Positions 1 to 50,234 of a stretch of 50,234 nt of DNA are shown here, piece after piece (position 1 is the stretch's first letter; the number at the start of each line of letters is the position of its first letter). Below the pieces are notes generated by a model. It had not been told where the DNA came from and ran no database searches. It saw only the letters and a list, made by a program, of their open reading frames with translations. Made by a program: the position numbers and the translations under genes. This DNA is from an uncultured Chthoniobacterales bacterium (GTDB taxonomy: Bacteria > Verrucomicrobiota > Verrucomicrobiia > Chthoniobacterales > SZAS-18), in NCBI GenBank assembly GCA_964246175.1, contig CAXTQD010000003.1:1-50234 (forward strand). The letters run 5' to 3'.

Positions 1-881
1 GCGCTGATGCAGTTGTCCAGCACGCTGACGCTGCCGACTACCCATATAAAGAAGATCACCGACTTCTCCATAACATTAAAAAGTGCCTCCATGCCGACGG
101 CATCGACGCACACGTCGGCCCCGCGGCCCTCGGTGGCCTCGCGGATGTACTCGATGGGGTCAGTCGTGCTGGCGTTGACGACCTCCGCGCCGCTGATCTT
201 CTTCGCCAAGTCGAGTCGGTACTGCTCCACGTCTACGCCGATGACGCGCTTGGCCCCACGCAGCCACGCGCTCTTGAGCGACATGATGCCCACTGGGCCG
301 CAGCCGAACACGGCCACCGTCTCGCCGCCCTTCACACCCGCCCAGTCGATACCGCTGTATCCCGTAGGGAAGATGTCCGTGAGGAAAAGCACCTGCTCGT
401 CCGTGAGGCTGTCCGGCACCTTGCGCGGGCCGTAGTCAGCGTAGGGCACACGGACAAACTCCGCCTGCCCGCCGTTGTAGCCGCCGTAGAGATCCGTGTA
501 GCCGAAGAGCGCGCCGCCCTTTTGCGAAAGCATGTCACCCTCGGGGCCATAGTGGTCAGGATTCGAGTTCACGCAATGCCCGGGCAGGTCGTGGCCGCAG
601 AAAAAACAGCGGCCGCACGCGATGGGGAAGGGGACCACCACGCGGTCGCCCTTCTGGAGGTTGCCGACTTCCGAGCCGACTTCCTCGACGATGCCCATGA
701 ACTCGTGCCCGAGCGCCATCGGCCGGGTTTGCGGCAGGAAGCCGTTGTAGATGTGCAGGTCGCTGCCGCAGATCGCCGTGGACGTGACGCGGATGATGGC
801 GTCACGCTTTTCTTCGATCTTCGGATCGTCAATCGTCTCGACGCGAACGTCGCCGGGTTTGTGGAATACGAGGGCTTTCAT
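1..881 (-). CDS. Zn-dependent alcohol dehydrogenase, formaldehyde dehydrogenase-like (3' end outside window)
   Basis: Absent from the ORF track; read manually from ATG at 881: MKALVFHKPGDVRVETIDDPKIEEKRDAIIRVTSTAICGSDLHIYNG...GHEFMG...GCGPVG (catalytic Zn and NAD-binding motifs). Confidence 0.9.
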   Translation of the reverse strand, partial: MKALVFHKPGDVRVETIDDPKIEEKRDAIIRVTSTAICGSDLHIYNGFLPQTRPMALGHEFMGIVEEVGSEVGNLQKGDRVVVPFPIACGRCFFCGHDLPGHCVNSNPDHYGPEGDMLSQKGGALFGYTDLYGGYNGGQAEFVRVPYADYGPRKVPDSLTDEQVLFLTDIFPTGYSGIDWAGVKGGETVAVFGCGPVGIMSLKSAWLRGAKRVIGVDVEQYRLDLAKKISGAEVVNASTTDPIEYIREATEGRGADVCVDAVGMEALFNVMEKSVIFFIWVVGSVSVLDNCIS

Positions 882-1015
882 AGGCTGGTTGGTCTCAGTC
901 AGAATCGTCCGGTGAAGACCGGGGCGGCCGTGGGGAAATGTCGGTCTTTTCGGGGCTTGGCGTTGCCCCCGGGGCCGGTCTGTGTACTGTGCCGGGCGGT
1001 CCCCCGCCCGCGCCC

Positions 1016-2653
1016 ATGACCGAACACGGCTACCTCGCCCTCGTGCTGCACGCGCACCTGCCGTACGTGCATCATCCGGAGTATGCGGAGTTCCTGGAAG
1101 AGGACTGGTTCTTCGAGGCGATCACCGAGACGTACCTGCCGCTGTTGGCGGCGTTCGACCGGCTGGCGGGGGAAAAGGTGCCCTTCGCGCTGACGCTGAC
1201 ACTCACCCCGCCGCTGTGCGCCATGCTGCGCGACGACCTCCTGCGCGACCGCTACGTCCGCTACCTCGACCGTTCCCTCACGCTCGCCGAAAAGGAGATC
1301 GCCCGCACCGCCGGGCAGGGTCGCCTGGAAGAAAACGCCCACTTCTACCTCGGACGCCTGCGCGCCTGCCGCCAGCAGTACCTCGAACGCTGGCAGGGCG
1401 ACCTCGTGGCGGCGTTCCGCGGCTTCCAGGACGCGGGCTACCTGGAAATCATCACTTGCGCGGCGACCCACGGGCTGCTCCCGCTCATGGAGAACATCCC
1501 GCAAGCCGTCCGCGCGCAGATCGCCATCGCGTGCGACGACTACCGCGCGTGCTTCGGGCGCGACCCGCGCGGCATCTGGCTGCCGGAGTGCGCGTACGTC
1601 GCGGGCATCGACCAAGTCTTGCAGGAAGCGAACCTGCGCTGGTTCATCCTGGATTCGCACGGGCTGATGTACGGGCAGCCACGCCCGCGCCGGGCGATCT
1701 ACGCGCCGTGCTTCACGCCGGCGGGGCCGGCGGCGTTCGCGCGCGACCGGGAGTCGAGCCGGCAAGTGTGGAGCGCGCAGCACGGCTACCCGGGCGACCC
1801 GGCGTACCGGGATTTCTACCGCGACATCGGGTTCGAACTGACCTACCACGAACTCGAACCGGCGCTCGAATACGCCGCGCCGCGCAAGTTCACCGGGTTC
1901 AAGTACCACCGCATCACCGACCGCGCCGGCGAGGAAAAGGACCTCTACCACCGCCCCTGGGCGATGGCGGCGGTCGACGCGCACGCCGGGCACTTTATGG
2001 CGGAGCGTCGCGGGCAGATCGGCAGCCTACGCGAGGTCTTGGACGTCGATCCCATCGTCGTCGCGCCCTTCGACGCCGAGCTTTTCGGCCATTGGTGGTT
2101 CGAGGGGCCGGAGTGGCTGGAAATGTTCGTGCGCAAAGCCACGTACGACCAGCAGACTTTCGAGCTGACCACGCCCGGCCGCTATCTCGACACGCACCCG
2201 CGCCAGCAGATGGTCGCGCCCTCCGCGTCGAGTTGGGGGCAGAACGGCTACTGGGAAGTCTGGCTGCACGAGAGCAACTCGTGGATTTATCCTCACCTTC
2301 AGACCGCCGCCCGGCGGATGGTCGAGGTGGCGCAGGCGGAGGCAAACGGAGGTGGCTTCATCGAACGCGCCCGCCGCGTAGGCCGTGCGCCGGACCCCGA
2401 CGACGCCCTGCGCGACCGGCTCCTGCGCCAGATGGCGCGCGAACTCCTCCTGGCGCAATCCAGCGACTGGGCGTTCCTGATGAAGACGGGCACTGCCACC
2501 CACTACGCCGCCAAGCGCACGCGCGACCACATCCTGCGCTTCACGCGGCTCTACGAACAATGGAAGAGCGGTGCGCTCGACCTGGACTTCCTCGCCAACT
2601 GCGAGTGGCGCGATGCAATCTTCCCTGATCTTGACTGGAAGTATTATGTTTGA
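1016..2653 (+). CDS. GH57 family 1,4-alpha-glucan branching enzyme (DUF1957 domain)
   Basis: LVLHAHLPYV, ETYLPLL, GIWLPECAY (nucleophile), PFDAELFGHWWFEG (acid/base) and RELLLAQSSDWAF motifs. Confidence 0.92.
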   Translation: MTEHGYLALVLHAHLPYVHHPEYAEFLEEDWFFEAITETYLPLLAAFDRLAGEKVPFALTLTLTPPLCAMLRDDLLRDRYVRYLDRSLTLAEKEIARTAGQGRLEENAHFYLGRLRACRQQYLERWQGDLVAAFRGFQDAGYLEIITCAATHGLLPLMENIPQAVRAQIAIACDDYRACFGRDPRGIWLPECAYVAGIDQVLQEANLRWFILDSHGLMYGQPRPRRAIYAPCFTPAGPAAFARDRESSRQVWSAQHGYPGDPAYRDFYRDIGFELTYHELEPALEYAAPRKFTGFKYHRITDRAGEEKDLYHRPWAMAAVDAHAGHFMAERRGQIGSLREVLDVDPIVVAPFDAELFGHWWFEGPEWLEMFVRKATYDQQTFELTTPGRYLDTHPRQQMVAPSASSWGQNGYWEVWLHESNSWIYPHLQTAARRMVEVAQAEANGGGFIERARRVGRAPDPDDALRDRLLRQMARELLLAQSSDWAFLMKTGTATHYAAKRTRDHILRFTRLYEQWKSGALDLDFLANCEWRDAIFPDLDWKYYV

Positions 2654-4001
2654 AACGACGTTCGTGCGCCGCGCCTTGGCGGCGTGTCTGTGTTTTACCG
2701 TGCTCTGGGTAGGCCCCGCGTGGGGACAGGAAAACGCCAAGAAAAGCGGCGCGGTGCCGATCACGTTCGTGCCGCCGCCGTTGGATAATGCCACGTACAG
2801 CGTCGGCATCTACGAGGTAAAAACCGGCCGTCTCGCGCGCCGGCTGTGCGAGGCAGCCGGGCAGGACACCTTCAAGATTGGGCTCAACGGCCTGATCACC
2901 AGTTGGGACGGCAAGGACGACGACGGCAAGCCCCTGCCTCCCGGTCGGTACGCCGCCCGCGGCTTCGCGGTCGGCAAGATCGAAGTCGAGGGCGTGGACG
3001 TGCTCGGCAACGACTGGGCCGGCGACGACGAACGCCTGCGCCTGGCACGGGTGGACGCCATCGTGCTCGTGCCCGGCGACGGGGGCATCGCGGTCGCCGG
3101 ACACACGCCCTACGACCACTTGCAGGTTGCCCGTTACGGCGGCGACAAGGCGGCGTGCCTCTGGGTGAGCGACCGTGCGTTGCCCAAAGCCAAATCCGAA
3201 GATTTCTCACTGGCGCTGTCGGATGACGGCAAGTTCCTGCGCGCGAAGAGTGCTGGCAATTCGTTCTCCTTCCGGTTGGCGGATGGTGAACAGGCTGAAC
3301 CTCCTAAGTCCGACGGCTCGTGGATGAACCCAGAGCCTGGCGACGGTCAGAACGGCACACGGTGGAAAATCGAGGAGGGTGTCTTGTGCCAGTACGCTCC
3401 GGGCGGCGACCGGCTGCGCAGCCTCGCGCCGAAAGATGGGGAGCCGGTGCCGGTAGCGGTGGCGTCATCGCCCGACACGGACCGCATCTACCTGCTGGAA
3501 GAGGGGAAGAGCTGGCAGCGTGTGCGCGGCCTTGCCCCTGCCGATACCAAGGAGGAAGGCGGCAAAACAGTCTCGACGTGGCAGACGTTCTTCGAGCGCA
3601 ACATCGGCCCGGCCGATCCGGCGTTGGGCCGCACGGACGAACCTGCGGCGAAGGCTGCGTCTGCGCTGGTGGATGTCACCTTGGAGGAAAACCCGCTTTC
3701 CCCCGGCAAACACCCGCATGCCAAGTTCACCGCCACGACGGACGAGAAGGGCAGCTACCTCGCCACGGCCGACGGTCTGCGGCTGCGCCAAGTCAGCACG
3801 CGCGAACACCTACGTATCGCCAAGTTGACGAAGGACAAGGACGGCGGGGGATTGTCGTTGTTCCAGACGGATGGGGCGGCGTGGGACCAGTTTGCGATCC
3901 ACGGCGTGCGGAAGGTGATCGAGTTCGACGCCGGGGAGTTCGAGATCGACGCCGCCGGCGAAAAACCCGTCGCCGAAAAAGCGCCTGATCCCGAGGGTTG
4001 A
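2646..4001 (+). CDS. Exported hypothetical protein with FlgD Ig-like motif
   Basis: Signal-peptide-like N-terminus (RRALAACLCFTVLWVGPAWG); WDGKDDDGKPLPPGRY motif; overlaps the upstream stop. Confidence 0.7.
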   Translation: MFETTFVRRALAACLCFTVLWVGPAWGQENAKKSGAVPITFVPPPLDNATYSVGIYEVKTGRLARRLCEAAGQDTFKIGLNGLITSWDGKDDDGKPLPPGRYAARGFAVGKIEVEGVDVLGNDWAGDDERLRLARVDAIVLVPGDGGIAVAGHTPYDHLQVARYGGDKAACLWVSDRALPKAKSEDFSLALSDDGKFLRAKSAGNSFSFRLADGEQAEPPKSDGSWMNPEPGDGQNGTRWKIEEGVLCQYAPGGDRLRSLAPKDGEPVPVAVASSPDTDRIYLLEEGKSWQRVRGLAPADTKEEGGKTVSTWQTFFERNIGPADPALGRTDEPAAKAASALVDVTLEENPLSPGKHPHAKFTATTDEKGSYLATADGLRLRQVSTREHLRIAKLTKDKDGGGLSLFQTDGAAWDQFAIHGVRKVIEFDAGEFEIDAAGEKPVAEKAPDPEG

Positions 4002-4027
4002 AGCGCCGGCCTCTGAAGGCGTATAAT
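3998..4027 (+). promoter_or_regulatory. Putative sigma70 promoter
   Basis: TTGAAG-N18-TATAAT, 19 bp upstream of the ATG at 4047. Confidence 0.4.
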
Positions 4028-4046
4028 CCCTGCCCGAAGCACGCCG

Positions 4047-4589
4047 ATGACCCCGAAGAACATCGTTTATTTCGACCTCGAGACCCAGCGCACCGCCAAC
4101 GACGTGGGCGGCTGGGACAAGAAGCGCGACATGGGCATGAGCGTTGGTGTGACGTACTCCACCGGCACGGGGGAATATTCCATCTTCAGCGAAAAGACTG
4201 TGGACGGCCTCGTGGACCAGCTCCGGCGCGCCGACCTCGTGGTGGGCTTCAACATCCTGCACTTCGACTACGAGGTGCTCATGGGCTACACCGTGCTCGA
4301 CCTGCCCAGCCAACTCGCCACGCTCGACCTGCTGCTCGACATCGAGAAGAACATCGGCCACCGGCTCAAGCTCGAATCCATCGCCCAGGCCACGCTCGGC
4401 GTCGGCAAGACGGCCGAGGGGATCGACGCGATCAAGTGGTGGCGGCAGGGCAAACTCAAGGAAATCGCTGAATACTGCTGCTACGACGTGAAGGTGACCA
4501 AGCTTGTCCACGAGCACGGCCAGCAAAACGGCGAACTGTTTTACAACGACCGCTTTTCGAACAAGCAGAAGATGGCGGTCAAGTGGTAG
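4047..4589 (+). CDS. RNase H-like (DEDD, YprB/RNase_H_2-like) exonuclease domain protein
   Basis: [17 protein letters not shown] and YCCYDV acidic motifs. Confidence 0.8.
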
Positions 4590-4608
4590 CAACTTCTCCC
4601 CTTCCTCT

Positions 4609-5493
4609 ATGAGCGGACCGCAGATCATCAGCGGCACGGCCATCGCCGAAAAAGTCCTGGTCGAACTTCATTCCGAGATTGCCGACCTCAAAGCTGCCGG
4701 CCGCATGCCGGGCTTGGCGGTGGTGCTGGTGGGCGACAACCCGGCGTCGCGCTCCTACGTGCGCGCAAAAGATCGCATGTGCCAGAAGATCGGCCTGCAT
4801 TCCGAGAAGCTCGAATTACCCGCCACTACCACGCAGGAAGAACTCCTCGCCGTCGTGGACCGCCTGAACCAAGACCCGGCCATCCACGGCATCCTCGTGC
4901 AGTCGCCGCCACCTAAACACATCGACGAGCAGGCGGTCATCCGCGCCATCAACCCGGCCAAGGACGTGGACGGCTTCCACCCCGTCAACGTCGGCAAGCT
5001 TGCCATCGGCGACCCGAGTGGGTTCGTGCCTTGTACGCCTTTGGGTTGCCAGCGGCTGCTGGTGGAAGCGGGCGTCGAGACAGAGGGGACACACGTCGTG
5101 ATGCTGGGACGTTCGATGCTGGTTGGCAAACCATTCGCGCTGTTGATGATGGGCAGGGGGAAGGGGGGCGATGCGACGGTGACGGTCGCGCATTCACGCA
5201 CCCGCGACCTGCGGGGAACGCTGCGGAGCGCCGACGTGCTCGTGGTCGCCATCGGCAAGGCGAATTTCGTGACGGCCGACGACGTGCGCGAGGGTGCGGT
5301 CGTGATCGACGTGGGCATTAACCAGCTCGACGACGCGACGAACCCGCGTGGCTACCGGCTGGTGGGCGACGTGGACTTCGTGGGCGTCTCCCCGAAGGCC
5401 GCCGCCATCACGCCCGTCCCCGGCGGGGTGGGGCCCATGACGATTGCGATGCTGATGGCGAACACGGTCAAGGCGTGCCGGCAGGGGCCGTGA
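4609..5493 (+). CDS. folD: Bifunctional methylenetetrahydrofolate dehydrogenase/cyclohydrolase
   Basis: [28 protein letters not shown] and [12 protein letters not shown] motifs. Confidence 0.97.
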
Positions 5494-5539
5494 GTGGCGT
5501 GCTGTACGGTTGGCGGCGGGTGTGCTACCTTGGCAGCCG

Positions 5540-6133
5540 ATGCCTTTGGCCCGACCTGCCTGCGAGCCACCGCTCTTTTCCGTCGCTGGTCCGAGCGACC
5601 AGGAACTTGCCCGCGTCCTACGCACCGCCGATCCTGGCCCGGCTTTGGCCGGCCCGTTGACGTTCCTGCCCGGCAGCCCGTGGCAAGCGTGGCGGGAACA
5701 GGTGCTCGTCCCGGTCCTTGCGCCGTCCCTGCTGCAAACCGCCACGCTCGCCGTGCGGGGTGGTGCGAAGGAAATCCGGGAGTTTGACCGCGAAATGGAC
5801 GCCGCCTTCTCGCCCGATGCCCGCACCCGCAGCCAGGCGGCCGGGCGGCGGTTGCTCGCCCGCCTGTGTGCCTCGCGCGGCGAACGTTGCCTGAGCAAGT
5901 TCCGGCAGTGGACCGCCGTGGACGAAATGCCCGCGCACTTCCCGACGATCCACGCCGTCCAGCACGCACTTTTTCACCTGCCGCTCCGGCTGCTGGTACC
6001 GGCCTACGCGTATTGGGAATGGTCGGCCGCAGGCGGGGATGCCAGGACGTTCGCCGGGAAAGCGGACGACCTCTGCCGGACCGCCCAATCTCTCCTGTCC
6101 GTTCATGTTGCCGCCGTTGCCAACGACCGTTAA
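5540..6133 (+). CDS. Hypothetical protein, weak resemblance to urease accessory UreF
   Basis: Fills the folD-clpS gap; the RSQAAGRRLL...PAHFPTIHAV pattern recalls UreF. Start uncertain. Confidence 0.45.
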   Translation: MPLARPACEPPLFSVAGPSDQELARVLRTADPGPALAGPLTFLPGSPWQAWREQVLVPVLAPSLLQTATLAVRGGAKEIREFDREMDAAFSPDARTRSQAAGRRLLARLCASRGERCLSKFRQWTAVDEMPAHFPTIHAVQHALFHLPLRLLVPAYAYWEWSAAGGDARTFAGKADDLCRTAQSLLSVHVAAVANDR

Positions 6134-6425
6134 AAACGCCACCGCCGCGCCGACCGTCGAGCAGGAAACCCGGACGGAAGCGGCAACGGACGTGCCGTGG
6201 AACGTCGTCGTCCACAACGATCCCATCACGACGATGAACTACGTTACGATGGTGTTCCAGAAGGTCTTCGGCTATCCGCGCGACAAGTCCGAGCAGCACA
6301 TGTGGGAGGTCCACCGGCAAGGGCGTTCGGTCCTGTGGAGCGGCGTGCGCGAGCGGGCCGAACTCTACGTCGAGCAACTCCACGGCTACCAGCTCCTCTC
6401 CACCCTGGAGCGCGCACTCGACTAA
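6105..6425 (+). CDS. clpS: ATP-dependent Clp protease adaptor ClpS
   Basis: WNVVVHNDPITTMNYVTMVFQKVFG...MWEVHRQGRS. Confidence 0.93.
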   Translation: MLPPLPTTVKNATAAPTVEQETRTEAATDVPWNVVVHNDPITTMNYVTMVFQKVFGYPRDKSEQHMWEVHRQGRSVLWSGVRERAELYVEQLHGYQLLSTLERALD

Positions 6426-6430
6426 AGGCG

Positions 6431-7000
6431 ATGAAGGTTTTCCGCAAAGGCAAGCGTTCGCCTGCCGTGGTCTTCGAGGAGATCGAGCCGTTCTTCATCG
6501 ACATCCTGCGCGGCCTGCCCGCCGACGCCGATCCGGGCGACCACCCGGCGGCGCGGGCGCGCCTCTTCAGCACGCCGATGACCGGGGCGGACGACGGCGA
6601 CGAGTTCGTGGACGATTGGCAGCGGCTGGTCGTGCCTGAGATCAAGGACCTGTTCCTGTCGGCGCGCGAGATTGTCACGGGCGACCTCGCCGCGCTGCCG
6701 ACTTCCGGCCTCCCGCCGACCGAGGCGGACTCAGCCGGCTACGGCGAGTTGTTCAACCCGGTGGCGTTCGTCCCGTCCGAGCACAGCCTCACCATCCCCG
6801 GCGACCACCTGGAAGCGTGGCTGCGCGTGCTCAACCAGGCGCGGCTCGTTCTCGGCGCACGCCGTGGCTTCGACGAAAAAGCCATGCACCGGGAGCGGCC
6901 ATTCCCGCCCTTCCACGCGCCGCACGAGCGCGACATGTTCAAGATCAATTTCTACGACGACATCCAGCAGCTCCTCATGCAGGAGATGGGCTACGGATGA
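6431..7000 (+). CDS. DUF2017-like protein
   Basis: PAARARLF and AWLRVLNQARLVLG motifs; directly after clpS, the usual position for DUF2017. Confidence 0.7.
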   Translation: MKVFRKGKRSPAVVFEEIEPFFIDILRGLPADADPGDHPAARARLFSTPMTGADDGDEFVDDWQRLVVPEIKDLFLSAREIVTGDLAALPTSGLPPTEADSAGYGELFNPVAFVPSEHSLTIPGDHLEAWLRVLNQARLVLGARRGFDEKAMHRERPFPPFHAPHERDMFKINFYDDIQQLLMQEMGYG

Positions 7001-7077
7001 ATGCTTGAACGTTAATGTAGTATTGTGTCGCCTTCGCGTCCGGCGGGGACGCGGGCCCCGTATCTTCCCTTCAAACT

Positions 7078-10000
7078 ATGTGGATTGTTCGCCTCGCGCT
7101 GCGCCGCCCGTACACTTTCGTGGTGATGGCTATGCTCATCTTCGGCCTGGGCATCCTGGCGTTCCTCACGATGTCCACGGACATCTTTCCGGAGATCAAC
7201 ATCCCGGTCGTCAGCGTCATCTGGACCTACACAGGCATCTCGCCCGACGACATGGAAAAGCGCGTCATCTACGTGTCCGAACGCGCCATGACCACGACGG
7301 TCAACGGCATCGAGCACATGGAAAGCCAGTCCATGAATGGCGTGGGCGTCATCAAGATTTACTTCCAGCCCAACGTCAAGATTGAGGAAGCCGTCGCCGA
7401 GGTCACCAGCATCCAGCAGACGATCCTACGCGTTCTGCCTCCCAACATCACGCCCCCGCTGATCATCCGCTACAGCGCCAGCAGCGTGCCGGTGCTCCAG
7501 ATCGCCGTCTCCAGCCAAACGCTCTCCGAACAGGAGCTTTACGACTACAACCTCAACTTCGTCCGCCAGCAGCTCGCCACCGTGCAAGGAGCCAGCGTGC
7601 CGCTGCCCTACGGCGGCAAGCCGCGCCAGATCATGGTGGACATCAACAACGAGGCCATGTACGCCCACGGCGTCTCGCCCCAGGATGTCACCAACGCGCT
7701 CAACGCCCAGAACCTGACCCTGCCCGCCGGCACGGTGAAGATCGACCAGCGCGAGTACCTCGTAAAACTCAACGGCAGCCCCGACGTGGTCAGCGGCTTC
7801 AACGATCTGCCGATCAAGGTCGTCAACGGCTCGACGGTCTACATGCGCGACGTGGCGCAGATCCACGACGGCTTCGCGGTCCAGACCAACATCGTGCGCA
7901 AGGACGGCCAGCGCGCCACGCTGCTGAGCGTGCTCAAGAGCGGCGGCGCGAGCACGGTGGACATCGTCAACCGCATCAAGGCTCGTCTGGAACAGATCCG
8001 CCCCGGGTTCCCGGCGGGCTTCGACGCTGAACAGCTTTTCGATCAATCCGTGTTCGTCACCGATGCCAAAGACGGCGTGCTCAAGGAGGCGCTCATCGCC
8101 GCGTGCCTGACGGCCGTGATGATCCTCGTCTTCCTCGGAAGCTGGCGCTCGACGCTCATCATCGCCGTGTCGATCCCGCTCTCCATCCTGGTGTCGCTGC
8201 TGCTGCTCGACGCGCTCGGCTACACGCTCAACGTGATGACGCTGGGCGGCCTGAGTCTCGCCGTCGGCATCCTCGTCGACGACGCGACGGTGGAGCTGGA
8301 GAACATCCACCGCAACCTAGGCATCGACAACAAACCGCTGACCAAGGCCGTGCTCGACGGCGCGCAGCAGATCGCCGTGCCGGCCTTCGTGGCGACCCTG
8401 TCCATCTGCATCGTGTTCGTGTCGGTGGTGTTCCTCAACGGGCCAGCGTTTTACCTGTTCGTGCCTCTGGCGCTGGCGGTGGTCTTCGCCATGATGACCA
8501 GCTACCTTCTTTCCCGTACGCTGGTGCCCGTCATGGTCCATTACCTCCTCGTACCGGAGGTTGAACTATACCGCGAGGAGGCCGCCTTGGAACACGCCCA
8601 CGCCGGTGGCGGCAACGGCTCAAACGGTGCGAACGGCGACAAGCCGGCGGGTCCCGTTGAGCACCAAAAGGAACTCTCGCTCTTGGGTGAATCCCGTGAC
8701 GACGGCAACGGCAACGGCGGTAACGGCCATGAGCCCGCCCATGCCTTCGAGCCACCGCGACAGTTGGCGTTGGGGCTGCCGGAGGTGAAGCGCAAGGAAG
8801 TCAACGGAAGTAAGAACGTTCACGAGAAAAGCGGCGTGGATCGCTACGACGAGAAACAAGAAGGCGCGCACAAGGATTGGGTCTGGAGGCTGCACGAGAA
8901 GTTCAACGGCGGCTTCGAGCGGTTCCGCGCCGGCTACGGGGCGATGCTCGGGTGGGCGCTGGAACGTCGCGGGCTGGCCATCATTTTTTTCGTGTGCTTG
9001 TTCGGGGTGTCGTTGTGCCTGATCCCGTTCATCGGGCGTGACTTCTTCCCGCAGGTGGACGCCGGGCAGTTCCGCTTGCACGTACGCACGCCGGCCGGGA
9101 CGCGCATCGAGGAGGCCGAGAAGGTCTTCGGGCAGGTGGAAGACTACATCCGCACGGTCGTGCCGGGCGAGGAACTGCGCCTGATGATTGACAACATCGG
9201 CCTGCCGGTCGGCGGTGTGAACCTCGCCTTCAGCGACAGCGCGACCATCGGCTCGACGGACGGCGAGATTCAGGTCGCCCTCAAACCAGGGCACAAGACT
9301 TCGGTGTTCGAGTTTACCAAGCGGCTCGGGCGTGAGTTGCCGACCAAGTTCCCTGGCATGGATTTCTACTTTCAGCCCGCCGACATCGTCAGCCAGATCC
9401 TTAACTTCGGCCTACCTGCGCCTATCGACGTGCAGGTCACCGGCCGGCGCGACGTGGACAAGAACTTCCAGATCGCCCACGAGATCGCCGGCAAGCTGCG
9501 CAAGGTGCCGGGCGCCGTGGATGTGAACGTCCATCAGCTCGTGGATGCCCCGCAGTTTGATCTGAACATGGACCGCGACCAGGCGATCCGGCTTGGCTTC
9601 ACCGCAAACGACGTGGCAAATTCACTCCTGATCTCCCTATCCTCCAGCGGTCAGACGGCGCGTAACTACTGGGTCAATCCAACCAACGGCGTTAACTACC
9701 TCGTCGCCGTGCAGACGCCGCAGTACGAAATCGACTCGCTCAACGCGATGAACAACACGCCGATCTCGCTTGCGGGTCAAACGGCGCAGTCGCAACTCCT
9801 GGCGAACATGTCCACCTTCAAGCGCGACATCGCCCCGGTGGTCATCAACCACTATAACCTCCAGCCGACCTTCGACGTGTACGTCAACAATCAGGACCGT
9901 GATCTCGGCGGCGTTTCGGGTGACGTGCAGAAGATCGTCCAGGAGTATGCTCCGAAGCAGCCGTGGTACAAGGAAATGGTGCCCGGTTGGGGGCGCAAGC

Positions 10001-10722
10001 TGCTGCCGGAAGCATGGTTCAAGTTGCCGCCTTCCAAACTGCCGAAGGCTTCGACTGTCGAGGTCCGCGGACAAGTGCAGAGCATGAACACGGCGTTTGA
10101 GCGCTTGGGACTGGGCATCATCTTTGCGGTGGCACTCGTGTACTTCCTGATGGTGGTCAACTTCCAGAGCTGGCTGGACCCGATGATCATCCTAACCGGC
10201 CTGCCCGGGGCATTCTCAGGCATCCTGTGGATGCTCTTCGCCACGAAGACGACCTTCAACGTGCCGAGCTTGATGGGCACGATCATGTGCATCGGCGTCG
10301 CCACGTCGAACTCCATCCTGCTCGTGACCTTCGCCAACGACCAGCGCCTCGAAAACGGTGCGGGCGCACTCGAAGCCGCGCTCTCCGCCGGTACGACGCG
10401 CCTGCGCCCGGTGCTGATGACGGCGCTCGCCATGATCCTCGGCATGATCCCGATGAGCCTCGGCCTCGGCGAGGGCGGCGAACAAAACGCCCCACTGGGC
10501 CGCGCGGTCATCGGTGGCATGCTGCTGGCGACGGCGACCACGCTGTTCTTCGTGCCGGTGCTCTACAGCATCCTGCGCAGCAAGCCCCTCGAACCCGTCA
10601 GCGCCGAGGACGCCGAACTCCTCTTCGAGAAGGACGAACCCGAGTACCAGATGGCGATGGCGCAAAAGGACGGTGACGGCCAAGGCGAACCCGCCCACGC
10701 CGGCAGCAACGGCCATCAGTAA
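7078..10722 (+). CDS. RND efflux transporter permease (AcrB/CusA family)
   Basis: GILVDDATVELENI, RLRPVLMTALA and APLGRAVIGG motifs; two-repeat 12-TM layout. Confidence 0.95.
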   Translation: MWIVRLALRRPYTFVVMAMLIFGLGILAFLTMSTDIFPEINIPVVSVIWTYTGISPDDMEKRVIYVSERAMTTTVNGIEHMESQSMNGVGVIKIYFQPNVKIEEAVAEVTSIQQTILRVLPPNITPPLIIRYSASSVPVLQIAVSSQTLSEQELYDYNLNFVRQQLATVQGASVPLPYGGKPRQIMVDINNEAMYAHGVSPQDVTNALNAQNLTLPAGTVKIDQREYLVKLNGSPDVVSGFNDLPIKVVNGSTVYMRDVAQIHDGFAVQTNIVRKDGQRATLLSVLKSGGASTVDIVNRIKARLEQIRPGFPAGFDAEQLFDQSVFVTDAKDGVLKEALIAACLTAVMILVFLGSWRSTLIIAVSIPLSILVSLLLLDALGYTLNVMTLGGLSLAVGILVDDATVELENIHRNLGIDNKPLTKAVLDGAQQIAVPAFVATLSICIVFVSVVFLNGPAFYLFVPLALAVVFAMMTSYLLSRTLVPVMVHYLLVPEVELYREEAALEHAHAGGGNGSNGANGDKPAGPVEHQKELSLLGESRDDGNGNGGNGHEPAHAFEPPRQLALGLPEVKRKEVNGSKNVHEKSGVDRYDEKQEGAHKDWVWRLHEKFNGGFERFRAGYGAMLGWALERRGLAIIFFVCLFGVSLCLIPFIGRDFFPQVDAGQFRLHVRTPAGTRIEEAEKVFGQVEDYIRTVVPGEELRLMIDNIGLPVGGVNLAFSDSATIGSTDGEIQVALKPGHKTSVFEFTKRLGRELPTKFPGMDFYFQPADIVSQILNFGLPAPIDVQVTGRRDVDKNFQIAHEIAGKLRKVPGAVDVNVHQLVDAPQFDLNMDRDQAIRLGFTANDVANSLLISLSSSGQTARNYWVNPTNGVNYLVAVQTPQYEIDSLNAMNNTPISLAGQTAQSQLLANMSTFKRDIAPVVINHYNLQPTFDVYVNNQDRDLGGVSGDVQKIVQEYAPKQPWYKEMVPGWGRKLLPEAWFKLPPSKLPKASTVEVRGQVQSMNTAFERLGLGIIFAVALVYFLMVVNFQSWLDPMIILTGLPGAFSGILWMLFATKTTFNVPSLMGTIMCIGVATSNSILLVTFANDQRLENGAGALEAALSAGTTRLRPVLMTALAMILGMIPMSLGLGEGGEQNAPLGRAVIGGMLLATATTLFFVPVLYSILRSKPLEPVSAEDAELLFEKDEPEYQMAMAQKDGDGQGEPAHAGSNGHQ

Positions 10723-10734
10723 AAGGACGCACCG

Positions 10735-11982
10735 ATGGCCAACGAACCACAAACCAACGGCCGCCACGCTCCCGCGCAGACCGACCATGGTCGCGGCGGG
10801 AACCAGCCTCCTTCAACAAAGAGCGGGGTCGGCAAGTTTTTGCTCATCGCCATCGGAGTGGCGCTCGTGCTGGGTGTGCTGGCGTTCTTCGGCATCAGCG
10901 GGGCGGTCGCCAAGCACCGCGAACGCGACAAGACCGCACAGGCGGTCGAGGCTGGATCGACGACCGTGCGCGTGACCAAGCCGACGCGCTCGCCGCCGGT
11001 GTTCGACTTTCACCTGCCCGGTTCCAGTGAACCCCTCACCACGGCCACGCTCTACGCGCGCGTCAACGGATATCTAAAATCCCGCCTCGTGGACATCGGC
11101 GACCGCGTCCAGAAGGACCAACTCCTGGCCGAGATCGACGCGCCAGACCTAGACGCGCAACTCAACGCCTCCCGCGCCCAGCTTGAACAAAACCGTGCCG
11201 CCTTGGGCATCGCCAAAGTCACCTACGAGCGCGAGCAGCGCCTGCTGGAGCAGAAGGTCGTCAGCAAGCAGGAGTACGACCAATCTGAGGCGACCTACAA
11301 CCAGGCCGTCGCCAACGTGAAGACTGCCGAGGCCAACGTGCAAAACCTTTCCGTGCAGCAGGGGTTCGAGAAGATCATCGCGCCGTTCACGGGGGTAATC
11401 ACCACGCGCTTCTTAGACGACGGTGCGCTCATCGCCAGCGGCAGCGCCACGACGACGCCCGCCATCTACACCATTTCGCAGACGGACGTGCTGCGTGTGT
11501 TCATCTACGTGCCTCAGGCGTACGCGCCCAACGTGCAGACCGGGCAGGAGGTCGAGGTCACCGCGCCGGAGTACCCGCAGAAAATTTTCAAAGGAAAGGT
11601 GACACGCACCGCCGATTCCCTCGACCCGACCGCACGCACCGAGCGGGTGGAAATCCAGATTCCCAGCGAGAACGGCCAGCTTCTGCCTGGCATGTACCTG
11701 AACATCCGTTTCAAGGTCGAGCAGAACGAACCCGCGCTCGTCGTGCCCGCCAACACCCTGGACATTCGCAAGGAAGGCCCCCGCGTGGCGGTGCTGGACA
11801 AGGACCAGAAGGTGCATTACCGCGATGTGAAGCTCGGCCGTGACTTCGGCTTGACCATCGAGGTCGTTGGCGGTTTGCAAGGCAATGAGACGGTGGTCGT
11901 CAATCCCTCCACCGACTTGGTGGAGGGAGCGAAGGTCGAGGTCGCGCCCGAAGAAAAGAAGGATGACAAGAAGAGCGGCTAG
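10735..11982 (+). CDS. RND periplasmic adaptor (membrane fusion protein)
   Basis: N-terminal TM; ARVNGYL..VDIGDRV lipoyl half-motif; coiled hairpin; APFTGVIT. Confidence 0.93.
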   Translation: MANEPQTNGRHAPAQTDHGRGGNQPPSTKSGVGKFLLIAIGVALVLGVLAFFGISGAVAKHRERDKTAQAVEAGSTTVRVTKPTRSPPVFDFHLPGSSEPLTTATLYARVNGYLKSRLVDIGDRVQKDQLLAEIDAPDLDAQLNASRAQLEQNRAALGIAKVTYEREQRLLEQKVVSKQEYDQSEATYNQAVANVKTAEANVQNLSVQQGFEKIIAPFTGVITTRFLDDGALIASGSATTTPAIYTISQTDVLRVFIYVPQAYAPNVQTGQEVEVTAPEYPQKIFKGKVTRTADSLDPTARTERVEIQIPSENGQLLPGMYLNIRFKVEQNEPALVVPANTLDIRKEGPRVAVLDKDQKVHYRDVKLGRDFGLTIEVVGGLQGNETVVVNPSTDLVEGAKVEVAPEEKKDDKKSG

Positions 11983-12019
11983 GGTTGTCCTCCCTGGTGA
12001 GTGATGCGATGGCAAGCGC

Positions 12020-13087
12020 ATGGACCACGTTGAAAAGATTGGACTCGGATTCTTGGGTCTAGGCTGGCCGGGGGAGCAGCACGCGAAAGCCGCCCTCTCG
12101 CTGCCGGGTGCGGCCGTGTACGCCGCTTGCGACCTCGGCGCGGAACGACGCGCGAAGTTCGGGGCGCAGTTCTCGCCCACCAAGAGCTTCGAGCACTACG
12201 ACGACATGCTGGCCGACCCAGCCGTACAGGTCGTTGTCGTTTCGCTGCCGAACTTCCTGCATGCCTCGGCGACGATGGCCGCGCTCCAGGCTGGCAAGCA
12301 CGTCCTCTGCGAAAAGCCGCCGACAATGAACGTCGCGGAAGTGGAAGCCATCCGCGACGAGGCCCAGGTGCGCGGGTTGACTTACGCCTTCAGCCGGCAA
12401 TCGCGTTTCAACAACAAGATGCTCGCCGCCAAAAAGCTCGTGGAAGACGGCACGTTGGGGAACGTGTACTTCGCGCGCGCAGAGCGGGTGCGTTCGGCGG
12501 GCATCCCGGTAGGCGTCGGCGGATGGTTCCTGGAAAAGGCCAAGGCGGGCGGCGGCGCGATGATCGACATCGGCGTGCACGCGCTCGACGCCGCGTGGTA
12601 CCTGGCGGGCTGTCCCAAGCCGGTAGCGGTGAGCGGACGCGTGTCGGCCAACTTCGGCCACACGATCCCGGTCGGTGTGAAGTACGACGTGGAGGACGCC
12701 GGCTTCGCCTTTGTGCGCTTTGAGAATGGGCTGGTGCTGCATCTGGAAGTTTCCTGGGCCGGCAACCAGACCGACGCCGTGCCGAAGAGTCCTTGGGCCG
12801 GGCACGAACTGGAAAACACCACGCTCTACGGCGACCGGGCGACGCTGATGCTCGACCCGCTGACCCTCTACACGATGGAGGGCAAGGAGCGCCGGTCCGC
12901 GCCGGTCCCGACCGGACCGGAGACGAACGGCTTCAACCACCAGTTGGCGGATTTTCTCGACGCCATCCGTACCGGCCGGCCGCCGGTCAACAACGTCGAT
13001 CAGGCCGTGGATCTGATGAAAATGCTCATGGCGATCTATGAGTCGAGCGACTTCGGGACCGAAGTGCGGCTGGACGCGCTGTACTGA
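12020..13087 (+). CDS. Gfo/Idh/MocA family oxidoreductase
   Basis: GLGWPG, GKHVLCEKP and GGGAMIDIGVH motifs. Confidence 0.93.
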   Translation: MDHVEKIGLGFLGLGWPGEQHAKAALSLPGAAVYAACDLGAERRAKFGAQFSPTKSFEHYDDMLADPAVQVVVVSLPNFLHASATMAALQAGKHVLCEKPPTMNVAEVEAIRDEAQVRGLTYAFSRQSRFNNKMLAAKKLVEDGTLGNVYFARAERVRSAGIPVGVGGWFLEKAKAGGGAMIDIGVHALDAAWYLAGCPKPVAVSGRVSANFGHTIPVGVKYDVEDAGFAFVRFENGLVLHLEVSWAGNQTDAVPKSPWAGHELENTTLYGDRATLMLDPLTLYTMEGKERRSAPVPTGPETNGFNHQLADFLDAIRTGRPPVNNVDQAVDLMKMLMAIYESSDFGTEVRLDALY

Positions 13088-13104
13088 ACTGTAGCCTCGC
13101 GGCG

Positions 13105-13129
13105 TAGTTGTTAAGAAAAAGGGTGGAAC
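13105..13129 (+). repeat. Left-end motif, putative transposase-binding site
   Basis: TAGTTGTTAAGAAAAAGGGTGGAAC; related copies cluster at 29543-29794. Confidence 0.75.
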
Positions 13130-13221
13130 ACGTTCAAAGTCCTTTGAAACACCTTTCGCGTACCGATCCGCGCACTTGTTTTGCACGCGGCAGCTTTACG
13201 AGCACTTTTCTGTGCGGACCG

Positions 13222-14805
13222 TCAATCCGAGGCAGCGACCTCGGTGAACTGGAGCCGTCCGTTGGCTCCAAATCCGGCCGTCTGTGCGGTCTGCGAGTTC
13301 ATGCCAGCCCGTCGCGCTAGATGTGCGGGAGCATCATCTGAAAAGTCTTGTTCAGCCGTTTGCACAGGCTTTGCAGTTTCTTTGCAAGACTGCTTTCCGT
13401 CGGCCTGTTTTGCGGCTTTGCCGGTGCCGGCGCGCTCGGGTGCAACTTGATCCAACGCGCGCTTGATGTCAGCGCGTGTAGCCACCGTGCGGCCTTCCTG
13501 ATGGGCAAAGAAAGAGGCGATGTCTACCACGCGCTTGATGCCGAAGAGGTATTCCTGTGCGTCCAGCGCGTAAGCCGCGAGTCGCACCACCGAAGGCGCA
13601 TCCGCTGCGGGGGCGATTTTGCGCGCCACCGCCATGACTTCCTCTTCCGTCAGTGTCGCCGGAAGCAACTCTTTCCATGTGATCCGACCGCGCAGTTGCT
13701 TGGCGTTCCACTGGAGGTGCTTCTCGTAGTGCGTGCACTGCCGGTCGAACTGCGGTGTCGAGACAAAGACCACCGGTACTCCTTTGTCCAACAGCGAGCG
13801 TCGGACCCAATCTAGCCGCTTAGGCGGGCACTTGGGGCGGGCGCTGATAGGTATCAGCCAGTGGGCTTCGTCGAACACCACCGTCAGGTGCCCTGCCTGG
13901 AGCATGTCCTCGATCTTGCCCCGTAACTCCAACGCTTTGAGCTGGCCAGAGGAAGCTGTACCGATGGACCGTGCCAGACTGCGAAAAAAGGATGTTTCGT
14001 CTCCGCCAGACTCTAAGTCGATGAACACCGCCTCACCGGGGTGCATGTCACAGTAATTGCGCGCGGCAGTGCTTTTACCCGTTCTCTGGTCGCCTTCTAC
14101 AACAGCTAGGCCCTTTGCGAACGTGGCAATCCCAATTGCCTTGTGTACCATGCGGGAGACTTGCGTGTCTGCGATGGCATCACGCGCGGCGTCGATCTGC
14201 CGTTGCCGGAATAGCATCAGCGTGCCCACAAAATCTTCGATCCACCACGTCGAGTCGAGGCAGTTCTCCCGCCGACCAGGCAGTTGGTAGTAGAAGGAGG
14301 GTTTCTCTAGGTTAGTACGAGGATCCAAGCAAAGCGCGCGCAAGGCGCTTTCAAGCCCACCCCCTGCCGCTGCTTTGCGGCAAATTGCGAAGAGGTCATC
14401 GGCTTGGGTTGGGAAATCATCATCTCTCGGGCAAAAGAAGCCATCGAGAAGTGCGGCATCGTCTTGAGCCGATCGATTAGGCGTATCGGGGAAATCGTGC
14501 CGTAGCGCCTCCCGCTCATCATCGTCGAGTTTCTGCCCCGGCTTGAGTGCCAATCCCCTCATGCCCGGCGTGCGAAACTTCTCTGGAAACGCAGCGAGAA
14601 TTTCGTCTGCCACCCGACGCAAACCGCCATCGCGGTGGGAAAGTTGCTGGAGAAAATAGCACAGCGCACGATGCTCCGAACGCATCGCCACTTTGCATCT
14701 GCGGGCGACAAGGTTGCCTAGGAGGCCGACCTCATGCGCGCTGCTGGAGGCATAAGCCTCTTGGCTGACAGCGGAGCCATCCTGCCGATACCGGGTGCTA
14801 CTCAT
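13222..14805 (-). CDS. MuB/TnsC-like AAA+ ATPase (transposition protein B)
   Basis: Walker A GDQRTGKS, Walker B VVFDEAH; overlaps the end of the transposase gene; ~200 aa N-terminal extension. Confidence 0.85.
   Translation of the reverse strand: MSSTRYRQDGSAVSQEAYASSSAHEVGLLGNLVARRCKVAMRSEHRALCYFLQQLSHRDGGLRRVADEILAAFPEKFRTPGMRGLALKPGQKLDDDEREALRHDFPDTPNRSAQDDAALLDGFFCPRDDDFPTQADDLFAICRKAAAGGGLESALRALCLDPRTNLEKPSFYYQLPGRRENCLDSTWWIEDFVGTLMLFRQRQIDAARDAIADTQVSRMVHKAIGIATFAKGLAVVEGDQRTGKSTAARNYCDMHPGEAVFIDLESGGDETSFFRSLARSIGTASSGQLKALELRGKIEDMLQAGHLTVVFDEAHWLIPISARPKCPPKRLDWVRRSLLDKGVPVVFVSTPQFDRQCTHYEKHLQWNAKQLRGRITWKELLPATLTEEEVMAVARKIAPAADAPSVVRLAAYALDAQEYLFGIKRVVDIASFFAHQEGRTVATRADIKRALDQVAPERAGTGKAAKQADGKQSCKETAKPVQTAEQDFSDDAPAHLARRAGMNSQTAQTAGFGANGRLQFTEVAASD
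13359..13386 (+). repeat. TTTGCA x3 with 11-bp period
   Basis: TTTGCA at 13359, 13370 and 13381, inside the low-complexity tail of the ATPase gene. Confidence 0.7.
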
Positions 14806-17239
14806 CGTTCAAGTTTTCCTGTGCCTCCATTTCGTCAGCCTGTTTGAGCAGTTGCAACGAACGCAGGCGTGCATCGGCATCGCGGCCAGGCGTGGAGGCG
14901 CGGATGCCGAGTTCGCGCTCCAGTTCGGACGTGCGCCGCGCGACTTGTTGCCGCTCGTCGTCTTTGACCCGGACTTTGGCGCGTCCCTCCTTGATGGCAT
15001 CGCCGAGCAGCACGGTATTCAAATCTGCATCGATCCGACGGAACATGGACTGTTTGAGCAATGGCCCGATGGCACGGTAAGCAGTCCTCTGGTAGCTGCT
15101 GTGCGCGGCGGATTGAGAAAGCGCCGCACTGAGTTGACCGGGCGCTGGATAAAAGGAGGCGACTTGAGGCAGCAGCGGCACTTCAATTGGGTTCCGGTCG
15201 TGTAGATCCGTAATCGTCACAGAGGCCGGCGGCGCGCCGTCGCCTTCTTGTACGTCGTACCGCACGATAACTTCCTTGCCCCTCAAGCGGCTGGTTTCTG
15301 CGTTGCAATACGCGGGCCGCTGACTGTGCCACGAGATTGTCACACCTCGCTGCCCGACTTTCGCTTGGCAGCGATGGTTTAGCAGCAGGTAGCGTGTCGG
15401 TCCTTCAAGGCGGGTGAGCGGATCGCGGTAGTCGAACCATTTCTCCCACGCCTGCAATGGTGAGAGCTTTTGCAGTCGCCGGCCATCTTGGCGTTCGTTG
15501 TTGTAGCGATTACAGTAGCCGATGAGCTTTTCGATCCACTGCTCTTTGCTGTAGAGAAAGCTGCCGTATTCAATCTTACCGGCTGCCGCGTCACGAAGCT
15601 TTTTCTGGATGCGCTCGAATTTTTCCGTCATCTCCGCTCGGCCGACATACCCGACCTCGCCGTCCATCATATCTTCGAGCTTGCCGATGGTATTCTCGAT
15701 AGTCTTAGAGCGGGGCAGATGGGCGTGACGGAACTCCACAAAGTCGCGCAGTCCCTTTTCGGTGTCTTCCAAAGTAATCTCGTTCCTCGCGGTGCCCTTG
15801 AGCAGCCGCGCGCTGGACCAAAGCCCGCGCTCAAAGTACAGAGCTTTTCGAGGCAGGCCGTAGCGGTCGTGCGCGGTGATGAACGCGTTGCGAATGATGC
15901 GCGCGTTGTAGTTACGTTCCGAGTGCAGAGCGAAGCTCAGAATGAGTGAGGTCCGCACGTCACAAAAAAGGATGAACTGGCCGCGCATCGCCATCGGTCC
16001 ATCCGGTGTGTTCTCCCAGTAATAGGAGTTCAAAGTTACGTCATCGGCCGTCCACACGTCTCCCGGACTGATGTCCGAGTAATCACGCTCAAGGTAGGCT
16101 CCTCGGAGCTTTGCCTGGCGCGGTCCGTGGTGAATGTCCCAAAGGTTGGCGACTTCGTCGCGCAACAGGCTTCGGAGGCTTTCGGGAAGATAACTTTTCG
16201 ACGCGAACCACCTATTGAGCCGAAGCGTCGTTTCGACGCTCAATTCTTTGCCATGCATCGCGTTGCGGACGCCAAGGGAAAGACGCCCTCGCGCTTCGAC
16301 CGCTCTAGCCTTGATGATCAACAGGTCCGATTCTGGCCACGCTGCCCGCGCATCGTCGCGTGGTCCCCTACGTCGATCCACAAGCGCGGACTTTTCGCGG
16401 CCGCCTGCTTTCCACCGCATGAGGTTGCGAGAAAAAGACATCTCAAGGGCGGTCGCGCTTTTCGCCAACTGCACGCCAGAATCTGCTAGCGTTCGGAATA
16501 TCTGGCGTCGTGCCTGCCGCTCATCGGCGCCGGAGGAAACCAGTACGTCTATCTCGGTCAACGCCACTTCCCAGAGATGAGCTTTTTCCTCCGCGGTTGG
16601 TGCGGTCGGGTTTTCGATTTGCAAAAGCGCCCTGCAAACCTCGTGCACGGTGCTTGAAAACCGGTTCACAGGTGCGGCGGTCAGCATGTTACGCTTGGCG
16701 AGCTTGGCGGGCAGGAAGATTTCTAGTGGATACTCGCCACGCCAGCCCGCGCGCTCAACCGTGCGGTTCTTAAGTCGATGCCAATGGGCTGATGACACTG
16801 CATGTCCAAACTCGGCCTTGTACTCTGCCAGCCCGCTCGCTTCGATCTCGGCTGCTGGGAGAGGGGGCATGATGGCGATGCGCTTCAAGGTCGGCGCGAG
16901 CGCGCGCTCGAGCTTCGCGGCTTCGACGATGCAATGCTCGGCCAATTCGGCCAACGTCACCGGTTTGCCGTCGATGGTCGGACGCCACGGTGCACCGGGA
17001 TCGGCGAGCAGGTGGGCGGTGTCCCGGTAACATCCCTGGCGCGCCTTAGCGGCTAGTTCGTCGCGCATGGATGTCGGAAGTTGCTCCAACGTCCACGCGA
17101 GAGCCTGCTGCCCTCGCGCGAGGGCACGTCCGCCGGGTGCAACGTCCACCAACCGCTTCTTGACGCCGCGCGGGCTGATCCTAAGCGCGGCGGCGATCTG
17201 CGCGGCAGTAAACAGGATGGACGTGCCGATGGCGCTCAT
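14798..17239 (-). CDS. MuA-like DDE transposase
   Basis: N-terminal Mu-type HTH (FTAAQIAAAL...WTLEQLPTSMR); core motifs WTADDVT, LYFERG and SKTIENTIG; YNNERQ..LSPLQAW; C-terminal beta-barrel-like segment. Confidence 0.85.
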   Translation of the reverse strand: MSAIGTSILFTAAQIAAALRISPRGVKKRLVDVAPGGRALARGQQALAWTLEQLPTSMRDELAAKARQGCYRDTAHLLADPGAPWRPTIDGKPVTLAELAEHCIVEAAKLERALAPTLKRIAIMPPLPAAEIEASGLAEYKAEFGHAVSSAHWHRLKNRTVERAGWRGEYPLEIFLPAKLAKRNMLTAAPVNRFSSTVHEVCRALLQIENPTAPTAEEKAHLWEVALTEIDVLVSSGADERQARRQIFRTLADSGVQLAKSATALEMSFSRNLMRWKAGGREKSALVDRRRGPRDDARAAWPESDLLIIKARAVEARGRLSLGVRNAMHGKELSVETTLRLNRWFASKSYLPESLRSLLRDEVANLWDIHHGPRQAKLRGAYLERDYSDISPGDVWTADDVTLNSYYWENTPDGPMAMRGQFILFCDVRTSLILSFALHSERNYNARIIRNAFITAHDRYGLPRKALYFERGLWSSARLLKGTARNEITLEDTEKGLRDFVEFRHAHLPRSKTIENTIGKLEDMMDGEVGYVGRAEMTEKFERIQKKLRDAAAGKIEYGSFLYSKEQWIEKLIGYCNRYNNERQDGRRLQKLSPLQAWEKWFDYRDPLTRLEGPTRYLLLNHRCQAKVGQRGVTISWHSQRPAYCNAETSRLRGKEVIVRYDVQEGDGAPPASVTITDLHDRNPIEVPLLPQVASFYPAPGQLSAALSQSAAHSSYQRTAYRAIGPLLKQSMFRRIDADLNTVLLGDAIKEGRAKVRVKDDERQQVARRTSELERELGIRASTPGRDADARLRSLQLLKQADEMEAQENLNDE

Positions 17240-17661
17240 GTCGCAGGTTCAGCCATCGGGAACACGGCCAGCTTGATTTCGCCGTCGTGCTTGCTCACAG
17301 CCACCACTTCCACTCCTCCCGCCTGCAAAGTGGTCGCATTTGGTACTTCGGTAGCGTCTTCCTTGGCGGCGAGAGGATGAATTGCCAAGCGGACTTCGCG
17401 CGGGCGCAGGAAGTTGATTGTCACCGACACACCCGCCGCCAGCGGCTGAGGTTTCGGCCCAAGGATGGCTTCCATGTTGTTCCGGTAGAACGTGCCGACG
17501 GAAGTCGGTGAAATCGTGATGCCCAACTCGTCTCGCAAGAGCCGGTGCACTTCCGAGTAGGACTTGTTCTCACGCAGCCAACCCAACAGGGTTTCGCGTT
17601 GGTCTGGGGTGAGAGTCTGGAGCGGACCTTGATCCGAGCGGGGTTTGCGGTTGCGGCTCAT
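17236..17661 (-). CDS. Mu gp27/DUF3486-like HTH protein (putative small terminase subunit)
   Basis: RKPRSD..LQTLTPDQRETLLGWLRENKSYSEVHRLLRDELGITISPTSVGTFY matches the DUF3486 N-terminal pattern; ATGA overlap with the transposase start. Confidence 0.6.
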   Translation of the reverse strand: MSRNRKPRSDQGPLQTLTPDQRETLLGWLRENKSYSEVHRLLRDELGITISPTSVGTFYRNNMEAILGPKPQPLAAGVSVTINFLRPREVRLAIHPLAAKEDATEVPNATTLQAGGVEVVAVSKHDGEIKLAVFPMAEPAT

Positions 17662-17666
17662 GGTGT

Positions 17667-20600
17667 CTAAGGGATGCCGAGTTCGACGCGGTTACCGGTG
17701 ATGGCATCGAGGATGACCTTGGTGCCCTTCTTGCTCCGCATGTGCCGCATCATGGCGTCTTGGTCGAAAAAGACGTAGGTATGGTGATGGTGATCACCAC
17801 CGCCAGTTCCGCCCTCGCCACGGCGGCTGCGCGGTCCACTGGCACGTCCGGTCGGGCTGTAGCCGCCAGCAGAGGCCATCGCTCCGCGTGCGTCCGAGGA
17901 GAGGCGCGGCACGCGCACGTTCATCCTTGCCTGTGAGAGCGCGCGGAGGTTCTCCACGCCCCAGCTGAGCACGGACGACTTCGGAAAAACGTACTCTCCC
18001 CGGTGAACCACACCCGCTACTTCGCTCTCGTGACCGTCGCCCGTGTAGCCGCCCGAGCGGTAGCTGCCGGCGGCGGCGCTGGCAGCAGTCGCACCGGCTA
18101 GAGCCGCGCCGTACGCAAGAGAACCGATGCCAACCGCCGCGCCTTCGGTGGCAATCGCCATGTTGATGGCCGCTGGTGCCGAGGCAACCGCGAGCTGCGA
18201 GGCGCTTTGGATGGCCCCTTGGTTCGCCTGCTTGTTTGTCAGCGCATCAATGGCCGCCATGATGAGCCGGCCCGCGACGTACTCGACAACGATCTTCACG
18301 AGCATGGCGATGATGCTCTGACCCACTTCGGCGAAGGCTTGGCCGAGCGTCTTCGTGCGGGTGATCAGCCCGGTGATGGCGTTGCTGATGCCGTTGGTGA
18401 TGGTCGTGGTGATCTCCCGCGCCGCGTTGCCCGCCACCTTGGCGAGGTCCGTGAACCCGTTGGCGAGCTGCGTGAGCTGCACACGGATATTGCCGAGGGG
18501 CGTCAGCTTCGCCGCCTCCAGGTTCATCTCCTTCTGCTTGAGGATCACCTGCGCGACGGCCGCTTTGATCTTCTCCAGGTCGGCCACCGTCTTCGGCGTC
18601 TGAGGCTGCGCCGTCAGTTTGGTTTGCTCGGCTTCCAGTTGCTTCTGGAGTGCGGCCAACTGGACGAGGAAAGTCTGGATCGTCTGGATGTTTTTCTGTG
18701 CCGCCTCGGCCGGACTCTTCTCGCCGAGCGCGAGTTCCACGTCAGTCAGCTTGACGGTGGACTGGTACTGCGATTCGAGCTTGGAAAGCTGCTCCAGGAG
18801 TGCCCGGCGCGCTTCCAGGTCGTTGTTGTCCTTGCCGCCCGTGTCGGGCTTCTTGTCGGGCAACACCTTCCCCGGCTTCGTCGGGTTGATCTTGGTGTCG
18901 TCGTTCGCGCTGCCGGGCTGTGCTTTGATGACGCCAAGGCCGAGCTGGAGAGCCGCCGCGCCCGCCGCGATCACCGCGTTGCGCATGTTGGCGATGGCTC
19001 CATCCACCATGCCCTGCGCGGTCTTGACGATGTAGTCGGTGCCCTTGAAGAGTCCCGCCGCCGCCGTGTCCACCGCGCTGTTGACGGATGAAGCGATACC
19101 GCCGGCACCGGGGATTGCGCTCAAGACACCCATGATCGTCTTGACGAAACTCACCGCCTGGTTGACCGCATCTTGGAACGTCGCGGCGAGTGCCTGCACG
19201 ATGGCTACGCCAAGGCCATCCATCGCCGCCTGCACGGCGTAGAACGCCGCCTTGACGAGGTTGCTGATGAGCGAACATGCCGCCGAGACGATGGGCGCGG
19301 CGGAAGTCAGGAGGTCCCGCAAGTGCGTTGCCGCGCTGGCGAAGTCGCCGTTGATGATGGCAGCGACAACCTGCAAGCCATCCCCGGCAATCTTGAGGAA
19401 TGCGCCGATGACGTACCCGGCAGCCGTAAACTCCGGCTTGAGTGCCGTGAGCACGTCCTTGACTGCCTGGAGGAAGGGAGTCAGCCCGTTGACGATGGGG
19501 CGGCCGAAGGTTTCCATCATCTGCTGCCACGCGGTGCGGATGCCTTGCACCACGCCCGCGAAGGTCCGGGCGAACGCCGCCGCGGCACCGCCGTACTGGT
19601 CGAGCGACTTCTCCAAAGCCGCCCAGATTTCAGAGCCGCTCTTCCCGGCGGCGGCCATGTTCTTCAGTTCGTTGGCCGTCGAACCGGAGATCAACCCCGC
19701 GCGCTGCAACTGCTGCGTTGCGCGCTGGATGGGCTGGCCGTTTTGGATGGCCTCGTACGCCCGGCCGAAGCTGGTGGCAACGGAGGTCAGCGACTGGCCG
19801 GTACGCGCCGATCCTTCGATGACCAGCTCCAGACTCTTGCCCGTGCCGAGGGCGCCCTGGGAAAGCAGCGTCAACTCCTGGCTGGCCGCGCGCACCTGCT
19901 CGGTGGGCAAATTGAACTTCTCGGCCGTGGCGTCGAGTTCCTCCAGCCGCTGCTGTGCGGCTTGTGTGCTGCCCAGCAAGGCGAGGAAGCCCGTCTCGGC
20001 CGTCTGCTGCGTGGCGGCTTCGGAGATGGCCTCCTTGACCAGCCCAGCCGCCTTCGCGATGCCGGCGAGAGCGATGGTTGCCGCCGCGCCGACAACCAAC
20101 AGAGGTCCGAGCGTGGACACGAACCCGGCCACACCGCCGCCGGCCGCCGCGACCTTCGGGCCGATGGTTTCCACCGCCTGTCCGAAAATCTGGAGACCCA
20201 CGCCCGCGCGCAGCAGCGAAGGCTCCACCAAGCCCAAGGTGGTCAGGAGCGTGCCAAACTCCTGCGCCTTGCCGCCGAACGCATTGTAGCGCGCCGCGTC
20301 GGCTGCCTGTTTCTCGGCAGCGGCGAGCCGTTCGGAGGCGGCGGCGGCCGCCTGCTTGAGTTGAGTGTAGGCACGCTCGGCTGCGGCGGCCTGTTGCGTG
20401 TAGTCGGCGACGTTGCGGCGAACGTTGGCAATGAACTCCGCGTTCGCTCCCTCTTCGGCCTCTATCTCTGCCAGGTATTGCTGCGCCTGCGCGAGGGCCG
20501 ACAGCGACAGCGAAAGGCCGTTGGCGGCGCTTTCTTCCTCGGCGCGCAGGATGGCCGCTTCCCTGGCGAGGCTGAGTTCGGGCACCCGCGCTTCCGTCGA

Positions 20601-20942
20601 GGCGGTGCGCGCCACCGTCTCTTCGGCGAGGCTGCCGCTCAGCGAAGCGCGGGAACTCGCCTCGCTGGCGAGCAGCTCCGCCAGCGGTCCCGCCGCCGCC
20701 GCTTCCGCTTCCTGGGCGGCAACGGCTCCCTGCGCGGCGGTGGTGACCGCCGCAATGGTCTCGGCGTTGCGCCCGGCGGTCTCACTGATGGTGTTGAGGC
20801 CGTCAGTGACACCCTTCGCCTCTTGGGCAAGTTCGGTGGCTCCCTTCGCGGTCTGGGCCACTGCCTCCGTCAGACCCTTGATCTGCGCGAGGGCGTCACC
20901 CACTGACACCACGAACTTCAACTCAAACGGTCGGTCAGCCAT
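17667..20942 (-). CDS. Phage tail tape measure protein
   Basis: 1091 aa, Ala/Gly-rich and helical; tape-measure domain (FLALLGSTQAAQQRLEEL); hydrophobic central segments; lambdoid C-terminal motif GGYTGDG...AGVVHRGEYVF...GVENL; lies right after the chaperone genes. Confidence 0.9.
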   Translation of the reverse strand: MADRPFELKFVVSVGDALAQIKGLTEAVAQTAKGATELAQEAKGVTDGLNTISETAGRNAETIAAVTTAAQGAVAAQEAEAAAAGPLAELLASEASSRASLSGSLAEETVARTASTEARVPELSLAREAAILRAEEESAANGLSLSLSALAQAQQYLAEIEAEEGANAEFIANVRRNVADYTQQAAAAERAYTQLKQAAAAASERLAAAEKQAADAARYNAFGGKAQEFGTLLTTLGLVEPSLLRAGVGLQIFGQAVETIGPKVAAAGGGVAGFVSTLGPLLVVGAAATIALAGIAKAAGLVKEAISEAATQQTAETGFLALLGSTQAAQQRLEELDATAEKFNLPTEQVRAASQELTLLSQGALGTGKSLELVIEGSARTGQSLTSVATSFGRAYEAIQNGQPIQRATQQLQRAGLISGSTANELKNMAAAGKSGSEIWAALEKSLDQYGGAAAAFARTFAGVVQGIRTAWQQMMETFGRPIVNGLTPFLQAVKDVLTALKPEFTAAGYVIGAFLKIAGDGLQVVAAIINGDFASAATHLRDLLTSAAPIVSAACSLISNLVKAAFYAVQAAMDGLGVAIVQALAATFQDAVNQAVSFVKTIMGVLSAIPGAGGIASSVNSAVDTAAAGLFKGTDYIVKTAQGMVDGAIANMRNAVIAAGAAALQLGLGVIKAQPGSANDDTKINPTKPGKVLPDKKPDTGGKDNNDLEARRALLEQLSKLESQYQSTVKLTDVELALGEKSPAEAAQKNIQTIQTFLVQLAALQKQLEAEQTKLTAQPQTPKTVADLEKIKAAVAQVILKQKEMNLEAAKLTPLGNIRVQLTQLANGFTDLAKVAGNAAREITTTITNGISNAITGLITRTKTLGQAFAEVGQSIIAMLVKIVVEYVAGRLIMAAIDALTNKQANQGAIQSASQLAVASAPAAINMAIATEGAAVGIGSLAYGAALAGATAASAAAGSYRSGGYTGDGHESEVAGVVHRGEYVFPKSSVLSWGVENLRALSQARMNVRVPRLSSDARGAMASAGGYSPTGRASGPRSRRGEGGTGGGDHHHHTYVFFDQDAMMRHMRSKKGTKVILDAITGNRVELGIP

Positions 20943-20946
20943 AGTG

Positions 20947-21129
20947 CTAGAAGCGGATGCCCGCGCGCAGGAAGTCGCCGCGCGGACCGTTCTCGATGCT
21001 GTCCACCACTCGCTCCATGATCAGTCTCAGCTGCCTTACGGTGCGGGTGTCGAGGTAGGCGGCTGAGTATCCTCCGATGCCGATGAGGAAGTCGTAGGCG
21101 TCGGCGAGGTCAGTGCCGGAGCCTTCCCC
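20947..21129 (-). CDS. Tail assembly chaperone, frameshifted C-terminal (gpT-like) segment
   Basis: Open -1 frame relative to 21036-21485 (GEGSGTDLADAYDFLIGIGGYSAAYLDTRTVRQLRLIMER...), ending 4 bp before the tape measure ATG. Confidence 0.65.
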   Translation of the reverse strand, partial: GEGSGTDLADAYDFLIGIGGYSAAYLDTRTVRQLRLIMERVVDSIENGPRGDFLRAGIRF

Positions 21130-21485
21130 ACCCCGAACTGACCCAAGATGTCCGGCGGGAGGTTGAGGGCGACGGTCGGCCGCAGCAGAGCCGGAAAGTC
21201 GCTGCCCGGCAACTGCATCAGCCACTCACTGGGCTTTCCGGTGCAGGCCGTGACGAGGTTTTCGCCCACGGTAAACAGCAGCGTGGCAAAGAGCGCGACC
21301 TGGTCGACCTGGATTGACCCGTTGGGACTGACCTTGGCAAATCGATCCACGTGCGGGGCCAAGCTGGCGAGGAAACGCCGCTGCTCCTGCCAGTTGAGTT
21401 CTTTGATGGTGACCGTTTCCTTGCTCCGGGGGAGCGTGATGGTCACGTCCGGGGACATGATTTCTGCTGCGTTGTCTGAGTTCAT
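21036..21485 (-). CDS. Tail assembly chaperone (gpG-like)
   Basis: MNSDNAAEIM...ETVTIKELNW...LVTACTGKPSEWLMQLP...TVALN; 149 aa; A/C-rich leader; upstream of the tape measure gene. Confidence 0.7.
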   Translation of the reverse strand: MNSDNAAEIMSPDVTITLPRSKETVTIKELNWQEQRRFLASLAPHVDRFAKVSPNGSIQVDQVALFATLLFTVGENLVTACTGKPSEWLMQLPGSDFPALLRPTVALNLPPDILGQFGVGKAPALTSPTPTTSSSASEDTQPPTSTPAP

Positions 21486-21543
21486 CGTATGGGTGTTGGT
21501 TGGTGTGGTTGGTACGGAAAAGGTTCGGCGGGGTGGCGGCCGG

Positions 21544-21594
21544 TTTGCAGACCCTTTTGCAAACGCGCGGAAAGGCTTTGCAAAACGCTTGGAA
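21544..21594 (+). repeat. Central TTTGCA array (~11-bp phasing)
   Basis: TTTGCA at 21544, 21556 and 21577; degenerate CTTGGA at 21588. Confidence 0.65.
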
Positions 21595-21687
21595 GGGGTT
21601 GGGTGCGGCCGAGGGTCATTCCGGGGGATAGAAGGGCTTAAATCGCGTGGGAAGGAAGTTGGGCGGAACGGGTCCTGCCAACGGTCG

Positions 21688-22115
21688 TCATCGTGGGCTG
21701 ACGGCGATGATCTGCTTGCCGATGGGGTCGTGGCGCATCTCGGCCTCGGCTTGGGGGGCGGGGCGGCGGCGGCCGTCCACCCGGTCGGCCAAGCGGGCGG
21801 TGGACGCGGCGCGCCGGCCGGGCGGCGAAGAAAGGGCGCCGCGCCCACCGGCACCGCCACGGGGGCCTGCGCCGACGGCGGGCGGCCAGCGTCGGCGTCG
21901 GCCATCCCGGCGAAGATGCGCGCGCCGAGCCGATCCTCCCGCATCGTGCGCAGGGCGGCGTCCAGCGTGCGGCCACCGCCGCGCCGCATCAGCTCGTCCA
22001 GCCGCCAGTTGTAGGCCGTGCGCCGGCTACCAGCCGTCGAAAGGTCGAGCGTGACCACGACCGTTGGCTCTGCGGGTACCTGTCCAGCGGGCCGTGAGTT
22101 CTTCGAAGCATCCAC
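21688..22115 (-). pseudogene. Two-repeat small phage protein interrupted by a frameshift (real or sequencing error)
   Basis: Repeat 1: LSTAGSRRTAYNWRLDELM...MREDRLGARIFAGM. Repeat 2, in the -1 frame: LSSPPGRRAASTARLADRV...MRHDPIGKQIIAVS, stop at 21688. Confidence 0.45.
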
Positions 22116-22146
22116 GTTGGTCAGGTTTGGACTGATGGTGGGCGCG

Positions 22147-22662
22147 TCAGTGGGTGAGCGAGTAGGGCAGTGTATGAATGATCGACACCGGGTCGCCCGC
22201 GTTGACGACGTTCAGCCGCGCGCGTCCGAAGACGATGTAGGTGCCGGCGGCGGCGGGCAGGCCGATGATCTGGCCGGGGTTGGTCGGATCGGCGACGAGC
22301 AGGGTGTTGGCGGCGATGGGGGCGCTCGCCACGCCGGGCAGCGTGCCGGGATAGATGCCGAAGAGCGCCACGGCTTTCTTGATGGTGTTGGCTTCCCCGG
22401 CGTCCACCTGATCGTTGAGGATGATGCCGCGCGGCACGTCGGCCTGCGCGCTGGTGGCGGCGAAGTGCCGGTCATCGGTGGAGAACTTGACCAGCGCGTT
22501 GCGGAAGGGGATGACGACGCCTATGTCCGGCCAGACGTTGTCGGTGCCGCGATGGTTGACTTCCATCGGGACCATCACGGCGTTGGTGGCGACGGCCCGG
22601 CCACGCAGGGTGTCGAGGATCGCCGCAAAGAGCAGCGCGGAGTGGAAGCGGATTTTTTGCAT
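22147..22662 (-). CDS. Capsid cement/head decoration protein (DUF2190-like)
   Basis: Small beta-rich protein: LVKF...DVPRGI...VALFG...VASAPIAANTLLV...GTYIVFGRA...AGDPVSI. Confidence 0.7.
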   Translation of the reverse strand: MQKIRFHSALLFAAILDTLRGRAVATNAVMVPMEVNHRGTDNVWPDIGVVIPFRNALVKFSTDDRHFAATSAQADVPRGIILNDQVDAGEANTIKKAVALFGIYPGTLPGVASAPIAANTLLVADPTNPGQIIGLPAAAGTYIVFGRARLNVVNAGDPVSIIHTLPYSLTH

Positions 22663-22716
22663 GGTTGGATCGGTGCTGAGTCGAAAGGGCGTTGAAAAAG
22701 AGGAGGCGGCAGCGTT

Positions 22717-23007
22717 TCAGGAAGCGGCTTCCCCGGCGCCCGACTGCGCCTCTTCGGGCACAGCGGCGGGAGCAGCACGAAGGGGATGGCGGTTCACCCC
22801 GTCCGGCGTGCCTTCCGGCCCGCTCTGAAGTTGATCGTGCTGCACCTGCACCTGCTCGGCCTGGATCGCCATGAGTTCGGCCGTGACTGCGGAGCTGCCG
22901 GGGCCGGCGGCGATGAGGGCCTGTTTGCGTGCGGCCACACGGTCGGGGTCGATGCCTTTAGGCAGTTCGGTAGCGAGCAGGTCGGGGTGTCGGACGGGAA
23001 CGTTCAT
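22717..23007 (-). CDS. Hypothetical phage protein (paralog of 23150-23464)
   Basis: LPKGIDPDRVAARKQALI...AELMAIQAEQVQVQHD. Confidence 0.65.
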   Translation of the reverse strand: MNVPVRHPDLLATELPKGIDPDRVAARKQALIAAGPGSSAVTAELMAIQAEQVQVQHDQLQSGPEGTPDGVNRHPLRAAPAAVPEEAQSGAGEAAS

Positions 23008-23149
23008 GGTAAGAGGCGAAGCGTTGAAATAAGAGAGAAGGAGGCGACCAACCCAAACGAAGTTCCGCGCAGCGAATCGCGGCTCTCACGCACCAAGGAG
23101 TGAAGCTAAGCCCCATGGTTTTTGACCGCCCCCTCCTCTAAAGGAAGAT

Positions 23150-23464
23150 CTATTGGGCGTCCGGTTGCTGTCCGGTGATGGCAACGGCTTCGGCCAGCGT
23201 CATCCCATGACCGCTTCTAGTTTCACGGTTGTGGCGTCCAGCCGAGATGCCGGCAACACGCGCCAAGTGCGCGGATTGCTGCACTTCGGCGTCGAGGGCA
23301 ACCCGTTCAGCCTGCATCTGACCATCCGCAGTTCTCCCGTCGAAGGCTTGGCAGTCCAGAAGCATCTTCTTCCGTTCGGCAACCTTCTGTGGGTCAATGC
23401 CTGCCGGTACGGCGAGGGAGATACCAAGTTGAGCGGGAGTCAAAGGAGCGTTTGTTTCTTGCAT
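23150..23464 (-). CDS. Hypothetical phage protein (paralog of 22717-23007)
   Basis: VPAGIDPQKVAERKKMLL...AERVALDAEVQQSAHL. Confidence 0.65.
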   Translation of the reverse strand: MQETNAPLTPAQLGISLAVPAGIDPQKVAERKKMLLDCQAFDGRTADGQMQAERVALDAEVQQSAHLARVAGISAGRHNRETRSGHGMTLAEAVAITGQQPDAQ

Positions 23465-23509
23465 GATGGGATGTAGGTGGTGTGATCTCGGCGTTGAACG
23501 TCAGAAAAC

Positions 23510-24502
23510 TTAGGCCGCCGCAACGTGGGGCGACGTGTAGGTGAACACTTCACGGCCTTCATGGATATTCTTCAGCGTGGCCTTGAGTGCCGTTGCTTTG
23601 GTGAGCACGTCCTCGGCGGCCGGCGGGGTGGGGGATGGACGCTTGTTGAAGGTGTCGTAAGCGAAGTTTCGGCCAGTGTTGCAAAAGGCCGTCAGCTCCC
23701 GCACGGCGGGCAGCGCCAGGAACTCCTCGTCGGTCAGGCCGCTGCGTGAGGCTTCGACGCCAAAGGGAGCCATGGCGACGATGAGGGCGGCCGTGGCACG
23801 CTGACGCAACTGCGCTGCCAATGGTCCCCAGCACAGATTGTGGATCAACGCGGCGCTGCCCCGCACGATGTCCGCCGCGGACCGCAGTTGGGCGGCAAAG
23901 GCAGCCTCTTCGGCGGCAATTTTCTCGGCGATGACCGCGCGTTGCGCACCAACGGCCTGCAAACTTGCCACCGTCTTTTCGTCGTGCTTACCAGAGGCAT
24001 TCAACCGCTCCGCTTTCGCCTCCACATCCGCCGCTTCCTGCCGCAGGTCAGCGAGGCGGGTTGTCCACGGCGGTAATACTTCAGAGATGGAATCGACCTG
24101 CTTAAGAGCAGTTTCGACTTGGTTGCGTTGTTGATCGTTCAAGGAAGGCAGTCGCATAGATGACAGGCGGTAAGCATTGAGGTTGGTGTAGGCGGCGGCG
24201 GCGAGAGCGGGTTCCTGGAAGCACTTGAGGAAAGCGGCGTGGCAGCTAGCTAGGTGTGCACGAGTGTCGTCCTTCACTCTGCTGAGTTCGCCGCTCCGCC
24301 AGTGGCAGTACCGCCTGCCGATCTCACGGGTTGCAAGCACGTCAACGCTCATGCCGATGAGGCTGGCAAAATCCTGGCGGGAGATTTTTAGCGCCAAGCG
24401 TAAAGCCAGCATTTTCTCCTGAAGCTCTTCTGCTTGCTCAGGCGTGCTGTCTTCGTTCCGAAAGCGCTCGGGAACACGCTTGCTGCGTAGTGAGGTTGCC
24501 AC
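23510..24502 (-). CDS. Cro-like XRE HTH protein fused to a coiled-coil domain (possibly two genes; second ATG at 24157)
   Basis: LRLALKISRQDFASLIGMSVDVLATREIGR HTH; heptad-rich C-terminal half; divergent from the repressor. Confidence 0.65.
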   Translation of the reverse strand: MATSLRSKRVPERFRNEDSTPEQAEELQEKMLALRLALKISRQDFASLIGMSVDVLATREIGRRYCHWRSGELSRVKDDTRAHLASCHAAFLKCFQEPALAAAAYTNLNAYRLSSMRLPSLNDQQRNQVETALKQVDSISEVLPPWTTRLADLRQEAADVEAKAERLNASGKHDEKTVASLQAVGAQRAVIAEKIAAEEAAFAAQLRSAADIVRGSAALIHNLCWGPLAAQLRQRATAALIVAMAPFGVEASRSGLTDEEFLALPAVRELTAFCNTGRNFAYDTFNKRPSPTPPAAEDVLTKATALKATLKNIHEGREVFTYTSPHVAAA

Positions 24503-24552
24503 GTCCGAAGCTTAATCCGACCATGGTGTTTCTGTAAACCAGATTTTCCAGA

Positions 24553-24571
24553 TTACCTGAAACAAAGGTAA
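24553..24571. promoter_or_regulatory. Putative operator in the cI/cro-like intergenic region
   Basis: Inverted repeat TTACCT-N7-AGGTAA in an AT-rich 106-bp gap between divergent HTH genes, next to a CCAGATT direct repeat. Confidence 0.5.
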
Positions 24572-24608
24572 ATGGCATTGGGGCAGGGCATCTGGTATCC
24601 CCTAATCA

Positions 24609-25307
24609 ATGCCGAGAAGCCCGCTACCCGCCCGCGAGGCGGAAATTTGCCAGCGGCTGCGTATATGGCGTGAGCAACGAGGCATCTCCCGTGTTCAGTT
24701 TGCCGAGAAGGTTGGACTGCGTGCGGACTCCTATTCCGCGTACGAATATGCTCGTGCCCCTGTGCGCTACGAGTTGGCCCAGAGAATCTTCGCTTGGTTC
24801 AACATCAACGCGAAGTGGCTGGCAACCGGTGTCGGACCGCTTAACCTTGCCACTCCTACCCCGCTGGCCCGCGAACTCGGAATCAGCCCGCGTGAGGCGT
24901 TCAGTTCTGTCTACGACCGGTTGCTTGTGCCCGACGTGGAAAAGCGGAATGAAGCCGCCATTGAAAGATTGAGGCTCCGGCATCTGTTGCCCTCATCAAC
25001 CGTTGATCCTCCAACAAGCTCGCATGAGCGCGTTTTACTTGAGGAAGCTCTTCAATCCTTCCTACGAGAGTGTTTCTCGGAGTTCCCAGCCGATGATCTC
25101 GCTGCATTCGTCGGTGGGATTATGAACTTGGCCGCTGAAATCGGTTACGCATCCATGTCGCTGAACGAGGAAGAAGCTAGGAGGCGTCGCGCCGAGATGG
25201 ATGCCGCTTGTGCCTTCATTGCACGCCGTCGGCAGGAACTCGGAATGGAGTACCCCCCCTTACCCGGCAGTCTCGAAACGGGATATCCCCCGTTGCCAGG
25301 TAGTTGA
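24609..25307 (+). CDS. XRE-family HTH repressor (cI-like)
   Basis: RLRIWREQRGISRVQFAEKVGL...YSAYE...INAKWLATGVG; no S24 peptidase domain seen. Confidence 0.85.
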   Translation: MPRSPLPAREAEICQRLRIWREQRGISRVQFAEKVGLRADSYSAYEYARAPVRYELAQRIFAWFNINAKWLATGVGPLNLATPTPLARELGISPREAFSSVYDRLLVPDVEKRNEAAIERLRLRHLLPSSTVDPPTSSHERVLLEEALQSFLRECFSEFPADDLAAFVGGIMNLAAEIGYASMSLNEEEARRRRAEMDAACAFIARRRQELGMEYPPLPGSLETGYPPLPGS

Positions 25308-25446
25308 AGACTTGCCCGTGTGCGGAGGAAGGCACTTCAAATCCCAGATAACCCGGTAATTGAACCTCGCCCGCACGCACGGGGAAGGCCTGAGACGCTG
25401 CTATCTGAAGTAGCAGCGTTCCTCAATGGAACTCCCTCTGCTGCTT

Positions 25447-25671
25447 TTACTTTTGGCGACGGAGTGTGGCGTCGTCATCTTCGGTCAGCAATGCCATAGG
25501 GATCGCAAGTTTGCCGCCACGTCGGCCAGCCTGCACAAGTGCTGCCATCGCTTGCTCAAAGAAATCTGTGGCATTGGCGAACTCCATCCGCCTCTCCAAC
25601 TCGGCATCGAAACTCGCTTTAAGGGATGCCTTAGTGCGGAAGGTCACACCCGCCTGCTTGTTCTGTGCCAT
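25447..25671 (-). CDS. Ribbon-helix-helix-like small regulator
   Basis: GVTFRTKASLKASFDAEL...NATDFFEQAMAALV (beta-alpha-alpha pattern). Confidence 0.55.
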   Translation of the reverse strand: MAQNKQAGVTFRTKASLKASFDAELERRMEFANATDFFEQAMAALVQAGRRGGKLAIPMALLTEDDDATLRRQK

Positions 25672-25804
25672 AGGGAATTTTCTGTTGTCGGTTCAAACTG
25701 ATTGCAAATCAGACATACAGATGCTTGGCTTATTTTGCATCGTGCCCCCGGCTTCTGCCGATTAGGGCACCTCAAACTCAAACAGTAACCCATACCAAAA
25801 ATGT

Positions 25805-25838
25805 GGGGCCGTTCGGTCTGGTACACCGAAACGGCCCC
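25805..25838. other. GC-rich hairpin in the leader of 25852
   Basis: GGGGCCGTTCGGT-ctggtac-ACCGAAACGGCCCC; no U-tract. Confidence 0.6.
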
Positions 25839-25851
25839 GCGCTAAACACCG

Positions 25852-26412
25852 ATGAAATTGCATCCCAACGGTGACCGGACCTTATTGCCCGGCACCAAAC
25901 CCGTCAAACACAAAACCGGAAAATCTTTCCGCGCATCGAAGCAGTCGGCACCGGCTCAGCCGCCGCTGCCAAACGAGGCACACGCGCCGCGTCCACCCAT
26001 CCTCCCGCCGCCATCGCTCCCGGCGGCCGTGGTCACGCCGCAAACCCTGGCCCCGCTCACGCTCGGCGAGGTCGCTTGGCAAAACCGCGCTTGGCCGCGC
26101 ATGTTCACCTTGCCCGGTATCAAACGCTACCTCGACTACGATGCTGAGACGCTCTGTGCGCACTTGGCCTCGGCCTTCCTCGACTTCCAAGCCGAGTTGC
26201 ACGAGTTGGTAGCCACCGCCGCGCAGACGCGCCCAGACCGCGCCGCGGCACTGGCTGAGGCTGTCACCATCTTGGAACAGTGCGCCAGCATGGAAGGCTT
26301 CGCTACCGAGCTGGACCACACCCCGAGCAACGGGGAGTCGCCGCTCCTGCGCTTGGCCGCGCTGGCCAAGGTGCAAGCGTTGAACAAAGGGAAGGGAGGG
26401 ACGCAACAGTGA
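25852..26412 (+). CDS. Hypothetical protein
   Basis: 186-aa ORF, Pro-rich N-terminus and helical C-terminus; GTGA overlap with the next gene. Confidence 0.6.
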   Translation: MKLHPNGDRTLLPGTKPVKHKTGKSFRASKQSAPAQPPLPNEAHAPRPPILPPPSLPAAVVTPQTLAPLTLGEVAWQNRAWPRMFTLPGIKRYLDYDAETLCAHLASAFLDFQAELHELVATAAQTRPDRAAALAEAVTILEQCASMEGFATELDHTPSNGESPLLRLAALAKVQALNKGKGGTQQ

Positions 26413-26879
26413 AAAACCGCGTCCCAAAAGCCAAGGCGTACCACCGGGACATCGTCGTTCCCAAGTGGCACAAGAAGCTAGCCTGTGTGGTCCGTGTCCG
26501 CTTGACAGCGGAAGAGGCATCCGAAGTCCAAGCACTCGCCGACCAGCTCGGCCTGACGCTGGATGCTCTGATCGACTTCTACGTGGACCGCAAATTACCG
26601 ATGCGGCCGCGGCTTAAAGAGCCCACCATGAAGCTGACGAGGATCGTGTTTCAGCCCGCGCTTTCACCCGAAACGATGGCTAGGCTCCAACGAGCCGCCG
26701 CGTTCTACGAAGAGTCGCTTGAACGCTTCATCGCCGGCTCTATCGCAGGTGCCATCCACGGGGCGGAAGACTCGATGTTGATCGATCCTCGCACCGGAGA
26801 GTTGATCGGCGAGGATTTCCTCGCCGCCCTGCTGCTGCGCGATGTGGATTACTACCGCGGCGGAAAGGAGGTCAAATGA
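26409..26879 (+). CDS. Hypothetical protein with tandem RHH-like segments
   Basis: GTG start after GGAGG; VRVRLTAEEASEVQALADQLGLTLDALI and LSPETMARLQRAAAFYEESLERFI. Confidence 0.6.
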   Translation: MKNRVPKAKAYHRDIVVPKWHKKLACVVRVRLTAEEASEVQALADQLGLTLDALIDFYVDRKLPMRPRLKEPTMKLTRIVFQPALSPETMARLQRAAAFYEESLERFIAGSIAGAIHGAEDSMLIDPRTGELIGEDFLAALLLRDVDYYRGGKEVK

Positions 26880-27127
26880 GCCACGGCAAACATCTCGCCT
26901 GCTGCGTTGGAGACCACTCCGGCCGCATCGTCCGCGATGTAGCCCCGGACCGCACTCCCGTCACCTTCTTCCATGAAGACGGCCGCGTCTGGAACGTGGT
27001 GGACTTGCCCAACCGCATCCTCGACGCCTACCGCAAACTGGCGCGGCGGGAGCACACCGGGATTAACTACCTGCTCTCTGCCGCCTTTGTGGAGGCGGCA
27101 CAAAAGCTGTTGGACGAAACCGAGTAG
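26876..27127 (+). CDS. Hypothetical protein with RHH-like C-terminus
   Basis: AGGAGG RBS and ATGA overlap; VDLPNRILDAYRKLARREHTGINYLL. Confidence 0.6.
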   Translation: MSHGKHLACCVGDHSGRIVRDVAPDRTPVTFFHEDGRVWNVVDLPNRILDAYRKLARREHTGINYLLSAAFVEAAQKLLDETE

Positions 27128-27144
27128 GTCACATCAGACGCGCC

Positions 27145-27183
27145 ACGCCGGGCCGGGGAGTAATTCCTTGCCCGGCGTTTTTC
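27145..27183 (+). terminator. Rho-independent terminator
   Basis: ACGCCGGGC...GCCCGGCGT stem followed by a T-tract, right after the 25852-27127 operon. Confidence 0.8.
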
Positions 27184-27331
27184 GTTGTCTGTTTCAAGTC
27201 AATCTTTCACAGGACGATACTGCTGTGACAGCACTAGGCTGATGTCGCCGCCAAAGCAGCATAGGAATAAAATAAGGAATTTTTGCTAATTGCTTTGACA
27301 ACTCTTCGGCCGCGCGCATGCTCGCTGCACG

Positions 27332-27919
27332 ATGAACGAGTTCGATGCTCAACAGAGGTTCGCTCCCTACGTTGCATGGATCCGGGAGTGCTGGTGGAAG
27401 GGCTGGGACGAATACCACCAGAAATTGCAAGATCCGATGGACGACGCCCGCGCACGGTCCGTGATGATTCAGAACCGGGCGGTCATCCATGCAATCAAGA
27501 CCTGCGGAAAGTTCGGCGGGATTCATCCTTTCACCTTCGATTCCCGCCGTCTGCTGTTGATCCCGGACTGCGCCATCCTTCAATTCAAAAAACTGACGGA
27601 CGAACTGAAGCTGTCGAACAATGTGAATAAGACGGTTCATCGGTTCGACAGCCAGATGCCGTTACCGGGCCTGGTGGACCTTCCTCGGATTACGACAGGT
27701 TATTGCCCAAACGGGGATCACACGTCGATGTCGATTTTTCTCGTCCATACGAAGAGTCATTACGAAAACAATTGGACGATCAACATCAGCGCCACCCCCG
27801 TCGCAACCCACGTTGACCTCTTTGAAGCTGACGATGAACAATTCATCCAAGAAACCCGCCGAGTTCGGCCTAAACGAGCCGCTGGCACTGAAGGCGGTGA
27901 GTCTGCCGCTCAGGGGTGA
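27332..27919 (+). CDS. Hypothetical protein, putative toxin/effector partner of the HTH-ImmA/IrrE protein
   Basis: QFKKL...SN...FDSQMPLPG...ITTGY pattern; overlaps the peptidase gene; TTGACA at 27295 in an AT-rich upstream region. Confidence 0.65.
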   Translation: MNEFDAQQRFAPYVAWIRECWWKGWDEYHQKLQDPMDDARARSVMIQNRAVIHAIKTCGKFGGIHPFTFDSRRLLLIPDCAILQFKKLTDELKLSNNVNKTVHRFDSQMPLPGLVDLPRITTGYCPNGDHTSMSIFLVHTKSHYENNWTINISATPVATHVDLFEADDEQFIQETRRVRPKRAAGTEGGESAAQG

Positions 27920-28946
27920 GATGGTAACGCTTGCCCGTGAGGAGCGCGGGCAAACGCAGGAACAACTTGCACTACTCCTGGGAGTCAAACAGGGCACGTT
28001 GTGCAAACTGGAAAATGGCATTCTTGCCCCTTCGGATGATCTGAGAATCAAATTGGCCGAGGTGCTGGACCGGCCGGCAGAGTTCTTCGCTTACGCCGGA
28101 CCTATTGAGGCACCCACGTTCGTACAATACCGGCGCAAGACCAACATTGTGCCAGCGGTGATGAAGTCCTTCTGGGCGCGCATCACTTTGGCAACGCTCG
28201 AAGTGCGTAAACTGTTGGTCAGCGCAGAACTAGTCACTCAGAAACTGCCCTGCATTGATCCCGACGAATGCGCTGAGGGCGTGATCGAGGTTGCCCGCAG
28301 GATCCGCCGGATGTGGAAGCTGCCACCTGGACCTATCCGCAACTTGATGCGGCTGGTCGAGAACAGCGGCTGCCTAGTAGTCAGGTTAGATTTTGGTACC
28401 CGAAAGATCGACGGGTGCAGCGGGTTCGTGGACGAGCTGCCGGTGATTTTTATCAACACTGGCCTCTCTGCGGCCCGCCAGCGTTTGACGATTGCCCACG
28501 AACTCGGGCATCTCATCATGCACCGTTATCCCAGTGAGGAAGCCGAGGACGAAGCGTTTCTGTTTGCCTCAGAACTCCTCGCCCCAGGCAACGAACTTGA
28601 GCCGACCCTCCGGCCGCTCTCGATGGACAAACTTGCCCGCCTGAAACTGTACTGGGGCATCTCAATGCAGGCGTTAATCAAACGCGCCGAGTCGCTGGGA
28701 GCAATCCAACCCTCAACTATGCGGTACTACTGGGCAAAGATCACCCAGAGCGGCTACCGTGAGTCTGAACCGTACGACGAAGAGCAGGTCTCTGAGAAGC
28801 CTTCGCTTCTCAACGAAATTATCGACACTTACATCAAGGAGATGCACTACTCGGAAGAGGAATTAGCGCGCTTGCTCATGATGAACACGCCTGCTCTGAT
28901 GAGTAAGTACCGCGGGTTTGCCAACCATCTGCGGATCGTGAGATGA
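27897..28946 (+). CDS. XRE HTH plus ImmA/IrrE (M78) Zn metallopeptidase
   Basis: LAREERGQTQEQLALLLGVKQGTLCKLENG HTH; RQRLTIAHELGHLIMH and EDEAFLFASELLAP motifs. Confidence 0.92.
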   Translation: MSLPLRGEMVTLAREERGQTQEQLALLLGVKQGTLCKLENGILAPSDDLRIKLAEVLDRPAEFFAYAGPIEAPTFVQYRRKTNIVPAVMKSFWARITLATLEVRKLLVSAELVTQKLPCIDPDECAEGVIEVARRIRRMWKLPPGPIRNLMRLVENSGCLVVRLDFGTRKIDGCSGFVDELPVIFINTGLSAARQRLTIAHELGHLIMHRYPSEEAEDEAFLFASELLAPGNELEPTLRPLSMDKLARLKLYWGISMQALIKRAESLGAIQPSTMRYYWAKITQSGYRESEPYDEEQVSEKPSLLNEIIDTYIKEMHYSEEELARLLMMNTPALMSKYRGFANHLRIVR

Positions 28947-29009
28947 CTTCTTTGTTCGCCCCAGGCGTGTGACTGCTCGCTCGTAAACCGCAATGCTGGT
29001 TGACTCGCC

Positions 29010-29444
29010 ATGATCACCTCTGACGAGAAGCCCCGCTTCCTCAACATTCAGGACACCGCTGCACGACTTGGCAAAAGTGGTCAAGTCGTTGCGATGTGGA
29101 TTGAGGAAGGACGCCTCCCCGTACTGAACATCGCACCAGAACCCAGCGTGACCCGTGCGGCGTACCGCATCCCTGATGGTGTCGCGGTGGATTCCGGTCC
29201 GTGGTCTCCTGCTGCCTTCAGTCTGCCTTGGCCTCCCCCGCCTGGCACTTCTCAACCTTTACTTCCCATAAAAGCCGTCGCCGAGATGTTTAGCTGCTCT
29301 CTCGAAAACGTCGCTCATCTGATCCGAGCGGGAAGGTTAGAAGCCTTCGATCTATCGAGTAGGGGTGGCAAGGTACGACGCGCTCTTTATCGAATGAGCG
29401 TGCCCGCCGTGAACAGGTTTGTTGTTGCTAACCTCACTCCCTGA
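29010..29444 (+). CDS. Tandem excisionase-like (HTH_17) DNA-binding protein
   Basis: Two repeats: LNIQDTAARLGKSGQVVAMWIEEGRL...AYRIP and LLPIKAVAEMFSCSLENVAHLIRAGRL...LYRMS. Confidence 0.75.
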   Translation: MITSDEKPRFLNIQDTAARLGKSGQVVAMWIEEGRLPVLNIAPEPSVTRAAYRIPDGVAVDSGPWSPAAFSLPWPPPPGTSQPLLPIKAVAEMFSCSLENVAHLIRAGRLEAFDLSSRGGKVRRALYRMSVPAVNRFVVANLTP

Positions 29445-29451
29445 CAAGCGG

Positions 29452-29479
29452 TTTGCACGCGCTTTGCAGAGCCTTTGAA
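29452..29479 (+). repeat. TTTGCA/TTTGAA x3 with 11-bp period
   Basis: TTTGCA at 29452 and 29463, TTTGAA at 29474. Confidence 0.7.
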
Positions 29480-29542
29480 AAGCTCGACAAAGCTCCGCCA
29501 ATAGCCCAAGTCGGCGGATTCGTGGTAAAAACCAGGTTCCAG

Positions 29543-29794
29543 GTTCCAACCTTTCTTCCCGGTAGAAATGTTAAGAAAAGGCTGGAACTACGGCAGTGCA
29601 GAACGTCGAATAACGTTGCGCTAGAGCTACTTGCGAAGGAATTTGCTTCTGGCGGAAAGGTTCCACCCTTTCATAACAGATGCCGAAAGTTCTTAACAAA
29701 TGCAGGCGGCGTAGCCGCTATGATTTGCTCTGTAAGTGCCTCGTTCCCAGCATCAGCTAGGCTTTCCACCCTTAGGTCAGCCTTTTAACAACTA
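29543..29794. repeat. Right-end cluster of putative transposase-binding motifs
   Basis: Copies of TGTTAAGAAAAGGGTGGAAC at 29543-29557 (-, partial), 29569-29588 (+), 29660-29678 (-), 29690-29699 (-, half) and 29764-29794 (-, split). Confidence 0.75.
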
Positions 29795-29826
29795 GATCGG
29801 GAAGGTGTAGAACAGGAGGCAGCGAG

Positions 29827-29900
29827 TGCAGCCGGCGGGGGTCGAACCCACAACCTTCGGCTTCGGAGACCGACGCTCTATCCAATTGAGCTACGGCTGC
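29827..29900 (-). tRNA. tRNA-Arg(CCG)
   Basis: GCAGCCG acceptor stem; GCTC/GAGC D-arm; anticodon loop CTCCGAA; GGTTCGACCC T-arm; CCA not encoded. Confidence 0.97.
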
Positions 29901-29985
29901 ATTCTCGCCGTTTTCGGCGGCCTTGCCGAAACGGGAGCGATACCTTAATGGTTCCCTCCGCCGACCGCAACCCCTCTCTTCCGCC

Positions 29986-30768
29986 ATGTTCGTGCCCACG
30001 CCGCGCCTCGTCGTCAAGCTCGGCACCGGATTGCTCACGCAGCCCGGCGGCACGGCGCTGGACGAGGAACAGTTCCAGCGGCTGGCAAAGGAGGTTGCTG
30101 CGCTCGTGGCACGCGGGCACCAGTGTATCGTCGTCACGAGTGGGGCGGTGGCGGCGGGGATGAGCGTGCTCGGGTTGACGGAGCGTTCGGCCGACACGCC
30201 GACGGTGCAGGCGTGCGCGGCCATCGGCCAGTCGCAGCTCATGCGCGTGTACGAGACGCATTTTGCCCGGCACGGACTGGCCGTCGCGCAACTCCTCCTC
30301 ACTCACCAGGATCTTGACAGTCGCACCCGCTACGCCAACGCGCAGAACACCCTCCGATGCCTGCTGACCCATGGCGGGGTAGTGCCCATCATCAACGAAA
30401 ATGACAGCGTCGCCGTCGAGGAACTCCGTTTCGGCGATAACGACCGGCTTTCGGCCGAAGTCGCTGTATTGGCGGATGCCAACCTGCTCGTGGTGCTCAC
30501 CAGCGCCGAGGGGCTCACGCGCGACGGCACCGGTGAGGGCGCGCCCATCCCGGTCGTAGAAAACGTGGGCGAGGTCCTCGCCCTCGCCAGCGAACGCAAG
30601 GGCTGGCTCTCGACCGGCGGCATGACGACCAAGCTCCAAGCGGTCAAGCGCGCCGTGGAAGCGGGCATACCAGCCGTGATCGCTAACGGACGAACGCCCG
30701 GCTTGCTGGAACGCATCGTCGCGGGTGAGGAAGTCGGCACGCGCTTCGTGGTGCCCGCGCGACACTAG
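29986..30768 (+). CDS. proB: Glutamate 5-kinase (no PUA domain)
   Basis: VVKLGTG, TSGAVAAG, PIINENDSV, FGDNDRLSA and TGGMTTK motifs. Confidence 0.96.
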   Translation: MFVPTPRLVVKLGTGLLTQPGGTALDEEQFQRLAKEVAALVARGHQCIVVTSGAVAAGMSVLGLTERSADTPTVQACAAIGQSQLMRVYETHFARHGLAVAQLLLTHQDLDSRTRYANAQNTLRCLLTHGGVVPIINENDSVAVEELRFGDNDRLSAEVAVLADANLLVVLTSAEGLTRDGTGEGAPIPVVENVGEVLALASERKGWLSTGGMTTKLQAVKRAVEAGIPAVIANGRTPGLLERIVAGEEVGTRFVVPARH

Positions 30769-30772
30769 CCAC

Positions 30773-32032
30773 ATGGACCTCGCCGCCGAAATCCTCGACC
30801 TCGGCCGCCGCGCGAAGGCTGCCGCCAGCGAACTCGCCCGCTTGTCCACCGAGCGCAAAAACGCCGGCCTGCTCGCCATGGCTGATGCGCTCGGTGGACA
30901 CCGCGACACGATCCTCTCTGCCAATGCGCTTGATGTGGACGCCGCCCGCGCTGCCGGTTTGTCCGGAGCGATGATCGACCGCCTGCGGCTTGATGATAAA
31001 CGCCTCGCCGCCATGGCCGACGGCGTGCGGGCAGTGGCGACGTTGGACGATCCCGTCGGCGAGACCCTCCGCACCTGGACGCGCCCCAACAGCCTCGTCA
31101 TCAACAAGGTGCGTGTGCCCATCGGCGTGGTCGGCATCATCTACGAGTCGCGGCCCAACGTCACCAGCGACGCCGCCGTCCTCTGCACGAAGACGGGTAA
31201 CGCCGCTCTCCTGCGCGGCGGCAGCGAGGCTTTGCGTTCTAATCTCGCCATCGCCGAAGCCCTGCGCGATGGGGCGGCGCGGGCTGGTTTGCCGGCGGAC
31301 AGCATTCTGCTCATTCCGCGCACCGACCGTGAGGCCGTGCGGTTGATGGCCGAGATGGACCGGTTTGTGGACATGATCGTCCCACGCGGCGGCACGGCGC
31401 TCATTGAGACGGTTGTTCGTCACGCGCGGATGCCGGTCATCAAGCACTACCACGGGGTCTGTGTCCTGTACGTGGACCGCGCCGCCGACCAGGACATGGC
31501 CGAGTGCATCCTCCTAAACGCGAAGTGCCAGCGCCCGGGGGTGTGCAACGCCGTCGAAACGCTGCTCGTGCACCGGGAGATCGCGGACGAATTTCTGCCG
31601 CGGGCGGCAGCGACGCTGTGGGAAGAAGGCGTCGAAATCCACGGCGACGTAGTGGCGCGCGGCCTGCTCGGGGAGCGCGTCGTACCCGCGACGGAGGAAG
31701 ATTGGACGACCGAGTACCTTGATTTGAAGTTGGCGGTTCGTGTCGTCGGCGACTTGGAAGAGGCCATCGCGCACATCGAGGCGCACGGGTCGCACCACAG
31801 CGATGCCATCGTCACGGCGGACGAGGCGGCGGGGGAGCGCTTCCTCAGCGAGGTGGACTCCGCGACCGTGTACTGGAACGCCAGCACGCGGTTCACGGAC
31901 GGCGGCGAATTCGGCTTTGGAGCGGAGATCGGGATCAGCACCGACAAGCTCCACGCCCGTGGCCCGATGGCGCTCGAAGAGCTGACCACTTACAAGTATG
32001 TCATCCGCGGCACCGGTCAGGTGCGGACCTGA
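30773..32032 (+). CDS. proA: Gamma-glutamyl phosphate reductase
   Basis: IIYESRPNVT, CNAVETLL and NASTRFTDGGEFGFGAEIGIST motifs. Confidence 0.97.
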   Translation: MDLAAEILDLGRRAKAAASELARLSTERKNAGLLAMADALGGHRDTILSANALDVDAARAAGLSGAMIDRLRLDDKRLAAMADGVRAVATLDDPVGETLRTWTRPNSLVINKVRVPIGVVGIIYESRPNVTSDAAVLCTKTGNAALLRGGSEALRSNLAIAEALRDGAARAGLPADSILLIPRTDREAVRLMAEMDRFVDMIVPRGGTALIETVVRHARMPVIKHYHGVCVLYVDRAADQDMAECILLNAKCQRPGVCNAVETLLVHREIADEFLPRAAATLWEEGVEIHGDVVARGLLGERVVPATEEDWTTEYLDLKLAVRVVGDLEEAIAHIEAHGSHHSDAIVTADEAAGERFLSEVDSATVYWNASTRFTDGGEFGFGAEIGISTDKLHARGPMALEELTTYKYVIRGTGQVRT

Positions 32033-32044
32033 GCCGGCAGCGAG

Positions 32045-32277
32045 AACTGAGCGGCTGCCGCCAGTAGACTGGCCGCCGCTGGGAGAAGCGTTGGCGCGAC
32101 CTCCACCCACGGACCCAGTCGTCGCCTGCGAACCGGCCCCCGAGCTGCCAGGGAAGGAAGTGCCCTGCGTCTGCCCGCCGATGTTGCGGCCGGTTACTGG
32201 GTGGGAGCGTTGCCGGACTGGGCGCAGCCGGCCGACAGCAGACAGAGCGAGACAAAGAGGAAAGCGGGAATCTTTAT
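32045..32277 (-). pseudogene. Degraded small Gly/Ser-rich lipoprotein gene
   Basis: From ATA at 32277: IKIPAFLFVSLCLLSAGC (lipobox) then a stop at 32194; a Gly/Ser-rich tail continues in another frame. 3' limit approximate. Confidence 0.4.
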
Positions 32278-32317
32278 CTCCCTTCCTTCGCAAGGTTATC
32301 CATGACCGGCGGTGTCC

Positions 32318-33613
32318 TTATTCGCCGTCGAAGCGGATCGCGGCGGAGCGGCCGTGCGCGTCCAACCCTTCGATGTCGCTGAACGCCTGGACCACGGGCA
32401 ACGAGTGCCGCAGGGCGTCAGCGTCGAAGCGCAAGACGCTCGTGCGCCGCTGGAACTGATCGACCGTCAGCCCCGCGAACGATTTACCCGCCCCGCCCGT
32501 GGGCAAGGTGTGGCTCGGCCCCGCGACGAAGTCCCCCCCGGCTACCGGTGCCCACCCCCCCAAGAAGATCGCCCCGGCTGTGCCGACACGCGCGGCGACG
32601 GCGTCGGGATCGGCCGTGCAGATTGAGAGGTGTTCGGGCGCGAAGGCTTCGGCGATCGCGATGGCTTGGTCGAGGTCGCGCGTCAGGCAGAGGAAAGCAT
32701 CTTTTTCCAGCACGGGGCCGAGCTGGGCTTGGCGGTGGAGGCGGGTGAGTTGCTCGACGACGGCCCGCTCGACGGCGGCGAGGAGGGGTTCCGAGTCGGT
32801 CAGCAGGCCGATGACGCTGTTCGCGCCGTGTTCGGCCTGGGCGAGGAGGTCGGCCGCGATCCAGGCGGGATTGGCGGCACCGTCGGCGACCACGAGGATT
32901 TCGCTCGGGCCGGGGAGTTGGTCCACGGCGACTGGGCCGAAGACCTGGCGCTTGGCTTCGATGACGTAGGCGTTGCCAGGGCCGAAGATTTTCACAACGG
33001 GAGTGATCGTGGCCGTGCCGTAAGCGAGCGCCGCGACCGCCTGGGCACCGCCGACTTTGTAGACTTCCGTGGCGCCAGCGAGGGAGAGGGCGCAGAGCAG
33101 GGCGGTGGCGATGTTCCCTTCGCGATCGGCGGGCGTGGTGACGACGATTTCCGGCACCCCGGCGGCGGCGGCGAGGGTGCAGGTCATGATCGCCGTGGAA
33201 ACCAGCGGCGCGGTGCCGCCGGGCACGTAGATGCCCACGCGCGGGAAGGGGGTAAAGCGTTCGCCGACCTGCACGCCTTGGCGGTTGTGCATGTGCCAGT
33301 CGTGGCGCAGGGAGCGCAGGGCGAAGGCGCGGACGTTCTCGTGCGCCTCGGCAAGGGCGTGCTGGACCCGGGCATCGGTGGCGTGCGCGGCGGCAGTAAA
33401 CTCTGCGGGCGTGACGCGCAGCCTGCTCGCGTCCGTGAACGCTGGCCCGCCGAAGCGGGTGTTGAGGCGCAGCAATGCCCCGTCACCGTCGGCGCGGACC
33501 TCCGCGATGATGGCGGCGACGGTCTGTTGCACGTCGACGGCAGGAATCGGTCGGCGGTCGAAGCTTTTCAGGACGGCCGGAAAGCCGGCGTCGTCGTATC
33601 GGAAGGTGCGCAT
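32318..33613 (-). CDS. hisD: Histidinol dehydrogenase
   Basis: GIYVPGG, GPGNAYV, GPSEI, DLLAQAEH, APEHL and GPSHTLPT motifs. Confidence 0.97.
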   Translation of the reverse strand: MRTFRYDDAGFPAVLKSFDRRPIPAVDVQQTVAAIIAEVRADGDGALLRLNTRFGGPAFTDASRLRVTPAEFTAAAHATDARVQHALAEAHENVRAFALRSLRHDWHMHNRQGVQVGERFTPFPRVGIYVPGGTAPLVSTAIMTCTLAAAAGVPEIVVTTPADREGNIATALLCALSLAGATEVYKVGGAQAVAALAYGTATITPVVKIFGPGNAYVIEAKRQVFGPVAVDQLPGPSEILVVADGAANPAWIAADLLAQAEHGANSVIGLLTDSEPLLAAVERAVVEQLTRLHRQAQLGPVLEKDAFLCLTRDLDQAIAIAEAFAPEHLSICTADPDAVAARVGTAGAIFLGGWAPVAGGDFVAGPSHTLPTGGAGKSFAGLTVDQFQRRTSVLRFDADALRHSLPVVQAFSDIEGLDAHGRSAAIRFDGE

Positions 33614-33657
33614 GAGGCTTCACCCATAGCACTGCCCGGCGCGCTGTCACTCCTTCC

Positions 33658-34731
33658 ATGCGACTCCTCTTCCTCGGCGGTCTGGGTCCCTACCCGGAAA
33701 GGATGGCAGCCTTCACACGTGATGGTCACCAACTCTGGCACCTGAGCACCGAATGGCTGCCTGATGAGGTCGGGCTCGTGCCTTGGGAAGTGGTGGAGCG
33801 GTTCGAGCCAGAGGCTTCCGCCGCGGAGCGGGCTGCCATCGCGCGCGAGTGGATCGGCCGGCACGAGATCGACGCCATTTATTCGTTGCTCAACGTCTGG
33901 GACGGTAGCCCAGCGGTGACAGCGGCCCTCCTGCGCGCGGATTGTCCGGTGCCAGTTGTCCGGCATTACAAGGAACAATACCTACGCCCGGACGAGGACG
34001 AGCGCACCTGCCTGGAGGAGAGTGCCGGAGTGGTTCTCCTCAATGAGGAATCGCACCGGTTTTTCGCGGAACGTTACCGGCTACCGGAGCGCGTGACTTG
34101 CCTCGATGCCGACGGGTTACCGGCCTGCTACCTGGCGGGCGAACGGCAGCTGAAGCTCTCGGCCACCGACGGCCGCGCGCACCTGCTCATCGCCGGGACC
34201 GCCACGGACGACGGCGGCCGGTACGACTACCGCCCGACGATTCGCGCGTTGACATTGGCCGGGGCGCACGTCCATCTGTATGGGCAGTTCCGACGGTTAC
34301 AGCCGAGCGGCCAGATGCACAACGAGCCCGCCGTTGCCGACGCCTATCGGGATGCAGGGGCAGGCGGCCGGTTGCACCTGCACGCACCAGTGCGGCCGGC
34401 GGAGTTCGTGGCGGCGTGGTCGCCGTACGACGCGGGGCTTCTGCACCATCCCGAGTCGGCGGACGCATTCCGCGCGTTGAATCTGCCCAACCGCTACAGC
34501 GCCTACCTCGCGGCGGGGCTGCCGGTGGCGACGGTCGCGGGCGAGATGCCGGCCATGGAGCGGCATCTCGAAGTTCTCGGCGCCCCGGCGATTTGCTACC
34601 GCGATCCGGCTGAACTTGCCGGCCAACTGCCCGATCCGCCGGCCAGTGAACGGGCCTGGGCAGCGCGGGGAGGAGCAACGTTCGAGGCCGTGTACCCGCG
34701 GTTGGTCGAATTCATTCGCTCCTGCCTCTGA
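33658..34731 (+). CDS. Glycosyltransferase-like (GT-B) hypothetical protein
   Basis: MRLLFLG N-terminus; YDAGLL...LNLPNRYSAYLAAGLPV resembles the GT4 PNKxxEYxAAGLPV motif. Confidence 0.65.
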   Translation: MRLLFLGGLGPYPERMAAFTRDGHQLWHLSTEWLPDEVGLVPWEVVERFEPEASAAERAAIAREWIGRHEIDAIYSLLNVWDGSPAVTAALLRADCPVPVVRHYKEQYLRPDEDERTCLEESAGVVLLNEESHRFFAERYRLPERVTCLDADGLPACYLAGERQLKLSATDGRAHLLIAGTATDDGGRYDYRPTIRALTLAGAHVHLYGQFRRLQPSGQMHNEPAVADAYRDAGAGGRLHLHAPVRPAEFVAAWSPYDAGLLHHPESADAFRALNLPNRYSAYLAAGLPVATVAGEMPAMERHLEVLGAPAICYRDPAELAGQLPDPPASERAWAARGGATFEAVYPRLVEFIRSCL

Positions 34732-34757
34732 ACACCGCTGACGCTGTAGGGGGCGCA

Positions 34758-35978
34758 TCAGCCCTTGTTCAGCCCGACGCCAGAGGCACGCTTGGCGAGG
34801 TTGCGCCCGGGCCTGCCATTCTTCTTCACCGTGGCCGCGGTGCCAAAGTCTTTCACGTCCGAAACGTCTGTCCGGTGGGCGATCTTCTCGACCGTGCCGT
34901 GCTTGAGGTATTCCGCCCGAATAGCCGCGAGTTGTTCGTCGCGGCGGGCGTAAAGGTTCTTCCTCTTGCGCGGGGCGACTTTGCTCAACGCGTAGGCCGT
35001 CACCAGCGGGAGCGAAATTGTCGAATCCACGTAGCACACCACGCACGCCGGCAGATTGCCCGGGTCGATCTTGCCCCAACTCACCGCCTCTGCTGGCGTC
35101 GCGCCGCTCAGGCCGCCCGTGTCCGGCCGCGCATCGGTGCATTGCAGGAAGTAGTCGTGCCCGCGCTCCTCGATGCCCATGACTTCCTGAATCTGCGGCT
35201 CGGTCTGGAGGATGAAGTTCTTCGGGCTGCCACCGCCTAAGATGAACACGCTCGAAGTGCCGCCCCGGCGCTTGGCGTCGTAGACGATGGCGGCCGTTTG
35301 GTTCACGTCGCGGTTCACGTCGAAGGTCAGCTTGGAGTCACGTAACGCCATCGCGGCGACGTTCATGCCGATGGAACTATCCCCTGGGCTGCTAGTAAAA
35401 ATCGGCACCCCGTACTGGTACGCCGCGCTCAGGACACTCGTTTCCTTGATGCCCAGCTTCTTCTCGCGCTCGTACACGTACCGGCCGAGCAGGTGATGGA
35501 ACTCGTCCGTGCCCATCGCCTGCTGGAACTCCGGTCCCGCGATCACCTGCCGCACGAAGGCGTCAGTGTCCAACAGCACGTCGTAGGAAAACAGCACGTC
35601 GTAGATGCGGATAACCCCGTCGTTGCGCAGCACGATGTCATCCACGAAGGGTGACCCGGCGAAAAGTTCCATCCCCAAGCCGTAGTGCAGGTCGTGGTAC
35701 AGGTTCGCGCCCGTGGAGACGATCCAATCCACGAAGCCGGCCTTCATCAAGGGCACCACCGCCGCGCGCCCCAGACCGGCGGGGGTCAGGGCCCCGGTGA
35801 GCGTCATGCCGACCGTGCCGTCCTTGGCCAGCATCTTTTCGGTAAAAAGCCGGCACGCCTCGCCCAGCCGGGCGGCGTTGTACGCCTTGAAGGTCGTGTC
35901 GATCAGATCGGCCACCCGGACGTTTTTCTTGATCGGTTCGGGCAGCAGCCGCGGGAATTGCTTGTTGAGCGTGGGCAT
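34758..35978 (-). CDS. Deoxyhypusine synthase-like protein (homospermidine biosynthesis, SpeY-like)
   Basis: [31 protein letters not shown] and [18 protein letters not shown] motifs. Confidence 0.9.
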
Positions 35979-36171
35979 GGGACCCAGATCATGCGGCAAG
36001 ATTTCGCCGCGGAGAAGGGCAAAAATACCGGCGCTTCTCCCAGGTCGTGCAACCGCCCCGCCGGTCCGCAGGCGTCCAGCGCGCCCGGGCGCGCCGATGG
36101 TGCATGAGGGTCCCCCTTTGCATCCATGCGAATTGCGTTTATGTCTACCGCCTCTCCGCATTTGCATTTCT

Positions 36172-36774
36172 ATGGAAGCCCCGACCCTCTCTGCGCCGGA
36201 ACCAGCCCCCATCGGCGACGAAACCCTCATGGCGCGCATCCAGGAGCGCGAGCCCGAAGCCCTGGCCGCACTCTACGATCGGTACAGCGGAATCTTGAAG
36301 AGTCTGATCATGGGTGTCATCCACAACGACGCCGAGGCAGACGACTTGCTACAAGAGATCTACATGGAGATCTGGAACCAGGCCGCGCACTACTCCGCGC
36401 AGAAGGGCAAACCCCTAGGCTGGATCGTGACTTTGACGCGGCGGCGTTCCATCGACCGTTTACGCAAAAAGCAGGCGTACGCCCGAGCGGAGGAGCGGCT
36501 CCAAAACGAAACCGAGCAGCAGCCCGAGGCCTGGGTCCACAACTCGACGGAGGACGACATCGAAGTGTCGGACACACGCCGCCTGATCATGGGCATCCTC
36601 AAGAACCTACCGCCAGCCCAGCGCGAAGCCATCGACATGGCTTTCTATCACGGCATGAGCCAGCGCGAAATCGCTGCCAAGACGGGTATTCCGCTGGGCA
36701 CCATCAAGACGCGGCTCGAACTGGGCCTCAAAAAAATCAGCGAGGCGCTGCGGGGGATGAAGGATGAATTCTGA
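36172..36774 (+). CDS. ECF sigma-70 factor (SigK-like)
   Basis: [25 protein letters not shown] and [18 protein letters not shown] motifs. Confidence 0.93.
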
Positions 36775-37024
36775 CGACTTCGAGAATCGCGCGCGTCTCT
36801 ATGTGCTGGGGGCACTCGACGACGAGGAACTCGCGCATTTCGAGGAGGAACGCCATGGCCTCGGCACGGAGGCTGAGCGCATCATCCAGGAGTGCGAACG
36901 GCTTAACTCGATGTTCGCGCTAAGCTTGCGCCCGACCCCGCCCAAGGCCACGACGAAGCAAAAGCTTTTGGATATGGTCAACGCGGCCATGACTGCGCAG
37001 GGCAAGAAGGCGCCACCGCTTTAG
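36764..37024 (+). CDS. Short anti-sigma-domain protein (RskA N-terminus-like)
   Basis: LYVLGALDDEELAHFEE...PPKATTKQKLL; overlaps the sigma gene stop. Confidence 0.7.
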   Translation: MNSDDFENRARLYVLGALDDEELAHFEEERHGLGTEAERIIQECERLNSMFALSLRPTPPKATTKQKLLDMVNAAMTAQGKKAPPL

Positions 37025-37068
37025 GCTTCGGCGCAGCCGTCAGGAGTGGATTTCGCCTCCGGTGTGCG

Positions 37069-37097
37069 TTGACACGCTGAGAGGCAGTCCATATCTT
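37069..37097 (+). promoter_or_regulatory. Putative sigma70 promoter of the pilus/T2SS cluster
   Basis: TTGACA-N17-TATCTT, 52 bp upstream of the GTG start at 37150. Confidence 0.55.
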
Positions 37098-37149
37098 GCT
37101 GCGGGGGACCCCCTTTCCCGTCCGTTCCACCCTCTGATTTCCCTCCGAG

Positions 37150-38856
37150 GTGACTCCCAACGACGCCTACATTCTGGAACTGCTCCAGGACGCTTACCTG
37201 ACCACCAAGGACCAGGCGTTTGAGGCCCAGGAACACGCCACGCAGCACGACGGCGGGGTGGTGCACAGCCTGATCGCGCTCGGCCACATCACCCAGGAGG
37301 ACGTGACCAAGACGGTCGCCGCGGCCTCCAACATGGAGTACATCGATCTGGCGAGCATCTTGGTAAAGCCCGAGATCATCGACCTGATCCCGCGCGACAA
37401 GGCTGCCCGCTACAAGGCGATCCCCATCACGCTGAACGATGACGTGCTCGTCGTTGCCATCAGCGATCCGCTGGACTTCGACGCGCTGGACAATCTGCGC
37501 TTCCTCCTCAAGCGCGAGATCGAGACCGTTTGCTCGACGCCCGAGCAGATCAAGCAGGCGCTCATCAAATACTACGGCAGCGCTGAGGAGGCCGGCGACC
37601 GTCTGCTCGGTGCCCTTGGACGCGACGAAGAGATGTCGGGCATTGATCTGATGGCGAGCCAGGAGGAAGAAGGCACTTCGGGCGACTCGGCCATCATCAA
37701 GCTGGTTTCTTTGCTGCTTTTGGAAGCGTACAAGACGCGGGCGAGTGACATTCATCTGGAGCCCCTGGAAAAGCGTTTCCGGGTACGCTTCCGCATCGAC
37801 GGTGTTTTGCAGGAAATGCAGAACCCGCCCAAGAAGCTGCAATCGGCCATCGTCAGTCGGCTCAAGATCATGAGCGGCACGATGTCCATCGCCGAAAAGC
37901 GCCTCCCGCAGGACGGCCGCATCCAGGTCAAGATGGGCAAGAAGTCCATCGACTTGCGGGTCTCCACGATCCCGACCAACCACGGTGAGAGCGTGGTCAT
38001 GCGTATTCTGGATAAGTCTAGCCTGTCGCTCGGCTTACCGGAGTTGGGCTTCCTTACGGACGACCAAGCGACCTTCGAAAAGTTGATCACCTTGCCTGAC
38101 GGCATCCTGCTCGTCACCGGGCCGACTGGCTCGGGCAAGACGACCACGCTCTACGCGTGTTTGAACTACATCAACCGGCCTGACCGCAAGATCATCACGG
38201 TCGAGGACCCGGTCGAGTACCAGATGGCTGGCATCAACCAAGTGCAGGTCAACGCCGACATCGGTATGACGTTCCCGGCCGCGTTGCGCTCGATGCTCCG
38301 GCAAGCGCCGAACATCATCATGATCGGCGAGATTCGAGACCTGGAGACGGCTTCCATCGCCATCAACGCGAGCCTCACGGGTCACCTCGTCTTCTCCACC
38401 CTGCACACCAACGATGCCCCCGGTGCGGTTGCCCGCTTGGTGGACATGGGCATCAAGCCGTTCCTTGTCGCCACCTCGACGCGCGCGATCATGGCCCAGC
38501 GCCTTGTGCGCAAGCTCTGCGGCCAGTGCAAACAGCCTACCGATCTGACCGAGGGCGAATTGCGCGCCCTGCGCATCGAGGAAAGCCAGATGGATCACGC
38601 GCACCCGATGGGCGCGGTCGGCTGCGACAACTGCCGCCACAAAGGCTACCGCGGACGCATGGGCATCTTCGAGGTGTTCGAGATCGACGACGAGGTGCGC
38701 TTTATGATCAACGACCGCCTTTCGACCATGCAACTCCGCCAGCGTGCCCGCGAACTCGGCATGCGCACCCTGCGTGAGGATGGCGTGCGCAAGGTGCTCG
38801 CCGGCACGACCACGGCGGAGGAAGTCGTCACCGCGACGATGGGCGACGCCGCTTAA
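37150..38856 (+). CDS. GspE/PilB family assembly ATPase (copy 1)
   Basis: ASDIHLEP, RLPQDGR, GPTGSGKTT, IGEIRD, TLHTND; CGQC/CDNC Zn motif. Confidence 0.93.
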   Translation: MTPNDAYILELLQDAYLTTKDQAFEAQEHATQHDGGVVHSLIALGHITQEDVTKTVAAASNMEYIDLASILVKPEIIDLIPRDKAARYKAIPITLNDDVLVVAISDPLDFDALDNLRFLLKREIETVCSTPEQIKQALIKYYGSAEEAGDRLLGALGRDEEMSGIDLMASQEEEGTSGDSAIIKLVSLLLLEAYKTRASDIHLEPLEKRFRVRFRIDGVLQEMQNPPKKLQSAIVSRLKIMSGTMSIAEKRLPQDGRIQVKMGKKSIDLRVSTIPTNHGESVVMRILDKSSLSLGLPELGFLTDDQATFEKLITLPDGILLVTGPTGSGKTTTLYACLNYINRPDRKIITVEDPVEYQMAGINQVQVNADIGMTFPAALRSMLRQAPNIIMIGEIRDLETASIAINASLTGHLVFSTLHTNDAPGAVARLVDMGIKPFLVATSTRAIMAQRLVRKLCGQCKQPTDLTEGELRALRIEESQMDHAHPMGAVGCDNCRHKGYRGRMGIFEVFEIDDEVRFMINDRLSTMQLRQRARELGMRTLREDGVRKVLAGTTTAEEVVTATMGDAA

Positions 38857-38876
38857 GGCACGCTTCCTTTCCCCGC

Positions 38877-39953
38877 ATGACGCCCGTCGAAGATCTGTTG
38901 CGGCTCGTCTTGGAAGAGGGGAGTTCGGACCTGCACATCACGGCCGGCGCGCCGCCGTCGATCCGCCTCGACGGGCAGATCGTCAAGCTCGAACTCCCCG
39001 TTTGGACACCCGCCGACACCGAGGAAGCCGCTCGTTCCATCGCCAAGGACGAGCACATCAAGAAACTTTACGAACATGGTGGCGTCGATTTTGCGCTGGC
39101 GTTCCGCGAGGACGCGCGCTTTCGCGTCAGCCTGTTTTTGCAGAAGGGTTCGGTCGGGCTCGTGGCCCGGTTGATCCCGAACCGCATCCGCACCATGGAG
39201 GAGATCGGGCTGCCGGCGGCGATGCACGACCTGATCCACGTCCCGCGCGGCCTGATCCTCGTCACCGGGCCGACCGGCTCGGGGAAGTCTACGTCGCTCG
39301 CCAGCATGATCGACGTGATCAACAAGCGTTCGCGCCTGCACGTCGTCACGGTCGAGGACCCCATCGAATATTTCCACCAGCACCGCCAAGGTCTCATCAA
39401 CCAGCGCGAGGTCGGTGTGGACGTGCCGACGTTCGGGGAGGCGCTCAAGCGCGTCCTGCGCCAGGACCCGGACGTGATCCTCGTCGGCGAGATGCGCGAC
39501 CTGGAAACGATGGAAGCTGCCATCACCGCGGCCGAGACCGGGCACCTCGTGTTCTCCACCCTGCACACCACGGGTGCGGCCAGGACGGTAGACCGCATCA
39601 TCGACGCGTTCCCGGCCAACCAGCAGGAACAGGTCCGCATCCAGCTCGCCTCCAACCTCAAGGCCGTCCTGAGCCAGCTCCTCATCCCGCGAGCGGATGG
39701 CGTCGGACGCGTGGCGGCCTTCGAGTTGATGGTTAACACCCCGTCCATCGGTGCGATGATCCGCGAGAACAAGACCTACCGCATCGCCAGCGACATCCAC
39801 ACGGGCGGCAAGTTCGGCATGGTGGCGTTGGAGTCGCACATGGTCGACCTTTACCACCGCGGCCTCATCAGCCAGCACGATGTGCTCTTGCGGGCGCAGG
39901 ACCCGGTCGTGGCCCAGCAGCTTCTGAAGATGCGCGAACCCGGCGCGGCCTAG
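38877..39953 (+). CDS. pilT: Type IV pilus retraction ATPase
   Basis: SSDLHITAG, GPTGSGKST, EDPIE, LRQDPD, AETGHLV; SIGAMIRE (variant of AIRNLIRE). Confidence 0.9.
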   Translation: MTPVEDLLRLVLEEGSSDLHITAGAPPSIRLDGQIVKLELPVWTPADTEEAARSIAKDEHIKKLYEHGGVDFALAFREDARFRVSLFLQKGSVGLVARLIPNRIRTMEEIGLPAAMHDLIHVPRGLILVTGPTGSGKSTSLASMIDVINKRSRLHVVTVEDPIEYFHQHRQGLINQREVGVDVPTFGEALKRVLRQDPDVILVGEMRDLETMEAAITAAETGHLVFSTLHTTGAARTVDRIIDAFPANQQEQVRIQLASNLKAVLSQLLIPRADGVGRVAAFELMVNTPSIGAMIRENKTYRIASDIHTGGKFGMVALESHMVDLYHRGLISQHDVLLRAQDPVVAQQLLKMREPGAA

Positions 39954-39970
39954 CCCTTCCCCTTCCTCCC

Positions 39971-41656
39971 ATGACCACCGACCAGCAAATCCTCGATCTC
40001 CTCGTTGACCAAGGGGTCGTGCAGCGTTCCCAGACTGAGGACATCCTCTCCGAGATCGGCAATTCGGGCAAAACGCTCGTGCAGGTGCTCATCGATTTCG
40101 AGATCACCGACGAGGACGGTTATTACCAGACGCTCGCGGACGCCATCGGCGCGGACTTCGTCAAGCTGGACAACTACGAGGTGCCGCAGGAAATCCAGCG
40201 CCTCATCCCGGGCGGCACCGCGCGGTTGCACGGCGCGCTGCCCATCGGCCAGTCGGGCCACACGGTCGTCGCGGCGCTGCTCGACCCGCTCGACTCGCAG
40301 GTGGCCGACGACCTGCGTTTCGCCCTTGGACGGGACATCCAGGTGGTCGTCGCTCCGTTCTACCAGATCAGTGAACGCCTGAGCCTGTACTACGGCGCCG
40401 ACATGGCCAACATGGACGAGGTGCTCAAGGAGATGTCCTCCTTCGGCGCGGAGTACGGCGAAGGTGGGCCGAACCAGGGTGACATCGCCAACGAGGCCAA
40501 CAGCGCGCCCATCATCCGCTTCGTGGACCTGATCCTCTACCAGGCGATCCAGGATCGGGCGAGCGACATCCACTTCGAGCCGTTCGAGTACGAGTTCAAG
40601 ATCCGCTACCGGGTGGACGGCGCGCTCTACGAGATGGCCCCGCCGCCGCGCCACCTCGCGCTGCCCGTCATTTCGCGCGTCAAGGTCATGGCGAACCTCA
40701 ACATCGCCGAGCGCCGCCTGCCGCAGGACGGCCGCATCCAGCGAACCATCGCCGAGCGCGCCGTGGACCTGCGTGTCTCGACCCTGCCCACGCAGTACGG
40801 CGAGAGCGTGGTCTTGCGCGTGCTCGACCGGAGTTCGGTCAACCTCGACCTGGAGGCGCTCAACATGCCTCCGTACATCTATAACTACCTGACGACGACC
40901 ATCGAGAAGCCCAACGGCATCTTCATCGTCACGGGGCCGACCGGTTCGGGCAAGACGACGACGCTCTACGCCTGCCTGCGCAAGATCAACACCATCGACA
41001 GCAAGCTTCTCACCGCCGAGGACCCCGTGGAGTATGATATCGAGGGGCTCATCCAGGTCCCCATCAACGAAGGGATCGGCCTGACCTTCGGCCGCGTCTT
41101 GCGCGCGTTCTTGCGGCAGGACCCCGACCGCATCATGGTCGGCGAGACGCGCGACCTGGAAACGGCGCAGATCGCCATCCAGGCGTCGCTGACGGGCCAC
41201 CTGGTGTTCTCCACGCTCCACACCAACGACGCTGCCGGGGCTGTTACCCGCCTCGTGGACATGGGCGTGGAGCCGTTCCTGATTTCGTCGAGCTTGGAGG
41301 GCATCCTGGCCCAGCGCCTCATCCGGCGCATCTGCACGCACTGCCGCACCGCCTACGAGCCCAGGGAAGAACTCCTCGCCCAGATGGGCCTCTCGCCGCA
41401 CGAGATCGGCGACAAGAGCTTCTACTACGGCACCGGCTGCGACGCGTGCAACCAGACCGGCTACAAGGGTCGCAAGGGCATCTACGAACTCCTCGCGATC
41501 ACCGACCCCGTCCGCGAGTTGATCAACCAACGCGCCCCATCGCTCGTCATCAAGCAGAAGGCGATGGAACTGGGAATGATCACGCTGCGTGAGGACGGTT
41601 TACGCAGTATTTACGATGGCGATACAACCATCGAAGAAGTGTTGAAGTATACATAA
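39971..41656 (+). CDS. GspE/PilB family assembly ATPase (copy 2)
   Basis: ASDIHFEP, GPTGSGKTT, LRQDPD; CTHC/CDAC Zn motif. Confidence 0.93.
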   Translation: MTTDQQILDLLVDQGVVQRSQTEDILSEIGNSGKTLVQVLIDFEITDEDGYYQTLADAIGADFVKLDNYEVPQEIQRLIPGGTARLHGALPIGQSGHTVVAALLDPLDSQVADDLRFALGRDIQVVVAPFYQISERLSLYYGADMANMDEVLKEMSSFGAEYGEGGPNQGDIANEANSAPIIRFVDLILYQAIQDRASDIHFEPFEYEFKIRYRVDGALYEMAPPPRHLALPVISRVKVMANLNIAERRLPQDGRIQRTIAERAVDLRVSTLPTQYGESVVLRVLDRSSVNLDLEALNMPPYIYNYLTTTIEKPNGIFIVTGPTGSGKTTTLYACLRKINTIDSKLLTAEDPVEYDIEGLIQVPINEGIGLTFGRVLRAFLRQDPDRIMVGETRDLETAQIAIQASLTGHLVFSTLHTNDAAGAVTRLVDMGVEPFLISSSLEGILAQRLIRRICTHCRTAYEPREELLAQMGLSPHEIGDKSFYYGTGCDACNQTGYKGRKGIYELLAITDPVRELINQRAPSLVIKQKAMELGMITLREDGLRSIYDGDTTIEEVLKYT

Positions 41657-41741
41657 CGCGCCTGGCGCGGTGACGAATTTTCTATCGACAAGGCCGCAGG
41701 CGGTCCGCATAACTCGACAATCCCTCTAACCCCCTCGGAAC

Positions 41742-43037
41742 ATGCCAAGATTTAATTACGTCGCCCTGGATGCCCGCGGACAAGAGTCCACCGGATTGAT
41801 CGAAGCCTCCAACACCAACGACGCCGTTGGCCAGTTGCGCCAGGCTGGGTACTTCCCCACGAGCGTGTACGAGGAAGGCAAGAACGGCGCGGGCGGGGCG
41901 GCAAAGGCCAAGAAGAGCCCGGCCGTTGCCAAAGCAACTTCCAAGACTCCGGCGGCCGCCAAGAAGAGGGGGGCCAAGGTGGCCAACAAGGCGGTCAAGG
42001 CCAAGATCCTGATGATCTTCACTCGGCAGTTGGCGACCCTCATCGATGCCGGCCTGCCGCTGTTGCGTGGCCTGATGGTGCTCGAAAAGCAGGAGCGCGA
42101 CCCCGTGCTGAAAGCGACCATCGCCAAGCTCAGCGACGCCGTGCAGGGCGGCAGCACGTTCTCAGAAGGACTGGCGCAACACCCGAAGATTTTCAACAAG
42201 CTCTACATCAACATGGTCAAGGCCGGCGAGGTCGGCGGTGTGTTGGAACTGGTGCTCATCCGCTTGGCTGAGTTCCAGGAAAAGGCGCAGAAGGTCAAGA
42301 ACAAGGTCGTCGCGGCGATGTTCTACCCGATCATCGTGTTGGTGATCGCGGTTGCCATCATGGGCTTCCTGCTGGTGTTCATCGTGCCGAAGTTCGAGCA
42401 GATTTTCCACGACATGCTCAACGGCAAGCCGCTGCCGGCCCTGACCGAGTACGTCATCGCGGTCAGTCGTGCGGTACAGACCAACTGGTATATCATCATC
42501 GCCGTGGTGGCTGTGCTGGTGGTGGCTTACCGGGCGTTCGCGGCGACGGCGAGCGGCCGGGTGACCCTCGACAAGATCAAGCTGCGTCTGCCGCTTTTCG
42601 GCGACCTGGTGCGCAAGAGTTCGATTTCGCGCTTCAGCCGCACGCTGGGCACGCTCGTGACGAGCGGCGTGCCGATCCTCCAGGCACTCAACATCACGCG
42701 TGAGACGGCCGGCAACCACGTCGTCGGTGAGGCCATCGGCAAGGTCCACGACAGCGTCAAGGAAGGTGAGTCCATCGTACAGCCCCTGGAGGCGAGCGGC
42801 ATCTTCCCGCCGATGGTGATTTCCATGATCGACGTGGGCGAGGAAACCGGTCAGCTCCCGGAAATGCTCCTCAAGGTTGCAGAGGTGTACGACGACGAGG
42901 TGGACAACGCCGTGGCCGGTTTAACCTCGCTGTTGGAGCCAATCATGATCGTGTTCTTGGCCGTCGTGGTCGGCACGATCGTCATCGCGTTGTTCCTGCC
43001 GCTGATCACGATCATCCAGCAGATGCAGGGTGGCTAG
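41742..43037 (+). CDS. pilC: GspF/PilC inner-membrane platform protein
   Basis: FTRQLATLIDAGLPL, AGEVGGVL, GEETGQL and LLEPIMIV motifs. Confidence 0.92.
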   Translation: MPRFNYVALDARGQESTGLIEASNTNDAVGQLRQAGYFPTSVYEEGKNGAGGAAKAKKSPAVAKATSKTPAAAKKRGAKVANKAVKAKILMIFTRQLATLIDAGLPLLRGLMVLEKQERDPVLKATIAKLSDAVQGGSTFSEGLAQHPKIFNKLYINMVKAGEVGGVLELVLIRLAEFQEKAQKVKNKVVAAMFYPIIVLVIAVAIMGFLLVFIVPKFEQIFHDMLNGKPLPALTEYVIAVSRAVQTNWYIIIAVVAVLVVAYRAFAATASGRVTLDKIKLRLPLFGDLVRKSSISRFSRTLGTLVTSGVPILQALNITRETAGNHVVGEAIGKVHDSVKEGESIVQPLEASGIFPPMVISMIDVGEETGQLPEMLLKVAEVYDDEVDNAVAGLTSLLEPIMIVFLAVVVGTIVIALFLPLITIIQQMQGG

Positions 43038-43038
43038 C

Positions 43039-43677
43039 ATGAGCCATCGCACTATTTTCATGCGGCCCGGCGTCACCTGCCGCGGTTTCACGCTGATCGA
43101 ACTGCTGACCGTCATCGCCATCATCTTGGTGTTGGCAGGGCTGTTGCTCGACGTGGCGGGCAACGCGAACTACAAGAGCAGCTTCGCGCGGGCCCAGGCC
43201 GAGGTGAAGGCGATGGAAACGGCTCTGGAGGGCTACAAGGCTGACAACGGCACCTACCCGCGGAGCAACGACACGGATTCGCTCAACGCGCAGGCGAATA
43301 CCCCGCCCGATCCCAACACCTACCAAACGGCTGGCAAGTACCTCTACAAGAGCTTGAGCGGTTACGTTGATGGCATCACCTTTAACAAGCGATACATGGA
43401 ATTCAAACCTGGCCAGTTGTCTACCAGTACTAACGCGGTGACAACGGGCACGTACGTCACCGATCCCTTCGGCTTGGCCTACGGCTATTCTACGGCTAAC
43501 CAAGCCGCGCAGGATGCGGCGAGCGGTACTAGCAACTCACCCGACTCCAGCAAAGGTTACAATCCGACGTTCGATCTCTGGTCAACCGGCGGCTACTCGA
43601 CGACCGGCGGCAAGACTTATCCTACCGGCGCGAACACGGGTTCTGCCGCCGCCGCTCTGTGGGCGAAGAACTGGTAG
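43039..43677 (+). CDS. Prepilin/pseudopilin (GspG-like)
   Basis: RG|FTLIELLTVIAII class III signal; ALEGYKADNGTYP; DPFGLAY; FDLWSTG. Start uncertain. Confidence 0.88.
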   Translation: MSHRTIFMRPGVTCRGFTLIELLTVIAIILVLAGLLLDVAGNANYKSSFARAQAEVKAMETALEGYKADNGTYPRSNDTDSLNAQANTPPDPNTYQTAGKYLYKSLSGYVDGITFNKRYMEFKPGQLSTSTNAVTTGTYVTDPFGLAYGYSTANQAAQDAASGTSNSPDSSKGYNPTFDLWSTGGYSTTGGKTYPTGANTGSAAAALWAKNW

Positions 43678-43712
43678 GAGCGGGAGACCCAGATAAAAAC
43701 GAATCAGGAAGT

Positions 43713-44696
43713 ATGGAATATACTTCCCTCGGTCAGACCGGCCTCCAAGTTTCGCGCCTCTGTCTGGGCTGCATGAGCTACGGCTCGTCCAAGTGGCGGG
43801 ACTGGGTGCTCGAATACGATGCGGCGTTGCCGTTTTTCCGGCAGGCACACGAAGCGGGTGTGAACTTCTACGACACCGCCGACATGTACTCGGACGGGGC
43901 TAGCGAGGAGGTCCTCGGCCGCGCGCTGAAGGAACTCGCCGTCCCACGCGAACAGGTCGTCATTGCCAGCAAGCTCTTCAACCCCACCGGCAAGAGCCCC
44001 AACGAACGCGGCACGGCGCGCAAGCACGTCCGCCACGCGATCGAAAACACCTTGCGCCGGCTCGGCACCGATTACGTCGACCTCTACCAGATCCACCGCT
44101 ACGACCGCGGCACGCCCGTGGAGGAGACCCTCGACGCCTTGAGCCAACTCGTGAACGAAGGCAAGGTGCTCTACCTGGGCGCGTCGAGCATGGCGGCGTG
44201 GGAGTTCGCTAAGTTCCTCTACAAGGCCGACGGTGGCGGGTTCCAGCGGTTCGTCTCAATGCAGAACCACTACAACCTCGTCTACCGTGAGGAGGAGCGC
44301 GAGATGATCCCGCTCTGCCGCGAAGAAGGCATCGGCCTCATCCCGTGGAGCCCCTTGGCGCGCGGCTTCTTGGCGGGCAACCGTGACAAGGCGAGCAAGG
44401 GCGAGACAACCCGTGCGAAGTCCGACGACTTCGCGCACAAGATGTACTACGAGGACAGCGACTTCGAGATCGTGGACCGCGTGGTGGCTGTCGCCAAGGA
44501 AACCGGCACAACCCCCGCGGAGGTAGCACTCGCCTGGATGTTGCAGAAACCGGAGGTCACCGCGCCGATCATCGGAGCCACCAAGGAGCACCACCTCGGC
44601 GACGCGTTCAAAGCGATGGACCTTCAGTTGACACCCGAGCAGATCAAGCACTTGGAGGAACCGTACCGTCCGCACCCGGTGCTTGGTTTTTCGTGA
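43713..44696 (+). CDS. Aldo/keto reductase
   Basis: LCLGCM, DTADMYSDG, DYVDLYQIHR and PWSPLARG motifs. Confidence 0.95.
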   Translation: MEYTSLGQTGLQVSRLCLGCMSYGSSKWRDWVLEYDAALPFFRQAHEAGVNFYDTADMYSDGASEEVLGRALKELAVPREQVVIASKLFNPTGKSPNERGTARKHVRHAIENTLRRLGTDYVDLYQIHRYDRGTPVEETLDALSQLVNEGKVLYLGASSMAAWEFAKFLYKADGGGFQRFVSMQNHYNLVYREEEREMIPLCREEGIGLIPWSPLARGFLAGNRDKASKGETTRAKSDDFAHKMYYEDSDFEIVDRVVAVAKETGTTPAEVALAWMLQKPEVTAPIIGATKEHHLGDAFKAMDLQLTPEQIKHLEEPYRPHPVLGFS

Positions 44697-44752
44697 CCGA
44701 CCAATGGGGTGGCTGCGTTGCAGCCTGCCCAGACAACGTCGATAGTCTAGGC

Positions 44753-45801
44753 ATGACGCCCTTCGCTCCTCGCCACTTCGCCAGCGACAACAACGCCGGC
44801 ATGTGCCCGGAAGTGCTCGCCGCCTTAGCAGAATCCAACGCCCACCACCTGCCCGGCTACGGCGACGACCCCTGGACGCGTCGCGCCGAAGAACTGGTCC
44901 GCGAGACCTTCGAGTCCGATTGCGAGGCGTTCTTCGTCTTCAACGGCACGGCGGCCAACTGCCTGTCCCTCTGGAGCCTCTGCGAACCTTTCCACCGGGT
45001 GATTTGCCACCAATTCTCGCACATCCAGACCGACGAATGCGGTGCGCCTGGATTCTTCGTCCACGGGGTGACGCTGCATCCGGTGGATAGCTCCGACGGC
45101 AAGCTCACGCCCGACAGCGTGCGCGAGGGCAGCCGCACGCCGCACGGCTTCCACGGCTCCGAGCCACGCGTTGTCAGCCTGACCCAGACGACTGAACTCG
45201 GCACCGTCTACACGCCCGCCGACGTGCGCGCGGTCGCCGACGCCGCGCACACCCTCGGATTGGCCGTCCACATGGACGGCGCCCGCTTCGCCAACGCCGC
45301 TGCGACCACCGGCGCATCCCCGGCTGACCTGACATGGCGTGCGGGCGTGGACGTGCTCAGCCTCGGCGGCACCAAGAACGGCGCGGCGTTCGGCGAAGCG
45401 GTGGTGTTCTTCGACCGCGCGAAGGCGGATAACTTCCGCCGCCGCTGCAAGCAGAGCGGGCAGTTGGCTTCCAAGATGCGCTTCCTTTCCGCGCAATGGG
45501 TCGGCCTCCTCGAAGGCGGCGTCTGGCTGCGCAATGCGACGACTGCCAACCGGGTGGCGGCCTACCTGGAAGAACGCATCGGTGCGCTGCCAGGAGTAAA
45601 GATCGCCTTTCCCCGACAGGCAAACGCAGTGTTCGCGCTGCTGCCGACGGCTGCGGCGGACGCGGTGGCGGCGCGGGGTTGGCGCTTTACAACCAACTGG
45701 GACCTGGCGGCGCGGCGCGGTTGATGTGCTCGTGGGACTCGACCGAGGCGGACGTGGACGCGTTCGTCGGCGACCTCACCGCGGCATTGCCCGGCGCGTA
45801 G
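44753..45801 (+). CDS. Low-specificity L-threonine aldolase with an apparent 1-bp frameshift near the 3' end
   Basis: FASDN, FNGTAAN, HMDGARFANA and GGTKNG motifs. The expected C-terminus (ARLMCSWDSTEADVDAF) is in another frame after TTT at 45686-45688. Confidence 0.88.
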
Positions 45802-45871
45802 GCGGGCAGCGGAAAGTTTTTTGCCGACAGGCAGACCGCCACCGGCAGGTCGTGGGTAGATTCCTTCGGTG

Positions 45872-47155
45872 ATGTCCACCGTGCCTCCGCTCACCACCTA
45901 TTCACCAGAAGAACTCATCGCCTTCGCACGTGCCCGCGTTCCGTTCTACGAACGGGCCTGCGCCGGTTTGCCCGACGGTGCCACGCTCGCGCAAATCCCC
46001 GTCATCGATCAGGAGAGCTACTGGCAAGCCCATACCCGCGACCCGCGCGAACTCCTCAGCGAGCCGCTCACCCACGGCGCCGTGCTCAACAGCGGCGGCA
46101 GCACGGGAGCGCCGAAGTTCGCTTACTACAACAACGAGGAGTGGGACTCGTCCGTCGCCCTCGAAGCGCGCGCGCTCGTCGGCACCGGGCTGGCCGACGG
46201 CGACCGCGTGGGTAACTTCTTCGCCTCCGGTTACCTGTATTTCTCCTTCATCCTGATGATGGAGTCGCTCAAGGCCGCCAGCGCGAAGGTCCTCCAACTG
46301 CCCATCGGCTACTTTGCACCGCTGCCCGACGCAGCCCGGCTGATGCGCGCGTTCAAGGTCAACGTCATCGCCGGGCTGCCGACGCACCTGATGAGCCTCG
46401 TCGACCATCTGGAAAAACACGGCTTCGACGACGTGTCGATCCAGCGTATCCTCTTCGCCGGCGAACCGCTCACCAGCGAACAGCGCCGGTACCTGCAAGG
46501 CCGCTACCCCGGCGTGGAGATCCGCTCCCTCGGGTACGCCAGCGTGGACGGAGGGATCATCGGCTACGCCGACAGCGGCTGCGGACCGGGCGAACACCGC
46601 GTTTTCGACGGCGCGGCCATCCTGGAAGTGCTGGACGAGGAAACCGGCGAGCCCATCGTCGAACCCGGCCGGGCGGGCCGGCTGGTCTTTACTAACTTGG
46701 TGCGGCGGTTGATGCCAACCCTGCGTTATCCGACCGGTGACCGCGGCCAGTGGGTCGAGCCGGCTGGCACGGCGGACCGAAAGTTCCTCCTGCTCGGCCG
46801 AGCGGAGGAGAGCGCCCGTCTGGCGAGCTACAACGTGCCTGTCGCCGAGATCACCACGCTGCTGGAGCCCTTCCGCGAGCGGCTAGGCATCCGCCACTTC
46901 CAACTCGCTGTGACCCAGGAAAACCTGCGCGACAAGCTCACGGTGCGCTTGGTGGCGACGGCGGAAACATCCGTGCGCGAGGCGGCGGGTAAAGAGATCG
47001 TGGAAACGTTCCTGCGCCAGAAACCGGTGCTCGGCGAGATGGTCGCGCGGGGGGTGGTCAACCCGGTGGCGGTCGAGTGGATCACGCTCGGGGAACTGGA
47101 AACCAACCCACGCACAGGCAAAACGCGCACTGTCGTGGACCGCCGTGTCGGCTAA
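45872..47155 (+). CDS. Phenylacetate-CoA ligase (PaaK) family adenylating enzyme
   Basis: VPFY, SGGSTGAPK, FAGE, GYASVD and LRYPTGD motifs. Confidence 0.88.
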   Translation: MSTVPPLTTYSPEELIAFARARVPFYERACAGLPDGATLAQIPVIDQESYWQAHTRDPRELLSEPLTHGAVLNSGGSTGAPKFAYYNNEEWDSSVALEARALVGTGLADGDRVGNFFASGYLYFSFILMMESLKAASAKVLQLPIGYFAPLPDAARLMRAFKVNVIAGLPTHLMSLVDHLEKHGFDDVSIQRILFAGEPLTSEQRRYLQGRYPGVEIRSLGYASVDGGIIGYADSGCGPGEHRVFDGAAILEVLDEETGEPIVEPGRAGRLVFTNLVRRLMPTLRYPTGDRGQWVEPAGTADRKFLLLGRAEESARLASYNVPVAEITTLLEPFRERLGIRHFQLAVTQENLRDKLTVRLVATAETSVREAAGKEIVETFLRQKPVLGEMVARGVVNPVAVEWITLGELETNPRTGKTRTVVDRRVG

Positions 47156-47173
47156 GCCAACGAGATTTGTTCC

Positions 47174-48352
47174 TTAGTTGGTCGACATCACCTTGACCGG
47201 CAGGCGCACGGTGAACGTCGATCCGCGCCCGGCCTGGCTCTCGGCGCCGATGGTGCCGCCGTGTTCCTCGACGATGCGCTTGGAGATCGCCAGGCCGAGC
47301 CCGGTGCCATCCTCCTTGGTGGTGTAGTACGGCTCGAAGATCATCGGCAGCCGGTCCACAGGGATGCCCGTGCCGTTGTCGGTTACCAAGACGGTCAGCC
47401 CATCGTCGGTTACAGTTCCACGTACGACGACCCGGCCGGTGTCGCGTGGGGATGCCTGCATGGCGTTGATGACGAGGTTGTGGACGACGCGGCGCATCTG
47501 CGTCGCGTCCATCTCGACGCCGGCCTCGTCGCCGAGCGTGGCGAAATCCGTCTCCAACACCACGCCCGTCATGGCCGACATGGGATGGACCGCCTCAATG
47601 GCTCCGTCCAGGAAGGTCCGCGCGCCGACGGTTTCACGGTCCTCGGAGATGTCGTCGCGCAGTTGCCGCCAGGCGTCCGCCAGACCGCAGCAGTGCTGGA
47701 TGCTCTTTTTGATCATCTGGACGTAGCCGAGCGCCTCCATCCACTGCGTGCCTTGTTCCGGGCGCATCTCGTCCACCTTGCTCTGGAGCAGTTCCACGCA
47801 GCACGTCAGGATTGTGAGCGGGTTACCCATGTCGTGGATGATCTCGTCCGAACGCTGCCCAAGCTTGGCCAACGGCCGGGTCTCGCGCAGTTCGGCGGAA
47901 AGCCCGCTGTTCAGGTCAGCCAACTCGCGCGACAGGTTAGCGCGAGCGCGCTTACCACGAGCGAGCGCGACGTTCTTGGCGACGGCTGCCAGCATCGCGT
48001 CGGTGTCCGGCGGCTTGGTCATGAAGTCCGTCGCCTGGTTGCGGAACGCCTCGCAGGCCGTTTCCAGGGTGCCGTAACCTGTCAGCATGATGATCGAGAC
48101 GTTTTCATCGATCCGGCGGATGTCCACAATGCCTTCGAGTCCCGAGCGCCCGGGCATGCGGTTGTCGAGGATGATGGCATCGACAAGCTGCGCGCGGAGC
48201 GCCTCGATGCCCTCGGCGACCGAGCCCGTGACGACCACGTCGTAGTCGTACTTGAGGAGGATGCGCAGGCTCTCGCGCGGTCCGTAGTCGTCGTCGATGA
48301 CAAGGACTTTAGCCTTGATGTTTTCAGTTTCCACCGGAGACAGGGAGGTCAT
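47174..48352 (-). CDS. Hybrid response regulator / histidine kinase (REC-HisKA-HATPase)
   Basis: [34 protein letters not shown] and GTGLGL motifs; no TM segment. Confidence 0.92.
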
Positions 48353-48580
48353 GGGTATAAAATGGACCGTGCGCGCGAAGAGTGGACTTAGAACGTTAAA
48401 TGGGAGTAGAAGATAGATGCCCCACCCATCGTCTTCCGTTCCGACCGCGCGGAAAGCCGCTTCGCGGCACCGCGCTGGCACGAAAGCTGATGTGCGAGAG
48501 ACTCAACCGTTCGACCTCCCAATCCTGGAAGCAAGCTGCGTACCTGAGTCTGAGGGGAAAACCCCGTTTTGACAAACATT

Positions 48581-49855
48581 ATGAGTCACCCATTCAGGAG
48601 TCAATATCGATACGACCGCACGCCAAGCCATCGGCGGGTGGTTATCACGGGTTTGGGGGCGGTTTCGGCTGCGGGTGTGGGTGTCAAGCCGCTGTGGGAA
48701 GCTCTCTTGGAGGGTAGGAGCTGCATCGGCCCTTTGACCCGTATCAAGTCTGAAGGAATGCCGATTTCCATCGCCGGGGAGGTGAAAGACTTTGACCCAG
48801 CACAATACATTGCCCCGGCGTTGCGCCCGAAGCGGATGGCTCGTCATACCCAGTTCGCGGTGATTGCCGCGCAGGAGGCGTTGGCCGACGCCGGTGTGAA
48901 CCCGGAGAGCTTGGCGGCAATGCGCGTGGCGGTTGTCATCGGTTCCACGGTCGGGACGCCCGAGATCATGGAGGGAGTGACGCGCCAGCTTGAATGTAAC
49001 GCCACCCGCGGCATCAGCCCCTCCACACCCTCGTCGGCTAATCTGCATGCAGCGCCGGCCACTGTCGCGGAGATGCTCGGTGTACGTAACGTTCCGGCGA
49101 CGGGCATCACTAATGCTTGTAGCTCCGGCGCAGACGCGGTGAGCATCGCCGCCGACATGATCCGGCTGGGTCGCCGCGACCTGGTTGTGACCGGTGGTGC
49201 TGACGCACCGCTCTCCGATGCGACGCTGGCCGCGCTGGTGGCCTCCGGCATCTGCACCAAGCGCCACAGCAATCCAACCACCGCTGTGCGGCCTTTCGAC
49301 CGGGAGCGTGACGGTGGGGTACCCGGCGAAGGTGCGGGTATCGTCGTACTGGAGGAACTGGAAAGTGCACGGGCGCGCGGGAGCAAGATCTACGCGGAAA
49401 TTCTCGGCACCCACAGCTGCCCGGACGAGGATCGTACCCGGCCGACTTCCGGGTTGGAACTGACGATGCGTGGTGCTCTGGAAAACGCCGGTTGCCAACC
49501 AACGGATATTGACTACATCTCGGCTTGGGGCTGCGGCGACCCGGCTTCCGACCGTTGCGAGACAGCGGCGATCAAGGCCGCGCTGGGCAGTGACGCCTAC
49601 CGCGTGGCCGTAGGCTCCATCAAAGGCACCATCGGTATCCCGCTGGCGGCGTCGGGGGCCTTGCAACTCGTCATGAGCGCCGTGTCGCATCGCCATAACA
49701 TTTTGCTGCCGACGGTGAACTGCGAACGGTCGGACCTCGATTGTGACCTGGACTACATCTCTTACAAGCCGCGACGGCTGCGCTTGCGTAAGTCGCTGTT
49801 GAACGCACATGGCCTCAACGGTAGCAACGTCTCGTTGTTGCTCTCTTCCGTATGA
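48581..49855 (+). CDS. FabF-like beta-ketoacyl synthase with a non-canonical active site
   Basis: RRVVITGLG, NACSSG, RPFDRERDG and GEGAG motifs; both His motifs altered (ISAWGCG, GTIGIPLAASG). Confidence 0.88.
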   Translation: MSHPFRSQYRYDRTPSHRRVVITGLGAVSAAGVGVKPLWEALLEGRSCIGPLTRIKSEGMPISIAGEVKDFDPAQYIAPALRPKRMARHTQFAVIAAQEALADAGVNPESLAAMRVAVVIGSTVGTPEIMEGVTRQLECNATRGISPSTPSSANLHAAPATVAEMLGVRNVPATGITNACSSGADAVSIAADMIRLGRRDLVVTGGADAPLSDATLAALVASGICTKRHSNPTTAVRPFDRERDGGVPGEGAGIVVLEELESARARGSKIYAEILGTHSCPDEDRTRPTSGLELTMRGALENAGCQPTDIDYISAWGCGDPASDRCETAAIKAALGSDAYRVAVGSIKGTIGIPLAASGALQLVMSAVSHRHNILLPTVNCERSDLDCDLDYISYKPRRLRLRKSLLNAHGLNGSNVSLLLSSV

Positions 49856-49897
49856 GTGTCCGCCCTAGATTTATCCACGCGCCACCACCTCTTTTCC

Positions 49898-50234
49898 ATG
49901 CGAGAAAATCCGTACTTTGCGGCGGCTGCCGTGGGTTGTCACTTGATCCTCGGAGTGGCGGTTTTCCTGACCAGCCCGCGCCGGCCGACCAACTGCAGCT
50001 TTCTGCTACTTACCTTGATCGTCGGTGGATGGACCGGCGGGATTGAAGCCACTTTCGTCCTCAATGATCCGCAGCGCGTGGCGCTCTGGATCAAGGTGTG
50101 TTCGGCCTGGGGAGCGGCAGCCCCGGCTGCGTTCGTGATCCTCCGCAACTCGATCATTTACTACCGGGAAGGTTGGTCTGCCCACTTGTGGCGGGCACGG
50201 GCTTGGGTGGGGCTGGCAGCGGTATTCGCGCTGT
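49898..50234 (+). CDS. Membrane protein, probably the 7TM N-terminus of a sensor histidine kinase (partial)
   Basis: Read manually: MRENPYFAAAAVGCHLILGVAVFLTSPRRPTNCSFLLLTLIVGGW...; open to the window end; resembles HisKA_7TM starts. Confidence 0.6.
   Translation, partial: MRENPYFAAAAVGCHLILGVAVFLTSPRRPTNCSFLLLTLIVGGWTGGIEATFVLNDPQRVALWIKVCSAWGAAAPAAFVILRNSIIYYREGWSAHLWRARAWVGLAAVFAL

Follow-up and report, generated by a model that had tools for sequence, protein, structure and literature searches.

Known satellite classes (P4, PICI, PLE, EPIP and others) are described as relying on recombinases, plasmids or free particles; the PICIs have a divergent repressor switch and include capsid-forming members, and the PLEs, similar in size to the element presented here, have an integrase, an excision function and a replicon of their own. 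Among transposable phages, Mu inserts into near-random targets with a 5-bp duplication, complete Mu-like phages measure 35–45 kb and carry full morphogenesis and lysis modules, and the laboratory mini-Mu is a related known system.

According to the respective reports, the PLEs of Vibrio cholerae put their own tape measure into the tails of the helper and also encode a putative chaperone (10.1101/2025.01.29.635557); the mycobacterial EPIPs (~11 kb), experimentally shown satellites with a serine integrase and a circular form in particles, carry a small terminase, a scaffold and a tape measure, with no tail tube or lysis gene (PMC12822802); and CASTs I-B2 and I-D, which are Tn7-like, home to tRNA genes through TnsD/TniQ (PMC10293859). 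A tape measure and a chaperone in a satellite are thus far known from PLEs and EPIPs, and the EPIPs bear out what an earlier, sequence-only reading of this DNA had said of tape-measure satellites in mycobacteria. Neither a transposase-based satellite nor a TniQ-less tRNA-homing element of Mu type was found in the literature covered, mostly open-access.

The window (the whole stretch of 50,234 nucleotides that was analysed, from an uncultured Chthoniobacterales bacterium) contains an element belonging to a Verrucomicrobiota/Kiritimatiellota family of 6–17 kb elements. With Mu-like phages it shares a MuA-type DDE transposase beside a MuB-type ATPase, TG-started ends with inner repeats, a CI-like switch, and genes of the gp27, protease I, decoration, chaperone and tape-measure types; the family differs from them in its size, in showing no gene for a large terminase, tube, baseplate or lysis, in an extra N-terminal domain of MuB and in a transposase distant from phage MuA, and from Mu itself in a 4-bp duplication and a fixed site behind tRNAs. 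A pair possibly related to TnsB/TnsC, TGT-type ends, a preferred orientation and a fixed distance behind an intact tRNA are shared with the tRNA-homing CASTs (PMC10293859); unlike these, the element has no detected TniQ/TnsD, TnsA or Cas, its ATPase seems nearer to MuB, many tRNA species are used, the cargo is of virion type, and insertion falls ~14 bp behind the CCA end, against 30–33 bp in the CASTs. The PLEs likewise have their own tape measure, a putative tail chaperone and a capsid scaffold, the rest of the virion being absent (10.1101/2025.01.29.635557), whereas the element has a transposase and no replicon was found in it. The EPIPs are comparable in having genes of small-terminase, scaffold and tape-measure type and none for a tail tube or lysis; the element differs from them in using a transposase and in being a putative satellite. 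Like the PICIs it has a divergent repressor switch, and some family members have portal, protease and capsid genes; its lone scaffold C-terminus is alike in principle to CpmB of the SaPIs. Unlike the PICIs, it has no detected integrase, primase-helicase or large terminase, and the 3' end of the tRNA is not duplicated as an att site; of the integrase and att site that mark PICI, P4, PLE and EPIP, neither is seen here, there being no integrase match and a 4-bp duplication outside the tRNA.

Ends, insertion site and transposition genes

The element is a discrete two-ended unit, as had been proposed, but its ends had been misplaced at 13109 and 29790; the true element spans 13090–29809 (16,720 bp, either end lying 19 bp further out), with TGTA at 13090, TACA (minus strand) at 29809 and a GAAC duplication. 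The TG/CA at 13109/29790 is the start of inner repeats, and no target duplication is present at those positions. Ends, insertion site and transposition genes are as follows.

13086..13089, no strand: target-site duplication, left copy GAAC
13090..13135, plus: MuB-side terminus (TGTA...), first inner repeat at 13109; the end motif is also found after MuB in relatives
13222..14805, minus: MuB-like AAA+ ATPase of 527 aa with intact Walker A/B motifs and arginine finger, extended at the N-terminus by a helical domain of ~180 aa (profile and structure matches)
14798..17239, minus: MuA-like DDE-type transposase, 813 aa, intact (phrog_310, E 1e-21)
29543..29809, minus: tRNA-side terminus (TACA... on minus), several inner 18–20-bp repeats, likely transposase-binding sites
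29810..29813, no strand: target-site duplication, right copy GAAC
29826..29900, minus: host tRNA-Arg(CCG), intact, 16 bp from the element end; element end to T-loop TTC 37 bp

The tRNA-Arg(CCG) at 29826–29900 is absent from the earlier reading. This neighbour is the key to the whole family. The end-motif score behind it (9.0) is the highest of the 42 tRNAs scored in the genome, the runner-up reaching 5.8. The site is empty in two congeners (G007 and G003) and occupied in G004 and G010 by related small elements, the G004 copy having MuA/MuB deleted; no relative has at this site the full ~35–45 kb prophage from which, as had been considered, this copy might have arisen by deletion. The earlier view of a discrete, non-autonomous, transposase-based element is upheld. 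For replicative transposition, earlier suggested to serve as its replicon, there is no support: the transposase inserts at a specific site behind tRNAs, and this genome yielded no further copy of the element. No contig from the sequencing runs bridged the element.

A MuA/MuB-type transposon inserts at a fixed distance behind many tRNA species. After removal of the duplicate loci L044, L047 and L069, the end motif lies 34–40 bp from the T-loop in 25 of the 28 loci that have a tRNA upstream, and the opposite end lies near the T-loop in four further loci (37, 39, 37 and 37 bp); of these 29, 17 are at exactly 37 bp, and five of ten metagenome loci examined add spacings of 35–39 bp. The targeted tRNAs comprise 19 anticodons and 10 amino acids. 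A target duplication is present in 20/28 bounded elements (4 bp in 19, 5 bp in one), whereas chance would produce a 4-bp one at a given locus with a frequency of ~1 in 256. G247 has both ends and a duplication, yet no tRNA adjoins it; no tRNA was found for G330 and G199, no tRNA-side motif in L068 and L074, and no right end in the short-MuB copies G049, L039, L061 and L079. The sizes of the bounded elements cluster at 6.4–16.7 kb, and all that these have in common is MuA (23/23), MuB (23/23) and a repressor (22/23), the genes of the relatives coming from a simple purpose-made caller which put some of them on the wrong strand. No third shared transposition family was seen in the 23 bounded elements, and TniQ has no match in the window ORFs or in 98 leftover ORFs, on which this negative rests; a genome-wide TniQ search, lacking a positive control, is left out.

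The best structural match of the ATPase is MuB (Z 20.6, residues 210–466, versus 16.3 for TnsC), and the match to the V-K TnsC profile is weak. Its extra N-terminal domain is confined to the family within the 23 bounded elements and 62 viral loci compared: its profile picks up 21/23 of the former and none of the MuB proteins of Mu-like phages in the latter, and no Atlas match above 0.78 was obtained. This domain is a candidate selector of the tRNA site. In the transposase, the predicted triad D399/E470/E515 is unchanged across 36 homologues; a PDB sequence search with the MuA profile gave no meaningful match, an INPHARED search a single weak one (25%), and the core genes had no match in NCBIfam. 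A scan of viral contigs for MuA found no locus with a single-protein query and two with an alignment query. The transposases of Mu-like phages from these hosts are remote relatives (profile E at best 1e-19) on long branches of a FastTree phylogeny that carries long-branch warnings.

Virion-type, switch and cargo genes

The remaining genes lie between MuA and the tRNA-side terminus.

17236..17661, minus: 141-aa protein, N-terminal HTH matching the DNA-binding end of Mu gp27 (small terminase), remainder unrelated (lead 0.87; 44% over 57 aa; E 1e-7)
17667..20942, minus: tape-measure-like protein, 1091 aa (tape-measure PHROGs, best E 3e-9)
20947..21150, minus: gpT-like extension of the tail chaperone in the -1 frame, open; canonical slippery heptamer absent in this copy
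21036..21485, minus: tail assembly chaperone (gpG-like), 149 aa (phrog_1442, E 1e-7; 36% to the G018 chaperone)
21882..22115, minus: ~78 aa corresponding to the C-terminal scaffold part, and no more, of a Mu-type protease I; a second repeat runs on in another frame to about 21690
22147..22662, minus: 171-aa protein resembling a head decoration protein; its homologue in head operons of Mu type lies between protease and major capsid
22717..23007, minus: 96-aa gene, homologous to the segment that directly precedes the decoration domain in head operons of Mu type (52% over 44 aa)
23150..23464, minus: 104-aa gene, weak relation to the pre-decoration phage segment (E 3e-4)
23510..24502, minus: 330-aa protein, N-terminal HTH (E 0.014), Cro-like position, divergent from the repressor
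24609..25307, plus: CI-like repressor (HTH family in 22/23 bounded elements)
25447..27127, both strands: small accessory ORFs of 74 aa (minus) and 186, 156 and 83 aa (plus), no firm family match
27332..27919, plus: 195-aa ORF, no match
27813..28946, plus: XRE-HTH and ImmA/IrrE peptidase, RmrA-like (RosmerTA antitoxin family), cargo (E 1e-54)
29010..29444, plus: twin excisionase/MerR-type HTH protein (family in 12/23 bounded elements)

The MuB-like, MuA-like, tape-measure, chaperone, 171-aa and 141-aa HTH genes lie where the sequence-only reading had them, and homology to Mu-type morphogenesis clusters supports its decoration and chaperone identities. The label "TerS-like" is justified for the N-terminal ~60-aa HTH of the 141-aa protein, shared with gp27, but not for the remainder: similarity is limited to residues ~4–67, and full-length likeness, including the oligomerisation region, is absent. 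The 171-aa protein matches its Mu-type homologues at E 6e-14, with identities of 48–54% (Mu-type clusters) and 47% (a 42.7-kb provirus); since its AlphaFold model is poor (pLDDT 50), the resemblance of its fold to decoration proteins and to DUF2190 (best E 0.04) counts as no more than a lead. The tape measure shares 29% over 397 columns with that of the G018 cluster. Judged by their homologies, the virion genes of this copy evidently stem from Mu-like siphophages. Among the 18 window ORFs, as had been claimed, there is no match to a large terminase, portal, capsid, tube, baseplate, lysis gene, integrase or primase, nor to other replicon genes (helicase, Rep). No promoter came out of a scan of the switch region; the 195-aa ORF may be a toxin partner of the RmrA-like gene next to it.

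An in-frame stretch of 21 bp containing the slippery heptamer is present in the chaperone of a close relative (seen in one contig in X1 and a matching loose end in X2, from one study) and missing here. The protease I piece could be either a minimal scaffold or a remnant, and this copy of the element may be crippled. The chaperone without the 21-bp stretch and the scaffold reduced to a fragment are signs of decay in this copy.

Across the family, 26/36 scanned loci have a virion-gene match and 10/36 have none, and the 36 yielded no gene for a large terminase, tail tube, baseplate or lysis. The cargo is a mosaic of tape measure, chaperone and Mu or HK97 head genes in an order unlike that of a prophage; the subset varies in nearly every copy, and sister transposases (FastTree, with long-branch warnings) carry unrelated head or tail modules. 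Since some members persist without virion genes, the transposon can do without them. The expectation that the gene set be conserved elsewhere holds for the architecture, which recurs at unrelated sites, but not for the exact set: different subsets of virion genes, capsid, portal and protease among them, are found in relatives. The virion genes are under purifying selection, as seen in one well-resolved pair and one partial comparison, and not near the dN/dS of 1 that had been named as contrary evidence. In the pair L063/L074, the portal, protease, capsid and tape-measure genes have a dN/dS of 0.16–0.27 and MuA one of 0.28, saturated or distant pairs (dS above 1) being left out; between the window tape measure and that of a close relative, 17 changes are synonymous among the best-supported 36 of 66 sites (expected 26%, P 0.004), a share which transition bias raises.

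Donor-type phages, candidate helpers and competing explanations

Phages of 35–43 kb of Mu-like type with the same modules were found; the 42.7-kb provirus has the gp27 end as well as the decoration gene, and G018 holds a complete head-and-tail cluster sharing the chaperone family of the element. Of the Mu-like helper prophage looked for in this genome, a possible part is present: a Mu-type head and neck module lies on three small contigs, its decoration being a distant homologue of the element's, but its transposase, tape measure and chaperone were not found (assembly of 525 contigs, 94% complete). Integrase-type islands in the same genome carry tape measures related to the element's.

On the gene content we lean towards a transposon-based satellite, probably spread by a Mu-like siphophage helper. 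Against it, no replicon and no second copy were found that would give the element an edge over helper DNA, and the virion subset is inconstant, 10/36 loci having no virion match; the signs of decay in this copy, the genes missing from the Mu-type module of this genome, and G247, G330 and G199 with no tRNA beside them also count against it. A tRNA-homing transposon whose virion genes are decoys poisoning phage assembly, moved by general transduction and plasmids, is a less probable account that nevertheless deserves weight: replication would not be required, the mosaic cargo is often a lone short tape measure of varying position and strand, defence-type genes lie alongside (the RmrA-like gene here, ABC-3C components in G105), and interference with tail assembly is a known defence (PMC11364771). 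It fits poorly with the several copies in which portal, protease and capsid genes form a coherent set kept by purifying selection, with virion genes and transposase in one operon under a CI/Cro-like switch, and with a chaperone that retains both reading frames, like a working assembly pair.

It is rather improbable that the element is the satellite of a GTA-like morphogenesis cluster of Mu type, domesticated by the host lineage, to which it would supply tail-length and head parts. A Mu-type terminase is indeed present in 12/13 congeners and this genome (71–92% identity, about one locus each), no MuA/MuB occurs in the five Mu-type clusters read (four 60-kb stretches and one of 20 kb), these clusters hold the nearest decoration homologues (48–54%) and scaffold ends, and in the four from the genus no chaperone or tape measure homologous to those of the element or G018 was detected; yet such clusters may be cryptic prophages, true Mu-like phages carry the same modules, and the HK97-type genes of members in other orders have no relation to the clusters. 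A decayed Mu-like prophage left by deletion is the least credible explanation, very improbable here and largely refuted for the family, even if every virion gene of this copy has Mu-type phage homologues and the chaperone deletion, the scaffold fragment and the loss of MuA/MuB in G004 would suit it: gene order is not that of a phage (decoration before scaffold, gp27 after tape measure, MuA/MuB on the late-gene strand), the phage transposases of these hosts are remote, bounded elements cluster in size, the virion genes trace back to unrelated types of phage and are kept by selection, and the congener sites are empty.

Proposed satellite cycle and its implications

The transposon-based satellite can be framed more fully as a new satellite class built on a Mu-type transposon, a proposal that we rate slightly below even: the MuB domain would read the T-arm, no integrase, excision or replicon would be involved, and the element would leave in remodelled helper or GTA-like particles. 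In the satellite reading towards which we lean, the CI/Cro-like switch would open at lytic growth of the helper, and a single operon reaching from the 330-aa gene to MuB would be expressed; the tape measure and chaperone would substitute for those of the helper, as in the PLEs, the scaffold piece and decoration would act on its head, and the gp27-type DNA-binding domain may be among the borrowed parts used to bring element DNA into helper particles. Packaging would proceed from the chromosome with host flanks, in the style of transposable phages, making excision and a replicon unneeded. In the recipient, MuA/MuB would insert the element behind a tRNA, the N-terminal domain of MuB recognizing the T-arm, measuring off the insertion point and replacing TniQ; because the T-arm sequence is common to all tRNA genes, any of these would be a safe harbour.

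If true, a transposase-based satellite widens the definition of satellites, and integrase-centred searches miss such elements; the family also gives access to the biology of phages, satellites and possibly GTAs in Verrucomicrobia. Whatever its status as a satellite, the targeting is of interest in itself: a MuA/MuB pair that needs neither TniQ nor guide RNA to land at a fixed distance behind any tRNA gene would be a new mode of target selection. The system is also a candidate compact tool for safe-harbour integration, since one family member, with other cargo and without virion genes, carries 31 kb.

Ends of the element and its association with tRNA genes

When the ends were aligned across relatives, the element was found to span positions 13090-29809 (16,720 bp), with GAAC duplicated on either side, and not 13109-29790 as proposed in the sequence-only reading, whose TG/CA positions are the starts of inner repeats of 18-20 bp, one at the MuB end and several at the other; the gene positions of that reading were upheld on re-check, and the functions it reported missing from the element were not found in the window ORFs either. 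GC content is 0.61 in the element and 0.64 in its flanks. The right end lies 16 bp past the 3' end of tRNA-Arg(CCG); among the 13 tRNA-Arg(CCG) loci of the genus, two (genomes G007 and G003) are empty and continue directly into the oxidoreductase gene flanking the window element, three (the window genome, G004, and G010) carry an element end at equal spacing, and eight carry other sequence.

A protein-database search yielded 67 homologues of the transposase, which matches 5 of 30 genomes of the taxonomic family and 14 of 401 of the class; its alignment served to fetch 45 genome loci, with titles nearly all Verrucomicrobiota or Kiritimatiellota, and retrieved 2 loci from viral sequences and 19 from metagenomes, ten of which were examined. 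Leftward accessory genes and a repressor are typically followed by rightward small regulators, variable cargo, MuA, and MuB; among 23 members of 6.4-16.7 kb with both ends located, the only general families are MuA and MuB (23/23 each) and the repressor HTH family (22/23). Across the 36 aligned transposases, Glu without exception takes the place of Asp as the predicted second catalytic residue of MuA (window gene 14798-17239), a D-E-E type. Degenerate copies on contig C117 (~9000-12500) of the window genome and at loci L015 and L016 (G010) belong to a deeper branch with a shorter MuB (~393 aa), and no tRNA was found beside them.

A model of the end motif, built from MuB-side ends, was applied to 35 positions behind every upstream tRNA. 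Of the 28 loci with such a tRNA, 25 have an end 34-40 bp from the T-loop TTC by this model, which failed in L064, L068, and L074. The opposite end lies at the tRNA in L064, L045, L065, and L080 (39, 37, 37, and 37 bp); over these 29 loci the spacing is exactly 37 bp in 17, and five of the ten metagenome loci add 37, 39, 37, 35, and 36 bp. The targeted tRNAs cover 19 anticodons and 10 amino acids. A target duplication of 4 bp (5 bp once) accompanies 20 of 28 bounded elements, none being found in G265, G294, L041, L043, L055, L062, L082, and L190; G247 is bounded with no tRNA alongside, and no tRNA was found for G330 and G199. Both the transposon nature of the family and its tRNA homing are well supported. 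In L045, L064, L065, L080, L202, and L203 the spacing is equal and the orientation opposite, the MuB end adjoining the tRNA; in L043 (~2025-2100) and L082 (~70-116) an element end follows the 3' part of a tRNA missed by ARAGORN, and an integrase gene just upstream suggests that the L043 tRNA was later split by an island.

Tn7-type tRNA homing requires TnsD and inserts at a distance of 30-33 nt (PMC10293859), whereas here the end lies mostly at the 37-bp spacing, 14 bp behind the CCA end, and TniQ had no match in window ORFs or in 98 leftover ORFs, nor was a third shared transposition family present among the 23 bounded elements. The predicted structure of the MuB-like ATPase (pLDDT 82) is best matched by MuB over residues 210-466 (Z 20.6; TnsC, Z 16.3), preceded by a confidently modelled helical domain, whose profile finds matches in 21 of the 23 bounded elements and in none of the MuB proteins from Mu-like phage loci; this domain may read the T-arm.

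Virion genes in the window copy and in the family

The 171-aa gene has its homologue in Mu-type head operons, where it separates protease from capsid (E 6e-14 against contig C478 of the window genome, 48-54% identity to congener clusters, 47% to a 42.7-kb Mu-like provirus); the provirus homologue is a fusion that also includes counterparts of the element's 96- and 104-aa genes. The chaperone shares 36% identity, and the C-terminal part of the tape measure 29%, with the counterparts in G018, where a full head-and-tail cluster is present; the -1-frame extension of the chaperone is conserved. The 141-aa product, previously called TerS-like, shares an HTH with gp27, the small terminase of Mu, and nothing beyond it; one homologue matched a small-terminase PHROG (E 4e-4). 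Formerly overlooked, a piece of protease I, namely its scaffold end, lies at 21882-22115 (~78 aa). The element also carries, at 27332-28946, an HTH-peptidase gene resembling RmrA (PADLOC E 1e-54); together with the 195-aa gene upstream, which matched no family, it is possibly a RosmerTA-type defence or addiction module.

Virion PHROGs were matched by 26 of 36 loci that had been selected because they include upstream sequence (182 proteins; short copies consisting of MuA and MuB were mostly excluded), with hits to a tape measure in 15 loci, an HK97-type capsid in 10, another capsid in 3, Mu protease I in 6, and a portal in 4. Neither these loci nor 98 further ORFs gave a match to a large terminase, tube, sheath, baseplate, lysis, or integrase gene. 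On the FastTree phylogeny, sister transposases belong to elements with unrelated virion modules, and copies without virion genes are nested among carriers; the 31,019-bp G100 member (L019-L020, L161), which lies behind tRNA-Arg(ACG) and is flanked by a 4-bp duplication, carries nuclease/ATPase, protease-like, and other genes, and no virion gene was recognised by eye among its called ORFs. RadC/JAB-domain genes recur beside the repressor in L032, L029, L063, and L074.

Only the pair L063/L074 is close enough for measurement; its dN/dS is 0.16 for portal, 0.20 for protease, 0.23 for capsid, 0.27 for tape measure, and 0.28 for MuA; among the 36 best-supported differences between the window tape measure and a close relative, 17 are synonymous and 19 not (26% expected, P 0.004). 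Signs against the window copy are the lack of 21 in-frame bases that give a close relative's chaperone a canonical slippery heptamer (the rule being that of lambda G/GT), a frame change after the scaffold piece, and the loss of most of MuA/MuB in the G004 copy at the same tRNA-Arg(CCG) site.

Candidate helpers and the nature of the element

The window genome carries a Mu-type module (gp27, terminase, portal, protease, decoration, capsid, neck), for which neither tail-length genes nor a phage transposase were found in the assembly. Since its terminase is present in 12 of 13 congeners (71-92% identity) and MuA/MuB are absent from the five Mu-type clusters read, the module may be cryptic or GTA-like. 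Such morphogenesis clusters, of 15-24 kb with a repressor and about one per genome, in which no transposase or replication gene was found, are candidates for a new gene transfer agent or a domesticated prophage.

Mu-type cluster loci
Window genome: contigs C377, C478, C485
G010: L151-L152
G006: L154-L156
G004: L157-L159
G009: L164
G018: L148-L150

The element belongs neither to Mu-like phages, nor to Tn7-like elements, nor to integrase-based satellites, and literature searches found no published description of its family. Our best reading, which we hold to be somewhat better than an even bet, is that the element is a Mu-type transposon which homes to tRNA genes and acts as a phage satellite. 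PLEs insert a tape measure of their own into the tails of the helper and also code for a putative chaperone (10.1101/2025.01.29.635557), and the DNA packaged by transposable phages includes host flanks (PMC12135933); the tape-measure-encoding mycobacterial satellites mentioned in the sequence-only reading are borne out by EPIPs, in which a serine integrase accompanies the tape measure (PMC12822802). Packaging of the element, helper induction, and the role of each virion gene would follow the PLE model.

That the virion genes rather block phage assembly has a precedent (PMC11364771), and we regard such interference as unlikely though deserving some weight; parasitism of a GTA-like cluster seems less probable still. 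A decay product is the least credible origin, since the virion gene order is not that of phages and the transposases of Mu-like phages are only remotely related, so that simple deletion fails to explain the element.

PICI-like integrase-type islands in the window genome
Contig C13, 1566-10473
Contig C104, 3211-10948

Both islands encode an integrase, excisionase/AlpA, primase-helicase, and an ERCC4-like protein (names read from sequence), and the last gene of each is tape-measure-like, with relatives in the transposase elements of G009, G004, and G105; integrase and transposase elements of this lineage exchange tape measures.
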